Source: Candidatus Marinacidobacterales bacterium (GTDB taxonomy: Bacteria > Acidobacteriota > Vicinamibacteria > Marinacidobacterales > DATDRI01). Taken from it: a DNA stretch of 64,000 nucleotides. The notes beneath the pieces are model-generated. The model had not been told where the DNA came from, did not search any database, and was given only the letters and a program-made list of their open reading frames with translations. Of the stretch, positions 1 through 64,000 are shown piece by piece (within the stretch, counting starts at the first letter, position 1; each line of letters begins with the position of its first letter). The stretch is taken from positions 960,001-1,024,000 of the forward strand of contig OZ245365.1 of NCBI GenBank assembly GCA_965226495.1, in the 5' to 3' direction. Both the position numbers and the translations under genes were made by a program.

Positions 1-3000
1 GCGGCCGAGGCGTTCGCGGGGCGCCTGCCTCATTTGTGGGAGCCCAAGGGCACGACGCTCGAAGACGTGGTCGGGGAAGTCCGAGAGTTCCTCACCGAAC
101 AAGGTGCGGAAGCAGGCTCGATGCGGATCCCTACTATTAAAGTGAAAGAGGGTGGCACGGCCCTCGAGAGTCTGGTTGTCGAGGCCCATCTCGGCTCGGC
201 CGACCAGGTTGGACTGGCGCAATCGGCTCTGGAAACACTGGGTCGTGACCGAGGTGAGGCCGCTTCCGCTTCCGAGGACGAGCCTCCGCTTTCCTACTCC
301 GGCGCCCGGGTTCTCCGGGTCGTGCTCTCCGCTCCCGGCGTCGAGCAGAGCGAGATCGAGGTGCCGCAGGCCGAGCCGGACTCGAAGGGTGGGCCCATTC
401 CTGCGCGGCCCGGATCGGGTGCGAAGAGAGAACTGGGTCTTTCCAATCTCTTCACCCCTAAGGGCCTGCTGGGCGACTCCGACGAAAATCAAATCCCGGA
501 TCGGGTGGATGCGATGCTGAGCCCCTCCGGAAGCGGTACCGAGGGCACGGTCGATCTGGCGGCCCGTCTCGGGCTGGAGTCGGCCGGCATCAGCATTCCC
601 GCGGCTCTGACGCCCGACGAAATCGACGATCCGAAAAAACAGCCGACTCTCGTCCTCATTGGTCGTGAACATCCTTTGATCGAAAAGCTCGTCGAGGACG
701 GCAAGTTGGACGTCGATTCCCTCGAGCCCGGCCAAGGTCTTATTCAAGTGATACCTAAGGCGTTCGGCGAAAAGAGTGCGCTTGTGATCACCGGTGGGGA
801 TGAAGCCGGTGTGGCGCGTGCCCTCGAGCAAGTGGCAGAGCGGCTCCCCAATTTATGGGAAAGGGGTAAGGACCGCACCACCATCGACGCCATCGAGAAC
901 GACATGTGGCACTTTTTTTCCGGACGCTCCCCGGCTGGGCAGGCGGCCATCGCTCTCTACAAGCTCGACCGGATCGTCGCGGACCTCTCGGAGAAGAATC
1001 TCGTTTCGGCCGAAGTGCTGGTCTCAGTAGAAAAACCAGCCGACGGGTTCGACGAAATGATCCGTGAGCATGCCGCCGCTCTCGGTGCCGACTCTCTGGA
1101 CGTGACGATCGATAACCGGGACGTCCAGAAAGCGAACGTCATCTTCGACGACGGGTTTCAAATCCCTTCCGAGGTCGACGAGTTTTGGAGCATCTTTCGA
1201 TCGCAAGTATTGCCGAAGGTCCGGCCGGGTCAGCCGGTGGAGATGGAGGTGCGTATCAGCGAGCCTCCAGCGATCCGCGCCGACATCGAGAGGCAGGCCC
1301 GAGCGGAGCTGGTCGAAGCCGGCGCCTCGGAAAGCGGCACCCGGGTCAAAGTTCTCTCCGCCTTCAAGCAAGGGTTTAGCTGGCTAACCGAGGTCGTAGG
1401 GCCGGCTCTCTCCGATCAGGCGGTCGAACAGTTGACCATCCAGTTTGCCAAGAACGATCCGCCAGACGAATGGAAGCAACAGGCGATTCACACCCCCATC
1501 CGCTGGCTGCACGAAATTTTCCCCGTCGACGAGATTCTCGCGCGGGATCTAAAGATGGATCGAGCGAAGATCCGTTTCGAAATGGAGCCACCCGGCTCTC
1601 CCATCTACCAAGCCGTTGCCACCGGTCCCGATGGTCGAGAAGTGTTCCGCGAGACTTTCGAGCCACGGTACGTGCTGCGACCCTACTTCGATCGTTTCCG
1701 CGACTACGAGTTGGTGCGGGTGACGACCGGGTGGATCGAAGCGACCAGCGGTGGCGATACCTTGGTCTCCCAGCGCATCGCGACCGACGCGGAGAAATTC
1801 TGGGATCATTACCAGCAAAAAACGCTTCCCGCCATCTACGACTACGTGATGGAGCTCCACAACGGAATCCCCCGGGGTGGAGGCCAGGATGCGCCGCTTT
1901 TCGGAGAGCTCACCGTGGAGCTGAGCTTGAGCGAGCCTCATTACTTGCTGAACTTGGACAAGGAGCTCATCGCTCCGATGGACGCTCTGCACGAGGAGAT
2001 TTATTTCACCACCATCGAGTTCTTCCAGTTGCTGGGCCGGAACTCTCGAGGACAGGAGATCATCTATCCGGGCCGGATCATTCCCATCATGCGTCCGAAA
2101 AGCGACGGCGACTCGGGGACAGCGAAGATCACCTTCACCGGCTTCGCCACCCACCGTCCTGCCGTCGTCGTCCGGTTCGAGGAGCGCGGCGGCGAGCCTG
2201 GCGAGGTGCGACTGGACGTGCCCAAGATTACGATGGATAGACCGAAGTCCATGGGGGCGCTCGTTAGAGATGGAAACGCCGGGCTCGAGCGGCTGGACGT
2301 CCGTATCAAGGTCGATACAGAAACGGACGAGCGCGCCGCACTCATCTTGCGCGCGAGGGAGGAGCAGGTCGACGAGCAGATGCTCTCCGCCGAGCAGGTC
2401 ACGGCGACAGTAGCGAACTTGGGCCTACTTCGCGCCCGCGGGATGTACCGTGAAGCGCTGGCGTATACCGACCTGGCCGAGCTTAGAATGACCGCCGGCT
2501 GGGAGCACGATGTCGACCCCGAAACACAGGTGGTTGCCAGCCTCGAGCCGAACGGCAGCGCCGCCCCTTATCCCGATATCAAAGACCGGTTGCCGGCCGG
2601 CTACCAATACGACGGCTCACCGATCGTTCAGTGGGACACTCCCATTCCTCCTCCCGAGGCGTTCGACATTCTGGCCAAGATGTCCACGTTCGCGGAAGCG
2701 ACCGTGTACAAAGTCGGGCAGAGCTATCTCGGCAAGGAGCTCTGGGCCATGGACCTCATGCCGCCGATCGAGGCCTCCCATTGGTCCCAAGCCAAGGCGA
2801 CGACGCTCAAGCCCACGGTGATCTACTCGGCACGCGAGCATGCCAACGAGGTTTCATCGACGTCTCATGTGCTGAAGCTAGGGGAGCGCCTGCTGACCGA
2901 GCCTGAGTATCGAGAGAAACTCAACAAAGTCAATGTCGTGATCCATCCGATCACCAACGCCGACGGCGCCCAGCTTGCGTACGATCTCTACAAGATCACA

Positions 3001-3840
3001 CCCGACCTCATCCTGCACGCCGGATACTTGGCTTCGCTGGGCATGGGACCATCTTCCGGGAGTCGTGAGCCGATGCCCATCTACCCTGAGGCCAAGGTTC
3101 GGCCACGGCTCTGGGCCACTTGGCTACCGGACATTTTCCTGAACCCCCACGGGTACCCTTCTCATCAGGTGGTACAGCTCTTTTCCGAGTACACCGGCCT
3201 GGTGCGCCGCGGTCGAGTCACCGAGCGCAATTGGAGCATGAACAAGGGGTGGTTCATTCCTGGCTTCCGCTATCTCGACGATCCCCGCTATCCACGTCAC
3301 AAAGAGGCGGCGTTCAAGATCCGCGACTACATTACCGAAGCCATCAACGCCGCGCCCGACGTCTACGCGATGAACCAGCGGAATTACGATCGATACCGCC
3401 GGTACGGCGCCGAGTTCGACCCCAAGGACTTCAAGTTGGATATGGTCGATGACGTGCTCATCTATATGCCTCTCAAGGGGGCGAAGGGGCCATCCCGCGA
3501 CGGGGGCGCACCGGCAGCCGGCCGGCGGCGGCCGCGGGGCTATAACCCCAAGGTCACCATCTGGAGCGGGGGCACCGAAGCGCCCGATGAGACCGCCTAT
3601 GGGGATTGGATGAAGATCGTAGCCACGGCAGGGTTGCAGTGGGACACCGCAATCCTCAACTACTTGGTCGACGGGAAACACAAGGTCGATCGCAAAGGGA
3701 AGTCCTTTTGGGGTGGGGTGAGCCTCAGCATGGATCGACCGCGACCGCCCAAGCCCGACGAGCCTGACGAAGATAGCGAGCCTGACGAAAGTGGCCAGCC
3801 CGAGCCGACCGCGGAGAGCGGCGGGAATCAGGAGCGGTGA
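1..3840 (+). CDS. Large M14-family zinc carboxypeptidase-like protein (5'-partial)
   Basis: Frame is open from base 1. The C-terminal domain has the HxxE Zn motif (SAREHANEVSS), HPITNADG and NPHGYP, typical of peptidase M14. Confidence 0.85.
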   Translation, partial: AAEAFAGRLPHLWEPKGTTLEDVVGEVREFLTEQGAEAGSMRIPTIKVKEGGTALESLVVEAHLGSADQVGLAQSALETLGRDRGEAASASEDEPPLSYSGARVLRVVLSAPGVEQSEIEVPQAEPDSKGGPIPARPGSGAKRELGLSNLFTPKGLLGDSDENQIPDRVDAMLSPSGSGTEGTVDLAARLGLESAGISIPAALTPDEIDDPKKQPTLVLIGREHPLIEKLVEDGKLDVDSLEPGQGLIQVIPKAFGEKSALVITGGDEAGVARALEQVAERLPNLWERGKDRTTIDAIENDMWHFFSGRSPAGQAAIALYKLDRIVADLSEKNLVSAEVLVSVEKPADGFDEMIREHAAALGADSLDVTIDNRDVQKANVIFDDGFQIPSEVDEFWSIFRSQVLPKVRPGQPVEMEVRISEPPAIRADIERQARAELVEAGASESGTRVKVLSAFKQGFSWLTEVVGPALSDQAVEQLTIQFAKNDPPDEWKQQAIHTPIRWLHEIFPVDEILARDLKMDRAKIRFEMEPPGSPIYQAVATGPDGREVFRETFEPRYVLRPYFDRFRDYELVRVTTGWIEATSGGDTLVSQRIATDAEKFWDHYQQKTLPAIYDYVMELHNGIPRGGGQDAPLFGELTVELSLSEPHYLLNLDKELIAPMDALHEEIYFTTIEFFQLLGRNSRGQEIIYPGRIIPIMRPKSDGDSGTAKITFTGFATHRPAVVVRFEERGGEPGEVRLDVPKITMDRPKSMGALVRDGNAGLERLDVRIKVDTETDERAALILRAREEQVDEQMLSAEQVTATVANLGLLRARGMYREALAYTDLAELRMTAGWEHDVDPETQVVASLEPNGSAAPYPDIKDRLPAGYQYDGSPIVQWDTPIPPPEAFDILAKMSTFAEATVYKVGQSYLGKELWAMDLMPPIEASHWSQAKATTLKPTVIYSAREHANEVSSTSHVLKLGERLLTEPEYREKLNKVNVVIHPITNADGAQLAYDLYKITPDLILHAGYLASLGMGPSSGSREPMPIYPEAKVRPRLWATWLPDIFLNPHGYPSHQVVQLFSEYTGLVRRGRVTERNWSMNKGWFIPGFRYLDDPRYPRHKEAAFKIRDYITEAINAAPDVYAMNQRNYDRYRRYGAEFDPKDFKLDMVDDVLIYMPLKGAKGPSRDGGAPAAGRRRPRGYNPKVTIWSGGTEAPDETAYGDWMKIVATAGLQWDTAILNYLVDGKHKVDRKGKSFWGGVSLSMDRPRPPKPDEPDEDSEPDESGQPEPTAESGGNQER

Positions 3841-3847
3841 AAAGCTC

Positions 3848-5539
3848 ATGGATGATCGAAACGCGAGGACGCGAAGGTCGCCGTTAGCTGTTCTTATTCT
3901 TACTGCGTCGCTGCTAACGGCTCAGACCGGTGGCGAGACATCGGCGCAGTCCATCATCGGGCGCAATGGTTTGGTCACGACGTCTCACCATCTCGCCTCG
4001 CACACCGGTCTCCGCATTCTCCAAGAGGGAGGGAACGCCTTCGACGCGGCCGTTGCTTCGGCGGCGGTTCTTGCGGTGGTCAACCCGTTCATGGCGGGAA
4101 TGGGAGGTGTGGGCGGATACGCCCTGCTCTATGATTCCGAGTCCAAGGAGACGGTAGCTCTCGACTTCATAGGCACCGCGCCTCAGTCGGCCACCGTGGA
4201 AATGTACCAGGGCGATAAGCTCTGGGATTTCGCGAAACGCGCCACCACCGGATATCTCGCGCCCCTGGTGCCGGGCAATGTTGCGGGCTGGGCCGCCATC
4301 CACGAGCGCTATGGATCGTTGAGCTGGGCCCAAATTTTCGCTCCCGCCATTGAGTACGCCGAAAATGGATTCGCACTCACACCGCGCGTGCAACGTTCGA
4401 TGACCACGGGCGAGATGTCGGTGGTCAAGCGCTACCCTTACGGGCGCGGTATCTTCAAAAACGGCAAGGACCCGTGGAAACCCGGAGAGGTCTGGGTGCA
4501 GAAGGATCTCGCCGAAACCCTCAAAGCGATCGCGGCGAACGGGCCGGGCGAGTTCTACGAAGGAGCGATCGCGAAGAAAATCGCGGAGCACTTCCAAGCC
4601 AACGGGGGCCTCATGACCGCGGCCGACCTGGCGGCCTATCGGGTTCGGTGGAGCGAACCGATCGCGACGACCTACCGGGACTATCGCGTTCTGACCCATG
4701 GCCCGGGCTCTTCTGGGATGACGATCCTCCAGTGGCTAAACGTTCTCGAGGGCTACGATCTCGAGGCCCTGGAGCGCAACAGCCTCGAGTACATCCATTT
4801 GGTGGCCGAGGTAGCAAAGCTCGGGTTTTTGGACGACGATGTCTACAACTCGGGGAGGCCGCGACCGGAACTACCGCTCGAGAAACTCATCTCCAAGGAA
4901 TACGCCGCGCAGCAACGAGAGCGAATCAACAAGGCGGAGGCGCAGTTTTACCCCGCGGCCCGTCCCGACTCCGTCTCGAAGCTCGGCGAGCACACCAGTC
5001 ACCACACCGTCGTCGACAAGGACCACAACATCGTCACCATCACGCAGACTCTAATGTACGCCTCGGGTGTGGTCGTTCCGGAGACCGGTGTCTTCTTCAA
5101 CAACGGGATGTGCTATTTCAGTCTCGAACCGGGCCACCCGGACGAGATCCTGGGAGGAAAACGGCCCCGCTTCGTGATGAGTCCGACCATCGTCTTCCGG
5201 GGCGAAAGGCCGTATCTGGCACTCGGTGCGGCCGGCGGATGGACGATTCCTCAGACGATCCTTCAGACGCTCCTCAACGTGTTGGATTTTCGCATGGACG
5301 TGGAAAAAGCGGCCTCCGGGCCGCGATTCATACTCCGTTATCTTCGAAACTCGATTCCCTACGTACCCGGTACCGATATGAGTGTGGATAGCGGGATCTC
5401 GAGTGATGTGAAAAAGGAGCTGGAGGCCCGGGGACACCGCATCATCGACTCCGAGCGGCCGGGCCGAGCGCTCAACGTCATCCTCATCGATCCTCGGAGC
5501 GGTGCCCTGTGGGGCTCGGGTGGTGCGGTAACCTATTGA
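3848..5539 (+). CDS. ggt: Gamma-glutamyltransferase family (Ntn-hydrolase T3), secreted
   Basis: GGNAFDAAVA, autocleavage Thr motif HTSHHTVVD, GAAGG oxyanion motif, signal-peptide-like N-terminus. ATG at 3848. Confidence 0.85.
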   Translation: MDDRNARTRRSPLAVLILTASLLTAQTGGETSAQSIIGRNGLVTTSHHLASHTGLRILQEGGNAFDAAVASAAVLAVVNPFMAGMGGVGGYALLYDSESKETVALDFIGTAPQSATVEMYQGDKLWDFAKRATTGYLAPLVPGNVAGWAAIHERYGSLSWAQIFAPAIEYAENGFALTPRVQRSMTTGEMSVVKRYPYGRGIFKNGKDPWKPGEVWVQKDLAETLKAIAANGPGEFYEGAIAKKIAEHFQANGGLMTAADLAAYRVRWSEPIATTYRDYRVLTHGPGSSGMTILQWLNVLEGYDLEALERNSLEYIHLVAEVAKLGFLDDDVYNSGRPRPELPLEKLISKEYAAQQRERINKAEAQFYPAARPDSVSKLGEHTSHHTVVDKDHNIVTITQTLMYASGVVVPETGVFFNNGMCYFSLEPGHPDEILGGKRPRFVMSPTIVFRGERPYLALGAAGGWTIPQTILQTLLNVLDFRMDVEKAASGPRFILRYLRNSIPYVPGTDMSVDSGISSDVKKELEARGHRIIDSERPGRALNVILIDPRSGALWGSGGAVTY

Positions 5540-5543
5540 GCCG

Positions 5544-6557
5544 TTAAGCCCACTCTGTCCGAAATCCCGATCTCAACCGATCGTGGGGATCCAAAACGAA
5601 CTGATGGAACCCGGTGATGTGGGCCGAGCCCGTTATCTCGGGTACCACCGCCTTCCGGCCCGCGACGTCGGTTTCTTCGAGGATCCGACCCCGGAAGACA
5701 CCGTCGGTAACGCTTTCGACCCACACCTCCTCGCTCACTTTTAATTGACCCTTGGCGTGGAGCACCGCCATCCGGGCGCACGTTCCGGTGCCGCCCGGCG
5801 ACCGGTCGAATTGTCGCGGACCGAAGACGTGCACGTTCCGGTACGTCCTTTTAGGATCCTTAGGCTCGGTAAGGATGGTGGCGATGTTGATGCGGTTGCT
5901 CTGCTCGATCTCAGGATGTTGGACCGAAAGATGCTCGTTGGCTGCTTCCATGACCCGCATCCCGACGTCGACGACGTTTTTGACGTTTTGCAGCGATACC
6001 TCCACTCCGACGGCTCGGGCGTCGAAGAACACGAACCAGTTGCCTCCGTAGGCGATATCCACCGTTACTTTGCCGATGCCGGGCACTGCCAACGACACAT
6101 CTAGTTGTTCGGCGTATGCTGGCACGTTGCGGAAAGAGACGCTCTCCGCTCTCCCGTCCTTCACGCTGACGATCGATTCGACGAGGCCGGCCGGCGTTTC
6201 CAGTTTGAATCGCGTCCGCGGCTCTTCGACAGGAACCATTCCGAGCTCGACGAGCGCCGTCGAGACCCCGATGGTGGCGTGCCCACACATGCTCATGTAG
6301 CCACCGTTGTCCATGAAGAACGCACCCCAAGCAGCGTCGGGAGAGAGCGGCTCGGTCAGGACGCACCCGTACATATCCTTGTGGCCCCTCGGCTCGGCGA
6401 CGAGCGCCGTGCGGAGGCCGTCCATGTGCTTCCGAAAGTACGCTAGCTTCTCGGCCATGGTGCTCCCGGCGATGTGCGCGATCCCTCCGGTGACGATTCG
6501 AGTCGGCTCTCCCTCGGTGTGCGTGTCCACCGCGGTGATCCATCGCGAAGCCTGCAT
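5544..6557 (-). CDS. Proline racemase / hydroxyproline epimerase family protein (second catalytic Cys replaced by Gly)
   Basis: DTHTEGEPTR, EPRGHKDMYG, MCGH, DIAYGGN, DRSPGGTGT. Confidence 0.9.
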   Translation of the reverse strand: MQASRWITAVDTHTEGEPTRIVTGGIAHIAGSTMAEKLAYFRKHMDGLRTALVAEPRGHKDMYGCVLTEPLSPDAAWGAFFMDNGGYMSMCGHATIGVSTALVELGMVPVEEPRTRFKLETPAGLVESIVSVKDGRAESVSFRNVPAYAEQLDVSLAVPGIGKVTVDIAYGGNWFVFFDARAVGVEVSLQNVKNVVDVGMRVMEAANEHLSVQHPEIEQSNRINIATILTEPKDPKRTYRNVHVFGPRQFDRSPGGTGTCARMAVLHAKGQLKVSEEVWVESVTDGVFRGRILEETDVAGRKAVVPEITGSAHITGFHQFVLDPHDRLRSGFRTEWA

Positions 6558-6572
6558 CGTTACATGCCTCGG

Positions 6573-7880
6573 CTAGTCTCGCCCATCGCGGAGCGGCCGA
6601 AGGTTCCATAGCGTGAAATTCAAGAAGCTCGACACCACCGCCATGACCAAGATGATGTTGAACGCGTCCTGCCAGCCGTACGCGTCGATGAGGAAGCCCA
6701 TCCCAACTCCGGTAAGGATCGCCCCCACCGACCCGACCGCGTCGATGATCCCCGCCGCGGTGGCCGATGAGTACTTCCACCCGAAATCCATCGCAACCGC
6801 GCCGGCCAACAAAGAGTACGGCCCGTAAAGTGTAAAACCGACCAGACCCAAGGAGATCATCAGCCACATCGTCTCATCCCCCGGTACTTGGCTGAACAAG
6901 TAGAGGGAACCGGTCAAGAGTACACCCATGATGGCCAAGACCGGACCTCGTCGCGCGCCCATTCTGTCCGAAATCCAACCCGTCGTGATCGAGCCCGCCG
7001 AGCCCAGGAGGGGGAAGATCGCGGACGTGAGGGCGGCGGTTCCGATTCCCATGCCGCTCTGCATCAGGTAGTCCACCGACCAGCCCCAGAAGATATACCG
7101 GATGATCGAGAGGAAGAGATAGCTTAGGCAAACGACCCAGAACCACTTGTTGGAAAGCATCCCGCGCAGCCAGCGGTTCGCCTCGATCCGAGTTGGCGTC
7201 TCCTCGTGCCGACCGGAAGCGACACCGAGTTCTGGTGGATCCCCCGAGGCGACGCCGGCCGTGTACTCGTCGATATCGGAAAGCCCCTGCAATGCCGGCG
7301 ACGGTTTGACGAGCGTTGCGAGCGCGATTCCGACCAATGCTAAGAAAGCCGCGTGGGTCCAAAACAAGCCCGACCAGCCGATGGCGACGATCAAAAACGC
7401 CGCGGAGGTCCTGGCGACGAAATCTCCGATTTGATAGCTCAGCGACATGACTCCCATCGCTCGCCCAGTCTCTCTACTCGTGTACCACCGGGCCATGATG
7501 GGCACGATGGAAAGCCAACCCATCGACTGGAAGTACGCGTTGGTTGCCCAAATCAAGACGAAGAACGTCAGCTCGCGCCCAAAGCCGAACGCGATGTTGC
7601 AGGCGACGGAGCCGGCGATGCCGACGAGTAGCATGACCTTGCCGCCGATTCGATCACCCAGGAATCCGTTGGCGAGTTTCGCGACGGCATAGAAGGTGTA
7701 GTACGCGGAAAGGATGAGGCCGGTTTCGGTATGGGAATACTGGAAGATGTCGCCGATGACCGGTAGCGCGACCGGGAGCGTCACGCGGCAGAAATAGTAG
7801 CCGACGTACCCGATGAACAGCAGTACCGTCAGGAATAGCCGGTGCCTATGAAATCGGCTAGAGGGCTCCGGTCCCCACAT
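6573..7880 (-). CDS. MFS transporter, organophosphate:Pi antiporter-like (GlpT/UhpC-like)
   Basis: About 12 hydrophobic segments; YYFCR, NGFLGDRIG and FQSMGW motifs resemble the OPA family. Confidence 0.75.
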   Translation of the reverse strand: MWGPEPSSRFHRHRLFLTVLLFIGYVGYYFCRVTLPVALPVIGDIFQYSHTETGLILSAYYTFYAVAKLANGFLGDRIGGKVMLLVGIAGSVACNIAFGFGRELTFFVLIWATNAYFQSMGWLSIVPIMARWYTSRETGRAMGVMSLSYQIGDFVARTSAAFLIVAIGWSGLFWTHAAFLALVGIALATLVKPSPALQGLSDIDEYTAGVASGDPPELGVASGRHEETPTRIEANRWLRGMLSNKWFWVVCLSYLFLSIIRYIFWGWSVDYLMQSGMGIGTAALTSAIFPLLGSAGSITTGWISDRMGARRGPVLAIMGVLLTGSLYLFSQVPGDETMWLMISLGLVGFTLYGPYSLLAGAVAMDFGWKYSSATAAGIIDAVGSVGAILTGVGMGFLIDAYGWQDAFNIILVMAVVSSFLNFTLWNLRPLRDGRD

Positions 7881-7927
7881 CGCTCATCATCGGCTCTGGT
7901 AATAGCGAGTAATTTCCCGCTGACCGG

Positions 7928-8350
7928 TTACTTATCAAGCTCCTCTTGGACAATGTAGGCACGCATACGATCGATCTTACCTTCGCGCACATGTTCCACC
8001 GATGCGACCCAGAATTGCACCCTCGTTCCAGGTTTCCCTCCGCCTATGGCCTTCGTGCTCCTTGTGCCTATTCCCGAGATTTCTACCAAAACCTGATCGT
8101 CATGAGCAAATATATTGTCAATACTCCATTTCAGATCTGGAAACGAAGCAAGGTATCCCCGTATCTCCTCTTCAAGCTCCCCTCGGCCGTTTTTTGGAGG
8201 TTCTCCAAAATCTTCATCCACGACGTCATCTGAAACGACAGAAAGGGACCGCTCGATATCGTGTTCTGCGAAGCCTTCTATATGGGTTCTCACTAGGTCA
8301 ATATTGGCCCTTTCTTCTTCTGTGTGGTCCGTGTTACTGAGATTATTCAT
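7928..8350 (-). CDS. SnoaL-like / ester cyclase NTF2-fold protein
   Basis: 140 aa with FPDL, DQVLVE and EGKI patterns; AGGAG RBS; visibly lower GC than the flanks. Confidence 0.75.
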   Translation of the reverse strand: MNNLSNTDHTEEERANIDLVRTHIEGFAEHDIERSLSVVSDDVVDEDFGEPPKNGRGELEEEIRGYLASFPDLKWSIDNIFAHDDQVLVEISGIGTRSTKAIGGGKPGTRVQFWVASVEHVREGKIDRMRAYIVQEELDK

Positions 8351-8413
8351 TTCTATATTGCTCCTGTTATCAAGAATGAAAGGCGTGTTTTCTGATCGCC
8401 CCAGTTGGTATTT

Positions 8414-10114
8414 CTACAACTTGGTGCTTTCGTTGGGCGCGGCATTCTTTGTGATATGAGCCGCCATTTCCTTCAGGAGCTCCGCGTTGGTGATAGGGGT
8501 CCACCCGTGTCCTTTGCTCGGCCGCCCAAACCGGAACGAGCCGGCGTAGTAGGGCGCGGACGTGTTTTCGAGAAACTCTTCCATGAGGTCGACCGGCTGA
8601 TTGAAATAGTAGTTGTCCATGTCTCCGCAGATAAAGTGCAGCTTGCCCACCAAGTCTCGTCCGATGCGGGGCCAGTTTTGCTCGAGGTAGTATCGGAGGT
8701 CGTACCCATTGTCTCTCCAGTAGAGGGCGACTTCGCGATCGATCTCTCCGGTCCGCTTGTTCCACAGCGGCTTGGGGTAACCGTCATCGCCCACGGGTCC
8801 AAACGAGGCCTCCCACGCTTCCAGGTAGTCGGTGGATCGCCCTCGGCTTCCGAGAACCGAGGCGAGTCGGCTGAGGTCCCGGATACTCTGAATCGGCTGC
8901 CCGTCGGCGGCACGGAATGCATAACGCTCCGGGGAGAGCTGACTGAGGTTCCATCCCGGCGCTTCGAATGCGTTGTCGTCCTCGTAGATATTGATGAGGA
9001 AGTGCCGTCGAAAATCGATGGGGTCTGGATAGTATACCCAGGCGCCGCCGAAAGACGTGGGATGGTGGGCTTGGAGCGCCAGCGCTTCGTACCCGCCGGT
9101 GGAGCCCCCGGTGAGCATGCGGGCGTATGAATGAGGGATCATCCTGTAGCGTTCCTCGAGATACGGAATCAGTTCCGTCAGGATCGCGTCCGCGTACGGC
9201 CCGTTGTTCGCCGAGTTCACCGCGTAGGAATCATCGAAATAGGGCGTGGGATGTTGGAAGGTGATCGCGATCATTCGTGGGAAGTCGTCGGCTATCCACG
9301 ACCGATAGAACTCGAATCCGTTCTCGACACCGCGCTCGAGCCGCGCCGCCTTGGCTGCCGGCGACTCGTCGGCCGGCTCGGTTTGGAAACCGAACGCGGG
9401 ATTGAGACTGAAGTGCCCTTGCTGGTAGACGGTTGGGTAGTAGACGTCGGGGTGTGTGTCGTAGCCCCGTGGCAGGAGGACGGTGGCGCCGATGAATATC
9501 GGGCGACCCCAAAACTCGGTTAGCAGTCTGCTCTCGAACTTCACTCGCTGGACCCATGGGTCGTCCTCGGGCACTTCGATCGGTGGGAGCTTCTCGGTCA
9601 CTTCGATCTCAACCGCGTAGCCCGCGTCGGGATTCAGGTGAACTAGCCGTTCATTGCTAAAGAGGTTTCCGGGCGCCCAATTGAAGTGCTGGCCCTCCCA
9701 TTGATCCATGTGGGCCCAGATCACGTGCCCATCGGCTCGGTGGAATTCGGTGTATACGTTGAGGAGGGCTTGCGCGTAGTATTCGCCGGGTGGGAGATCG
9801 CTGAGGCTTTCAAGGGGGTAACCCAAGGTCGACGAATCGATTACCGCGGCCTGTCCGGGTTGGAGTCGATCGATGTCGACGGCGAAGAACGGGACGCCCC
9901 GCGCGTTGGTGACCGGTTGGTGCCCGAGACTCCGCTGCCGAAGGGCGTTGCTGTTCGGCTCGGGCGAGAGGATTAGGTAGACGCGCCCCGTGATCGGCCC
10001 TGCATGGAGTGCCTTCGGAAAAGTTATCTCGAAATGCGACGAGGGATCGGAGGGCCCACAGGAGGTCAGGAAGCAAGCTAGGGCCGCGGCGATCGCGAAC
10101 TGCCGAAACGTCAA
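8414..10114 (-). CDS. Putative esterase (alpha/beta hydrolase), probable lipoprotein
   Basis: GGSTGG nucleophile elbow, CGDMDNY, KGHGW; N-terminal LTSC lipobox-like motif. Confidence 0.8.
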   Translation of the reverse strand: MTFRQFAIAAALACFLTSCGPSDPSSHFEITFPKALHAGPITGRVYLILSPEPNSNALRQRSLGHQPVTNARGVPFFAVDIDRLQPGQAAVIDSSTLGYPLESLSDLPPGEYYAQALLNVYTEFHRADGHVIWAHMDQWEGQHFNWAPGNLFSNERLVHLNPDAGYAVEIEVTEKLPPIEVPEDDPWVQRVKFESRLLTEFWGRPIFIGATVLLPRGYDTHPDVYYPTVYQQGHFSLNPAFGFQTEPADESPAAKAARLERGVENGFEFYRSWIADDFPRMIAITFQHPTPYFDDSYAVNSANNGPYADAILTELIPYLEERYRMIPHSYARMLTGGSTGGYEALALQAHHPTSFGGAWVYYPDPIDFRRHFLINIYEDDNAFEAPGWNLSQLSPERYAFRAADGQPIQSIRDLSRLASVLGSRGRSTDYLEAWEASFGPVGDDGYPKPLWNKRTGEIDREVALYWRDNGYDLRYYLEQNWPRIGRDLVGKLHFICGDMDNYYFNQPVDLMEEFLENTSAPYYAGSFRFGRPSKGHGWTPITNAELLKEMAAHITKNAAPNESTKL

Positions 10115-10262
10115 AGCGTACCTCCTCCTAATTCATCGAGTCGGTATTCCCACGAGCTTGTGGATGTCGAGCCGGCAACAAGGTACTCTCCACGGGCAGG
10201 CGCGTCAACGTGACCGGCGCTCCCCAGAGCGTCCCCACCCTTGGCCGAGAGGGAGGCTTCAG

Positions 10263-12245
10263 ATGCTCGTATGGAAACGGATTAATTGTGTTCTCTTCCT
10301 GGTCCTTGCCGGGGCGACCTGTGCTTGCACTGCCAGTGGGCCTAGTGAGCCACGCAAGATCACGATCGAAGATGCCCTCGAGATCAAGGACACCGGGGCA
10401 CCCGCGTGGTTGCCTGGGGGCCGGGAGGTGTCTTTCTCCTGGAGCCGGGGTGGGGAAAGCGAGCTATGGGCGGCGGACGCGGCTGCGACCGAGAGAGGGC
10501 AACCAGGAGCCCCGACGCTCAGGCAGCTGGCGCCCCTTTCGGACCGGTCGGTTCCCACGATTTCCCCGGATGGGAAGTATCTCGCGTACGTCTCGAAGGA
10601 TCACATTTGGAAGATCCCGTTGGAAGGCGGCCGGCCGGTTCGCTTGACCACCGAGGAGGGCAGTTACCCTTCGAGGGGGATGGTCCTCAACTGGTCGCCG
10701 GACGGAAAACACATCGCGTTCTTCGTCCAGCGCGAAGACTCGCTGGCGCGACCGGGCTCACCGGCGGGGTTCGGCTACCAGACCGACGTCGGCATCGTAG
10801 CCGCTTCCGGAGGCGAGCCGAAGATGATCGCCAGCACCACCAGGGACGAGGACTCACCCATTTGGACGCCCGCGTCGGATCGCCTGGTTTTCTTAAGACG
10901 GTTCGAGGACTGGAAGGGCTACGAGATGTGGATCACCAACCTCGACGGCTCGGAGCAGCGACGGTTGGTGACCGAAACCTACGAGCGAGGTGTAGAGGAG
11001 TTCCGATTCGACGGCAACCACCACTTCTCCCCGGATGGGAAGCGCATCGTGTATCTCTCCAGTCGAACCGGTTACAACCACCTTTGGGTCGCACCCGTCG
11101 CGGGAGGCGACCCGGTTGAGATCACCACCGGACCGTACGTCGACTACCACCCCCGGTGGTCCCCCACCGAGGATCGAATCGTCTTCATCGGGAGTCGTGC
11201 CGGCGACGTCGAGGAAAGACACGTATGGGTGGTGGACGCTGATGGCGGCGAGCCGGTGCGGGTCTCGCCTGATGGTTTCTGCACGAATCCAGCATGGTCG
11301 CCGGACGGCAGCCGCGTGGCATACCGACGATCGAGCACTACCGAACCGCCGGAGATCGTCGTCCAGGAGGCTACGCCGGGGTCTCCCGTTTTTCGCCTGA
11401 CGGAGTCAAGGCCGGATCCCGTGGTCACCGCGGGCTTCGTCGAGCCCGAGGCCGTCCGCTATCCCAGCCGCGACGGTACCGAGGTTCCGGCCATTCTCCT
11501 GCGGCCCCGCGGGAACGAGCGGTCGGGCCCCGGGCTGTTGTTTTTCCACGGCAAGGGCGGCATCAACCTCAAGGGCTGGGGAGGCCTGCGCTACTACGCC
11601 TTCCACCAGTACCTGGTGCAGCAGGGTTACAGCGTGCTCTTCATCAACTGGCGCGGCACTCATATCGGGTACGGTGCCGACTTCGAGCGCGCCAACTACC
11701 GGGACTACGCTGGCGGCGAGCTCGACGACGTGGTGGCGGGCGCCGAGTTCCTCGACAAAGAAGTGGGAGTGGATCCAACGAGGATTGCCTGTTGGGGAAG
11801 CAGCTACGGCGGGTACATGACGATGTTGGCTATCACCAAGGCCCCTGAGGTCTGTAGCGCCGGGATCTCTCGCGTGGGCGTGTCCGACTGGGAGCTGATG
11901 CTCGAGCAGCCCGACAGGAAGCTCTACAACGTCCGCGTCCTCGCCAAGCTCGGCGACCCGGCCGAGAACCCGGAGATTTGGCAACGCGCCGCACCGATCC
12001 GCTACGCGGCCGAAGCCCGCTCCCCGCTCCTCATCCTTCAGGGACAGGACGATCCCGGCGTGGTGCCGGAGCAGGGGGAGACTCTCTACGACGCCATGAT
12101 CAAAGAGGGGAAGACGGTGGAGTACGTTGCCTACATCGGGGAGGGGCACGGCTTCACCCACACCGGGTCGCTCCGCGACCAATACAACCGGATGGTTGCC
12201 TTCCTCACCGAGCACAATGGTGTGCACACGGATTCGACGGACTGA
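10263..12245 (+). CDS. S9 family (prolyl oligopeptidase/DPP) peptidase with PD40 beta-propeller
   Basis: Repeated WSPDG; GSSYGG, QGQDD and GEGHGF catalytic motifs; GGAGG RBS before ATG 10263. Confidence 0.9.
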   Translation: MLVWKRINCVLFLVLAGATCACTASGPSEPRKITIEDALEIKDTGAPAWLPGGREVSFSWSRGGESELWAADAAATERGQPGAPTLRQLAPLSDRSVPTISPDGKYLAYVSKDHIWKIPLEGGRPVRLTTEEGSYPSRGMVLNWSPDGKHIAFFVQREDSLARPGSPAGFGYQTDVGIVAASGGEPKMIASTTRDEDSPIWTPASDRLVFLRRFEDWKGYEMWITNLDGSEQRRLVTETYERGVEEFRFDGNHHFSPDGKRIVYLSSRTGYNHLWVAPVAGGDPVEITTGPYVDYHPRWSPTEDRIVFIGSRAGDVEERHVWVVDADGGEPVRVSPDGFCTNPAWSPDGSRVAYRRSSTTEPPEIVVQEATPGSPVFRLTESRPDPVVTAGFVEPEAVRYPSRDGTEVPAILLRPRGNERSGPGLLFFHGKGGINLKGWGGLRYYAFHQYLVQQGYSVLFINWRGTHIGYGADFERANYRDYAGGELDDVVAGAEFLDKEVGVDPTRIACWGSSYGGYMTMLAITKAPEVCSAGISRVGVSDWELMLEQPDRKLYNVRVLAKLGDPAENPEIWQRAAPIRYAAEARSPLLILQGQDDPGVVPEQGETLYDAMIKEGKTVEYVAYIGEGHGFTHTGSLRDQYNRMVAFLTEHNGVHTDSTD

Positions 12246-12347
12246 CGCTTCCACTCGCCGGGCGGGCTTGAAATTTCCTATCCTTAATGCAAGCTTGGCG
12301 GGCCGTAGCCGGCACGAAAAGTCACGCTGGGAAGTAAGCGGCGAAGG

Positions 12348-12734
12348 TCAAGCAAGCTCGAGGTCAGTCTTCGGGAAATCGTCACCCGCAGCCAGCAAGG
12401 GTCGGCCCGCCAGGTGTGCGGTCGCGTAGGACATGCAATCGCCGAAGTTCAAGGCTGCCGGATGACGGCCCTTCCCAAACCGGAGCCAGGCTTCAACGGC
12501 GGTTCCATAGTGCGCCTCGCCAAAGGGAACGGTTGCGATGGAGGCTTCTATGAGGAAGCGCGAGAGGAGACTGCGGGCATCCTGACGCAACCGGGCAGAC
12601 AAGACAATGGCGGTCTCGGTCAAGGTCGGCACTCCGATACCAGCGTTAGGCTCCCGGAGCAGTTTCTCCAACAGGCTTTCAAAGCCGGGTTCTTTCAGGG
12701 CGATCGCAACAACTGCCGAGCTGTCGAGAATCAC
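12348..12734 (-). CDS. vapC: VapC PIN-domain toxin
   Basis: MILDSSAVVAI...RHPAALNFGDCMSYA...GDDF. Confidence 0.93.
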   Translation of the reverse strand: MILDSSAVVAIALKEPGFESLLEKLLREPNAGIGVPTLTETAIVLSARLRQDARSLLSRFLIEASIATVPFGEAHYGTAVEAWLRFGKGRHPAALNFGDCMSYATAHLAGRPLLAAGDDFPKTDLELA

Positions 12735-13003
12735 ACTCCCGCTTTGCCATACCCTAGTATGGCCTCCTCTTCTGCACGACTCAGTCTCCGGCCGATCTCC
12801 TCCGCGGGTACCGTCGGCCAGACCTCCTGCTCGAGAAACCGTCGGAGTCTGGCCTCACGGTTCGCGCTTGATACCAGGAAAGTGAGTCTTTCCCGGCGCT
12901 CCTCCAGCGCCTTCCGGACGGCTTCAGTCTTGCTCTCCCCGGCCAACCGGGCGACCTCCCGAACGAGCCGTTCAACCTCAGGATTCTTTATGTTCAATGG
13001 CAT
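12731..13003 (-). CDS. vapB: VapB antitoxin (Rv0623-like)
   Basis: MPLNIKNPEVERL...GESKTEAVRKAL...EEEAILGYG; overlaps the vapC start by 4 bp. Confidence 0.9.
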   Translation of the reverse strand: MPLNIKNPEVERLVREVARLAGESKTEAVRKALEERRERLTFLVSSANREARLRRFLEQEVWPTVPAEEIGRRLSRAEEEAILGYGKAGV

Positions 13004-13023
13004 AAGGGACTTACCTAGAGAGG

Positions 13024-13063
13024 ATTATATGATGTATGGTTTAAAAAGTCAACCATGGTTGAC
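13024..13063 (-). promoter_or_regulatory. Sigma70 promoter for vapBC with overlapping 16-bp palindrome
   Basis: Minus strand TTGACT (13052-13047), 17 nt, TATAAT (13029-13024); perfect palindrome GTCAACCATGGTTGAC at 13048-13063. Confidence 0.8.
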
Positions 13064-13093
13064 CAACTCCCCCACGGCGGCACCTTTTCGAAG

Positions 13094-13128
13094 TTGACAG
13101 CAAAGTGGGTATCAGTTAAAATGATACC
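13094..13128 (+). promoter_or_regulatory. Sigma70 promoter (probably leaderless) with inverted-repeat operator
   Basis: TTGACA (13094-13099), 17 nt, TAAAAT (13117-13122), ATG at 13129; GGTATCA-N7-TGATACC at 13108-13128. Confidence 0.8.
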
Positions 13129-13332
13129 ATGAAACCGAAGGAAACTCTCGCAAGGTTCGCCGCTTTTCTGGGGATCGATCTTCAGGACTGCGTCGCACTC
13201 GCCCCGAATCACGAGGAGCTGAAGGTCGTCGTCGCACCATGGATAGAGGCGCCGGATGCGAACGTCGATTGGCCCGCTCCTGTCCGTGCCACACTCGAAG
13301 ACCTGCAACGGAGGCTGGGCCGTGGCGTATAA
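13129..13332 (+). pseudogene. Short ORF, probably an internally deleted nucleotidyltransferase-like (DUF6036-like) gene
   Basis: N-terminal MKPKETLARFAAFL joins directly to GIDLQDCVALAP...DANVDWP...LGRGV, which by recollection resemble the two ends of longer proteins. Unverified. Confidence 0.45.
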
Positions 13333-13993
13333 ACGTGTCGACGTGTCCTCCGAGCCTCTCCGCGGCGAAGAGCTCACAGCTGCGATGGTGGGCGTTGGCT
13401 TGAACTTCGCTGCTTCCGCGACCGCTGAGCCGAACATGGAAGACACGCTTCTTGATGCCTCGGTGGAAGGGATGGAGCGAGATGATCTACGGGTGCTTGC
13501 CGTTCTCGTCACGTGGCTGGGAATCCACCATCCGTGGATCAACGCGGATCGTCTCATCCGGGCGGTTCGCACTCAGACAAGCTCGCGAGTACGGTGCTTC
13601 TGGGCTGCGGTAGCGCGTTGGCTGCACCGCGATCGGCGCCTTGTGCGTCTCGTCGAGCTGTACGATGGCCCGCGCATCGATCTTCTCAGGACAGGGACGG
13701 GTTTTCAGATGCGCCGCAGAGGCGAGGACGAGCGATTCGTTGGTGGACCGCTACGAGCCCCTGCAGGAGTCCTTCGTGATCGCGTAAGCGATGTGCTCTC
13801 GGCGGCCGAGCTCGCGAAGCACCATCGGACGTATCGTTACCGCGTGCTGATGGGTCCGAGCTACCGGGCAGACATGTGGGCCGCACTCGAACTAGACCCG
13901 ACGCTGTCACCCTCTGAGCTTGCGCGTCAAACCTATGGATCGTTCGCTACTGCGTGGCAGGTCAAACGCGACTGGGAGCTGCTGGCAGCCTGA
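13322..13993 (+). CDS. Hypothetical protein with C-terminal HTH-like segment
   Basis: GTG at 13322 overlaps the upstream ORF; C-terminal LSPSELARQTYGSFATAWQVK looks like an HTH. Confidence 0.65.
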   Translation: MAYKRVDVSSEPLRGEELTAAMVGVGLNFAASATAEPNMEDTLLDASVEGMERDDLRVLAVLVTWLGIHHPWINADRLIRAVRTQTSSRVRCFWAAVARWLHRDRRLVRLVELYDGPRIDLLRTGTGFQMRRRGEDERFVGGPLRAPAGVLRDRVSDVLSAAELAKHHRTYRYRVLMGPSYRADMWAALELDPTLSPSELARQTYGSFATAWQVKRDWELLAA

Positions 13994-14038
13994 TGCGACT
14001 AATGAGCACACTCTAGAGAACGCGGGGGAGCATTCCAA

Positions 14039-14446
14039 GTGGCGGGCTATTCGGGAACTCCACTTGCAACGAAGCTCGGCATCAAGCCGGGATTCCGAGT
14101 GAAGATCAAGAACGCTCCAGCGAACTACCGGCGGCTGTTGGCTCCACTGCCGAATGAGGTGCTGATTTCCGCCGGTCTCCGCAGTGAGATCGACCTTTGG
14201 CACCTTTTCACCAAGTCACGCTCGGAACTCTCACGTCAACTTAAGAGCTGTTTAGTTCAGATCCGGCAGGACGGTATGATCTGGGTATCCTGGCCGAAAA
14301 AATCATCAGCCGTAGAGACAGACATTACAGAGGACACTATCCGTGAGCTCGCGTTACCACTCGGTTTGGTTGACGTAAAAGTCTGCGCGGTTGACGATAC
14401 CTGGTCGGGACTGAAACTTGTCATTCGGAAGAGCCATCGCAAGTGA
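14039..14446 (+). CDS. DUF3052 family protein
   Basis: MAGYSGTPLATKLGIK, WVSWPKK, GLVDVKVCAVDDTWSGLKLV. Confidence 0.85.
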   Translation: MAGYSGTPLATKLGIKPGFRVKIKNAPANYRRLLAPLPNEVLISAGLRSEIDLWHLFTKSRSELSRQLKSCLVQIRQDGMIWVSWPKKSSAVETDITEDTIRELALPLGLVDVKVCAVDDTWSGLKLVIRKSHRK

Positions 14447-14480
14447 CGACTAACCAGTCACGCCGGACGGCGCCCCATGC

Positions 14481-15107
14481 ATGCCGGATGATTTCATGAG
14501 CCTGGTCGGAGATCGCGGCGTACGGGCTCGAGCGTTGGGTCGAGGCTACTTCCCCCATCAGCTATCGTGCCTAATCGACAACCCGTTGCGCCGACTCTTG
14601 CTCACCCCGGCACAACTGGCGAACCGGCTGCCTCTAACAGAGTCTAGTCACGTGCTGGAAGTTGGTCCAGGCTCCGGATACTTCAGTGCGGAGCTAGCGC
14701 GCCGCGTCCCGCAGGGCCGGCTCGAGCTTCTCGATCTGCAACCGGAAATGCTCGCGAAGGCGAGGCGGAAGCTGCAGGCGAGGGGGCATCGGAACGTGAG
14801 CTACACGACGCACGATGCGAGTGAGCGCTTCCCCTTCCCGGACGAGTCCTTCGACGTTGCGGTTCTGGTCGCCGTCCTCGGCGAGGTTCCGAATTCAGAG
14901 TCCTGTCTGCACGAACTGTTTCGCGTGATGCGGGGTGGTGGAGTGCTCGCTATCCACGAGCACGTACCCGATCCCGACCGGATCCCCCTGGTAGAACTTC
15001 GACCGATGGTGGAAGCGTGCGGTTTTCGGTTTCGCCAATGCTGCGGCCCGCGGTGGAATTACACCGCCACCTTCGAGCGTCCTTTGCCGGCGAGGGGCGC
15101 CGCGTAA
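14481..15107 (+). CDS. Class I SAM-dependent methyltransferase
   Basis: VLEVGPGSG motif I, LDLQPEML, FPDESFD. Confidence 0.88.
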   Translation: MPDDFMSLVGDRGVRARALGRGYFPHQLSCLIDNPLRRLLLTPAQLANRLPLTESSHVLEVGPGSGYFSAELARRVPQGRLELLDLQPEMLAKARRKLQARGHRNVSYTTHDASERFPFPDESFDVAVLVAVLGEVPNSESCLHELFRVMRGGGVLAIHEHVPDPDRIPLVELRPMVEACGFRFRQCCGPRWNYTATFERPLPARGAA

Positions 15108-15272
15108 CAAGCATTTGAACGTGACGCCGGTCAGGTGGCGCAGTCGTGCTGATGTCGCGAATGCCTTTCAACTGAAAAGCGAATTCGGTTGCTGAACCGT
15201 TGCTGCCGCGATAGCGAGACGACCGGCACTCGCGAGCTTCGGGAGGCGATCGGTCTTAAAATCGCTTAGACG

Positions 15273-16465
15273 ATGAACCGCCGGGGTTTTCTGTTCAATG
15301 CGGCGAGTGCAGTGCTCGCGCTAGCAGGCAAGGCGCCGGCGCGCGCCTCGCCGCCTCGCCATTCTGGTGCCGTTACCCTCTTTCTATGTGGCGACGTCAT
15401 GACCGGCAGGGGCATCGATCAGGCGCTCCCCCACCCGAGCGACTCGCGTATTCACGAGCGCACCCTTAAATCGGCCCTCGGCTATGTGCAACTCGCCGAA
15501 GCCGCCAACGGCCCCATCGCTCGACCGGTCGACTACGACTACACATGGGGAGCGGCGCTCGAAGAGTTGGACCGGGACACTCGACGCCAGGATCATCAAT
15601 CTCGAGACAACCGTGACGAAAAGTGACGATTGGTTGGCCAAGGGGATCAACTATCGGATGCATCCTGCAAACGTTTCTTGCCTGACGGCGGCAGGAATAG
15701 ACTGCTGCGTGCTCGGCAACAATCACATTCTAGATTGGGGCCACTCCAGCCTTTCCGAGACATTGGCGACTCTGCGGAAGGCCGGCTTGAAAACCGCGGG
15801 AGCGGGACGAGATATCGAAGAAGCGGAGGCGCCGGCGATTTTGGAGCTCGACGGCGAGAGACGAGTCCTGGTCTTGTCTTTTGGATCGGTCACTGCCGGG
15901 ATACCGCGGCAGTGGGCCGCCACCAGGGGCACTCCCGGTGTCAATCTGTTCCCAAACCTCTCCGGCGGAACCATCCGGCACATTGCTAGGAAGGTCGAGG
16001 CTCTGAAGCAGCCGGGAGACGTCGTGGTGGCTTCGATTCATTGGGGTAGTAATTGGGGCTTCCACATTCCGCGTGAGCAGCGGACGTTCGCGCACAAGCT
16101 CCATCGAAGAGGCATACGTGGACGTGGTGCATGGCCACTCGTCGCACCATGCCAAGGGAATCGAGGTCTACAAAGAAAAGCCAATCCTCTACGGATGCGG
16201 TGATTTCATCAATGACTATGAAGGGATCCACGGGCATGAAGAGTATCGAAGCGATCTGTGTCTGATGTACTTCGTCCGGATGGACCCGTCGACGGGCACG
16301 CTTTCCGGTTTGGAGATGACGCCTCTCCAGATCCGGCGCTTCCGCCTGAATCACGCATCGAAAGAGGACGCGAGATGGCTACGAGACACGCTGGACCGAG
16401 AATCTCGAAAGCTCGACACCCGCGTGGAATTGCGGGCGGACACCCTGTCCCTCCAATGGCACTGA
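15273..16465 (+). pseudogene. CapA/PGA_cap family metallophosphoesterase, Tat-exported, split by two frameshifts
   Basis: MNRRGFL Tat signal; GDVMTGRG, INLET, GNNHILDWG, IHWGSNWG, HGHSSHH and YGCGDF lie in three frames (shifts near 15575 and 16100). Confidence 0.8.
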
Positions 16466-16503
16466 AAAAGCCTGTGAAGAGGAAGGTGCGATTGCCGGAG
16501 AGG

Positions 16504-16659
16504 GAGGGACCCGCTGCGGGTGGTCGTGCCCTTTCCCCATTACCTCGAATGTGCTATTTTCCGGACGTACCGAGAGCCGAAGCGCTCTCGCGAACATGAA
16601 CTCAGTGGTTCTTGCTCACGCGGCCACGGTCCAACTTCCTATGATTTGATTTTCCTATG
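16504..16659 (+). repeat. Dispersed leader repeat, copy 1
   Basis: Similar over ~150 bp to 18594-18746; the core also matches 40353-40425 on the minus strand. Confidence 0.9.
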
Positions 16660-17670
16660 ATCTCTCTCCCCCTGCCTGTGATCGATCGCGCCTCCATTGC
16701 CCGTGGCACGATCGCTGCCTGCCTGATGCTGGCCGCTCCCGCTAGCGGTGTCGAGCTCGATTTGAAGGAGTACAACGAGCTCGTGGAGCGCTATCGCCAA
16801 GGGCTCCGCTTCTCCGCGGCCCGGGCGCTGTCGGAGCTTCCCCAAGAAAGCGCTCGCTCGACGGCAGCAGAGTTCCGCGCGAGTGCTCCTCCCGACCTCC
16901 AGCTCCAAGCCGCAGCTCTCCTTCACATCGAGATCGCGCGTCGGTTCGCGAAGGGCAGGGCCACGCACATCGAGTTGGCGATACAGCACACGCAGGCGAT
17001 GAAAGATGCCGACCGGCGAACGAGCTTTCAGAAGAGATGGGGTCTGGCCCTCGGCTATTTCTACTACTACGTCCTCCGCTTTTCCGATGGGGAGGCCGTG
17101 CTCCAGGCCGCCTTCGATCTTACACCTGGAGATTGGGAGCTCCGATACGCCCTGGCGACTCTGCGTGAGGCGTTTGCGTTCACGCGAAGGGACCCAAGTC
17201 TCTTTCAGGCGGCCGAATCGGATTACCGGGCGATGCTACGAGAGCGTGCCGAGGAGCCGGAGCTCCACATACGACTGGGACACGTGCTGTGGCGTCGCGG
17301 TAGGGTGTCGGAGTCTCTCGACGAGCTTCGCAGAAATGTTTCGGCGGTCGAAGGACCGACTCGGCTGGTTGCTCATCTCGTTCTCGGTGAGATCTACGAT
17401 GGTCGTGACGAAATGGAGGAAGCCTTGCTCAACTTTCGGGCCGCCCTCGCGGTCGACCCGGACTGTCAGGCCGCATCGGCGGCCCTTGGAATGGCGCTTC
17501 ATCGAGCTGGGGAACGGCGAGACGCCTTGACGGTCACGAAACGTTTGCTGGAATCGAAGGAAGGCGCCTCCGTTCGAGACGATGGCTGGTGGCGCTACTT
17601 ATTGAGCAGGGCCGTGGATTACGACAAGATGTTTCAGGAGCTCCAGGAAGAAGTCCGCCCCCTGAGATGA
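16657..17670 (+). CDS. TPR-repeat protein, secreted
   Basis: Helical TPR-like repeats, hydrophobic N-terminus, C-terminal DDGWWRY; start uncertain. Confidence 0.7.
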   Translation: MISLPLPVIDRASIARGTIAACLMLAAPASGVELDLKEYNELVERYRQGLRFSAARALSELPQESARSTAAEFRASAPPDLQLQAAALLHIEIARRFAKGRATHIELAIQHTQAMKDADRRTSFQKRWGLALGYFYYYVLRFSDGEAVLQAAFDLTPGDWELRYALATLREAFAFTRRDPSLFQAAESDYRAMLRERAEEPELHIRLGHVLWRRGRVSESLDELRRNVSAVEGPTRLVAHLVLGEIYDGRDEMEEALLNFRAALAVDPDCQAASAALGMALHRAGERRDALTVTKRLLESKEGASVRDDGWWRYLLSRAVDYDKMFQELQEEVRPLR

Positions 17671-18581
17671 TGACGGTTCTTCCCCTGCTCTGTAGCTTGT
17701 CGCTAATGGTCACCGCGCCCACGCGACAGGACGTCATAACGTTTCGCGTCGACGTTCGGACGGTCTACATCGACGTCTTCGTGACCCGAAACGGCAAGCA
17801 AGTGACCGGGCTTGGTGCCGAGGACTTCGAGGTCTACGACAACGGGGTCAAGCAAACGGTCCAGCTCGCAGATACCGAGGGTCTGGCGCTAAGCGTCCTG
17901 CTCTTGCTGGACACCAGCGGAAGCATTACCGGCTCCGGGTGGAACCAGCTCGGGGAGGCAGCGGTGGCCTTTACGAGGGAGCTGGGGGGTGAGGACGAAA
18001 CCGCCTTGTTGACTTTCTCCCGGCGTGCCAGTCTGCGGATGGGGTTCGGCGAGGAGGGAGGGGATGCTTTGTATGCCGCCGTCGCCGATAGAGGAGAGCG
18101 CGGGCCTACGGCACTGAACGAGGCACTGTTTTTCGGCCTGAATGTACTCGAAAGCAGGGAAGGAAGACCGCTCGCGCTCATCCTTACGGATGGCATCGAC
18201 AACGCGAGCTGGCTTTCCGCGGAAAGTGTCTTGCAGATGGCTCGCTCCTCCGAAGCCGTGGTCTACGCGTTGTTCGTAACTCCGCTCGGCCGGGGGACGA
18301 TTCGCTCACCGCTTTCCGCCCCGAGCTCCAAACCGGAGGGAACGGAGCAGTTCCTCTCGGATCTGACCCGAGCCACAGGAGGGCGCCTCATCCGACTCGA
18401 CTCGACGAAGAACTTGGGGGAGGACTACCTCGAAATCCTGGCCGAGATGAAAACGCGTTACCTCCTGGCCTTCGAGCCGCAGGGCGTCTCCGATTCCGGA
18501 TGGCACCGCTTAGAGGTACGTCTCCCGGGAAAAAGAGGGACGCAGCTCCGTGCTCGCTCGGGCTATCAAGCGAAGCCGTGA
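17667..18581 (+). CDS. VWA domain protein (acidobacterial VWFA type)
   Basis: FRVDVRTVYIDVFVT, DFEVYDNGVKQ, MIDAS DTSGS, LTDGIDNAS, RARSGY. Confidence 0.9.
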   Translation: MMTVLPLLCSLSLMVTAPTRQDVITFRVDVRTVYIDVFVTRNGKQVTGLGAEDFEVYDNGVKQTVQLADTEGLALSVLLLLDTSGSITGSGWNQLGEAAVAFTRELGGEDETALLTFSRRASLRMGFGEEGGDALYAAVADRGERGPTALNEALFFGLNVLESREGRPLALILTDGIDNASWLSAESVLQMARSSEAVVYALFVTPLGRGTIRSPLSAPSSKPEGTEQFLSDLTRATGGRLIRLDSTKNLGEDYLEILAEMKTRYLLAFEPQGVSDSGWHRLEVRLPGKRGTQLRARSGYQAKP

Positions 18582-18593
18582 GGGAAGGGAAAT

Positions 18594-18746
18594 GAGGGAC
18601 CCGCTGCGGGTGGTCGCGCCTTTCCCGCATTGCGTCGGATGTGCTATTTTCCGGGCGTGACGACAGCCCGAACCGGGTCTCGCCAACATGAACTCAGTGG
18701 TTTTTGCTCACGGGGCCACGGTCAAATTTCCTAGGATTTTCCCATG
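18594..18746 (+). repeat. Dispersed leader repeat, copy 2
   Basis: GAGGGACCCGCTGCGGGTGGTCG...AACATGAACTCAGTGG...GCTCACG.GGCCACGGTC...TTCCTA.GATTT, ending at the kinase ATG. Confidence 0.9.
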
Positions 18747-21707
18747 ATCGGGCGCACGCTCTCCCACTACAAAGTCCTCGAGGAGCTGAGCCGAGGCGGC
18801 ATGGGCATCGTCTACAAGGCGCTCGACCTGAAGCTCAACCGCGAGGTTGCCCTCAAGGTGCTGCCTCCCGAGCTCGTCTCCGACCCGGAGCGCAAGCGGC
18901 GCTTCGTCCAGGAGGCGAAGGCGGCGGCCGCCCTCAAGCACCCCAACATCGCCCATGTCTACGAGATCGACGAAGTCGAAGGCGAGACCTTCATCGCGAT
19001 GGAGCTCATCGAGGGGGAAAAGCTCGGCGACCTCATGCAGCGGGAACGGCTCCCCGTGGCTCGGTCGCTTCAACTAGCGGTAGAGGTAGCGGAGGGCCTC
19101 TCCCGCGCCCATGACAAAGGCATCGTTCATCGCGACGTGAAACCCGCGAACCTCATGGTCACCGAGGATGGCCACGCCAAGATCATCGACTTCGGCCTCG
19201 CCAAGCTCCTGGAGCCCATTGGAAGTGAAGACAGCGACGTGGAGACGGCGATTCGGGGAAAGACCCAGGCCGAGGTCCGATTGGGCACGGTGGCTTACAT
19301 GTCTCCTGAGCAGGCGCGAACGGGCGAGGTCGATGAGCGCAGTGATGTATTCAGCTTCGGCATCGTCCTCTACGAGATGCTCACCGGTGAGCTTCCTTTC
19401 AAGGCTTTAAGCGCGCCTGAGACCCTGAACGCGATTATTCACGAACCCACTCCTCGGCTGGATGCTTCGCTGGCGGGTGATCTGACTTCCGAGCTTCAGC
19501 GCGTCTTGGACAAGTGCCTAGCGAAGGATCCGGGCGAGCGCTATCAGACGGTGAGGGACCTGGCGGTAGACCTACGAGGGGCGCGCCGCCGGCTCGAGTC
19601 AGCCTCCCTCCTAGCGCTTCCGGTGAGGGGTAGCCGCAAGGCCTGGCTCTTCGTGGGGGCTGCCGCCGCCGCTCTTTTACTGGCCATGACGCTGGTGCTC
19701 TTTCTCCGCCAGCCCATTCAGCAGGAGACTCCCGCCGCCCGCTCCAAGCCCTCGATCGCGGTGCTTTACTTCGAAAACAACACCGGAGACCCTTCGCTCG
19801 ACTGGCTACGCATGGCTCTCACCGACATGCTGGTCACGGATCTCTCCCAGTCGCCGCAGGTCAAGGTTCTGGGCACCGAGACGCTCTACCAGATTCTGAA
19901 AGAAATGCGACGACTGGACGCGCGGGTCACGTCACTGGAAGTGGTTCAAGAGGTCGCCGAGCGCGGCGACGTGGACACCGTGGTTTTGGGGAGCTTCGTC
20001 AAGGCGGGCGATACGATCCGCATTAGTGTCCGACTTCAAGACGCGAGTAGCGGTGAGATCCTGTCGACCGAAAGAGTCGAGGGGGTTGGGGAGTCGAGCA
20101 TCTTCCCGATGGTGGACGATCTGACCCGCCGCATCAGGGCGAACTTCGAGACATCTGCCGTAGCAAAGGACGAGTTGGACCGCGACATAAAGGACCTGGT
20201 CACCTCCTCCGTCGAGGCCTACCGCTACTATGAGGAGGGGCGAAGATACCACCTGCTCGGCAAGGCGAAAGAGGCCGTTCTTCCTTATGAGAAGGCCTTA
20301 GAGGTGGATCCTGGCTTTGCCATGGCCCTCCTGCGGCTCTCCGAAGTCCATAACATCCAAGGCCTCAGGAAGGAAGGCGACGAATACGCGAGGCGAGCGC
20401 TCGAGCAGGCGGATCGGCTCACCGCACGCGAGCGCTATTACATCGAGTGCGTGTACTACCAGCGGAAGGAGGGGACGCGCGGCCGCTCCATCGAGGCCTA
20501 CGAGAAAGTGCTGGAGCTGGACCCAGACGACGGCGCGGCGCGAATCAACTTAACTTTGGCCTATTTCGGTCTCGAGCGCTTTGACGAGGCCATTGTCCAC
20601 TTGGAGGAGCTGACTCGGCGCAGGTATTCCTTCGTGGGCACGCCTTGGCTACTGGCACTTGCCTACTCTGCCCAGCGAGCGCAGTTTGACAGGGGATATG
20701 AGGCACTTCAGGATTACATCGCGCGCAACCCGGATACCTCGCAAGGCCATCTCAACCTCGGTGACCATTTCACCGACTGGGGAAAGCTCGATGAGGCACT
20801 CGCGGCCTTCGAGAAGGCGCAGTCGCTAAGCCCGGGTGACCCATCTCCCCTCGTGGGAATGTGGAGGGTGTTTATCCTACGCGAGGAGTGGGAGCGGGCC
20901 CAGGCGGCGGCTCAGAGCCTGGAAGAGTTGCCTGAGTCAGTCTGGAAGTACAGGGGCTCGCGCTTCCTTGCGGTGACTCGGCTTTACCAGGGTCGATCCC
21001 GAGAGGGGCTCACCTTCCTCGAGAGGGCGCGTGCCTACGCCGAATCAGGAACGAGGAAGGCCCAAGCCGACAATGATGCCGCTCGTGTTCTTCTCGAGAA
21101 AGGCCAGGCGGCTCGAGCCCTCGAACGAGCGCAACAGGCGCAGCGCGAGGGTAAGGGGGACCTCCCCGAGTGGGAGGGCCTCTTCCTCGCTGCTCTCGCT
21201 CAGGCGCGGCTCGGACGCAGGGAAGATGCCGAGACCACCGCAGAGGCACTTCGGCGGACAACAGAATCGCTTCCCACCGAGAAGGAGAAAAGGCGCTACC
21301 ACCACCTTGCCGGCGAACTAGCCCTCGGCCGTGGCGACGCGAGGGTTGCCATCAAGGAGCTCGAACAGGCTCAGTCGATGCTCCCCGCTCGGGGGCCAAT
21401 GCCATTGTTTCTCGTCGCGCCTCAGCCTCAACATGTTCCGGTCTGGTTTTCCCTGGCCACGGCCTATCTAACGGCCGGCGAGGAGGAGAAGGCGGCCGAA
21501 GGGTTCTATCGCATCACCGAAAGCACCACCGAGCATATCTTCTGGCCCATCCCTTACGTGCGCAGCTTCTACTTCCTCGGCAAGATCCACGAGAACCGTG
21601 GCGAGTTGGACAAATCCCGCGAGTACTACCGGCGCTTCGTGGACTTCTGGCAAGATGGCGATATGGACCGGAAGCGAGTCGAGGAAGCCCTGGGTAAACT
21701 CTCTTAG
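18744..21707 (+). CDS. Hanks-type Ser/Thr kinase, TM segment, TolB-N-like domain and TPR repeats (paralog 1)
   Basis: GGMGIVY, VALKVL, HRDVKPAN, DFG, YMSPEQ; TM segment; SIAVLYFEN; TPRs. Confidence 0.93.
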   Translation: MIGRTLSHYKVLEELSRGGMGIVYKALDLKLNREVALKVLPPELVSDPERKRRFVQEAKAAAALKHPNIAHVYEIDEVEGETFIAMELIEGEKLGDLMQRERLPVARSLQLAVEVAEGLSRAHDKGIVHRDVKPANLMVTEDGHAKIIDFGLAKLLEPIGSEDSDVETAIRGKTQAEVRLGTVAYMSPEQARTGEVDERSDVFSFGIVLYEMLTGELPFKALSAPETLNAIIHEPTPRLDASLAGDLTSELQRVLDKCLAKDPGERYQTVRDLAVDLRGARRRLESASLLALPVRGSRKAWLFVGAAAAALLLAMTLVLFLRQPIQQETPAARSKPSIAVLYFENNTGDPSLDWLRMALTDMLVTDLSQSPQVKVLGTETLYQILKEMRRLDARVTSLEVVQEVAERGDVDTVVLGSFVKAGDTIRISVRLQDASSGEILSTERVEGVGESSIFPMVDDLTRRIRANFETSAVAKDELDRDIKDLVTSSVEAYRYYEEGRRYHLLGKAKEAVLPYEKALEVDPGFAMALLRLSEVHNIQGLRKEGDEYARRALEQADRLTARERYYIECVYYQRKEGTRGRSIEAYEKVLELDPDDGAARINLTLAYFGLERFDEAIVHLEELTRRRYSFVGTPWLLALAYSAQRAQFDRGYEALQDYIARNPDTSQGHLNLGDHFTDWGKLDEALAAFEKAQSLSPGDPSPLVGMWRVFILREEWERAQAAAQSLEELPESVWKYRGSRFLAVTRLYQGRSREGLTFLERARAYAESGTRKAQADNDAARVLLEKGQAARALERAQQAQREGKGDLPEWEGLFLAALAQARLGRREDAETTAEALRRTTESLPTEKEKRRYHHLAGELALGRGDARVAIKELEQAQSMLPARGPMPLFLVAPQPQHVPVWFSLATAYLTAGEEEKAAEGFYRITESTTEHIFWPIPYVRSFYFLGKIHENRGELDKSREYYRRFVDFWQDGDMDRKRVEEALGKLS

Positions 21708-21748
21708 GAGAATCGAACTTGGCGCACCGACCGCGGGGACCAACTCAA

Positions 21749-21824
21749 GGGGGTCACCGGTTCCGCTACACCGGGTCGCTCCGCGACCAATACCTCCGGA
21801 CGGCTGCCTTCCTGGCCAAGCACA
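21749..21824 (+). pseudogene. Remnant of the 3' end of an S9 peptidase
   Basis: Encodes GGHRFRYTGSLRDQYLRTAAFLAKH vs EGHGFTHTGSLRDQYNRMVAFLTEH at 12141-12216; 26-nt identical run ACACCGGGTCGCTCCGCGACCAATAC. Confidence 0.85.
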
Positions 21825-22026
21825 TAGAGGTGTTCCCCAGCCTATTCCACAGAACCGCAGCTCATGGCTCCACAGCCGCAGCCTGTGCGATAGAACCGCA
21901 ACTCATGAGCACTTCTTATTCAAAGACAGATCGTAAGCGCATACCCAGCGGCGATTCCGGCGGCGCTTGAAGGGACCGGAAGGGTACCGTAGAATGCCTC
22001 GCAAATGATGGTCTCTTCTTCCGTTA

Positions 22027-22062
22027 CCCCCTCTCCCTTTGGGAGAGGGCCGGGGTGAGGGC
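22027..22062. repeat. REP-like GC-rich hairpin element
   Basis: CCCTCTCCC-TTT-GGGAGAGGG followed by CCGGGGTGAGGG, directly upstream of kinase 2. Confidence 0.6.
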
Positions 22063-22073
22063 CTCCGAGTCCG

Positions 22074-25067
22074 ATGATTGGCCGAACGCTCTCCCATTAC
22101 AAGATCCTCGACGAGCTTAGCCGCGGCGGAATGGGTGTCGTCTACCGTGCGGTAGACGTCAAGCTCGACCGCGAAGTGGCCCTCAAGGTTCTCCCGCCAG
22201 AGCTGGTGGAAGACGAAGAACGAAAGCGTCGTTTCGTGCAAGAAGCGAAAGCGGCCGCGGCTCTCGAGCATCCTCATATCGGCGTGATCTACGAGATCGA
22301 TGAAGCCGAAGGCGTGACCTTCATCGCCATGGAGCTCATTCGTGGCGACAAGCTGGGCGACGTGATCCAAAAGGAAAGGCTTTCCGTTTCGCGCGCACTG
22401 GATCTCGGAATCGAAGTGGCGGAAGGACTCGCCCGGGCGCACGACAAAGGCATCGCCCACCGGGATCTGAAGCCCGGCAACATCATGCTCACCGAGGATG
22501 GCCACGCCAAGATCATCGACTTCGGTTTGGCGAAGCTGGTGGAACCCCTCACCGGTGGGCCGAGCGAGGCGAAGACCGTCACACGGAGGGAGACCGATCC
22601 CGGAAAGATCATGGGGACGGTAACCTATATGTCGCCCGAGCAAGCACGAGGCATCAAGGTGGATCACCGGAGCGACGTCTTCAGCTACGGCATCGTCCTC
22701 TACGAGATGCTAAGCGGGAAGCCTCCTTTTCAAGGTGCCACGGGGATGGACACGCTTCACGCGATCATGAAGGAGCCGGCACCACCCCTCGCCACGCTCG
22801 GCGGTGAAGTTCCGGAAGAAGCGGGCCGCGAGATCCGTCGTGTCCTCGACAAGTGCCTGGCCAAAGAGCCCGGTGAGCGTTACCAGACGATGAAAGACGC
22901 GGTGGTGGATATGCGCACCGCGCGTCGCCGCCTGGAGTCAGGCACGATGTCCGCCGTCTCGGGGGTGCACGCTCCGGTGGTGGAGAGCAAGGAAGGCCGC
23001 CGGCCCTGGACCATCCTAGGGGGCGTTGCGGCGGTCATCTTCTTGGTTGCCGCTATCTTGTTTTTCTGGCGGCCGAGCACCGAGGAGGTACCTTCCGGAA
23101 CGCCGTCGAAACCTTCGCTCGCCGTGCTCTATTTCGAGAACAATACCGGAGACCCTTCGCTCGACTGGCTTCGCACCGCCATCACCAACATGCTGGTCAC
23201 GGATCTCTCCCAGTCGCCGCAGGTCAGGGTTCTGGGCACCGAGACGCTCTACCAGATCCTGAAAGAAATGCGACGACTGGACGATCGGGTCACGTCACTG
23301 GAAGTGGTTCAAGAGGTCGCCGAGCGTGGCGACGTGGACATCGTGGTTCTGGGGAACTTCGTCAAGGCGGGCGATACGATCCGCATTAGTGTCCGACTTC
23401 AAGAGGCGAGTAGCGGTGAGATCCTGACCACCGAAAGAGTCGAGGGGGTTGGGGAGTCGAGCATCTTCCCGATGGTAGACGATCTGACCCGCCGCATCAG
23501 GGCGAACTTCGAGACCTCTGCGGTAGCAAAGGTGGAGTTGGACCGCGACATAAAGGACCTGGTCACATCCTCCGTCGAGGCCTACCGCTACTATGAGGAG
23601 GGGCGAAGATACCACCTGCTCGGCAAGTTTAAAGAGGCGGTTCTTCCTTATGAGAAGGCCCTAGCTGTGGATTCTGGCTTTGCCATGGCTCTCCTGCGGC
23701 TCGCCGAGGTCCATGGCAATCAAGGCCACATGAAGGAAGCCGAAGAATACGTGAGGCGAGCGCTCGAGCAGGCGGATCGGCTCACCGCACGCGAGCGCTA
23801 TTACATCGAGGGCGTGTACTACCAGCGGAAGGAGGGGACGCGCGGCCGCTCCATCGAGGCCTACGAGAAAGTGCTGGAGCTGGACCCAGACAACGCGGCG
23901 CGATTCAACTTGGCTTTCGTCTATTACAGTCTCGAGCGCTTTGACGAGGCCATTGTCCACTTGGAGGAGCTGACTCGGCGCAGGTATTCCTTCGTGGGCA
24001 CGCCTTGGCTACTGGCACGTGCCTACTCTGCCCAGCGAGCGCAGTTTGACAGGGGATATGAGGCACTTCAGGATTACATCGCGCGCAACCCGGATACCTC
24101 GCAAGGCCATTTCAACCTCGGTGACCATTTCACCGACTGGGGAAAGCTCGATGAGGCACTCGCGGCCTTCGAGAAGGCGCAGTCGCTAAGCCCGGGTGAC
24201 CCATCTCCCCTCGTGGGAATGTGGAGGGTGTTTATCCTACGCGAGGAGTGGAAGCGGGCCCAGGCGGCGGCTCAGAGCCTGGAAGAGTTGCCTGAGTCAG
24301 TCTGGAAGTACAGGGGCTCGCACCTCCTGGCGGTGACTCGGCTTTACCAGGGTCGATCCCGAGAGGGGCTCACCTTCCTCGGGAGGGCGCGTGCCTACGC
24401 CGAATCTGGAACGAGGAAGGCCCAAGCCGACACTGATGCCGCTCGTCTTCTTCTCGAGGAAGGCCAGGCGGCCCGAGCCCTCGAACGAGCGCAACAGGCG
24501 CAGCGCGAGGGTAAGGGAAACTACCCCGAGTGGGAGGGCCTCTTCCTCGCTGCTCTCGCTCAGGCGCGGCTCGGACACCGGGAAGATGCCGAGACCACCG
24601 CAGAGGCACTTCGGCGGAACACAGAATCGCTTCCCACCGAGAAGGAGAAAAGGCGCTACCACCATCTTGCCGGCGAACTAGCCCTCGGCCGTGGCGACGC
24701 GAGGGTTGCCATCAAGGAGCTCGAACAGGCTCAGTCGATGCTCCCCGCTCGGGGGCCAATGCCATTGTTTCTCGTCGCGCCTCAGCCTCAACATGTTCCG
24801 GTCTGGTTTTCCCTGGCCACGGCCTATCTCGCGGCCGGCGAGGAGGAGAAGGCGGCCGAGCGGTTCTATCACATCACCGAGAGCACCACCGAGCATATCT
24901 TCTGGCCCATCCCCTACGTGCGCAGCTTCTACTTCCTCGGCAAGATCCACGAGAACCGTGGCGAGTGGGACAAATCCCGCGAGTACTACCGGCGCTTCTC
25001 AGACTTCTGGAAAGACGGCGACATGGACCGGAAGCGAGTCGAGGAAGCCCTGAGTAAACTCTCTTAG
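22074..25067 (+). CDS. Hanks-type Ser/Thr kinase, TM segment, TolB-N-like domain and TPR repeats (paralog 2)
   Basis: HRDLKPGN, DFG, YMSPEQ; C-terminal ~640 aa nearly identical to paralog 1. Confidence 0.93.
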   Translation: MIGRTLSHYKILDELSRGGMGVVYRAVDVKLDREVALKVLPPELVEDEERKRRFVQEAKAAAALEHPHIGVIYEIDEAEGVTFIAMELIRGDKLGDVIQKERLSVSRALDLGIEVAEGLARAHDKGIAHRDLKPGNIMLTEDGHAKIIDFGLAKLVEPLTGGPSEAKTVTRRETDPGKIMGTVTYMSPEQARGIKVDHRSDVFSYGIVLYEMLSGKPPFQGATGMDTLHAIMKEPAPPLATLGGEVPEEAGREIRRVLDKCLAKEPGERYQTMKDAVVDMRTARRRLESGTMSAVSGVHAPVVESKEGRRPWTILGGVAAVIFLVAAILFFWRPSTEEVPSGTPSKPSLAVLYFENNTGDPSLDWLRTAITNMLVTDLSQSPQVRVLGTETLYQILKEMRRLDDRVTSLEVVQEVAERGDVDIVVLGNFVKAGDTIRISVRLQEASSGEILTTERVEGVGESSIFPMVDDLTRRIRANFETSAVAKVELDRDIKDLVTSSVEAYRYYEEGRRYHLLGKFKEAVLPYEKALAVDSGFAMALLRLAEVHGNQGHMKEAEEYVRRALEQADRLTARERYYIEGVYYQRKEGTRGRSIEAYEKVLELDPDNAARFNLAFVYYSLERFDEAIVHLEELTRRRYSFVGTPWLLARAYSAQRAQFDRGYEALQDYIARNPDTSQGHFNLGDHFTDWGKLDEALAAFEKAQSLSPGDPSPLVGMWRVFILREEWKRAQAAAQSLEELPESVWKYRGSHLLAVTRLYQGRSREGLTFLGRARAYAESGTRKAQADTDAARLLLEEGQAARALERAQQAQREGKGNYPEWEGLFLAALAQARLGHREDAETTAEALRRNTESLPTEKEKRRYHHLAGELALGRGDARVAIKELEQAQSMLPARGPMPLFLVAPQPQHVPVWFSLATAYLAAGEEEKAAERFYHITESTTEHIFWPIPYVRSFYFLGKIHENRGEWDKSREYYRRFSDFWKDGDMDRKRVEEALSKLS

Positions 25068-25077
25068 GAGAATTACG

Positions 25078-25638
25078 ATGAAGAAAATCTCGAGTCTGGT
25101 ATGGCTGCTTGTTTTCTGTGTGCTGACCGCAAACGCACATGGGAACTTGATTAAGAACGGTAGCTTTGAGAGTGGAAAGCTGGTGCCCAATAAGAATGGG
25201 GATATGCTGCTGCATGCGGGCGCAACAGATCTGACCGGCTGGATTGTCATCAATGATCTGACCTGGATAGATCTGGATAATCCATGGAAGCTCTCGGCGA
25301 GCGACGGCAACCGGTTCGTTGACTTCACCGAATACAGGGCAAAAGAGCTTGGCGGTGTTTCTCAGTCCATTCCAACGACGGCCGGTGAAGACTACGAGAT
25401 AACGTTCGATCTGGGCAGTTCAACTCAATGGAAAGTGCCAGTCTCCATTACGGTCATTGCGGGTGTTGAATCTGCCATCTTCACCTCGACGAATCTGACA
25501 GATCTTGACGTGTGGGAGAGCTTCTCGTTCAAGTTTACTGCCACCTCATCCAATACCTTGATCATTTTCTTGGGTCTGACGGGCAAAGGCTACACTGGCC
25601 TGGATAACGTCTCCGTGAAAGGAGCGGATACGAAATGA
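25078..25638 (+). CDS. Secreted DUF642-like (galactose-binding-like fold) protein
   Basis: Signal peptide, NLIKNGSFESG, GGVSQSIPT, LDNVSV; lower GC than neighbours. Confidence 0.7.
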   Translation: MKKISSLVWLLVFCVLTANAHGNLIKNGSFESGKLVPNKNGDMLLHAGATDLTGWIVINDLTWIDLDNPWKLSASDGNRFVDFTEYRAKELGGVSQSIPTTAGEDYEITFDLGSSTQWKVPVSITVIAGVESAIFTSTNLTDLDVWESFSFKFTATSSNTLIIFLGLTGKGYTGLDNVSVKGADTK

Positions 25639-28085
25639 TGCGAGCCGTGAAGTGCCGTGTCGCGTGTTGCCTGATGTTCGCCCTCGCCGGATCGGTGACG
25701 TCCTCGTACGCGCAGTGGACGAATCGCTATCCGAAGCTTGCGGGTTACAGAAGCCATCTCTACATGGCAGGTTACGAGCTACCCGTGATGGGCGCCGGAC
25801 CGAGCGATCCGGCGCCGTCGCCGGACACTAGGAGCCTGGCGATTTCAGCGCGGGGATGGATCTGGCTCCTCGACCTGTCGTCGCGGGAGGCCCGCCGCGT
25901 GACAAAGGGCCAGGGCATGGACTCGAGACCGGCCTGGTCGCCAGACGGGGAGCACCTGGCGTTCGTCAGGGACGACGGAAGTGACACTTCCATCGTTGGG
26001 TTGGATTTGCGCAACGGCACAGAGACAGTCCTCGTCGACACGGCTGGGCTCGACCTCGATCCCACATTCTCTCGGGATGGGCGCTCTCTGTTGTACAGCT
26101 CCGCCGAAGCAGGTGATCTCGATCTGTGGCGCCTCGAGCTGGCGACGGGCGCGAAGACCCGTTTGACGACCGAGAAGGGGCTGGAGCTCAAGCCGTCGCC
26201 GCTTCCGGACGATCTCCGGCTCGTCTACTTGAGAAAGAAACGCGGCGCTCAGGACGCGGTCTGTCTTCTGGACACGCGGGATGGCAGCACGCGGGTTCTG
26301 GAGGAGGCGGGCATCGCGTCCCAGACCCGGCCCGCCTTGAGCCCGGATGGACGGAGTCTCGTCGTGAACTTGCCCGGTGCCGGTAGCTGGAATCTTTGGC
26401 TGAGAGACCTAGAGGGTGGGTCGAAGATCCACTTGGCGCCGGAGACCCATCTGGCGTTGACGCCCGCTTGGAGCGCCGACGGGGCCGATATCTATTTCGT
26501 CGAGGCCGACGAGCGCCAGCGCTTCCATGTGTACGAGATCGCCGCGTCGGGCGGAGAGGTCCGCGACGTGTCACCGATCGCGTGGAACTGGGGAGAAGAG
26601 GTAGGCCGCCTTACCATCACGACACGCCTGGCAGGCGAGGCGGGGGCCGTTCCCGCACGCCTGGCGATATTCGATCGAGATGGGCATCCGGTGCTTCCGG
26701 AGCAGGGCCAAGCGCGATTCGATCTCCAGAACGGCATTGTTTACAGCTACTCTTCAGGTGTTACGACCGTCGACGTTCCTCCTGGGGAGGTGCGGGTGAC
26801 CGCGACGCACGGCTTTACTGCACCGCCGGTATCGGTAACCCGCACCGTCGGCGCCGGCGAAACGACAGCGGTGGAGCTAGAACTTACGCGCATGTGGGAT
26901 CCGTCGTCCGCGGGCTGGTACTCGGGCGATCATCACATCCATCTGGATTGGGGTGGAACTTACAAGTTGGTTCCCGAAGATTTCGTGATCCCTCTTCAGG
27001 CGGAGGACGTCGACGTGGCGACGCCGGTGGCGGCGAGCCTGGATGTACGCATCAAGGATCTCGAATGGTGGGGTTGGAGCAGGCTCGACGCGGGTACTCC
27101 CTTGATCGTATTCGGTCAGGAGGTCCGTCCGCATTTTTTCGGACACACCGCGTTCATCGGTATCGCGTCGCGTTTCTGGCCGAACTATTGGGGGCCCAGG
27201 TATCCGGTCTATCGAAACGCGGATATCCTCAAGGCGGACGCGCATGACCATGCCCACAAACAGGGGGGCTTCAGCTACTACGTGCACCCGGTTTCCACCG
27301 CCAATCCGTTCCCGAAAGATGCCAGCCCTACTGGAATACCTATGGAACTCGTGCCCGATGCCGTCCTCGGCGATCTCGACGGGCTCGAGATCGTGTGCCT
27401 GTGGAGCGACTCACTCGGCACGAGCGCAGCATGGCACCGCCTGCTGAACCTAGGGTTGAACATCGTGCCCACCGGAGGGAGCGACGCTCTCCTCGATTGG
27501 TACCGCAGCATGAGCGTGGGCTCGGCCCGGGTCTATGCACGGGTCGACGGGCCTTTGAACCTCGGTAGCTACATGGCGGCGCTCAGGGCCGGCAGAACGT
27601 TCGTTACCAACGGTCCGCTGATGCAGTTCGTTGTGGATGGGCAGGAGGCGGGAGGCGTCGTGCAACCGAGTAGCGAGGTGGATTGGGCGCTAAAGATGTG
27701 GTCTCCGGCGCCGGTCGAGAAGATTGAGGTTCTGGTGAATGGCGATGTCGTCTGGGAGGGATCCGGCTTTACGGCCGCTGGCGAGAAGAGTTTCGGCGGC
27801 CGAGTGAAAACGCCCGCCGGCGGATGGATCGCGGCGCGCGCCTACGGAGGACCGACCGCCTGGCCGATCATGGACGGGATGCCATATGCGCACAGCGCGC
27901 CGATCTGGTTCGGCAACGTCGGCAGCCGTGATGCCGATGCCGCCCGCCGTGCAGCGAGCGACCTGCTGCGGTGGATGGACGTTGCCGACGCCCGGCTGGC
28001 CGAAAATTATGGCGACACGCCAATCCCCAGAATCAGGGAGAGATTCGCGGCCACGCGGGAGAGGCTCGAAGAGCTCGCTCGATGA
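25635..28085 (+). CDS. PD40/TolB-like propeller fused to a CehA/McbA-type PHP metallohydrolase
   Basis: PAWSPDG repeats; WYSGDHHIH, GQE, HP, GGSD, GRTFVTNGP. Confidence 0.8.
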   Translation: MMRAVKCRVACCLMFALAGSVTSSYAQWTNRYPKLAGYRSHLYMAGYELPVMGAGPSDPAPSPDTRSLAISARGWIWLLDLSSREARRVTKGQGMDSRPAWSPDGEHLAFVRDDGSDTSIVGLDLRNGTETVLVDTAGLDLDPTFSRDGRSLLYSSAEAGDLDLWRLELATGAKTRLTTEKGLELKPSPLPDDLRLVYLRKKRGAQDAVCLLDTRDGSTRVLEEAGIASQTRPALSPDGRSLVVNLPGAGSWNLWLRDLEGGSKIHLAPETHLALTPAWSADGADIYFVEADERQRFHVYEIAASGGEVRDVSPIAWNWGEEVGRLTITTRLAGEAGAVPARLAIFDRDGHPVLPEQGQARFDLQNGIVYSYSSGVTTVDVPPGEVRVTATHGFTAPPVSVTRTVGAGETTAVELELTRMWDPSSAGWYSGDHHIHLDWGGTYKLVPEDFVIPLQAEDVDVATPVAASLDVRIKDLEWWGWSRLDAGTPLIVFGQEVRPHFFGHTAFIGIASRFWPNYWGPRYPVYRNADILKADAHDHAHKQGGFSYYVHPVSTANPFPKDASPTGIPMELVPDAVLGDLDGLEIVCLWSDSLGTSAAWHRLLNLGLNIVPTGGSDALLDWYRSMSVGSARVYARVDGPLNLGSYMAALRAGRTFVTNGPLMQFVVDGQEAGGVVQPSSEVDWALKMWSPAPVEKIEVLVNGDVVWEGSGFTAAGEKSFGGRVKTPAGGWIAARAYGGPTAWPIMDGMPYAHSAPIWFGNVGSRDADAARRAASDLLRWMDVADARLAENYGDTPIPRIRERFAATRERLEELAR

Positions 28086-28153
28086 GGCAGGTCGAGAGCG
28101 TTTGACACGCTTCCATTGAGACTGCTAGATCCACCAAACCGGAGGAACCGAAC

Positions 28154-30277
28154 ATGATAGGCATGATAGGCATGAAAGGCATGAGAGGACCCCGGCTCGG
28201 GGTGCTTTCCGCGGTGTTGGTCGTCGGAACCCTGCTCACGGACAGCGCGTCGTCCGCGCAGATGGCATCTTCCGAACCGGAGGGGCGGCCGGGGTCGATC
28301 GAGATCGAGCCTTCACTACTCGTATTGGAGGTCGGCGACAAGGCGCAATTGAAAGCGGTCGTCAAAGATGCGGATGGTACGGTTCTTCCTGACGCCCAAG
28401 TGATCTTTTTCTCCGGCGCGAGGGACTCGGTCGGTGTCACACCGGCCGGGCTCGTCCAGGCCTACCGTCCGGGAAAGCACAAGCTCACTGCCCTCTCTCC
28501 CCTGAATCCGTTCGAGGGTGACGCCGACAGTTACAGTCGAGGCGAACCAGGCATCCGAGCCACGGTGGTGGTGACCGTACCGTTACCGCCGCTGGCCCGC
28601 TTGGAGTTCGTGAACGTACCGGCCGTTCTCTACACCGGCGCGAGCGTTCCGGTCCGTCTGACGGCGACCGACACCAGTGGAGCGATACGCCGGGACGCTC
28701 GTCCGACACTAAAGGTCGACGATGGGACGGTGGCCGCGACGGATGGGTTCGGCGAAGTCACCGGCCTGAAACCGGGCAAGGTGACACTGACCGCGTCCGC
28801 CGAGGCCGCCGAGGCGGACCTCGAATTGACGATCAAAGAGAACCCGATTCGCTCCGTCGAGCTGACGGCTTCGCTCGACAAGGCGCGCACCGGCGACGTC
28901 GTTCACTTCCGAGCCACCGCGAAAGACGCTCGAGGAAAGATCGTAGCCGACGCTCCTCTTAGTTTCTCGCTTCAGGCTCGGCCCGATCCCAACCTTGCCG
29001 AGTCGATCGGCGCGGGCGCTTCCGCCCAGGTGGCTCCCGATGGTCGCTTCGTTGCCGAGCAGCCCGGTATCTACACCGTCGTCGCCTGGTCCGGCAAGGA
29101 GATGGCCCGCCGGAGCATTCAGATTACACCCCGCAACGTGAGGCGAAAGATCGAGCTGGTGGGGCACGCGCCGGTTCGGGATCGGGTGACCTCGGACCTC
29201 TGGGTGTGGGAAGGCGTCGATGGCCGTGACTATGCGGTGCACGGCACGTGGAACGCGGACGGCCACGCGTATTTCTACGACGTGACCGATCCGTCCAACA
29301 TGCAAAAGATCGACATCGTGCAGGTGGACGCGCGGACGGTCAACGACGTCAAAGTGTCGGAGGACGGTCGGATCTGCGTGATCAGTCGTGAAGGCGCCTC
29401 GAACCGGCGGAACGGCATCGTGATCCTGGACGTGAGCGATCCGCGAAACGTCAGAATTCTTTCCCAGTTCGACGATCAACTAACGGGAGGGGTGCACAAC
29501 ATCTTCGTTCACGACCAACACGTCTATGCGGTGAACAACGGGCGGCGTTGGGACGTGATCAACATCGAGGATCCGGCCAAGCCGGTTCGGGTGGGCCGAT
29601 TCGAGAGCGCCACCCCGGGCCGCTCGGTGCACGATGTCTGGGTCCGTGACGGCGTCGCCTACCAGGCCGGTCGTACCGATGGTCTCATCATGGTGGATGT
29701 CGGGGGAGGTGGCCAAGGGGGCTCGCCGGCACGTCCGGTGGAAATGGGACGGATGGAGCAGTTGACCGACTGGAACCATGCGGTATGGCCGTTCCAGAGC
29801 AAATCGGCCGGCAAGTTCTACGTGGTCGGCGGCGACGAGGCCTTTTGGGACAACCCGCTCGCACCCGGCGTCGGGATCAGTTGGAAGGAACGGGTTCCGT
29901 CGTACGCCATGGGATGGCTTCATTTCGTGGAGTTCGACGATCCGAAGTATCCGCGGGAGGTGGCCCGTTACCAGGTGCCGGAATCGGGGCCGCACAACCT
30001 CTGGATCGATTGGGAGAACGAGGTGATGTACGTGGCTCACTTCGAAGCAGGCCTCCGGGTGGTGGACATTTCCGGGGAGCTCATGGGCGACCTGTACCGG
30101 CAGGGGCGCGAGATCGCCAAGTTTTACTCCGACGACACCAAAGGGTTTATTCCCAATGCGCCCTTCGCTTGGGGACCGCAGCCCCATAAGGGGCATATTT
30201 TCTTCGCCGATCTTTATAGCGGGCTTTGGGCGGTTCGATTGGTGCCCCCCGAAGAAACCGAGGCAGAAACGCCTTAA
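28154..30277 (+). CDS. Secreted Ig-like (Big_2) + LVIVD-repeat protein (paralog 1)
   Basis: Signal peptide, Ig-like segments, SDLWVW, GIVILDVSDP, GVHN, HDVWV, PHNLW, GLRVVDIS. Confidence 0.8.
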   Translation: MIGMIGMKGMRGPRLGVLSAVLVVGTLLTDSASSAQMASSEPEGRPGSIEIEPSLLVLEVGDKAQLKAVVKDADGTVLPDAQVIFFSGARDSVGVTPAGLVQAYRPGKHKLTALSPLNPFEGDADSYSRGEPGIRATVVVTVPLPPLARLEFVNVPAVLYTGASVPVRLTATDTSGAIRRDARPTLKVDDGTVAATDGFGEVTGLKPGKVTLTASAEAAEADLELTIKENPIRSVELTASLDKARTGDVVHFRATAKDARGKIVADAPLSFSLQARPDPNLAESIGAGASAQVAPDGRFVAEQPGIYTVVAWSGKEMARRSIQITPRNVRRKIELVGHAPVRDRVTSDLWVWEGVDGRDYAVHGTWNADGHAYFYDVTDPSNMQKIDIVQVDARTVNDVKVSEDGRICVISREGASNRRNGIVILDVSDPRNVRILSQFDDQLTGGVHNIFVHDQHVYAVNNGRRWDVINIEDPAKPVRVGRFESATPGRSVHDVWVRDGVAYQAGRTDGLIMVDVGGGGQGGSPARPVEMGRMEQLTDWNHAVWPFQSKSAGKFYVVGGDEAFWDNPLAPGVGISWKERVPSYAMGWLHFVEFDDPKYPREVARYQVPESGPHNLWIDWENEVMYVAHFEAGLRVVDISGELMGDLYRQGREIAKFYSDDTKGFIPNAPFAWGPQPHKGHIFFADLYSGLWAVRLVPPEETEAETP

Positions 30278-30289
30278 GGGAGGAGACCG

Positions 30290-32437
30290 ATGAAAGCCGT
30301 GATTGTGGGCTCCTTGCTCGTGGTGATCTCCGCCGGGCTTCAAAACGCCGATGAGCCGGCATCGATAGAAGTGCGTCCTGCCTCGCTCACGTTGAGAGTC
30401 GGGGAGAAAGCTACTCTCGAGGCGGTGGTGAAGAATCAGGCTGGTACGGTGCTCGAGGACGCCCCGGTGATTTTTTTCGCCACCGGGATGTCATCTTCGA
30501 TCACGGCTACTCCGGCAGGCATCGTGACCGGGCATCGGACGGGAGAGAACGATGTCGTGGCGCTCTCGCCCTCGGGCATTCGAGCGGATTCCGATCTGTA
30601 CCGCGAAGGGGATCCCGGTGTCCGGATCCGAATCCCGGTGAAAGTGCTGCCGTCTCCGGTCGCCCGGCTCGAGTTCAAAGATCTCCCAGCGAGTCTCTAC
30701 GTTGGCATGACAGTGCCGGTGAGGGTGACAGGGGCGGACGCGGGACAGCGAGAGCGGGACGTACGGGCGGAACTTCGTGTGAGTGACCCGGAGATGGCCG
30801 CTGTTTCTATGTTCGGGCCGGAGTTCCAAGGTTCATCCGACTCTCACCCGTTCTACTACCGGCCGCGACCCGAGCTCTACCCGGGAGAGGCCGCCGGAAT
30901 CCTTACCGCGGTCCGCCCGGGCACGTTGACCCTAACAGCTTCCACCGCCGACGGCGTCCGGGTCGATCGACAACTGACGGTCAAACCCAGCCCGGTAGGC
31001 ACACTCGAGCTGACCGCTTCCCGCGATGAAGCGCGCACCGGCGACGTCGTTCACTTCAAAGCGACCGCCCGAGATTCCGGAGGTCAGACGATCGTGGACG
31101 CACCGGTTCGCTTCGCGCTCCAGAGCTGGCCCGATCCGAGTCGCGCCAGAACGGTCGGCGCGGGAGCCGCGGGCCAGTTGGCGCCCGACGGTCGTTTCGT
31201 GGCTGAGCAGCCGGGTGTTTACACCGTGGTGGCGACCTCCGGAGCTCAAATGGCCGAGCGGAGCGTGCGGGTCACGCCGCGCAACGTGGAACGAACGATC
31301 GAGCTCGTGGGGCACGCGCCGGTGCGGGACCGGGTGACCTCGGACCTCTGGGTATGGGAGGGGATCGACGGCCGCGACTACGCTGTGCATGGCACCTGGA
31401 ACGCCGATGGACATGCGTACTTCTATGATGTCACCGATCCGTCCAACATGCAACGCATCGACATCGTGCAGGTCGACGCGCGCACCGTGAACGACGTCAA
31501 AGTCTCCGAGGACGGCCGGATCTGCGTCATCAGCCGCGAAGGTGCGTCGAATCGGCGGAACGGTTTGGTCATCCTCGACGTCAGCGATCCGCGGAACGTC
31601 AAAATTCTCTCCCGGTTCGACGATCAGTTGACCGGCGGCGTGCACAACGTCTTCATCCACGACAACCACGTCTATGCGGTGAACAACGGGCGGCGTTGGG
31701 ACGCCATCAACATCGAAGATCCGGCCAAGCCGGTGCGGGTGGGTCGATTCGAGACTCAGACCCCGGGCCGCGCGGTGCATGACGTGTGGGTCCAAGACGG
31801 CATCGCCTACCAGGCCGGAAACACCGATGCGCTCATCTTGATCGACGTCGGAGGAGGCGGTCAGGGTGGCTCCCCGGCTCGCCCCGTGGAGATGGCCCGG
31901 ATGCCTCAGCTGACCGGGTGGAACCATTCGGTCTCGCCGTTTCTCAGCAAGTCGGCAGGGAAGTTCTATGTCGTTGGAGGTGACGAAGCGCATCCTCTCA
32001 ATCCCCGAGTACCCGGCGAGATCATCTCCTGGAAGGAGCGCATGCCAAGCCGCGCCATGGGGTGGATCCACTTCGTGGAGTTCGACGATCGCGACAATCC
32101 AAAGGAAGTTGCCCGCTACCGGGTCCCAGAGGCCGGGCCGCACAACTACTGGATCGACTACGAGCAAGAGATCATGTACGTGGGTTACTTCAACGCCGGT
32201 CTCCGGGTGGTGGACATTTCCGGCGAGCTCATGGGCGATCTGTACCGCCAGGGACGCCAAATCGCGAAGTTCTACTCCGACGACAGCGAAGGGTTCGTGC
32301 CGAACGCGCCTTTCGTCTGGGGTGCCCAGCCGCACAAAGGACATATTTTCTTTTCCGATTTCCACAGCGGCCTCTGGGCGGTTCGCCTGGTTGCTCCTCA
32401 TCCTGCCGATGAAGGGGAGAAGGAGTCCACTCCATGA
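30290..32437 (+). CDS. Secreted Ig-like + LVIVD-repeat protein (paralog 2)
   Basis: Same architecture; the propeller half is highly similar to paralog 1; GGAGGAG RBS. Confidence 0.8.
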   Translation: MKAVIVGSLLVVISAGLQNADEPASIEVRPASLTLRVGEKATLEAVVKNQAGTVLEDAPVIFFATGMSSSITATPAGIVTGHRTGENDVVALSPSGIRADSDLYREGDPGVRIRIPVKVLPSPVARLEFKDLPASLYVGMTVPVRVTGADAGQRERDVRAELRVSDPEMAAVSMFGPEFQGSSDSHPFYYRPRPELYPGEAAGILTAVRPGTLTLTASTADGVRVDRQLTVKPSPVGTLELTASRDEARTGDVVHFKATARDSGGQTIVDAPVRFALQSWPDPSRARTVGAGAAGQLAPDGRFVAEQPGVYTVVATSGAQMAERSVRVTPRNVERTIELVGHAPVRDRVTSDLWVWEGIDGRDYAVHGTWNADGHAYFYDVTDPSNMQRIDIVQVDARTVNDVKVSEDGRICVISREGASNRRNGLVILDVSDPRNVKILSRFDDQLTGGVHNVFIHDNHVYAVNNGRRWDAINIEDPAKPVRVGRFETQTPGRAVHDVWVQDGIAYQAGNTDALILIDVGGGGQGGSPARPVEMARMPQLTGWNHSVSPFLSKSAGKFYVVGGDEAHPLNPRVPGEIISWKERMPSRAMGWIHFVEFDDRDNPKEVARYRVPEAGPHNYWIDYEQEIMYVGYFNAGLRVVDISGELMGDLYRQGRQIAKFYSDDSEGFVPNAPFVWGAQPHKGHIFFSDFHSGLWAVRLVAPHPADEGEKESTP

Positions 32438-33534
32438 AACCGAAGGTGAGTCTACTGGCGCTCTCTTTTGTTTTCTCTAGTCTCTCTTGGGCGGGCGAGC
32501 CGCCGAACCCGATCACCGCGACTTATTACGTCTACGTGGCGGCCGAGTCCGACGACACGGTGGATCTCGTCAAGTTCGGACCCGACGGCGGCGTGCTCGA
32601 GAAGAGGATCCCGGTCGGGATCTTTCCCAATGAGATCGAGGGGCCGCACGGGGTCCGCGTGGCTCCCAACGGACGGCATTGGTTCGTTTCCATAGCGCAC
32701 GGCATGCCTTACGGCTACATCTATAAGTACGAAACCGGCAGCGATCTGCAGGTGGGGGAATCACAGGCGGGTTTGTTCCCGGCCACCATGGACATCAGCC
32801 CGACCACGGGTTTTCTCTTCGTCGTGAATTTCAATCTGCACGGCGATCACGAGCCGGGCTCGCTATCGGTGGTGGACACCGTGTCAATGTCGGAAATCGC
32901 ACAGATCGAGCAGGGCATCATGCCCCACGGTTCGCGGCTCAGCCCGGACGCGAAGTACAGCTACTCGGTTGCCATGATGTCCGGCGAGCTCTACGAAATC
33001 GACACCATGACCTTCGAGGTGAAACGCACCCTCGCGCTTACCAAGGACGACACCGAAGAGGCGGCGGGGCACCGACCCCATAAGGGTGCTGGCGCTTCGG
33101 TGAAGCCCACCTGGGTGCAGCCTCATCCGGAGAAACGCTTCGCGTATGTTGCGTTGAACGGTGCGAGCCAGGTCGTGGAAGTCGACTTGGACGCTTGGGC
33201 GATTACCCGCCGCTTTCACACTCACGAAGGGCCGTACAACTTGGCCATTACCCCCAACGGCAAAATTCTGATCGCTACCGAGAAGTCGAACCATTCCACG
33301 GCCTTTTGGGACATCGATTCCGGCAAGGAGCTGGCGAGCGTACCCAGTACCCGACCCATCACCCACGGCGTAACGGTGAGTCCCGACAGCCGATTGGCCT
33401 TTATCTCGGTCGAGGGACGCGGGGGTCAGCCGGGGACGGTGGAGGTCTTCGATCTCGAGACGTTCGAGCGGCGCGCCGCCATCGACGTGGGCAAGCAGGC
33501 TTCGGGGATCGACTTTTGGAAAATGGTTCCTTGA
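32434..33534 (+). CDS. YVTN/YncE-family beta-propeller protein, secreted
   Basis: Signal peptide; repeated PHG motifs (GPHGV, MPHGS, THGV); overlaps the upstream stop. Confidence 0.8.
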   Translation: MKPKVSLLALSFVFSSLSWAGEPPNPITATYYVYVAAESDDTVDLVKFGPDGGVLEKRIPVGIFPNEIEGPHGVRVAPNGRHWFVSIAHGMPYGYIYKYETGSDLQVGESQAGLFPATMDISPTTGFLFVVNFNLHGDHEPGSLSVVDTVSMSEIAQIEQGIMPHGSRLSPDAKYSYSVAMMSGELYEIDTMTFEVKRTLALTKDDTEEAAGHRPHKGAGASVKPTWVQPHPEKRFAYVALNGASQVVEVDLDAWAITRRFHTHEGPYNLAITPNGKILIATEKSNHSTAFWDIDSGKELASVPSTRPITHGVTVSPDSRLAFISVEGRGGQPGTVEVFDLETFERRAAIDVGKQASGIDFWKMVP

Positions 33535-33541
33535 GTGAAGT

Positions 33542-33578
33542 TCAGCTCGAGCCATCCGAGCGCATCTCCGCGCGGAGC
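33542..33578 (-). repeat. Displaced copy of the hydantoinase B 3' end
   Basis: 32/37 nt identical to 40467-40503; encodes LRAEMRSDGSS* vs LRAEMRSDRPS*. Confidence 0.8.
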
Positions 33579-34943
33579 TGTGCCTCATCAAAATCCGTCC
33601 GCGTGTGAAATCAGAAACTTACGCGGCGTTGTCTCCTCCGCCACAGACTGATTTTCCCGCTTGAGATTGCGGTGAAGGAGGCACACTCCGGCGCTATGCT
33701 CCGTGTTCTCGTCTTCCTCGTCTCTCTCGGCGCCCGTGCGATCAGGGCGATGTGTCAGCGCCGAGCCGATCTTATGATAGAAAATCTTGCCTTGCGTCAG
33801 CAAGTTACGGCGCTCAAGAAGGAGCGCCCCCGGCCACCACTCGAGGACACGGAGCGAGCCTTTTGGGTGGCACTACGCAAATCGTGGCCGGGGTGGGCGA
33901 GCCGCTTACTCATCGTTAACGCCGACACCGTCGCGCGGTGGAATCGGGCTCGATTCCGAGGATACTGGGCGAAGATCTCGCAGCAACGCCATCCAGGACG
34001 GCCTCGCGTCGACGCGGAGATTCTTCGGCTCATCCGGATGATGGCGCAAGACGGCTGGAGTGCACCGCGTATCCACGCGGAGCTCACGAAGCTCGGATTC
34101 TCTGTCTCCGAAATGACGGTGTCGCGTTACCTGCCGCGCCGGCCTGGCGAACCCGATGAGGTGAAGCGCTGGGTAGCTTTCTTGCGAAACCACAAAGACG
34201 ACATCGCGGCGATGGATTTGTTCACCGTACCGACGGCGTCGCTCCGGTTGCTGTACGGCTTCTTTGTCATCGAGCATGACCGTCGTCATATCCTGCACTT
34301 TGGCGCCACGTTCCACCCGACGGCGGCGTGGGTGATCCGGCAACTACGTGAGGCGTTTCCCTACGACACCGCGCCGAGATACCTCATTTTTGAAAGGGAC
34401 TCGATCTTCAGCTCCGCGGTGGTCGAGTTCATCAAGGCGATGGGCACGAAGCCTGTTCGGATCTCTTTTCGCAGTCCTTGGCAGAACGGAAGGGCCGAGC
34501 GCTGGATCGGCAGCTGCCATCGAGAGCTCCTTGAGCACGTCGTCGTCCTCAGCGAGCGTCATTTCATTCGCCTGGTACGGTCTTACATCAGCTACTATCA
34601 CGAGGACCGCTGTCACTTGGGACTCAGCAAAGACACGCCGAACGCAAGAGCAATGGCGCCGCGAGCGTCACCGACGGCGAAAGTCGTCGCGCTGCCGCGA
34701 GTGGGTGGACTGCACCACCGGTACGAATGGCGCGAGGCTGCTTGAGCAGACAGCTCAAGCGAGCTAGATGGGCGGTGGGGCCTCCGTCCTCGAACTCCGT
34801 GAACTCTCGACACCGACAGACGTCCTCGCAAGGCTCCAACATGCGACGTGGCGTGCCGTCCGCATCGCTGCTTCCATGTCCGACAACGAGGTGTGGCGAC
34901 CGGGGCCGTTCGGGGCCGTTCGGATTAATATTGATGAGCCACA
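33579..34943 (+). mobile_element. Insertion sequence with integrase-core (rve/DDE) transposase and imperfect terminal inverted repeats
   Basis: Left end TGTGCCTCATCAAAATCCG; right end reverse complement TGTGGCTCATCAATATTAATCCG; 2x CGGGGCCGTT at 34901-34920. Confidence 0.8.
33672..34745 (+). CDS. Integrase core domain transposase
   Basis: ENLALRQQ, WSAPRIHAELTKLG, AMDLFTV, SPWQNGRAERWIG, LPRVGGLHHRY. Confidence 0.9.
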   Translation: MKEAHSGAMLRVLVFLVSLGARAIRAMCQRRADLMIENLALRQQVTALKKERPRPPLEDTERAFWVALRKSWPGWASRLLIVNADTVARWNRARFRGYWAKISQQRHPGRPRVDAEILRLIRMMAQDGWSAPRIHAELTKLGFSVSEMTVSRYLPRRPGEPDEVKRWVAFLRNHKDDIAAMDLFTVPTASLRLLYGFFVIEHDRRHILHFGATFHPTAAWVIRQLREAFPYDTAPRYLIFERDSIFSSAVVEFIKAMGTKPVRISFRSPWQNGRAERWIGSCHRELLEHVVVLSERHFIRLVRSYISYYHEDRCHLGLSKDTPNARAMAPRASPTAKVVALPRVGGLHHRYEWREAA

Positions 34944-35025
34944 GCATAAGAACCTCCTTCCGTCTCATTATCTTGATCGCAATTGACCCCCTCGCCGGCC
35001 TGAGCGTAAGGACAAACAAGCCCAA

Positions 35026-35727
35026 TCATGTGGCGCTCTTGAGACCGCGAGGTGGCGCGTCAGACGCGGGGACCGCAGCCGAGTCGGTGGGTTGAGAGAT
35101 GACCGCGACGCCGTATTCCTCTGCGGCATCTTTGAGCCAGGTGGCGACGTAATCGGCAAAGCTACGGCGCACCATGAGATCGAATGACGGCAAATCACCC
35201 CGGTGCCGGATGAGGACCCCGGCTTTTGCGAGGTGGGTCTGAGTGCAGCGCCCGGGACCGAAGACCCGTGCGTGAAGATCCACGGGGCTCCCTTTGCTCA
35301 GCACGTCACGGGCATGAGCGCCCCGAATGTTGATGACCGTTTGACCACCGCTCAAATCGGTGACGGCGGAGAATACGTTGCCCAAGGCGGTCCGCAGGGC
35401 TTTGGCGATTCGGTCTTGCTGGTCCTCCGGGGTCAAGAGCAGCCATTCATTGGGTCCGAGCCAGAGAGCGGTCAGCTCGCGGCCGTCCGTGACGGTGTTG
35501 GGGTCCAAGGGCAAACCGAATCCAACCACTGCCTCAACGGCTTCGAGAAACGCGGTGTCGGTCGGCTCGCCGCGCAGATTCAGATGGCCGAGGAAAGGGC
35601 GCTCCTGCAGTTGGACACCGGCCTGACCAGCCTGACCGGCCTGACCGGCCTGACCGTAAAGCCTAGCGCTCGGTTCGGCCGCGTAAAACTCTGCCAAAGG
35701 AGACTCTCGACGGGCCCGTTCAGACAT
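35026..35727 (-). CDS. soxG: Sarcosine oxidase subunit gamma
   Basis: LWLGPNEWL, DLSGGQT, VRRSFADY; position in operon. Confidence 0.9.
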   Translation of the reverse strand: MSERARRESPLAEFYAAEPSARLYGQAGQAGQAGQAGVQLQERPFLGHLNLRGEPTDTAFLEAVEAVVGFGLPLDPNTVTDGRELTALWLGPNEWLLLTPEDQQDRIAKALRTALGNVFSAVTDLSGGQTVINIRGAHARDVLSKGSPVDLHARVFGPGRCTQTHLAKAGVLIRHRGDLPSFDLMVRRSFADYVATWLKDAAEEYGVAVISQPTDSAAVPASDAPPRGLKSAT

Positions 35728-38700
35728 TTTGTCTCGCTCCCTCCGGATCGTAGAACACCGGTTGGGTAATCACCGCACTCACCGTTCGGCCCTTCAACAA
35801 CGGTATGTGCACCCTCTGGTTCATACGGGAGCGTCCAGACTTTACCAGGGCCAGCGCAAAAGAGCGGCCAAGGTGGGCACTGAAATAGCTGGAGGTGACG
35901 TGACCTATCATCGGCACCGGAATGGAAGCCGAGAGAGACTCGACGATTTGCCCGCCTTCTGGCAAAACCTCCGACGGCGTTTCGGTCAACAAACCAACCA
36001 GTTGTTTACGATCTTCACGTACACAATCCGGTCGAGCGAGGGAGCGCTTGCCGAGGAAGTCCTTTTGTTTGCTGAGAACCCAATCCATGCCTAGATCCCC
36101 GGGAGTGACCGAACCGTCGGTCTCCTGACCCACGATGATGAAGCCTTTCTCGGCGCGCAAGATATGCAAGGCTTCCGTGCCGTAGGGGGTGATATCGTAT
36201 TCCTTCCCCGCTTCCATCAAGGCTTCCCAGACTCCCCGGCCATAGTTGGCCGAAACATTGACCTCGTAAGTCAGCTCTCCGCTAAAGCTGATGCGAAAAA
36301 CCCGGGCCGGCACGCCGGCCACCGTTCCGTGGCGAACGGACATGAAGGGGAAGGCCTCGCGAGAAAAGTCGATATCGTCGCATAGCTTCGTGATCATCTT
36401 TCGACTATAGGCTCCTACCACGGCGATGGTTGCCCAGTGATCGGTGACCGACGTCAAGTAGACCTTGAGCTCCGGCCATTCCGTCTGCAACCACCGCTCG
36501 AGCCAAGACATCACGTTCGCCGCCCCGCCGGTAGTGGTGTGCATTAAATAATGATGCTCGGCGAGTCGGGCGGTGACCCCGTCGTCCATCACCATGCCGT
36601 CTTCACCCAGCATCAGACCGTAGCGACAGCGACCGACGCCGAGCTTGCTCCAGCCGTTGGTGTACACACGATTGAGAAACTCGGCGACATCTGGCCCCTG
36701 TAAATCGATCTTCCCCAGAGTCGATTGATCGACGAGGCAAACGCCGGTGCGGGCCGCGAGACATTCTCGGTTCACGGTATCGTGCATCGTCTCGCCGGGA
36801 CGCGGGTAGTACCAGGGGCGTTTCCACTGCCCGACGTTCTCGAACTCCGCTCCCATCTCCGCATGCCACGCGTGTATCGCGGTCTTACGCACCGGATCGA
36901 AGAGCGGCCCCAGGTCGCGCCCGGCGAGGGCTCCGAAGCTGATAGGCGTGTAGGAAGGACGGAACTTGGTGGTGCCGACGGAGGGGAGATCGACACCCAA
37001 CGTCTTGGCTACGATTCCCATGCCGTTGATGCTGCCGAGCTTCCCCTGATCCGTGCCCATCGCCAGGGTGGTATAGCGCTTGACCAGCTCGATCGACTCG
37101 AAGCCCTCGCGCACGGCCAGCACGATGTCCGCCGCACTCACGTCCTCTTGCATGTCCACGAACTGCTTGTGCTCCCGCGAGATCGGTTCGCGGGACGGAA
37201 CGACCCACATTGGACAGAGCGGCTCCTCGGCCTCTTCGGGGATATCGGGTACCTTTGCCTTGGCTCGTCCGCCGCCGAAGCCGGCGTCGTGAGCAGCGGC
37301 GGCGCCCGCGGCCGAGCCTTCGGCCAAAGATTCACGTAGGGTGAAGTCGCCGTTACAGGAGCCCGCCGAGCGCTCCGCCTGGACGGACTCGCCAGGCACA
37401 AAGCAGGCCTTGAGCGTGTCCCAGCGCAACTTGCCCCCGGATTGGGAGTGCAGGTGTACGGTGGGAGTCCACCCTCCGGAAACGGCAACCAGATCGCTCT
37501 CGATCTCACGGACCTTGCCCTCGACGGACCCTCCCTCGGCGTCGAGGCGCATGACCTCGACGCCGCTCACCCTCTTCTTACCGAGCACGTCCACCACGGC
37601 ATGGCCGCCGATCACCTCGATACCCCGTTGCCGCACCAGGGAGGGCAGAGCACCACGCGGCTCTCCTCGCACATCCACCACCGCGGCCACCGCCGTTCCC
37701 GCCTCGGCGAGGTCTAGCGCCGTTTGATAGGCGCTGTCGTTGTTCGTGAACACTAGCGCCCGCGACCCGGGCGCCACGGCATATCGGTTCACATACGTAG
37801 AGACGGCCGACGCCAACAGGATGCCGGGACGGTCATTATTAGGAAACACCAGAGGGCGCTCGATGGCACCAGCGGCGAGAACCACCTGCTTGGCTCGGAC
37901 TCCCCAGAGCCTTTCACGGGGTCTCGACTGGGCAGCGGGGGGCAAGTGGGCCGTCACTCGCTCGAGGATTCCCAGGAAATTGTGGTCGTAGTAGCCGAAC
38001 ACGGTGCTGCGCGGAAGGAGGCGCACCTCCTCCATCCCACGCAGTTCCTCAATGGCCGCCGTCGCCCATTCCATAGCGGGAGCGCCATCGATAAGCTGGC
38101 GGCTACTTAGAGCGCTGCCGCCCAGCTCGGACTGCTCGTCGGCGAGAATGACCCGCGCACCCGTGCGACCGGCCTCGACCGCCGCTGCGAGTCCGGCGGG
38201 GCCGCTTCCGAGGACCAAAACGTCACAGTGGGTATGGACTTTGTCGTAACGATCGGGGTCGGGTTCTCTCGGCGAGAGTCCCAAGCCCGCCGCACGGCGA
38301 ATAAAGGACTCGTACTTCATCCACATGCGCTTCGGCCGCATGAAGGTCTTGTAGTAAAAGCCGGAAGGCAGAAAACGAGAAAAAAGGCCGATAAACGCAT
38401 AAGCGTCCCAATGGAGGCTTGGCCAGCAATTGACGCTTGCCGCGCGAAGTCCCTGATAGAGCTCGACCTGAGTCGCGACTTGATTGGGCAGCGTGTGGCC
38501 GCCGCTCCCTATTTGAAGAACGGCATTCGGCTCTTCGGTACCGCTTCCCACGATGCCGCGGGGGCGGTGATACTTGAAGCTCCGTCCGACTAAATGGATG
38601 CCGTTCGCCAGCAAAGCCGATGCGAGCGTGTCCCCCTGATAGCCTCGACAACGCTCACCATTGAATGTGAACTCCAGCGGCTTGTCACGGGCGATTCGGC

Positions 38701-38731
38701 CACCCGTGGCGAGACGATGCCGCTCGGTCAC
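35720..38731 (-). CDS. soxA: Sarcosine oxidase subunit alpha
   Basis: GDTLASALLANG, RSFKYHRPRG, GSGPAG, KRYTTLAMGTDQGK, GcvT-like C-terminus. Confidence 0.95.
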   Translation of the reverse strand: MTERHRLATGGRIARDKPLEFTFNGERCRGYQGDTLASALLANGIHLVGRSFKYHRPRGIVGSGTEEPNAVLQIGSGGHTLPNQVATQVELYQGLRAASVNCWPSLHWDAYAFIGLFSRFLPSGFYYKTFMRPKRMWMKYESFIRRAAGLGLSPREPDPDRYDKVHTHCDVLVLGSGPAGLAAAVEAGRTGARVILADEQSELGGSALSSRQLIDGAPAMEWATAAIEELRGMEEVRLLPRSTVFGYYDHNFLGILERVTAHLPPAAQSRPRERLWGVRAKQVVLAAGAIERPLVFPNNDRPGILLASAVSTYVNRYAVAPGSRALVFTNNDSAYQTALDLAEAGTAVAAVVDVRGEPRGALPSLVRQRGIEVIGGHAVVDVLGKKRVSGVEVMRLDAEGGSVEGKVREIESDLVAVSGGWTPTVHLHSQSGGKLRWDTLKACFVPGESVQAERSAGSCNGDFTLRESLAEGSAAGAAAAHDAGFGGGRAKAKVPDIPEEAEEPLCPMWVVPSREPISREHKQFVDMQEDVSAADIVLAVREGFESIELVKRYTTLAMGTDQGKLGSINGMGIVAKTLGVDLPSVGTTKFRPSYTPISFGALAGRDLGPLFDPVRKTAIHAWHAEMGAEFENVGQWKRPWYYPRPGETMHDTVNRECLAARTGVCLVDQSTLGKIDLQGPDVAEFLNRVYTNGWSKLGVGRCRYGLMLGEDGMVMDDGVTARLAEHHYLMHTTTGGAANVMSWLERWLQTEWPELKVYLTSVTDHWATIAVVGAYSRKMITKLCDDIDFSREAFPFMSVRHGTVAGVPARVFRISFSGELTYEVNVSANYGRGVWEALMEAGKEYDITPYGTEALHILRAEKGFIIVGQETDGSVTPGDLGMDWVLSKQKDFLGKRSLARPDCVREDRKQLVGLLTETPSEVLPEGGQIVESLSASIPVPMIGHVTSSYFSAHLGRSFALALVKSGRSRMNQRVHIPLLKGRTVSAVITQPVFYDPEGARQNV

Positions 38732-39009
38732 TCGACACCTCTAGGAACCCGCTCACCTACCTTGTAGACCGAGATGATCTTGTAAGTGACCGTGTCGCGC
38801 TCGACGTTGAACCACCGCCGGCATCCCGCCGAGTGCAGCCATTGCTCGCGGTGGCGACCTTGCGGGTTCTTGCGCATGAAGAGATAGTCCGCCCAGTCGG
38901 CATCCGTGAGCACGTTCGGGTCCTTGGGCCGGACGATGTGGGCCTCCCCGCCATACGAGAACTCGGTCTCTTCTCGCGGCCCGCACCATGGGCAATCGAT
39001 CAACAACAT
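38728..39009 (-). CDS. soxD: Sarcosine oxidase subunit delta
   Basis: MLLIDCPWCGPREETEF...HSAGCRRWFN. Confidence 0.95.
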   Translation of the reverse strand: MLLIDCPWCGPREETEFSYGGEAHIVRPKDPNVLTDADWADYLFMRKNPQGRHREQWLHSAGCRRWFNVERDTVTYKIISVYKVGERVPRGVE

Positions 39010-39018
39010 GACATTTCC

Positions 39019-40287
39019 TCAGTGTGCGACGCCGGCGGCGCCATGCTCATCGATCAGGTGGCCGGTGGTAAAGCGCTCGAGTGAGAACGGTTCGTTGAGA
39101 GGATGGGGCCGATCCTGGGCAATCGTATGGGCAAACACCCAGCCCGAGCCCGGCGTGGCTTTGAAGCCACCGGTGCCCCACCCGGCGTTGATATATAAGC
39201 CTCGGATCGGGGTTTTGCTGAGGATCGGGCTGGCATCGGGGCAGGTGTCGACCGTACCGGCCCATTGTCGCAACATGCGAACGCGGCTGAAAATCGGGAA
39301 CAACTCGACGACGGCCGCCAAGTTGTGCTCGATCACGGAGAGGCTCCCGCGAAGACCGTAGCCGTTGTAGGAGTCGATTCCCGCCCCCAACACGAGCTCT
39401 CCCTTGTCCGTTTGTGAGATGTAAGCGTGGACGGCATTGGACATCACGACCGTATCCAGTACCGGCTTCAGGGGCTCCGAAACAAGCGCCTGCAACGGAT
39501 GGCTGGTGATAGGTAGACGAAGCCCGGCCATCTCCGCGAGCACGCTGGTGTGACCCGCCACCACGACCCCCACCTTCTTGGCCCTGATGAATCCCTTTAC
39601 CGTGTCCACCCCAACGACTTGGCCGTTGTCGCGCCGGATGCCAGTGACTCCACATTCCTGGATGATGTCCACCCCGCGGGCATCCGCGGCACGAGCGAAA
39701 CCCCAGGCAACGGCATCGTGACGGGCCGTACCCCCTCGCCGCTGGAGGGAAGCTCCAAGTACTGGGTGCCGCGCATGGGGGGAGGTGTTCATGATCGGCA
39801 CCATCGCCTTGACTTGCTCGGCATTCAGGATCTCCGCGTCGATTCCATTCAGTTGATTGGCATGCACCCTTCGAGAGATGCCGCGCATATCACCCAAGCT
39901 ATGGCCGAGATTGAGGACCCCCCGCTGACTAAACATGAGATTGTAGTTGAGCTCTTGGCTGAGGTTTTCCCACAGCTTCAAGGACATCTCGTACAGGTGT
40001 GAGGTCTCGTCCCACAGATAATTGGAGCGCACGATGGTTGTGTTTCGACCGATGCTGCCACCGCCCAGCCAACCCTTTTCGAGCACCGCCACATTGGTGA
40101 TCCCGTGCTCCTTGGCCAGGTAATAGGCGGTGGCCAGACCATGGCCGCCGGCACCGACGATGATCACGTCATACTCCGACTTCGGCGCCGGGCTGCGCCA
40201 TTGTCGAGCCCAATTCTCGTGGTAGCTCAAGCCGTTTCGAACCAAGCTGAACAATGAGTGTTGGGAGTAGTGGGAGTATTTGCTCAT
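39019..40287 (-). CDS. soxB: Sarcosine oxidase subunit beta
   Basis: [54 protein letters not shown]. Confidence 0.95.
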
Positions 40288-40352
40288 GATGTCACTCAGT
40301 CAGCAATAAGACGGCGGGCTCTGAGAGCAGTGCCAGCTTCCCCCCCTGCGAG

Positions 40353-40425
40353 AATCATAGGAAATTTGAGCGTGGCCGCGTGAGCAAATACTAACTGAGT
40401 TCATGTTCGCGAGACCGCTTCCTAA
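40353..40425 (-). repeat. Dispersed leader repeat, copy 3 (core only)
   Basis: Reverse complement GGAAGCGGTCTCGCGAACATGAACTCAGTTAGTATTTGCTCACGCGGCCACGCTCAAATTTCCTATGATT, upstream of soxB. Confidence 0.9.
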
Positions 40426-40466
40426 GTCTACGAGACGTGAAGTACGGAAACCGGCGGCGCCACGAC

Positions 40467-42176
40467 TCAGCTCGGACGGTCCGAACGCATCTCCGCGCGG
40501 AGCGCCTCGGTCTCGTCCTCCAGTATCACGAGGCGCTCAGGATCGATCGCTACCGAGTAATCGGTGCGCGCCCGCTCCAGCGAGACGTAGCCGTTTCGCA
40601 CGTCCTCGAGAACCCTAGCGGGATCCCGTTCCCACGGCGGTCCGTAGCCCCCACCACCCGGCAGCTCGAGCGTTATCTCCAACCCGGCGGGGAGTGGGGT
40701 TCGGGTCTTGGCGCGGAGCGATACGTTGGGATCACTAGCCCGCAGGTTGCCGGCGGCACCCGGCCTCCCGCCGCTCAGACCGGGGGCGGGACACTGGATG
40801 CGCTCGTAGAGCCCCGAGAAGATAAAGGGTTGGTCCGAGCGCACCGCGAACTCCATCACCTGGCCGAGCCCGCCTCGGTACGTGCCGGCTCCGCCCGAAT
40901 CCGCGCGGAGCTCTCGTCGCTTCAACAGGATGGGCGAGAGCGTTTCGATGACCTCCGCCGGCACCCCGGCGATGCCGCTGGGGAACGCCGTGGCCGAGAG
41001 CCCGTCCTTCGTCGAGAGAGCGCCGGTGCCCCCGGAGGAGAACCACACGTACGTGAAACGGTTTCCGGTCTTGGGATCGTGGCCGAAGATCTGCGTATCC
41101 CACAACCCGTCGGCTCCGGGAGCCATCACCCGATCCGGCAAGGCTTCCGCCAAGGCGCCGAAGATCGCGGCGGGAAGAAAATGACCCACCAGGTGGCGTC
41201 CACCGACCGCGGCGGGGAACTGAGCGTTCAAGATGGAGTCCTTGGGCGCGGTGACCGTCACCGGGCGGAAGCTACCCTCGTTGTTGGGGACGTCCGGGGA
41301 GATGGCGCACTTGAGGCCGTAGGTGGTGTAGGCGGTGGTGTAGTTCATGGCCACGTTAATGCCTTGGTCGACCGGGCCGGACGAACCGGCATAGTCCACC
41401 GTGATACTGTCGCCGCTCACCATCACCGAGACCTTGATCCGCACCGGATCATCGAAACCGTCGATCCAAAGCTCGAAGGGGTAAGCGTCGTCCGGGATTG
41501 CCGCGATACGTTCGCGCATCCCGGCCTCGGACCGGTCCAGGATCAGATCCGCCAGGGCCTCGATGTCGCCGAGGTCGAACTCGTCGAGGAACGAGAGGAG
41601 CTCCCGCCCCCCCACTTCATTTCCCACCACCTGGGAGTGGAGGTCTCCAAGGACCTCCACGGGGGCGCGGACATTCGATCGCAGGAGATCGAAGAAGGGG
41701 GTGACCGGTCGCCCCTCGTCATAGAGCTTCATCACCGGAATGAGAAGACCTTCCTCATAGACCTCCCGGGAGTCGGCCGAGAGACCGCGGCCGCCGATGT
41801 CCAGGGCATGACAGGTGTTGGCGAAGAACGCCACCACCCGCCCATCTCGGAAGATGGGGGTGGCGACGGTGATATCGTTGAGCTGCGACGCCGTCTTCCA
41901 TGGGTCGTTGGTCACCAGGACGTCACCAGGCCGCAGCGCGTCGGGCGGGAAGGCCGCGAGGAAGTGGCGCATGCCGGTGGCCATGGAGTTGATGTGACCG
42001 GGCGTCCCGGTCACCGCCTGGGCGATCATGCGGCCTCGCCGATCGAAGACGCCGGCGGACAGGTCGCCCGCCTCGCGAACGATAGAAGTGAAAGAGGTTC
42101 GGATGAGCGCCGCGGCTTGCTCGTTCACCACGCTGATCATGCGGTTCCAGAGCACTTCAAGGGTGAGCTGATCCAT
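40467..42176 (-). CDS. hyuB: Hydantoinase B / oxoprolinase family protein
   Basis: LIRTSFTSIVREAGDLS, TNDPW, DSGGAGTYRGGLG, PGGGGYG. Confidence 0.9.
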   Translation of the reverse strand: MDQLTLEVLWNRMISVVNEQAAALIRTSFTSIVREAGDLSAGVFDRRGRMIAQAVTGTPGHINSMATGMRHFLAAFPPDALRPGDVLVTNDPWKTASQLNDITVATPIFRDGRVVAFFANTCHALDIGGRGLSADSREVYEEGLLIPVMKLYDEGRPVTPFFDLLRSNVRAPVEVLGDLHSQVVGNEVGGRELLSFLDEFDLGDIEALADLILDRSEAGMRERIAAIPDDAYPFELWIDGFDDPVRIKVSVMVSGDSITVDYAGSSGPVDQGINVAMNYTTAYTTYGLKCAISPDVPNNEGSFRPVTVTAPKDSILNAQFPAAVGGRHLVGHFLPAAIFGALAEALPDRVMAPGADGLWDTQIFGHDPKTGNRFTYVWFSSGGTGALSTKDGLSATAFPSGIAGVPAEVIETLSPILLKRRELRADSGGAGTYRGGLGQVMEFAVRSDQPFIFSGLYERIQCPAPGLSGGRPGAAGNLRASDPNVSLRAKTRTPLPAGLEITLELPGGGGYGPPWERDPARVLEDVRNGYVSLERARTDYSVAIDPERLVILEDETEALRAEMRSDRPS

Positions 42177-42202
42177 CGCGCCTCCTTAGACCCCCGGGCC
42201 TA

Positions 42203-44296
42203 TCACTCCAGGTCCATATCGACGATGAGATTGAACCACGCGTCGACTCGCGCCTGCGCCCCGGGTCCGATCACGACGGTAGATTCTCGCTCCTCCACGA
42301 TGGCCGGTCCCGGGAAGGCCTGACCGGCCACGAGTCGGTAACGGTCGTACACCGGCGCGTCTACGAACCCATTGGATTCGGGCATGTAGACGGAACGATG
42401 CCCTTTCAAGGTGTCCGGCTCCTGCCGGTCCGCCGGCGACTCTCCTCCGGTCCTCGGCAAGTGGAGATCGGGACGAGGGCCCTCGGCGATCACGCGCCAA
42501 CTCATGACGTCGATGGTGAGGTCGGATGGCAGGTGACCGTAAAGGACCTCGTAGCATTGCTCGAAGGCCTGCCGAATCGCAGCCTCGCTCTGGGGCCCGA
42601 GCTCGCCGTCGGGAATGGGCACCCGGATGTCGTATCCCTGGCGCCGGTAGCGCAGATCGCCGAAACGCCGGAACGTGATCTGACTCGCAGGAATCGTTCG
42701 GCCTAGGACCTCGAGACCCTGCTGTTCCATCTCGTCGAGGGCGCGGTTTGCCTTCGCCCACTCCATGGCCTCCAACTTTCCGGGGAGCGTGCGCACAAAG
42801 TCAAAAGCCAACGGCGCGGTGAGAAAGCCGACCGCGGAGGTGACCCCGGCCCCGAGCGGGAAGACCACCGACGGGCACCGCAGGATCCTCGCCACCCGGT
42901 AAGCATGGACCGGGCCCGCTCCCCCGAAGGCGAAGAGCGGCAACCGCGCGGGGTCCTTTCCACGTTCCACGGCGTGAATCCGGGCCGCCGAGGCCATGTT
43001 CTCGTTGACCACCTGATGGATTCCCCACGCCGCCGCCACCGGGTCGAGTCCCAACGGCTGGGCGATCTGCTTCCCGATGGTACCGAGCGCGGCTTCCCGA
43101 TCGAGCTGGAGCCGCCCCCCGAGAAAAAACGCCGGGTCTAGATAGCCGAGCACCAGATCCGCATCCGTGACCGTGGGTTCGGTGCCCCCTCGCCCGTAGC
43201 AGGCGGGTCCCGGACTCGCCCCGGCACTGTCGGGTCCCACCGTGAGCCGCCGCAACCTGTCGATCCGAGCGATGCTCCCACCGCCCGCGCCGATCTCGAT
43301 CATCTCGACAACCGGCACCTTGACCGGCAGCCCGCTTCCCTTTTTGAACCGGTACTTGCGATCCACCTCGAACTCGGGCGCGATAAGCGGCTCACCTTTG
43401 TCGATGATGCAGGCCTTGGCGGTGGTACCTCCCATGTCGAAGGAGAGAAGATCGGGGTACCGCATCAGCCGGCCGTAGTGCGCGGCAGCCAGCGCACCCG
43501 CGGCTGGCCCCGACTCAATGAGCCGGACCGGGAATCGACGCGCGGTGTCTACGTCGCACACGCCGCCGTTCGACTGCATGATGAACAGGGCCCCCTCGAG
43601 CCCGAGCGCTCTCAGCCGCGCCTGGAGGCTCAGGAGGTACCGGTCGGCCAGCCCCTGAACGTAGACGTTGACCAGCGCGGTGGAGGTACGGTCGTACTCC
43701 CGAATCTCCGGCACCACTTCGCAGGAAAGCGAACAGGCCATCTCGGGGGCATGCTTGCGGATGAGCTCCCCCACCGCCCGCTCGTGCGTGGGATTGCGAT
43801 AGCTGTGGAGGAGGGAGACCGCGACGGCTTCGACCCCTTCGGTGCGAAGTGTGTCGATGAGCCGCACCACCGCGTCTCGATCGACCGGCCGGTGGACGGT
43901 ACCGTCGGCGAGGATGCGCTCATCGAGCTCGAAGCGGAGATAGCGGGGCGCCAGGGGAGCCGGACGTTCCATGAGCAGGTCGTACATGTCGTAGCGATGC
44001 TCTCTCCCGATCTCTATGGCATCGCGGTACCCCTTGGTGGTGATCAGGGCCGTCTTGGCACCCTTGCGTTCGATGAGGGCGTTGGTGAGCAACGTGGTAC
44101 CGTGAATCGCATGAGACACCTCCGCCGCTGGCACTCGGGCGGCAGCGAGTAGCTCTTTCACACCCTGTTCCACCGCGTCCTCCGGTTGATCGGGTGTGGT
44201 CAGAACCTTGCCTATCTGGAAAAGAGATCCGGCGTCATCGACCAGGACCAGGTCGGTGAAAGTACCACCGATGTCGGCGCCGACGCGATACGTCAT
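42203..44296 (-). CDS. hyuA: Hydantoinase A / oxoprolinase family protein
   Basis: DIGGTFTD, HGTT, ESGPAAG, DMGGTT, IGAGGGS, FGGAGPVH; ATG at 44296. Confidence 0.9.
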   Translation of the reverse strand: MTYRVGADIGGTFTDLVLVDDAGSLFQIGKVLTTPDQPEDAVEQGVKELLAAARVPAAEVSHAIHGTTLLTNALIERKGAKTALITTKGYRDAIEIGREHRYDMYDLLMERPAPLAPRYLRFELDERILADGTVHRPVDRDAVVRLIDTLRTEGVEAVAVSLLHSYRNPTHERAVGELIRKHAPEMACSLSCEVVPEIREYDRTSTALVNVYVQGLADRYLLSLQARLRALGLEGALFIMQSNGGVCDVDTARRFPVRLIESGPAAGALAAAHYGRLMRYPDLLSFDMGGTTAKACIIDKGEPLIAPEFEVDRKYRFKKGSGLPVKVPVVEMIEIGAGGGSIARIDRLRRLTVGPDSAGASPGPACYGRGGTEPTVTDADLVLGYLDPAFFLGGRLQLDREAALGTIGKQIAQPLGLDPVAAAWGIHQVVNENMASAARIHAVERGKDPARLPLFAFGGAGPVHAYRVARILRCPSVVFPLGAGVTSAVGFLTAPLAFDFVRTLPGKLEAMEWAKANRALDEMEQQGLEVLGRTIPASQITFRRFGDLRYRRQGYDIRVPIPDGELGPQSEAAIRQAFEQCYEVLYGHLPSDLTIDVMSWRVIAEGPRPDLHLPRTGGESPADRQEPDTLKGHRSVYMPESNGFVDAPVYDRYRLVAGQAFPGPAIVEERESTVVIGPGAQARVDAWFNLIVDMDLE

Positions 44297-44331
44297 CGAT
44301 CCAGCTCCGGTGCCAGGCTCACGAGGTTTTC

Positions 44332-45705
44332 TCAGCGAGGCTCGTAGAGATCGGTTGTGGGATAGAAGGCGTACCAGCCAAACCAATACGCATTGTGACC
44401 CGGCAGTCGGGGAAGCTGAAGGCTGCCGGACTCATCGAGCAGAGAGTCCTCGGTCACCTTCCAGGCAGAGCCCGAGCCCTCCTCGATCAGCTCGCCATCC
44501 TTACTGCCTCGTTTGAACCGACGGCCGTCTGATTCGTAGGCTCGCACCGCCCCCGAGCTCTTCTCGACCATCAGCACCAACTCCTTACCACCCAGGCGAT
44601 CGTGGACGATGCGCTTCTTCTTCAGCGTTTTCAGCGGGTACGCCTTGGGTTTGCCATTCACGATAAGGGCAAAGACCCAGTCCTTCTTTTTCAAGCGGTC
44701 GCTTTGAAGCCAAACTGGAAACATGGTGTCGTCAGAACGGAAGTACTCCTCATAGGGACTCTTGCGGTAATCCAGTTCGTATCCCGTATCTGGATCGAGC
44801 ACTTCGGTATCGGGATGAAGCCTCACCCATTCCTTCCATGTCGTCACCACAGCTGGCAGCATCTTCAGCTTGATCCCCGAGTTGGCTAGCTTCCCCGAGA
44901 TCGGTTCACCGGTTAGATTGCTCCAAAGGCTTTGTGTCTGGTGATCGTACATGAGCTTGTTCGACCGGTAGAGCAGCCCCGACGAGCCAAAGGTAAATTG
45001 TTGCGTCTCGACCCGACCGTCATAGAGAATTCCCGAGCCACAGAGCGTGCAATATGAAAGGCTTATCGGGGTCTCTCCTACTACGTCATTCGTCATTTCG
45101 TGCCAATCGAGGATCCGGTGAGGGTAGGCTCTCGCAACGCCGTCTATGTAGACCCCAAAGACCAGGTCTTTGGGGCGGAGGTACGCTGCATCCGCGGCGC
45201 GGACAACGGATGGGTTCTGAAGAGCCGGAATGCCGTCCTTCTTGACTCCACCCCACTCAATTTCTTCGGGACGGATGCGGAAGGTAAAGCCTGGATCCAG
45301 GAATCGACGGAAAGCGGGATCGTAAAGGCCGAAGACCGATCTCTTAAAGGCGAGATAGCCCGGCTTGGGTTTGATCTCTTCGTGACCGCCGATCCATTTC
45401 GTCCAGCCCAGCTTCGGGTTGTCCTGGACTTGGTCGCTAGCAATGTGCTCCATGATGGCGACGACTTCCTCCGCCCGGCCGCCGTCCTCAATCACATAGT
45501 AGAAGGCGAGGACATCATTGAGTGCGGCGAGAAGGGTCTTGTCTCCCGAAGCGACAAGCCGCTCGCCCGCCTTCCTGCGAACAGCGCCGTCCTTTGAAAG
45601 TAGATCCACGACGAGTTGGTAACTCCCCTCGACGGGAAAGGACTCGCCCATTCCCACGGCTAGAGAGAGCACCGCCGCCAGAAGGAGGTGAACGGTTTTC
45701 AACAT
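44332..45705 (-). CDS. DUF3179 domain protein, secreted
   Basis: WGGVKKDGIPAL, ILDWHEMTND, YCTLCGS, SGLLYRSNKLMYD, YWFGWYAFYP. Confidence 0.85.
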   Translation of the reverse strand: MLKTVHLLLAAVLSLAVGMGESFPVEGSYQLVVDLLSKDGAVRRKAGERLVASGDKTLLAALNDVLAFYYVIEDGGRAEEVVAIMEHIASDQVQDNPKLGWTKWIGGHEEIKPKPGYLAFKRSVFGLYDPAFRRFLDPGFTFRIRPEEIEWGGVKKDGIPALQNPSVVRAADAAYLRPKDLVFGVYIDGVARAYPHRILDWHEMTNDVVGETPISLSYCTLCGSGILYDGRVETQQFTFGSSGLLYRSNKLMYDHQTQSLWSNLTGEPISGKLANSGIKLKMLPAVVTTWKEWVRLHPDTEVLDPDTGYELDYRKSPYEEYFRSDDTMFPVWLQSDRLKKKDWVFALIVNGKPKAYPLKTLKKKRIVHDRLGGKELVLMVEKSSGAVRAYESDGRRFKRGSKDGELIEEGSGSAWKVTEDSLLDESGSLQLPRLPGHNAYWFGWYAFYPTTDLYEPR

Positions 45706-45805
45706 CTGATCTCCTGGCCAGAACAAAACCGTCCTCGCTCAGGAGACGCGAGGAGCTAGAAGCCGGTCGCAACCACAAACGAAGCGCCGGATCACTTTAG
45801 TAAAC

Positions 45806-45844
45806 AAAAAAAGGGGAAGAGGAGAGTCAATCTCCTCTTCCCCT
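45806..45844 (-). terminator. Rho-independent terminator of the TonB receptor gene
   Basis: Perfect 14-bp stem AGGGGAAGAGGAGA/TCTCCTCTTCCCCT, 5-nt loop, U-tract on the minus strand. Confidence 0.9.
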
Positions 45845-45859
45845 GTGGTCAACGACTCG

Positions 45860-48829
45860 CTACCAGAGGAAACGAAACGCTATCTCGGCCTGCCTCGCAT
45901 CCTGGGCGCTTAGGATCTGTCCGAACGATGGGGAAAGAGAATTTTGTACGTTCGGGGGGGTGAGGAAGCGCGCACCTAGATTGACGTTGTTGAGGACGTT
46001 GAACACCTGAAACATGAGCTCGACGGCCGCGCCGCCACCCACCTGAATCTGCTTGCTCACGCGCAAATCCAAGTTGAGGTAGCGGGTGCTATCGATCTGG
46101 TCTTCAGAGAGCGCGGCCAATCCGTTCTGGGCCCTCCAATCGTTCACCAAGGACATGTCGAGATCGCGGTTCCCCTGGTTGCGGGTGGTGCCCGGCACGT
46201 AGTCGCCATCGGCGCCGCTGGCGAAGCCGTCCCCATTGAGATCCCTACCTGCTTTCGCACTGAAGGGCATCGACGTGCGGAAGGTCCAGATTCCGGAAAG
46301 CCCGATCTCGTACGGGAGAATCACGAAGCCGGAGGTCACGAGCATGTGCCGACGGTCAATGGTGAAGTTCCCGTAATCATCCTCGCGCTGCAACTGATTC
46401 ACGAAACGCCGACCCGGGTTGTTATCGTTCCCCTTCTGCCAGGTGTAGCTCACGAGGTACTGGTAGTTGTCCTTGAGGCGCCTGTCGAGCTTTACGTATA
46501 GGCCCCTGTAATCGGTCTTGGAGATGGACTGCCTTTCGTCGATTCGGCCGAACGTGGGATCGGGCCGCAGGCCGGTGATTGGGTCCCTTGGGTTTAGGTC
46601 GACCCGCTTTCGGTCGTCCCGGGTACGGGTATAAAGGAAGTCCGCGTTGAACGAAAATCCTGGTACGACCTCTCTCTCGAAACCGAAGTTCACCTGTTGC
46701 GACTGGGGATTGTGAAAGTCTTCGGCCAAGAAGCCGACGTTCTGTACTCCTGAGGTTATAAATTCCAGCTGGTCCCGGCCCCCGTAGGGATCGGGAAAGG
46801 GTGGATTGCTGATCCGGAGACTTAATCGGCCAAAGTTTCGATACTCGAAGAAGTTCGCCAAGGTGCGGATGTTGTCGTAGTAGATGCCGTATCCGCCACG
46901 GATCACCGTCTTGGCGTCACCCGCAGGGTCATAGGCGAAGCCAAAACGAGGGCCGATGTTGTTCCCATCTCCCCTGTCCGATGGGTTTGGCTGGCCGGGA
47001 ATCGGAAGGACGATGCTTTTCAGCGCGGCTACGACATCGGGTGCGACGGCGGGGATTTGGCCGTCGAGGATGGGATAGTCGTCGATGTTCAGGTTCTCGT
47101 TGAAGGAGCCATACTGCCGATCGTAACGGATACCCAGGTTGAAGGTCAATTTTTCGTTCGGCGACCAGTCATCCTGGAAATAAATGGCCAAGTGCGATGA
47201 GTCGACCCGCGTATAGGATGGCGGCAAGCTGTTGGTAAACACAATCGGAAAGGTGCTGGGATCGTTCGGATCGTAGGGATCGTTGGTGGCGAAGGTATAG
47301 TTTCCTCCGTCAAAATTCTGTGCCGAGCTGTCCTCGAAGGGTATGTTGCTGTAGTCGACACCCACCTTGAAATTGTGGTCCCCTCCCCAGTCGCTCTTGA
47401 AGTAGGTAAAGTCGTCGCGGAACTCCCGGCGATACTCGGGTCCAAGCTCGTCGAAGTTACCGCCGTCGACGACATTGGGACGGATGGTGACGCGCTGGAT
47501 GTTGGCTAGCCGTTCCGGAGGAAACTCGTTCACCTTGGTAAAGACCGGAGTTCCGGAGGGAGCGATCTGGTACTCGGAGTAGGCCCACTGGAACTTGAAC
47601 TCGTTGAGGGCCGACGCATTCAAGATCGAAGTCAGTCCGACGACCAGCGCCTTCCGAGGGACTTGGTTGTCGAAACCTGCATTTTCCCTTCGAAAGCCGC
47701 CACAGCGGAAGCAGCCCGTCAATTCATCCTGCTGTGCGTAGCGGGCGAAGAGGTTATGCGTGTCCGAGATGGTTTGATCCCATCGAACCGAGAAGAGGTT
47801 CCGATAGAACTCTCTGGGAAAGGCTCCGTCAAACTCCGGGAACACTCCACCCGTGTTAACCGTAAAGGCCGCCTCCTGGTCGGTCCTTTCGAAAGCCACG
47901 TAAATATGACTCTTGTCCTTTACGATAGCTCCTCCCGCGCTAGCGCCAAACTGGTGACGGTAGAAGTCGGGCTCCGCGATACCGAGCTCTTGGTTGAAGT
48001 GGTTATTTTGATTCGACGCCTGGTTCCGGTAGTACCAGAATGCGTTGCCCTGGAGATTGTTCGTCCCCGACTTGGTCACCACCGTGATGACCCCGGCAGT
48101 GGCCAGTCCGTACTCGGCTTTGGCCTGAGTGTTGATGACCTTGAACTCCTCCACGGCATCTTGGGGCAGGTCCTGTCGAGGCTCTCCCTGCTCCGCCCAA
48201 GTATTCACCATCCCATCGGCGACAAAGGCAGTCGAATAAAACGTGGCTCCTGAGGAAATATTAACGTTGTTGTAGTACGGACGGGCACCATCCTGGCTAG
48301 TGCCGGGCATGAGCAGGGCCAGGTTCAGGTACTGGCGCGAGTTCAGCGGCAAGTTGTCGATTTGGTCCTGGGCGACCACTCCCGAGATCTCGGCCTTGGT
48401 GATCTCCACCAAGGGCGACTCTCCGGTGACGGTAACACTCTCGGCGACGGTCGCCAGCTCCGCTTGGAAGCCGATGGGCGCCTCCTGCCCAATCTGCAAA
48501 ATGATGCCGGTCATCGTCATCGTCTTGAACCCATCCAGCACCATGACCAATGAGTACGTGCCCGGTTGCAGCGCAGGAATGCGGTAGCGGCCCGCTGGGC
48601 CGGTGACGGCAGAGCGGCTGAATCCGGTTTCTTCGTTCGTGGCCGTGATGGTCGCGCCAGGGACAACCCCACCAGAGGGGTCCTGGACCGTTCCGAACAC
48701 GGCCGCAGCGGTGCTCTGAGCCTCGGCGGTAGCGGGTGCGAGATGAAAGATGAGTAGTGCAGCCATACATAGCACCAGCCAGCCTCGAGCATTGGGTAAT
48801 TTTGGGAAAAGCCCTGATCTGTAAATCAT
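45860..48829 (-). CDS. Oar-like TonB-dependent receptor with carboxypeptidase-regulatory-like N-domain
   Basis: GTVQDPSGGVVPGAT, LPLNSRQYLNLALLMPG, VTKSGTN, GPRFGFAYD, C-terminal RFLW. Confidence 0.9.
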   Translation of the reverse strand: MIYRSGLFPKLPNARGWLVLCMAALLIFHLAPATAEAQSTAAAVFGTVQDPSGGVVPGATITATNEETGFSRSAVTGPAGRYRIPALQPGTYSLVMVLDGFKTMTMTGIILQIGQEAPIGFQAELATVAESVTVTGESPLVEITKAEISGVVAQDQIDNLPLNSRQYLNLALLMPGTSQDGARPYYNNVNISSGATFYSTAFVADGMVNTWAEQGEPRQDLPQDAVEEFKVINTQAKAEYGLATAGVITVVTKSGTNNLQGNAFWYYRNQASNQNNHFNQELGIAEPDFYRHQFGASAGGAIVKDKSHIYVAFERTDQEAAFTVNTGGVFPEFDGAFPREFYRNLFSVRWDQTISDTHNLFARYAQQDELTGCFRCGGFRRENAGFDNQVPRKALVVGLTSILNASALNEFKFQWAYSEYQIAPSGTPVFTKVNEFPPERLANIQRVTIRPNVVDGGNFDELGPEYRREFRDDFTYFKSDWGGDHNFKVGVDYSNIPFEDSSAQNFDGGNYTFATNDPYDPNDPSTFPIVFTNSLPPSYTRVDSSHLAIYFQDDWSPNEKLTFNLGIRYDRQYGSFNENLNIDDYPILDGQIPAVAPDVVAALKSIVLPIPGQPNPSDRGDGNNIGPRFGFAYDPAGDAKTVIRGGYGIYYDNIRTLANFFEYRNFGRLSLRISNPPFPDPYGGRDQLEFITSGVQNVGFLAEDFHNPQSQQVNFGFEREVVPGFSFNADFLYTRTRDDRKRVDLNPRDPITGLRPDPTFGRIDERQSISKTDYRGLYVKLDRRLKDNYQYLVSYTWQKGNDNNPGRRFVNQLQREDDYGNFTIDRRHMLVTSGFVILPYEIGLSGIWTFRTSMPFSAKAGRDLNGDGFASGADGDYVPGTTRNQGNRDLDMSLVNDWRAQNGLAALSEDQIDSTRYLNLDLRVSKQIQVGGGAAVELMFQVFNVLNNVNLGARFLTPPNVQNSLSPSFGQILSAQDARQAEIAFRFLW

Positions 48830-48916
48830 TGCTCATACCTCCCCGGCCTCTTTGGCCGCTGTTTCTTGGCTCCTTGACGAGCCAATGATTGGTATATAAT
48901 CCATTAGAGTTGGAAA

Positions 48917-48933
48917 TGCAAGCAAAGCGCCAA
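48917..48933 (-). promoter_or_regulatory. Putative sigma54 (-24/-12) promoter
   Basis: Minus strand TTGGCGC-TTTGC-TTGCA matches TGGCRC-N5-TTGCW, about 90 bp upstream of the TonB receptor ATG. Confidence 0.65.
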
Positions 48934-49192
48934 CTTTTCAAAAGAAAGGGGAGAATCTTAACTGCTTCATTTTCAAGTACGTGGAGAAGTTGGTGTCTCG
49001 AGGAAAGCCCCTGGCGAGCCTGAAAAATCCATGAATCTGTATGTAGATCCAAGTCCTCGGAGATCGACCCCGATTCAGACTATGAAGTCAAGAGAACCCC
49101 AGAGCGTCTTGGACCGAATGTACCCGTCCTTTCTGTTCTTGACATCCGCAGCTTCTTTCTAGTAGAAGGCCTTACGGAGTTCCTGTAAGACG

Positions 49193-50434
49193 ATGCCATC
49201 CACTTCCTCTTCGACTCGCTGGTACGGGGAAATCACATCCGTTCAACGCCGGAGCCTTCTCGCCGCATCGCTTGGCTGGATGCTCGACAGCATGGACGTG
49301 CAGCTCTATGCGTTGATTCTGCTCGAAGTGATGCGGGACTTGGAGATGGACAAGGGCACCGGGGGTTTCCTGGCGTCGCTTACTTTGCTCTCCTCGGCTG
49401 CGGGCGGCGTTCTCTTCGGGATTCTGGCCGATCGAATCGGGCGCACTCGGGCGCTCATGCTCAGCATTCTCATCTACTCCGTGTTTACGGCAGCATGCGG
49501 TTTCTCCCAGACGGTCTTTCAACTCGCGATGTTTCGCGTGCTACTCGGTTTCGGGATGGGAGGGGAGTGGGCCTCTGGCGCCGCTCTCGTCGCGGAGACG
49601 TGGCCAGCTAAACACCGAGGCAAGGCCATGGGCATCATGCAGAGCTCTTGGGCTGTTGGTTATGCGTCGGCGGCAGGCGTTACCGCTTTGATCCTTCCAA
49701 CTCTCGGCTGGCGCGCCGTCTTCTTCGTCGGGATTCTCCCCGCCTTGCTGACGCTGTGGATCCGGAGAAGGGTGGCCGAACCGGAGATCTGGGTTCGCTC
49801 GCGCGAACAATCGAACGCCGAGCCCATCAGTATCTGGACCATCTTTTCTCCGCGCTACCTCCGGAACACTCTTTTGATCACGTTCATGAATGCCGGAACC
49901 ATGTTCGCCTGGTGGGGGCTCTTCACATGGGTTCCTACTTATCTGAGACTTCCCCCCGAGCAAGGTGGCGCCGGCCTCACCGTTGTCGGCTCGTCCGTCT
50001 GGATCATTGTGCTGACCGTTGGTCAGTGGTTTGGCTATATATCCTTCGGCTTCATCGCCGACTCACTGGGTCGCAAGAAGGCCTACCTTCTATACCTTCT
50101 AGTAGCCGCAGCGCTGGTACCTGTCTACGGCAGCACTCGCGACCCTACTGCGCTTTTGGTGCTGGGGCCCTTCTTGGCGTTCTTCGGCACCGGCTACTTC
50201 TCCGGTTTTGGCGTGATCAGCGCCGAGCTCTTTCCGACCCGCATCCGCGCATCGGCGCAGGGGTTAACCTATAACATTGGAAGGGTGGCAAGCGCTGCCG
50301 CTCCTTTTGTGGTGGGCACACTGGCCGAGAAGTATGGGCTCGGGATGGCGTTCAATGTGACTGCGGCGGCCTTTCTCTTCTCCGCCGCACTCGCCGCCTT
50401 CCTTCCCGAAACGCGGGGTAAGGAACTCGAGTAG
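49193..50434 (+). CDS. MFS transporter (NanT/aromatic acid-like)
   Basis: GWMLDSMD, GILADRIGR, GMGGEW, ELFPTRIRA, LPETRG. Confidence 0.88.
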   Translation: MPSTSSSTRWYGEITSVQRRSLLAASLGWMLDSMDVQLYALILLEVMRDLEMDKGTGGFLASLTLLSSAAGGVLFGILADRIGRTRALMLSILIYSVFTAACGFSQTVFQLAMFRVLLGFGMGGEWASGAALVAETWPAKHRGKAMGIMQSSWAVGYASAAGVTALILPTLGWRAVFFVGILPALLTLWIRRRVAEPEIWVRSREQSNAEPISIWTIFSPRYLRNTLLITFMNAGTMFAWWGLFTWVPTYLRLPPEQGGAGLTVVGSSVWIIVLTVGQWFGYISFGFIADSLGRKKAYLLYLLVAAALVPVYGSTRDPTALLVLGPFLAFFGTGYFSGFGVISAELFPTRIRASAQGLTYNIGRVASAAAPFVVGTLAEKYGLGMAFNVTAAAFLFSAALAAFLPETRGKELE

Positions 50435-50510
50435 TCCGCTCTGCGCCGCGCGGCTTTCAGCTCGCGGTGCCTAGAGTGTTTGGCTAGCTGCGGCCGGATC
50501 ATATAGGTCG

Positions 50511-51797
50511 CTACGAGAGCGCCTCCAGGTTGCTAGCGGCGATCTCTCTCATAGAAGCGGAGAGGCTGTCGTTCTCGCTACCCCTTCGCCAAAACGTTGC
50601 GGCGAGGGAGCTCGCTTGACTCCAGACGTCCCAAGTTTCGGCGGTAGGCGTTGGGCGTACGAACTCCCGGTTCGGTAGTTGCCCGTCGCCCGTAGGTGCA
50701 TAGAGCGTAGGCAATTGGTCGAAGGCAGGTGCGAGCGTGTAGCGCCTCGGCTCCACCGTCATGTTTTCGCCTTCACCCTTGTGTGCCGGAAACAGCGCGA
50801 TGTTGTAGTGATGGCGGTCTTCGTTCGCGATCAGTCGTGCGAAGGCTTCATAAAGCTGTAGCCGCCGCGCATCCTCGGTCGAAAGCCCCCGAACCTGGGC
50901 GAGTCGAGTGGCGATGCGAGCCCACGTGTCTGTCAGATCGTCGTGCGCCGCGGCAAGGGTCATTATGGCGCACCTGCCGCGTTCGCCGATTCGGTCGAAA
51001 CGCTCGACTTCCAAGAACCGATAGGTGCCCGTTTCTATGAGCCGCGCGTTCGCAGCCGCTACACCACCACCCCGCAGAACTTCCAACGCGAGTGCCTCGA
51101 GGCTCAACAGGTCCAGCCAACGCTGCGCGAGTGCGGACTCCCCTTGGGCGGTGAACTTGACCAGGTAATGCCGACCTTCCACATAGGCACCGAACTTCGG
51201 TCTTTCGCCGCCGGCGGAGGAGCCCGGCGGGTCGCCTGCCGTAGCGGCCTCAGCGAGTTCGCGGTAATCATCCCGGGTCACCGGCGAAGGCGGGTTGGAA
51301 GACCATCGTTCCATGGATTCGTCGCCGAGGAGAAGGTTTCCGGGAAGGTTTTCACCACGCCGAGCCAAGGCCACCACGGTATGATCATCCGACCAGTCGC
51401 TGATGCGTGGGGGAACGCGCAGGTCCGGATGCTGGTTCGAAAAGGCGCGACCCATGAACCCGGAGGGCCGCATATCACCAACTTCTGGCGGGAGCCCAAA
51501 AAAGATCACTCCAGATGGCAACCACGCTGTTTCGTGGCGCGCCAAAACGAAAAGCCGGCCCACCGGATGCGGTCTGCCGGTGTCGTCGATTCGGAAAAGC
51601 GGGACGTCAGATCCCGCGAGCCCAGAGATTTCACGCCGTAGCCCATAGCGAGTGGCTCGTCCGCGGCCGATGCGGACGATCTTGTCGCCCTCGGCGCGGA
51701 CACGGCTCATCAACGTTTGCGGCGAAATTCCAAGGGCGTCGGTGAGGCGTCCGGCCGGGACGACTCCTCGCTGAAGCTGATCGGTGAGGGCGCTCAT
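50511..51797 (-). CDS. yjjJ: YjjJ-like HipA-family kinase with N-terminal HTH
   Basis: N-terminal HTH (LGISPQTL..RATRY), GSSAGGERPKF, EVERFDR, IANEDRHHYN, LAPAFDQLP; no HipB partner nearby. Confidence 0.8.
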   Translation of the reverse strand: MSALTDQLQRGVVPAGRLTDALGISPQTLMSRVRAEGDKIVRIGRGRATRYGLRREISGLAGSDVPLFRIDDTGRPHPVGRLFVLARHETAWLPSGVIFFGLPPEVGDMRPSGFMGRAFSNQHPDLRVPPRISDWSDDHTVVALARRGENLPGNLLLGDESMERWSSNPPSPVTRDDYRELAEAATAGDPPGSSAGGERPKFGAYVEGRHYLVKFTAQGESALAQRWLDLLSLEALALEVLRGGGVAAANARLIETGTYRFLEVERFDRIGERGRCAIMTLAAAHDDLTDTWARIATRLAQVRGLSTEDARRLQLYEAFARLIANEDRHHYNIALFPAHKGEGENMTVEPRRYTLAPAFDQLPTLYAPTGDGQLPNREFVRPTPTAETWDVWSQASSLAATFWRRGSENDSLSASMREIAASNLEALS

Positions 51798-51915
51798 TTT
51801 TGGAATGATTTTAGAATGATTAAATATGATTATAACTATATATAAATAAATAGTTAAATGGCTTAATTATTTTTTAAACATCATATTTACAGAATGATTA
51901 TAGAACGATTATTGT
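51798..51915 (-). promoter_or_regulatory. Very AT-rich promoter region with GAATGATT direct repeats
   Basis: GAATGATT at 51803, 51814 and 51892, GAACGATT at 51903 (two pairs, 11-bp period), plus ATGATT at 51826. Confidence 0.65.
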
Positions 51916-51931
51916 CACAAAGCAAGCGCCC

Positions 51932-52204
51932 CTGGAGCTTTTTGGGGCGTTCTTTGGCACCGGCTACTTGTCCGGCTTTGGCGTGATCAGCGCCGAGCTC
52001 TTTCCGACCCGCATCCGGGCAACGGCGCAGGGGTTAACCTATAACATTGGAAGGGTGGCAAGCGCTGCCGCTCCTTTTGTGGTGGGCACACTGGCCGAGA
52101 CGTATGGGCTCGGGATGGCGTTCAATGTGACCGCGGCGGCCTTTCTCTTCTCCGCCGCACTCGCCGCCTTCCTTCCCGAAACGCGGGGTAAGGAACTCGA
52201 GTAA
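51932..52204 (+). pseudogene. Duplicated 3' fragment of the MFS gene
   Basis: About 273 bp, near-identical to 50162-50434 (offset 1770) and degenerate at its 5' edge. Confidence 0.92.
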
Positions 52205-52280
52205 GCGCCCTCGAGGCCGCCCGACTTCACTCGGGATGTTCTGACTAGCAAAACTCGGTCGCTCACGCGTCCACAGGACA

Positions 52281-55200
52281 CTAGAGACTCAACTTCTTTT
52301 GTAGCTCCTGAACGACGGGGGCTGGATTCTGTCCCTCGAGAGCAGCCCTGGTCGCCTGCTCGACGATGTCCTCGAGCTGCAGAAGGGCCGCATAGGCTCT
52401 TGTTGCGTCCATCGTTGCATCGAGAATTCCCTGTCGAGTTTCTTGCGCCTTTGATTGAAGCGAGACGTTCATGTAAGCCTTCAACACGTCTCCGATCTCG
52501 GCTCCAGTCTGCCTCGTCATGCGTGACAAGAAATCGACGCCGGCGCGGTTGACAAGATGATTGACCGCGGCGGTGCTGATGATCTCACGGCGCAGTGGAT
52601 GCTCGGTGAAGTGCTCCGCGAAGGCCTCCCGCAAGGGGGCGGGGAAGTAACCTTCCAGGAACGGCGCGCCCTCCGGGGTATCGGGGAAATCCGTCTCGAC
52701 GATCTGCCTGTACGCCCAGATCTTGACGTGGCCAAGCACGAGCGCAAGCAATGGTCGCGGCAGACCGCGATGCCTCTGCGCACTGTCGAGGAGGTGTCTC
52801 CGTCGCGGCACGGCATCGTCCTGGCGGTTGAGAATACCGGCGGTGACGAGCTCTTCGATGAGTGCCGTAAAATCTTCGTATCGGGCAGCGCTGCGTATTC
52901 CGTCGAGAGTCAGAGTGAGTGCCTGTCGAGCGTTATCGATCAAGACCAGCCTTGCCACGTCCTCTGTCATCTCCAAAAACAAGCGATCCCGTTCGGCCCG
53001 ATTCTCGATGACACCCTTCTTGACCAGCATGTCCATCAGGATCTTTATGTTCACTTCGTGATCGGATAGGTCGACTCCGCCGGAGTTATCAACGGCGTCG
53101 GTGTTGATGAGCCCTCCTCCTTTCGTCCAGTACTCGAGCCGAGCCTTTTGAGTGAAGCCCAAATTTCCGCCTTCGCCGACCACCCGGGCCCGAATGTCGC
53201 AGCCGTCGACACGGAGGCGGTCGTTGGTGCGGTCCCCCACACTGATGTTGTCTTCACTCGAGGCTTTGACATACGTCCCGATACCGCCGTTGTACAAGAG
53301 ATCGACGCGCGACGTCAGTATCTTGCGGATCATCTGCTCGCCACTCATCCGATCGTGCGAGATCCCGAGGAGTGACTTCATCTCGGGACTTGCCGGAATG
53401 CTCTTATCAGACCGATCGAACACACCACCCCCCGGACTGATGAGGGAGGAGTCGTAATCGCGCCAGCTCGAACGCGGCAATCGAAACAGCCGCTCTCGCT
53501 CAGCATGACTCCGGTCGGGGTCCGGATTTGGATCGATGAAGATGTGCATGTGATTGAAGGCGGCGACCAGCTTCATGGTTCGAGACAAGAGCATGCCGTT
53601 GCCGAAGACATCACCGGCCATGTCCCCTATCGCGGCGGTGGTGAAAGAATCCTTGTTGACGTCGACGCCGAGGTTGGCGAAGTGATGCTTGATGCACTCC
53701 CAGACACCCCGAGCGGTGATGGCAACTTTCTTGTGGTCGTAGCCGATACTTCCTCCCGATGCAAAGGCGTCTCCCAACCAGAAGCCGTAGTGCTTGGCCA
53801 CCGCGTTGGCCGTATCGGATAGATGCGCCGTGCCCTTGTCGGCGGCAACGACCAAGTAAGGGTCGTCGTCATCATGTCGGACCACCTCGGGCGGATGACA
53901 CATTTCACTGTCAACCACGTTGTCCGTTACGTCGAGGAGCCCGGAGATAAACTCACGGTAACGCTCGGCGAGGTAACCGTCGAGGCCGGGGCGTGGCGGG
54001 AGTGACCCTTTAAGGACGAATCCACCCTTCGAGCCGACAGGTACGATGATCGAGTTCTTTACCATCTGGGTCTTCATGAGGCCCAAGACCTCGGTACGGA
54101 AGTCATCGTGCCGATCGCTCCATCGAATACCGCCCCGGGCAATCCGCCCGCCGCGAAGATGGATCCCCTCGAGTCGCCGGGAGTGAACGTAAATCTCGTA
54201 CATGGGTTTCGGGGAGGGCATGCCTTCTACTTTGTGGCTGTCCACCTTGATGCTCACCACCAGACGCTCGGGGCTTTGGTAGAAGTTGGTTCGAACGGTT
54301 GCCGAGATAAGGCTTCCGAGTGCGCGGAGAACCTCGTCCTCAACGAGACTCCGTACGGCATCGAGGGCCGTCTGGAGCTCTGCCTCGGCCCGTTCGGTAC
54401 CCTTGCTCCGCCCGCCTTCAATCTGGGGGTCGAAGCAGGCTTCGAAAACGTGAAACAAAGCCCGTGCCACGTCCGCGTTCCGAAGAAGGACGCCGTTTAC
54501 GGTCTCAACGTTGTAATGCGGCCGTATCTGCTGCAGATGGTTTCTATAAGTGCGCAGCACCTCGACTTGGCGCCAGTTGAGTTCTGCACGCAAGACGAGA
54601 ATGTTGAGCGTGCCGTCGCTGGCACGCTCCTCGTCCAGAGCCCGCAGGGCATCTGTGACGCGATCGCATCCCTCGATCAGCGCTTGGATGTCCTTGGCAT
54701 CGTCCTCGATTTCGTATCGGTATAGGTGCGCGGTCTGCCCGTCAGGCAGCTGGATGGGGATGTGGAGCTCGCCCGTGACCTTCAGTCCCAGGTTACCGAG
54801 CGTGGTGAGGATCTCGATGAACCCCAAGGGTTTCAGAGCATAAACCTTGAGCGTGGCGTGCTCCGGGCTGCGAGGAACGACGGCGACCTCGAGCCTCCCC
54901 TCGAGGGCGTCGAGGTGCTTCACGTCGAAGGGGACTTCGTGCGGCGGCGTAGCCTCACGATAGAGGCCGCTGCGCGTTTCGCGCGTCACCCAGCGTTGCA
55001 GAAGCCGGCGTCCCTCCCTTTCGCCGAATGCCGCGGTGAGGTGTCGGGAAACGGCCTCCGGCCAGGTGGTGAGCAACTGCTCGGTGATCTGAAGGATTTC
55101 ATCTTCATTGAGAGCTCGGTCCATTCGGTTGAGATCGAAGTAGAAGAACACCACCTGCACAGACTCGGTATCTTCGGACGTGGTGAACGTAATGGGGCCG

Positions 55201-56567
55201 AATCTCTGGCTTAGCGCGCGCCGCAGATTCTCTTCGAGCTCGTAAGAGTAACGCAGCTTCGAGAACGCGAGGTAAAGCGCGACGTAACCCGTGCCGATGC
55301 GATGGTGAACCGCGATTTCGTCATCACCTGTGATCTGAATGATACGATTCAGGAACGGAAGGAGCTCTTCGACGGGAGCGTAGAAAAGCTCGCGACGCGG
55401 TAGGCGATTGAAGAGCGAGCGGATTTGACGGAAGGCATTGGACATGGTCACCGCGCCACTCTGCTCCAGGATCTGTGCTTGCTTCTGTCGGAGAATCGGT
55501 ACCAGCGTGGCTCGCTGGGCAAAAGACCCTTGGGAGAAGCGACCAAGAATGAGTGTGGACTTCTCCAGCCCGCCGTTCTCATCCCAGTGTCGGACCACGA
55601 GGTAATCGATGGGTTCGAGATGGTAGATCGCGGATGCGTTACTGCAGAAGTCGATCTCTATGATCCGCTCATCCTGTTGCATGGGCAGGAGCCTACGCTC
55701 GACTTCCTCGACCAATCCAGGGAAGACCACCGGCAAGAGCGTCGGGTCGCGAAATACTCCAAACGCTCCTTCCGGCGTGCGGTGCGGTAGCGCGTCGGGC
55801 CCAATCCGATAGCTGGCCATCCCCATCAGGATGAAGTTCTCGTCGAGCAGCCAATTTAGGAAATCTCGGGCCGGCTCGAGGTTGGCGTTCGGGCCTTCGC
55901 CTCGGCGGGTGTGGAGCCGCTCCGACACGGAATGCACGTGCCGCAACATTTCTTGAAAGTCCTCGAGGGCGAGGAAAACGCACTTGAGCACGCAAAAGAT
56001 CTCGTGTTGGAGGTGGCGCAGGCGTTCTTTCGACTCAATATGTTCGATGCGAAAACGACAGAGGAGCTCTTTGTCACCCTCGGCTTGAGCATCGCCAATC
56101 CAAACGATCCGCTCCCACTGGCGCCGAACGGTGACGATCGGATGGATGGCAGAGAAGACCCGGAGTCCGGCCTTCCGGAAGTAGTTCTTCAAACCATCGA
56201 AGACGAAGGGGGCATCGGGCGTATGGGTCTCGACGATGGTCGTATCCATCGGCATTTCCTTGCCACGGACCGTGTGTAAAACTTCATTTTCGCCCGAGCT
56301 TCGTGCCATAACGTGCAGTCCCGGCACGCCTCGATAGAGTTGGTTCGGAGGAGGAAGCTCCTCGACGAAGAATCGGTAATTGTCGATTAGCCGATCGGCG
56401 AGCTCCGAAGCCGCGACGCTCTGGGCCATCCAGTCGGGAAGGGCCGCATAGACCACGCGAGAAAAGGAGTCCAGCAGCTCCGGGTTGGTGTCCGGGGCGC
56501 GATCCTTGAGTCGGCTTAGAATCTGTTCGAGTTTCCGGACTTTTTCCGACGGAGTGAAGTGGCTCAT
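52281..56567 (-). CDS. Large NAD-specific glutamate dehydrogenase
   Basis: EGIHLRGGRIARGGIRWSDR, KNSIIVPVGSKGGF, YLVVAADKGTA, GDAFASGGS, GEGGNLGFTQ, DNSGGVDLSDHEVNIKI. Confidence 0.93.
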   Translation of the reverse strand: MSHFTPSEKVRKLEQILSRLKDRAPDTNPELLDSFSRVVYAALPDWMAQSVAASELADRLIDNYRFFVEELPPPNQLYRGVPGLHVMARSSGENEVLHTVRGKEMPMDTTIVETHTPDAPFVFDGLKNYFRKAGLRVFSAIHPIVTVRRQWERIVWIGDAQAEGDKELLCRFRIEHIESKERLRHLQHEIFCVLKCVFLALEDFQEMLRHVHSVSERLHTRRGEGPNANLEPARDFLNWLLDENFILMGMASYRIGPDALPHRTPEGAFGVFRDPTLLPVVFPGLVEEVERRLLPMQQDERIIEIDFCSNASAIYHLEPIDYLVVRHWDENGGLEKSTLILGRFSQGSFAQRATLVPILRQKQAQILEQSGAVTMSNAFRQIRSLFNRLPRRELFYAPVEELLPFLNRIIQITGDDEIAVHHRIGTGYVALYLAFSKLRYSYELEENLRRALSQRFGPITFTTSEDTESVQVVFFYFDLNRMDRALNEDEILQITEQLLTTWPEAVSRHLTAAFGEREGRRLLQRWVTRETRSGLYREATPPHEVPFDVKHLDALEGRLEVAVVPRSPEHATLKVYALKPLGFIEILTTLGNLGLKVTGELHIPIQLPDGQTAHLYRYEIEDDAKDIQALIEGCDRVTDALRALDEERASDGTLNILVLRAELNWRQVEVLRTYRNHLQQIRPHYNVETVNGVLLRNADVARALFHVFEACFDPQIEGGRSKGTERAEAELQTALDAVRSLVEDEVLRALGSLISATVRTNFYQSPERLVVSIKVDSHKVEGMPSPKPMYEIYVHSRRLEGIHLRGGRIARGGIRWSDRHDDFRTEVLGLMKTQMVKNSIIVPVGSKGGFVLKGSLPPRPGLDGYLAERYREFISGLLDVTDNVVDSEMCHPPEVVRHDDDDPYLVVAADKGTAHLSDTANAVAKHYGFWLGDAFASGGSIGYDHKKVAITARGVWECIKHHFANLGVDVNKDSFTTAAIGDMAGDVFGNGMLLSRTMKLVAAFNHMHIFIDPNPDPDRSHAERERLFRLPRSSWRDYDSSLISPGGGVFDRSDKSIPASPEMKSLLGISHDRMSGEQMIRKILTSRVDLLYNGGIGTYVKASSEDNISVGDRTNDRLRVDGCDIRARVVGEGGNLGFTQKARLEYWTKGGGLINTDAVDNSGGVDLSDHEVNIKILMDMLVKKGVIENRAERDRLFLEMTEDVARLVLIDNARQALTLTLDGIRSAARYEDFTALIEELVTAGILNRQDDAVPRRRHLLDSAQRHRGLPRPLLALVLGHVKIWAYRQIVETDFPDTPEGAPFLEGYFPAPLREAFAEHFTEHPLRREIISTAAVNHLVNRAGVDFLSRMTRQTGAEIGDVLKAYMNVSLQSKAQETRQGILDATMDATRAYAALLQLEDIVEQATRAALEGQNPAPVVQELQKKLSL

Positions 56568-56722
56568 TGCGTCCGGTCCCGCCATCGATCCGCGTGGCGC
56601 AGCGCGCTCATGGAAAAGTTACATTTCAGTATGGCACGAAAGCAAGCCGGTGTGAATCCGCTACCAGTATTGGGATGGAAACAGCTGCTCTCTGACAGCG
56701 CGGGATATTCTAAGAAGTCTCT

Positions 56723-57070
56723 CTATCCGGCTACCGGCTCGTGGCTAGCGCCGGGTGCGCCGTGCAATACGGCCACGAAGACCAGTTCGTCCGTCACGGC
56801 GAGGACCGAATGCTCTTCGCCCCTTCCGAAGATCAACATGCTATTGGGACCGGCACTTTGTTGCGTGCCGTCCCGTCCCGTGAAGACCCCCTCTCCCTTA
56901 AGCACCACCACATGGACGGGAGAGTGTGCGAGGTGGGGTTTGATCTTCTGTCCTTTGATCAACGCAAAGCGGAGCGTCCTACTCTCGTCATCGGCGTAGA
57001 CCGCCCGTGCCTCTGCGTGTTCGCTGCCTTTGCGGAAATCCAGGTTGTCGAGTAGTTGAAAGTATTCCAT
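56723..57070 (-). CDS. Cupin domain protein
   Basis: PHLAHSPVHVVVLKGEG...GEEHSV. Confidence 0.8.
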   Translation of the reverse strand: MEYFQLLDNLDFRKGSEHAEARAVYADDESRTLRFALIKGQKIKPHLAHSPVHVVVLKGEGVFTGRDGTQQSAGPNSMLIFGRGEEHSVLAVTDELVFVAVLHGAPGASHEPVAG

Positions 57071-57096
57071 GGGCAAACTCCTTAATTTGTCGAAAA

Positions 57097-58164
57097 TTAA
57101 TCGAGCCGTCGCAGCTCGTCTTCGACAAAGGCCGAAACGGCTTCGTAGGGAAGGGCCCCGCTAGGAGCGGGAATTCCGTTAACGAAAAGGGCCGGCGTTC
57201 CGGTGACCCCCACCATTCCGCCCGCCCGCATATCCTTCTGCACTTGCTCGGCGTGTTTCCCAGAATCCAGGCAGTGGTCGAACTCCGTTCGATCGAGCTC
57301 CAGTCGACCGGCCTTCTCCTTGAGCGCCGCGACGTCGAGGCGGGATTGGTCCTCGAATAGCAGATCGTGCATCGGCCAGAATTTGTCTTGGTCACCCGCG
57401 CACAGGGAGGCCTCTGCGGCTTTCGGAGCGTTGGCGTGGATGCTCAAAGGAAACTGGCGGAAGACGAGACGCACTTGGTCGCCATATTTTTTCTTGACCT
57501 CGTCGAGGGTTGCTACGAATTGACTGCAGAAGGGGCACTCGAAGTCCGAGAACTCGACGAGGGTGATGGGTGCGTCACTCGGGCCCATACTCGGGAACCC
57601 TTCGCTGTTCAGATTCACGCGATAAGGCTGGATCAGATACTCCACGTCCCGTTGCTCCGCCAGCTTCCGCACGAACTCTTGTTGCGCTCGGACCGTCTTT
57701 TGTTCGGTTAGAAACTTGTGGATTTGGGGGAACACATCCTGCAAGGCTTTCCCACCCAGCCGCGCCTGGTTTTCCTGGTGCCACGCGCTGACATCGTCGG
57801 CGCTTACTTGCGCATTGGGTTGAACCTCTGCCGCGAAGAGATCTCTCGGGGTGATCCCCCGCTTTTTCGCTTCGTCCTCCATCAGGCGGCCAGATACGAT
57901 TTCCTCTACCGTGGACTCGATGATTTGATAACGCTGACCTTGATACTGAGCCTCCATACCGCCAAGTCGGTCCCCGACGCGCTCTTCGAGGTCCGCCTGA
58001 GTCACCGGGGAGCCATCGATCGTGGCCAAGACGTCCGGCGTTTCGGAGGAAGCGGCCTGGGCCGAGGGGGCAGGTTGGCCCTGAGAGCAGCTTGTCCAAG
58101 TTGTCAGGGTTGTCAGGGCTGTCAGGCTTGCCACGACCAGAAGCGAATCGTGTTCTATCTTCAT
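57097..58164 (-). CDS. DsbA/thioredoxin_4 protein with SurA-like N-domain, probable lipoprotein
   Basis: LVEFSDFECPFC, RQFPL, GVTGTPALFVNG. Confidence 0.88.
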   Translation of the reverse strand: MKIEHDSLLVVASLTALTTLTTWTSCSQGQPAPSAQAASSETPDVLATIDGSPVTQADLEERVGDRLGGMEAQYQGQRYQIIESTVEEIVSGRLMEDEAKKRGITPRDLFAAEVQPNAQVSADDVSAWHQENQARLGGKALQDVFPQIHKFLTEQKTVRAQQEFVRKLAEQRDVEYLIQPYRVNLNSEGFPSMGPSDAPITLVEFSDFECPFCSQFVATLDEVKKKYGDQVRLVFRQFPLSIHANAPKAAEASLCAGDQDKFWPMHDLLFEDQSRLDVAALKEKAGRLELDRTEFDHCLDSGKHAEQVQKDMRAGGMVGVTGTPALFVNGIPAPSGALPYEAVSAFVEDELRRLD

Positions 58165-58180
58165 GTCTCTCCTTTGGCGA

Positions 58181-58606
58181 TTACTGGGCCTCTGCGATCA
58201 GGATACTTCCGTCGCCGCGTATAGCGATTCGCTGACCCGTCTTCAATGTGTCGAACTCCTCCGGCTCGATGAAAACGATGGGAACTCGTTGCCCGTACAA
58301 CTCATCCGCCACGATGGCGGCCAGAGACAAAAACGCCTCGATACGATTACATATGATCGCAGCGGGAGCGGTATTCGCCTTGACCGATTCTACTAGAACG
58401 GCGGTCGTGGTGCTCGAGCCGCGAGTGAAAGGAATTCCGAGGATTTTTCCTGCCGCGACTTTTCCGTTCAATGGATGACGTCGATCGATAATGGAGCCGT
58501 CGCGATGATCGTATCCGCCCCAGAAGCTCAGGGGCTCGGAACTAATGAGCGCCTCACCGGATGCCGCTCCAGCGACCAGCGGCTTCGCTTGGATCACTCT
58601 TTCCAT
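58181..58606 (-). CDS. Aconitase X small (swivel) subunit, DUF126
   Basis: PLSFWGGYD, DRRHPLNG, RGSST, APAAII. Confidence 0.88.
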   Translation of the reverse strand: MERVIQAKPLVAGAASGEALISSEPLSFWGGYDHRDGSIIDRRHPLNGKVAAGKILGIPFTRGSSTTTAVLVESVKANTAPAAIICNRIEAFLSLAAIVADELYGQRVPIVFIEPEEFDTLKTGQRIAIRGDGSILIAEAQ

Positions 58607-59853
58607 AGCGACTCGTCTCTCACCACGTAGCCGGCGACAGCGGATTGAACGCAATCCACGAGGCTACCGAAGACCATTTGGGTGTCCAGCATTCCCGGGG
58701 CGTAGTAAGCGTACTTCGCGGAATTGGTCATCAAAACTTTCACGGACTCGGGAAGCATCGGTGTGGCTAGAATGCAGGTGTCCACCGTTACCCGACCGCC
58801 GAAGTTCTCGAGTGGCTGGAGAACTCCCCGTTGTTTTGCTAGGCCTCGCATGGCGCGGCTGGATGTCACGAGGAACTCCACATCGGGGTGACGCCGCTGG
58901 CCTTCGACAAGAGGCGCTAGCCGCTCGAACTCGGCGAAGGAGAAATGAGGACTGCCGAGCACGATCATGTCCAACTTCTCGCCTTTTGTGGTCGACAGCT
59001 GTTCCCAGGTGGCGCGAAGCCGTTGGGGAGTGATCTCGATGACTTGCTCTGGGTCTTTGCCTTGAAGGGCAGCGTCGAGCGTAGGCGCCTCGGGCGTTAC
59101 GCCGACGATATGGAAGAGAGCCACCGCTCCCGACGAGGATGCCGCGGCGCAGAGTGCTTTGAGCTGGTCTTCGCCCGGCGTGACTTCGATGCCTGTGACG
59201 ACCGGGATCCGGTCTCCGGCAACTTCGCCCATGAGGTGCCCTAGTACCGCGTAGAACGAATCGTCTTCCTGCAACTGGTGAGGGACGTCGACGAGGCGCA
59301 TCAGCAGCTGGCCGGCGCGGTTTTCAACTAGGTGGAGCCCGCTCGCGGGTACCCGGCCGGTGACCGCGGCGCAGATGTCCAGAAAATCTGGGTAGCGCTC
59401 GGTGCGGGCTCCGAGAACTGAGTTCGCGAAGGCGATCGCGTTCGATTCGCCCCAGGCTATTTGTTGGCCCAGCTTGGGTGCCGCATCGGTCTGATAGGGT
59501 GCGCAGGTCCAGGTCGGCTGACAGCCCATCTCTTCGTAGGCGACCATCTGGCGGTGGGCTTTTTCTGCCCAATCGGCTGGCACATTCCATTCCCGCCACT
59601 GATGCTCATCGAGCCCGCTGACGTTGAGCGTTGTTGGCACCGAGACCTTCGCTCCGAGGCTCACCAAGCGTTCCGCGAATTCGAGTCCCGCATCGCCGAT
59701 ATAGATCGCGCTATCGATGTGGGCCTGGGTGATATTCATCATCTCCTCGGCCCCATAGACCTCCGCCATACGCATCAGGATGGTCATGGCCATCCGAGCT
59801 CCGGCTCCGTGCTTACCCTCTAGAAGGGCGCGGTCTCGGTCATTCAGCCGCAT
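58594..59853 (-). CDS. Aconitase X catalytic subunit, DUF521
   Basis: QAHIDS, PTTLN, TWTCAPY, AWGESNAIAFANSVLGART, FHIVGVTPEA, GSPH, DTC, TNSAKYAYY. Confidence 0.9.
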   Translation of the reverse strand: MRLNDRDRALLEGKHGAGARMAMTILMRMAEVYGAEEMMNITQAHIDSAIYIGDAGLEFAERLVSLGAKVSVPTTLNVSGLDEHQWREWNVPADWAEKAHRQMVAYEEMGCQPTWTCAPYQTDAAPKLGQQIAWGESNAIAFANSVLGARTERYPDFLDICAAVTGRVPASGLHLVENRAGQLLMRLVDVPHQLQEDDSFYAVLGHLMGEVAGDRIPVVTGIEVTPGEDQLKALCAAASSSGAVALFHIVGVTPEAPTLDAALQGKDPEQVIEITPQRLRATWEQLSTTKGEKLDMIVLGSPHFSFAEFERLAPLVEGQRRHPDVEFLVTSSRAMRGLAKQRGVLQPLENFGGRVTVDTCILATPMLPESVKVLMTNSAKYAYYAPGMLDTQMVFGSLVDCVQSAVAGYVVRDESLWKE

Positions 59854-59996
59854 TGGCGTGGATTTTTGCAAATAGCCTCGTTTGGAGCCTGTTGGACTCC
59901 TCCCAGGATAGCAAACACTCTGCCAGCGCACACGCTCCGGTCGGAGTTTCTCAGCGGGGCTTTCTCGCCCGGCGCGTGCGGGCTACAATCGTCACC

Positions 59997-62399
59997 GTGA
60001 GTCGCGGGCGAGACAAGAAGAAACGCAACAAGCAGAAGCCCCCGAAAGCTTTGCCTTCCGTGTCTACCCCTGCCACCCCGGGAAAGGGCCGTCGTATCGT
60101 GTGGCCAATCGTGGTCGCCGCGATAGCTTTTGTGTGGGCCGGGCTCTGGCTCTGGGGACCCCGGAGCGATATTGGCACCACCAAGAGCGGTGCTCCTCTC
60201 AACATCGTGCTGGTGACGGCGGATACACTGCGAGCCGACAAGCTGGGTTGCTACGGGAACACCCGTATCAGGACTCCCAACATCGACCGGATGGCGGAAG
60301 AGGGGGTGCTCTTCGAGAATGCCACGACCGTCGTTCCTCTTACACTACCCGTCCACTCGTCGATCTTCACGGGCACCTATCCCATGTACCACGGCGTGCG
60401 GGACAACAGTGGCTATTACCTGGATTCGAAGCACGTCACGTTGGCCGAGTCTCTCAAAGAGAAAGGCTACGCCACGGGAGGTTTCGTGGCGGCCTTCGTT
60501 CTGGATTCCAAGTGGGGTCTGAGTCAGGGCTTCGACCGTTACTTCGATGATTTCGATTTCGCGAAGTACGAGACGGTGAGTCTCGATTCGGTGCAGCGCC
60601 GGGGTGACGAAGTGCTGGCAGAGGCGCTCGACTGGATGGACTCCGCTCGCGAGGGACCGTTTTTTTCGTGGATCCATCTTTATGATGCCCATACGCCCTA
60701 CGAGCCCCCCGAGCCTTATCTCAGCCAGTACGGGCCGGGCCCGTTCCAGCGTTACGATGGTGAGGTCGCCTACGTCGACAGCCTAATCGGTGAGCTGACG
60801 AGTTGGCTCGAGACCAAGGGACTCGCAGAAACCACAATCGTCGCCTTCATGGGTGATCATGGAGAAAGCCTCGGTCAGCATCAGGAGACGAGTCACTCGT
60901 TCTTCATATACGACGCCACGACACACGTACCCTTCATCTTGAAGTCCCCATCCGTGGAATCTAGCGGGCAACGGGTCGCGGCTCAGGTAAGCGTGATTGA
61001 TTTGATGCCGACCCTGCTGGACCTGGCGGCGGTCGAAATCCCGGAAGCGGTTCAGGGTCAGAGTTTGCTCGAGCTCGTGACCGGCAACGTGGACGATTTG
61101 AATGTGCTCGCTTACAGCGAGTCATACTACCCGCGTAACCATTACGGGTGGAGCGAGCTGAGGTCGCTTCGTGACGCGGAGTTTCACTATATCGCCGCTC
61201 CCCGACCGGAGCTCTTCGACCTGGCAAAGGATCCTCTGCAACAAAATAATCTCGCACTGAAGCGCTCGCGGACGGTAAGCCAGTATCAGGCCAAGCTCGA
61301 AGAGATGATGGAACGGTACAGCGCGGAAGGCATCGAGGATCAAGCGCCGCTTACGCTTGATGCGGAGACCACCGCCCAACTTGCCGCACTCGGATACCTC
61401 GGGGGCCCGTCCAAGATCAAAGTCGATCCCGACAAATCACTTGCGGATCCGAAGGATAAGATCAAGTTGTTCAACCTCATCAAGCGGGCTGGCAGCGATT
61501 CTAGTGAGGGCAGGGTCGACGATGCTCTGGCCAAGATACAAAGGGTCCTTACGGAGGATCCGGACATTTTGGAAGCCTATAGCGTTCTAGGCAATCTCTA
61601 CGCCAAAAAGGACGAGGATGACCAGGCGATCCAGGCCTATCAGGATGCTCTCACCAGGGATTCGGAGTTCAAACCGGCGCTTTTCGGCTTGGCCAACATT
61701 TACGAAGAGAGAGGTGAGTTGGACGCCGCGGCCGCGGGGTTCCGCCGCATCATCGAAATCGATCCCCGAGACAGCGGGGCGCATTTCCGGCTTGCCGGGA
61801 TTCATACCGCACGGAAAGAGTTCGCCGAGGCGTTGGAGCTTCTCCAAGACAACGTGGAGAGCGGTAGCGAACGACCGGTATTCCACAATCTCATGGCGGA
61901 GTGCTACATCGGTCTCGAGCAATTCGATGAGGCGGAAAAGGAAGTGGGAATCGCCTTGGAGATGAAGCCGGATCTGCCGAGCGTCAATTACAATCTGGCG
62001 TTGATATTAGAGGAGAAGAAGGATATCCCGGGCGCCATCGCCGCCTACGACAGAGATCTCGAGGTCTCTCCCAAGAACTTCCGGACCCATTTCAATGTCG
62101 CCAAGTTGTATGGGCAAACCGGGCGGCCCAAGAAAATGGTGGAGCATTTCGAAAGATCGATCGAGCTCAACGAAAAATTCGCTATTGGCCACTTGTATCT
62201 CTCGAAGCATTATCTCGACGTCGGAGACCTGGAACGTTCTTTGGATCTCGCCAAACGAGGCATCGAGCTCGGCCCCGAGCCCTCAATGGCACCATTCGGA
62301 CACTACATTCTCGCCGATGTTTACAATCGTCTGGGGCAGCCGCAGGACGCCGAACGGGAGTTGGCCGTAGCGCATGGGCTCGAGGGCGCACCTGACTAG
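59997..62399 (+). CDS. Sulfatase-like (alkaline phosphatase superfamily) hydrolase fused to TPR repeats
   Basis: VTADTLRAD, PLTLPVHSSIFTG, HLYDAHTPY, GDHGESLG, LAALGYL, DPKD, TPRs; start assigned to GTG 59997. Confidence 0.88.
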   Translation: MSRGRDKKKRNKQKPPKALPSVSTPATPGKGRRIVWPIVVAAIAFVWAGLWLWGPRSDIGTTKSGAPLNIVLVTADTLRADKLGCYGNTRIRTPNIDRMAEEGVLFENATTVVPLTLPVHSSIFTGTYPMYHGVRDNSGYYLDSKHVTLAESLKEKGYATGGFVAAFVLDSKWGLSQGFDRYFDDFDFAKYETVSLDSVQRRGDEVLAEALDWMDSAREGPFFSWIHLYDAHTPYEPPEPYLSQYGPGPFQRYDGEVAYVDSLIGELTSWLETKGLAETTIVAFMGDHGESLGQHQETSHSFFIYDATTHVPFILKSPSVESSGQRVAAQVSVIDLMPTLLDLAAVEIPEAVQGQSLLELVTGNVDDLNVLAYSESYYPRNHYGWSELRSLRDAEFHYIAAPRPELFDLAKDPLQQNNLALKRSRTVSQYQAKLEEMMERYSAEGIEDQAPLTLDAETTAQLAALGYLGGPSKIKVDPDKSLADPKDKIKLFNLIKRAGSDSSEGRVDDALAKIQRVLTEDPDILEAYSVLGNLYAKKDEDDQAIQAYQDALTRDSEFKPALFGLANIYEERGELDAAAAGFRRIIEIDPRDSGAHFRLAGIHTARKEFAEALELLQDNVESGSERPVFHNLMAECYIGLEQFDEAEKEVGIALEMKPDLPSVNYNLALILEEKKDIPGAIAAYDRDLEVSPKNFRTHFNVAKLYGQTGRPKKMVEHFERSIELNEKFAIGHLYLSKHYLDVGDLERSLDLAKRGIELGPEPSMAPFGHYILADVYNRLGQPQDAERELAVAHGLEGAPD

Positions 62400-62413
62400 C
62401 TACATAGGGGGCT

Positions 62414-64000
62414 CTACTGGAATAGTTTCGCTGGCGCGCTGATGACCGCCCATATTCCCTTTCCGACCTTCTTGAAGGCCCGACCGAAGCGCTGCCCTTG
62501 CACATCCTTGACGTCTTCGTTGGACATCAGGGTCTTGTAGTTGTGGGAGTTCCACGCGGGGAAATAGACGGTTCGAAGTAGGCGAGTGGGTGTCTCCTTG
62601 AACACTTGGCCGGAGACTCGGCTCATCAGGTAATCGCCTTGCTTGAACTCGGGATCGAGCTCGACCAAGATGCCGGCGATGGTAAGTTGGGACTTTATGA
62701 AGTTGGCGGCGTTGAATCGGATCGAGAACCCTTGCCGGCCCAACTCGGTAATGAGATTGTTCAATCGCTGAAAAGAATCCCGGTCCTTGTAGGTCAACAC
62801 GCGGTCCACCAGATCGCTAAGCGCCTGTTTTTGCGAGGGGGACGTCTCTTCGAGCTCCACCAATGCGCCCAAGTTGTTCACCAGGCGCTTGGGATCTCCG
62901 AGGGTGAGTCCGACCAAGAGTTGGATGAGTTGTTTCCGTTGCGGCTTGGGGAACACCTCGCTCAAGCCCCAGTCGATGAGCGCAATACGGTAGGGCGCCG
63001 TGGGATCGTCGATGACGTGAAGGACGTTGCCGGCGTGCGGATCCCCGTGGAAGAGAGCGTCTTCCTGGCCCGAGAAAATGACATCGAAGGTCAACGCGTC
63101 ACTCAATCGTCGTGCGAGCTTGGCCCGCGCCTTGGGATCGCCGGGGTAGGCATCGGTGATTTTGACGCCGTTCACGAATTGCATGCAGGTCACGGTGGGT
63201 GTGGAGAACGCGTATATCTCGGGAACCAAGATATCCTTTTGACCCTTGTAGTACTCGGCGGCCCGGGCGAGGTTTCGCTGCTCCTCCGGAACCTGTATTT
63301 CCTTCGCTAGCGCGTCGCGCACCTCCTGAAAGAGCTCGACCACCGGTGCCGCCCCGATGTCATAAAAGTCCCCGTGGTCCTGCAGGTTTTGGATAGCCGC
63401 TTGCAGAATTTCGAGCTCTTCTTGGAGGCCGGTCGTGGCGTACGGCTTCAAGACCTTGCAAACGGCCTGCTGGGTGATTTGCTCGCCCGGTTCGATCACA
63501 GTAGCGCGGATGACGGCGCCCACGCTGGCCTCGGCGAGGACGTCTTCCGCGAAATGAAGCTGGTAGCGGGAAACGACATCCTCGCCCAGGGCATCCACGA
63601 CTGCTTCTACGACTTCATCGCCGGAAGTTGTGGCAATGCTGTTTTCGAGTGTTTGGAGTGCCTTCCTGATGTCAGGGGCAATGGCGGGGTTTCTCGCCAG
63701 GATTTGCCCCAACTTTTGTAGGCTCGGGGTCTTGGCAACGAAAGCCAGCAGCAAATCTCCCCGATCCGCGTCGCGCGGAAGCCGAGCCTGCTCCATCAAA
63801 CGCTCGACGAATCGCTCTTCGCCAAGGCGGTTCAGAAACAGGAGTAGAGAATCATGGACGAGGGGAACCCAATCTTCGGCGGACGCTGGGATAACTTCCA
63901 ATACTCGAGACTGGTGGAGAAAGAGCTCGACGATCTCGGGACGCCATCTGTCCCACTCGACCTTTTCCATGACGGCGAGGATCTCTGTTTCCGAGATCGC
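62414..64000 (-). CDS. AarF/ABC1/UbiB-family atypical kinase (5'-partial)
   Basis: QKLGQIL, AEASVGAV, KVLKP, FHGDPHAGN, LIDWG; frame open to the window end. Confidence 0.85.
   Translation of the reverse strand, partial: AISETEILAVMEKVEWDRWRPEIVELFLHQSRVLEVIPASAEDWVPLVHDSLLLFLNRLGEERFVERLMEQARLPRDADRGDLLLAFVAKTPSLQKLGQILARNPAIAPDIRKALQTLENSIATTSGDEVVEAVVDALGEDVVSRYQLHFAEDVLAEASVGAVIRATVIEPGEQITQQAVCKVLKPYATTGLQEELEILQAAIQNLQDHGDFYDIGAAPVVELFQEVRDALAKEIQVPEEQRNLARAAEYYKGQKDILVPEIYAFSTPTVTCMQFVNGVKITDAYPGDPKARAKLARRLSDALTFDVIFSGQEDALFHGDPHAGNVLHVIDDPTAPYRIALIDWGLSEVFPKPQRKQLIQLLVGLTLGDPKRLVNNLGALVELEETSPSQKQALSDLVDRVLTYKDRDSFQRLNNLITELGRQGFSIRFNAANFIKSQLTIAGILVELDPEFKQGDYLMSRVSGQVFKETPTRLLRTVYFPAWNSHNYKTLMSNEDVKDVQGQRFGRAFKKVGKGIWAVISAPAKLFQ

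Follow-up and report, generated by a model that had tools for sequence, protein, structure and literature searches.

Repeated gene ends at three loci of the window

The DNA analysed (the window) is a 64-kb stretch of the acidobacterial genome under study (G000), which is a single 6.34-Mb contig. Three loci inside it, named (a), (b) and (c), show a complete gene upstream and a fragment repeating its 3' end downstream on the gene's own strand, with other genes in between; this common polarity was reported in the initial annotation and holds at all three. The three repeat pairs themselves are real by their E values, a shuffle control and comparison with G002, a congener of G000 that was used, together with the relative G001, for empty-site comparison. 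Pfam searches confirmed Peptidase_S9, PIN/VapB-like, PGA_cap (split over two frames), TPR, VWA and two Pkinase-TPR genes in the stretch from the S9 gene to the kinases, and an HTH_32/rve_3 insertion sequence (IS), SoxG/A/D/B, Hydantoinase_B/A, MFS_1 and HipA_C at the other two loci. Other tandem paralogs also occur in the window, for example LVIVD genes (28154-32437). An Rfam scan of the whole window at the gathering threshold gave 0 matches, including none for the dispersed 'leader' repeat mentioned below.

The parent at locus (a) is a gene of the S9 prolyl-oligopeptidase family (9990-12245, forward strand; Pfam Peptidase_S9, PD40 and DPPIV_N), 92% identical to its G002 ortholog over the full length, 3' end included. 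In self-comparison and BLAST, its 3' segment (12143-12216, forward) recurs as an orphan relic (21751-21824, forward) over 74 nt with 82% identity (61/74) and an exact core of 26 nt; local BLAST aligned 57 nt at 87.7% (E 5.8e-12). The copy is in frame across the catalytic-His motif, which reads GHGFTHTGSLRDQY in the S9 gene and GHRFRYTGSLRDQY in the relic. Between the two lie a vapC (PIN) gene with a vapB-like antitoxin gene (12348-13003, reverse; a G000-specific indel without counterpart in G002), around which direct repeats were searched for and none found, and a Ser/Thr kinase-TPR gene (kinase 1; 18744-21707, forward). Past the relic comes a second such gene (kinase 2; 22074-25067, forward), preceded by a REP-like dispersed repeat (22003-22062, unstranded) with more than 100 genomic copies in a genome search. 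The 3' 1.96 kb of kinase 1 (19752-21713) is 95% identical to kinase 2 (23115-25073), against just 76% in the 5' part, and the relic begins 38 nt past the end of this duplication. G002 carries one kinase here, the ortholog of kinase 2, and lacks the tail and most of the insert.

This arrangement invites an explanation without any import of DNA, in which a stretch was duplicated locally, in tandem or as a segment. Deletion, divergence and gene conversion would have come later, and orphan tails would be the left edges of second copies otherwise lost. The 38-nt distance fits a duplicated unit with the S9 3' end and the end of the kinase as its limits, G002 shows the collapsed single-copy state, and further tandem paralogs such as the LVIVD genes are at hand. 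Against it, the relic is closer to a distant S9 paralog (G000 950991-952975; 66/74) than to the adjacent S9 gene (61/74), with the G002 S9 gene in between (63/74). The adjacent S9 3' end matches G002 at 68/74, in line with the whole gene, and is the native allele. Because the relic is nearer to the paralog, the adjacent gene end is native and a tandem-kinase joint is present, locus (a) is a weak case. It probably falls outside the class of displaced tails, and its relic is more likely left from the S9 paralog or from a segmental duplication at the joint of the two kinases.

At locus (b), the displaced tail of hyuB (T; 33542-33578, reverse) comprises the stop codon and the last 12 codons, and its first 12 nt are identical to G002. 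An IS481-like element (33579-34943, forward; HTH_32/rve_3 transposase at 33672-34745; ends TGTG...CACA) begins one base past T (33578/33579), with no visible target-site duplication around it. Just 78 nt from its far end lies the soxGADB block for heterotetrameric sarcosine oxidase (35022-40352, reverse), followed by a copy of the dispersed 'leader' repeat upstream of soxB (40347-40421, reverse; more copies at 16504-16647 and 18594-18739) and by intact hyuB (Hydantoinase_B; 40467-42176, reverse), whose last 37 nt (40467-40503) form repeat copy H. T and H, which both start at the stop codon of hyuB, agree at 32/37 positions (self-search over 80 kb, E 7e-4), and the 18-mer common to them occurs exactly twice in the window and in 0/100 shuffles. 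In G002 the site is empty: the beta-propeller gene is joined directly to hyuB with a single tail copy, and the G002 alignments of the two flanks overlap by precisely the repeat. This single copy where the flanks meet settles the repeat as real. A length of 37 nt is about the lower limit for RecA.

Over the first 12 nt it is T that resembles G002; H has 4 differences within positions 9-13, and the distal 18 nt are the same in both copies. Such an allele pattern is expected for a crossover inside the repeat and, judged on a span of just 13 nt, would be compatible with a foreign allele in H. By sliding identity, hyuB is about 92% identical to G002 except in its last 120 nt, where the value is 84%. 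Among 80 soxB loci, which all belong to distant taxa, no hyuB-soxB neighbourhood was found. The search for a donor gave the same result: hyuA, hyuB or the beta-propeller gene stood beside soxB in 0/80 loci, all at most 80% identical and from other phyla.

The sox block is 94.7% identical to that of G002, where it occupies a different site about 40 kb away; G000 is empty at that site. An IS without target duplication implies that its two flanks were formerly not adjacent. With the sox block about 40 kb off in G002 and such an IS abutting T, a local rearrangement assisted by the IS is suggested at least as strongly as the capture of DNA from a relative that had been proposed. One specific version, for this locus alone, is that the IS481-like element moved the sox block through a circle of IS plus adjacent DNA or by IS-IS recombination, the 37-nt repeat being the remnant of a longer tail or a hyuB piece carried on the circle. 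The IS end precisely at the T junction, the proximity of the sox block to the other end, its different site in G002 and the numerous related IS copies in G000 and its relatives speak for it. Only one IS copy is present at the locus, however; the hyuB-side junction lies at the stop codon, beside the 'leader' repeat and not at an IS end, and IS481-family events are known to leave short target duplications, not 37 nt. We give this version a slim chance.

Locus (c) starts with an intact MFS transporter gene (49193-50434, forward; Pfam MFS_1), whose last 272 nt (50162-50433) constitute copy A0. A hipA-like (YjjJ-like) kinase toxin gene (50511-51797, reverse; Pfam HipA_C), single copy in the genome, is convergent with it, and the displaced MFS tail found by self-comparison (T0; 51932-52203, forward) contains an open 78-codon frame (51968-52204). 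The copies match over 272 nt at 95%, or over 258 nt at 97.3% (E 3e-128), in frame and ending with the stop codon. G002 has the same MFS, hipA-like gene and tail structure with the same left junction (hipA-like protein 85% identical in amino acids), so the event is old and precedes the G000/G002 split. The within-genome pairs are the closest (96.5% and 92.5%, versus 84.5-91.5% between genomes), and the 97% identity of the G000 copies reflects gene conversion, which erased any allele contrast between intact gene and tail that could tell the route of entry. No foreign MFS 3' end was seen, sliding identity giving a divergence from G002 no higher than in the rest of the gene. No empty site was found among the 30 relatives searched, and no donor with an MFS gene beside a hipA-like gene was found.

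The hipA-like gene was also considered as a cassette always accompanied by flanking repeats, and this was rejected: both-side repeats occurred in just 7/68 loci of relatives by blastn, and at protein level in 5/67 loci versus 2/109 shifted controls. Just one of these loci (L084, a Sulfuricella MAG) clearly mirrors locus (c).

Chance similarity or an assembly artefact is an extremely improbable source of the repeats. Only the pair at (b) is short (37 nt, E 7e-4), and its shuffle control was clean; the E values at (a) and (c) are 6e-12 and 3e-128. Since the copies have diverged, they are not collapsed or duplicated reads, and independent evidence comes from G002, which is empty at the site of (b) and has the complete structure of (c). 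Parts of 48000-53000 are present in 20 public runs. Contigs from an independent run break where A0 and T0 are identical, which is what the presence of two copies predicts. Those of runs X1, X2, X3 and X15 over 33000-52999 contain no joint that skips an insert, and neither an excised circle nor an empty-site variant was seen, contigs being blind to rare forms.

Orphan gene ends across the genome

Orphan gene fragments were surveyed over G000 with the following filters: at most 3 genomic copies, a length of at least 35 nt and a spacing of 0.3-25 kb. In 18 pairs, from 17 genes, the orphan 3' fragment lay downstream of its parent, and in 1 it lay upstream; orphan 5' fragments were upstream in 7 and downstream in 3, and internal fragments were divided 12 and 12 between the two sides, all counts carrying the caveat of gene calls from a purpose-written simple caller (ORF and codon usage). 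An excess of 3' fragments is present between the two sides (17 genes downstream, 1 upstream). Against the mirror-image 5' class (17 versus 7 genes), the kind of comparison that the initial annotation had proposed, the contrast is weak and suggestive only.

Twelve of the 3'-downstream cases are clean, which shows that the architecture recurs. In 7/12 the repeat boundary is no more than 4 nt away from the last base of the stop codon; homology thus stops where the gene neighbourhoods diverge, rather than where a duplication happened to end. Seven of the 12 have repeats of 36-74 nt placed at the extreme gene 3' end, and five have repeats of 231-541 nt. The parents include the S9 peptidase, hydantoinase B, MFS, AMP-ligase, amidohydrolase and DUF2090 genes, and the repeated ends are homologous, not variable. 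The cargoes consist of the sox operon, single toxin-antitoxin (TA) genes and ordinary enzymes, without other element genes; TA genes were present in 4 of the 11 inserts scanned in whole or part.

Recombinases were searched for in six frames over the whole genome with the profiles PF00589 (Phage_integrase, 7 matches) and PF00239 (Resolvase, 5 matches); the integrase loci of G000 include 4 that are non-Xer. None of these matches falls in the window, as had been claimed, or within an insert of the clean cases (0/12). Only 2 shared 10-mers occurred in the sequence of the repeats (1902 nt in total), and this lack of a shared core counts against a single recombinase acting in trans, one of the mechanisms suggested earlier.

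The same observations bear on decayed or trans-mobilised site-specific elements, which would have entered through a tyrosine or serine recombinase at a 3'-end att site, carrying a replacement 3' end, with the integrase later lost or located elsewhere (CIME-type). The 36-74-nt repeats have the typical size of att sites, G000 has a true integrase element with a perfect 50-nt repeat (1345632-1352510), and one of the survey cases, c2, has an integrase fragment 478 nt outside its insert. The two successive tails at another case, c3, resemble tandem accretion. The inserts free of recombinases and the repeats without a common core argue the other way, as do the five repeats of 231-541 nt, far above att identity segments, and cargoes with no further element genes. 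We regard this origin as unlikely.

Three survey cases outside the window, c1, c2 and c3, were compared with (b) and (c); in each of the five, part of an intact gene recurs after it as at least one orphan fragment. Case c3 (G000 5978521-5989470) has an empty site in G001 and two nested tails, and the tail after the cargo continues into the native flank. Parent and tail differ at 15 positions; 9 of these fall at parent positions 189-225, and 7 of the 9 (189-213) are spaced by multiples of 3. At the 9 sites both tails carry the G001 allele. Judged by these third-codon-position differences, the intact gene ends in a foreign-looking 3' patch. Pieces of the c3 cargo are 95-97% identical to one G001 contig, against 81-87% for the flanks, and the same contig also holds an 81% homolog of the c3 anchor gene. 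The 541-nt repeat of c1 extends 138 nt beyond the stop codon. Its copies differ at 12 evenly distributed positions, with the changes shared out between the two; by its sequence this case looks like a plain duplication followed by drift. Allele patterns of tail versus intact gene are mixed at c1 and c2.

The predictions made for relatives had different outcomes from case to case. Empty sites exist for (b) in G002 and for c3 in G001, and none was found for (c). A displaced tail carrying the native allele is seen at c3, whereas at (a) the intact S9 end is the native one and at (c) no foreign 3' end is present. At c3, the G001 contig with cargo pieces and an anchor-gene homolog may speak for capture from relatives; at (b), the local, IS-assisted alternative is at least as well indicated. 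The three window loci are not the product of one process and do not form the uniform class first described: the tail at (a) is nearer to a paralog and stands at a kinase joint, (b) is linked to an IS with the sox block about 40 kb off in G002, and (c) predates the split from G002.

Beyond locus (a), duplication without import accounts for the evenly divided differences at c1 and predicts both observed excess classes (3'-downstream and 5'-upstream). Yet a second copy of any cargo gene is absent for (b), (c), c1, c2 and c3, and the sox and hipA-like genes are single copy both locally and genome-wide. Cargo is missing from the empty sites of (b) and c3, which means that it was inserted there and not duplicated in place. 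The stop-codon boundaries (7/12) are likewise unexpected for random duplication ends. As a general account, this origin seems improbable to us.

Possible entry of DNA at gene 3' ends

Our tentative reading, which may well be correct, is that the repeats are footprints of DNA that host recombination, without an element-encoded integrase, joined to a resident gene at its 3' end. What we infer here is the recombination route. The 3' part of the gene would serve as the homology stretch for incoming DNA, which could enter in one of two ways: a circularised fragment bearing that stretch would integrate by a single crossover, or a linear fragment would be joined at one end by homologous recombination and at the other by illegitimate joining. 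By either route, the upstream copy would remain a complete gene, and the resident tail would be left as an orphan downstream of the new DNA. The orphan could later decay (as the G002 copy of (c) may have done), be trimmed or rearranged by an IS (as perhaps at (b)) or be kept similar by gene conversion (as proposed for (c) in G000). ComEC, DprA and Ku are encoded in the genome and are plausible candidate machinery.

A wider proposal is that this lineage gains genes in general by such integrase-free displacement of tails on ordinary genes. Cargo between two 3'-end copies would loop out via RecA and travel as DNA, and a single crossover at the corresponding gene would then insert it again in a naive relative. 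Scar and means of spread would thus be one repeat, with TA genes as frequent riders. We consider this extension rather doubtful.

Small islets without mobile-element genes are common, and their entry into chromosomes is largely inferred. A scar that records entry would open the question to comparative genomics, and the scar considered here combines three features, namely the displaced tail, a repeat that ends by the stop codon and a foreign-allele patch in the intact gene. If general, it would extend the 'C-terminal displacement' logic of polymorphic toxin loci to ordinary metabolic and transport genes, and would explain how TA genes settle beside core genes and leave these intact. Should the tails be merely decayed att sites or duplication relics, they represent ordinary genome wear.

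Comparison with known systems

Elements that target gene 3' ends and bring a replacement end include prophage e14 at icd, and ICESt1/ICESt3 and CIMEs at fda. The likeness lies in the order of gene, element and displaced 3' pseudo-end, and in the possibility of several tails through tandem accretion; the direct repeats and one-copy empty site typical of e14 at icd are present for (b) (in G002) and c3 (in G001). Elements of this type have or need a cognate integrase and a defined att core, whereas no recombinase lies in or beside the three window loci, no core is shared and repeats reach 541 nt.

Double crossovers in both flanks of an insert would leave no duplicated gene end. For TA 'islets' without mobile-element genes, a spread through homologous recombination in the core genes on either side has been proposed (PMC13617665). 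The small TA-only inserts without integrase in (c), c1 and c2 are similar; they differ by the duplicated end of the neighbouring gene, which the consulted passages of that paper do not describe for the islets.

In homology-facilitated illegitimate recombination during transformation, one homologous anchor and one illegitimate joint admit foreign DNA without a recombinase (de Vries and Wackernagel, 2002; Prudhomme et al., 2002; Meier and Wackernagel, 2003; as cited in PMC2884548 and PMC5361080). Both the foreign-allele patch next to the c3 cargo and the allele pattern of (b) agree with this process. In the laboratory, it mostly replaces or deletes recipient DNA, and duplication of the anchor end is not the outcome usually reported; here, the anchor's end is duplicated.

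The closest parallels are polymorphic toxin loci. C-terminal displacement at rhs loci has been assigned to homologous recombination that proceeds through circular intermediates (Jackson et al., 2009, PMC2935791), and the growth of T6SS effector-immunity arrays to homology-facilitated illegitimate recombination (Kirchberger et al., 2017, PMC5361080). As described there, these loci also show an intact gene, new DNA and orphan 3' fragments, without an integrase and with arrays upon recurrence, of which the two tails at c3 are reminiscent. The idea is therefore not new in kind, the same logic being in print for rhs and T6SS loci; a brief literature search, confined to main texts, did not find the displaced-tail architecture in ordinary genes. 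In the rhs and T6SS reports, a non-homologous toxin domain arrives as the 3' tip, together with its immunity gene, and what is repeated is the conserved core. Such a variable tip and immunity gene after a conserved core are absent among the parents examined here: unlike at those loci, what recurs is an ordinary and homologous 3' end, belonging to a gene for an enzyme or transporter, and this gene has no relation to the cargo (sox operon, TA modules, enzymes).

Repeat pairs in the window and across the genome

The source organism is an acidobacterium, and the window covers bases 960001-1024000 of one contig of 6.34 Mb (59% G+C). Relatives were searched in G001 and G002 (same genus) and in 28 further genomes. 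G002, whose sequence is collinear with the window (85-93% nucleotide identity), was the main comparator, and the window comparisons rest on this single close genome. Positions 48000-53000 are also represented in public sequencing runs X15-X20, which contain 95-98% of the words sampled from them.

The three repeat pairs of the initial annotation, each linking the 3' end of an intact gene (the parent) to a displaced orphan copy (the tail) beyond inserted DNA (the cargo), were all recovered by sequence comparison, with the same coordinates and strands. At locus (a) (S9 peptidase and kinases), the repeat spans 12143-12216 and 21751-21824 (74 nt, 82% identity, 26-nt exact core; E 6e-12). At locus (b) (hyuB and sox genes), the copies lie at 33542-33578 and 40467-40503 (37 nt, 32/37 identical; E 7e-4), and the 18-mer that they share occurred twice in the window and in 0/100 shuffles. 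At locus (c) (MFS and hipA-like genes), the repeat covers 50162-50433 and 51932-52203 (272 nt at 95%, with 258 nt at 97.3%; E 3e-128). Chance similarity or an assembly artefact can be regarded as excluded as the origin of these repeats. The gene names were borne out by Pfam and, as had been stated, no tyrosine or serine recombinase was found in the window, nor were tRNA genes or Rfam families.

For the genome-wide survey, the genome of the source organism (G000) was compared with itself by local BLAST in 80-kb chunks, with genes called by a simple home-made ORF and codon-usage caller. Direct repeats pairing an orphan copy with a copy inside a gene (600 nt or longer) were sorted by position (at most three genomic copies, length of at least 35 nt, spacing of 0.3-25 kb). 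Orphan 3' ends lay downstream of the parent in 18 pairs (17 genes) and upstream in one; the mirror-image arrangement, an orphan 5' end upstream, was found seven times (downstream, three times). Internal fragments gave 12 and 12. At G000 1364001-1379000 (L112), a 0.7-kb duplication with 96.7% identity covers the 5' end of an FAD-binding gene and flanks 5.7 kb with IS91-type (Y2) and IS6-type transposases, which is the mirror-image architecture.

Visual inspection removed six 3'-downstream rows: an IS, two rows from a repeat-rich region, a pair of tandem paralogs, the second tail of case c3 and one row belonging to a larger duplication. Twelve clean cases were left, three of them in the window. 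Toxin-antitoxin genes (vapBC, a hipA-like gene, abiEi/abiEii and a canonical hipA) were present in four of the 11 inserts scanned wholly or partly, and the remaining cargoes were enzymes, regulators, kinases and transposases. The repeat ends at most 4 nt from the end of the stop codon in 7/12 clean cases; no recombinase match was found inside any of the 12 inserts, and the 12 repeats have no shared motif. Elsewhere, G000 has four non-Xer integrase loci. Site-specific elements that have since decayed, or that are served in trans, are considered an unlikely source of the arrangement.

Empty sites at locus (b) and at c3

Empty sites in relatives, proposed as a check in the initial annotation, were found for locus (b) and for c3, a case outside the window. 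At (b), hyuB in G002 comes directly after the beta-propeller gene (the ortholog of 32434-33534). The left part of the alignment to G002 ends at window position 33571 and the right part begins at 40462, the overlap being one tail copy. Because the flanks meet in G002 in a single tail copy, the 6.9 kb between the two copies of the 37-nt repeat in G000 are an insert. This insert consists of an IS481-like element (33579-34943, ends TGTG...CACA), a 78-nt spacer, the sox block (35022-40352), one copy of the dispersed 'leader' repeat (40353-40421) and a last piece of 45 nt. In G002, the sox block (94.7% identical) occupies a site about 40 kb off, whose two flanks are separated by 143 nt in G000; each genome is therefore the other's empty site. 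None of 80 soxB loci, all from other taxa, had hyuB beside soxB.

The first base of the IS481-like element directly follows the tail and no target duplication was visible around it, so the element took part in making or trimming the junction. As an explanation, an IS-mediated event would be specific to (b) and is judged improbable. The displaced hyuB tail (T) equals the G002 sequence over its first 12 nt, hyuB's own 3' end (H) deviates at four of positions 9-13, and the two are identical over the distal 18 nt. This is the pattern that a crossover within the repeat would be expected to leave; the four clustered H changes complete a small hairpin and could instead be a single templated mutation.

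The 'leader' repeat (70-145 nt, 84-90% identity; window 16504-16647, 18594-18739 and, inverted, 40347-40421; also G000 916737-916851) immediately precedes the TPR gene, kinase 1 and soxB, and the G000/G002 sox homology stops exactly at its edge. Copies are present in G001 and G002, one of those in G002 preceding a single kinase, and no Rfam family matched. The repeat may be a shared promoter, a 5' UTR or a small mobile element. Two tandem LVIVD/Big-domain genes in the window (28154-32437) are 70-78% identical, and G002 carries a further paralog of this kind beside its sox block.

The best-resolved case was c3 (G000 5978521-5989470). In G001, the AMP-binding gene is joined directly to the downstream flank; in G002, this point is occupied by another insert, of 2.2 kb. 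In G000, the intact gene is followed by an AhpC gene, a 175-nt first tail, 9 kb more cargo and a 257-nt second tail that continues into the native flank. A single site distinguishes the parent from the second tail over 169 nt, followed by 14 sites over the final 80 nt; of these 14, seven (189-213) are spaced by multiples of three. The suggestion that the displaced tail is the native allele held at c3, where both tails have the G001 allele at nine of the differing sites. Parts of the cargo match a G001 contig at 95-97% identity, and the same contig holds an 81% homolog of the anchor gene, whereas the flanks reach only 81-87%. On these comparisons, c3 looks as entry by 3'-end recombination with a relative's replacement end should look. 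The pattern is absent from c1, a further case outside the window: the repeat of 541 nt extends 138 nt past the stop codon, with 12 differences that lie scattered and are divided between both copies.

A 615-nt element, one copy of which (G000 5989485-5990085; L109:14485-15085) lies 15 nt beyond the c3 displaced tail, was present in dozens of copies (97% identity) across two genera, in G001, G002 and G003. Its identity far exceeds that of the host genomes, which suggests a non-autonomous element that has been spreading very recently.

The explanation we favour, with slightly less than even confidence, is host recombination anchored in the 3' end of the gene. A circular fragment would enter by a single crossover in the 3' end or, in a second variant, a homologous joint on one side would be combined with an illegitimate joint on the other. 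ComEC, DprA and Ku are encoded in the genome, which shows only that the means exist.

An old junction at locus (c) and a probably different history for locus (a)

At (c), G002 has the same order as G000 (DUF3179, TonB-type receptor, MFS, hipA-like gene, MFS tail). The two tails begin at the same place, behind the same sequence from upstream of hipA, so the event is older than the divergence of the two species. In G002, the tail is truncated and its frame is broken by indels, as would be expected of a dead relic. Pairwise identities over 201 nt were computed for the intact MFS 3' ends (A0 in G000, A2 in G002) and the displaced tails (T0, T2): 96.5% for A0-T0, 92.5% for A2-T2, 91.5% for T0-A2, 88.6% for A0-A2, 86.5% for T0-T2 and 84.5% for A0-T2. 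As the closest pairs in both genomes are the within-genome copies and the junction is shared, gene conversion is indicated in both lineages. Where A0 and T0 differ, T0 mostly retains the G002 state, and identity to G002 is not lower over the complete MFS 3' end than over the remainder of the gene. Only one copy of the hipA-like gene exists in the genome; it is 85% identical to that of G002 in amino acids, a divergence about as in neighbouring genes.

In G001 (L113:7741-12075), an orphan MFS 3' fragment (corresponding to window 50045-50364 and split by IS21, IstA/IstB) directly follows a canonical 455-codon hipA. The tail of the same MFS gene, of which G001 has only this 3' fragment, is thus found beside yet another HipA-family gene, different from the first; the arrangement is curious rather than informative about the origin of (c). 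A fragment in G007, an unpublished genome of another genus, matches the first 70 hipA-like codons at 84% amino acid identity (L114:3718-3952); the conclusions do not draw on this genome. In G002 (L011:7147-10844), the last 240 codons of a large NAD-glutamate dehydrogenase gene are inverted right after codon 1191, codons 108-314 have no match, and the hipA-like gene beside it has a frame change near codon 304; these breaks are either real or assembly problems, G002 being listed with 9% contamination.

At (a), the G002 locus comprises S9, the 245-codon ORF, one 'leader' and only one kinase, the ortholog of kinase 2; vapBC, the methyltransferase-capA block, TPR, VWA, kinase 1 and the tail are missing. 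In G000, of two tandem Ser/Thr-kinase-TPR genes, the first contains the end of the supposed cargo. The tail starts 38 nt beyond the end of the match between the kinases' 95%-identical 3' halves, and between it and kinase 2 lies a repeat element present more than 100 times in the genome. The 74-nt tail matched an S9 paralog on the opposite strand (G000 950991-952975) at 66/74, the G002 S9 at 63/74 and the adjacent S9 at 61/74. The adjacent S9 3' end matches G002 at 68/74, in line with the gene as a whole, and so represents the native allele, contrary to the expectation that the tail would be native. A displaced end of the adjacent S9 gene is the less probable reading. Tandem duplication with decay, a rather doubtful account of the cases in general, is the first choice for (a), whose tail we read as a probable S9-family relic from segmental duplication or from the arrival of the kinase-1 block. 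The vapBC pair represents an indel of its own, around which no flanking repeats were found.

The REP-like element at window 22003-22062 (about 55 nt, more than 100 genome copies, some tandem) contaminates naive searches for orphan gene ends. The capA-like (PGA_cap) gene (15273-16203) is split over two overlapping frames and is probably a frameshifted pseudogene. The 245-codon ORF (13100-13993), preceded by the palindrome GGTATCAGTTAAAATGATACC, has no Pfam family, is 94% identical in G002 and has two copies at 85% in G014, from another family of the order; the region may be a small mobile module.

Comparison with known systems

The same architecture, with integrase-free explanations, is already in print in two places. 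C-terminal displacement at rhs loci has been attributed to homologous recombination through circular intermediates (PMC2935791), and homology-facilitated illegitimate recombination is described for T6SS effector-immunity arrays (PMC5361080). Small variable segments have also been proposed to arise by homology-assisted illegitimate recombination (PMC2884548), and toxin-antitoxin islets that lack mobile-element genes are reportedly common (PMC13617665). The ordinary-gene variant was not found in a limited full-text literature search, a thin basis for calling it unpublished. The logic would be that of the printed systems; in contrast to them, the anchors here are ordinary enzyme or transporter genes with homologous rather than variable ends, and the cargo is unrelated to the anchor gene.
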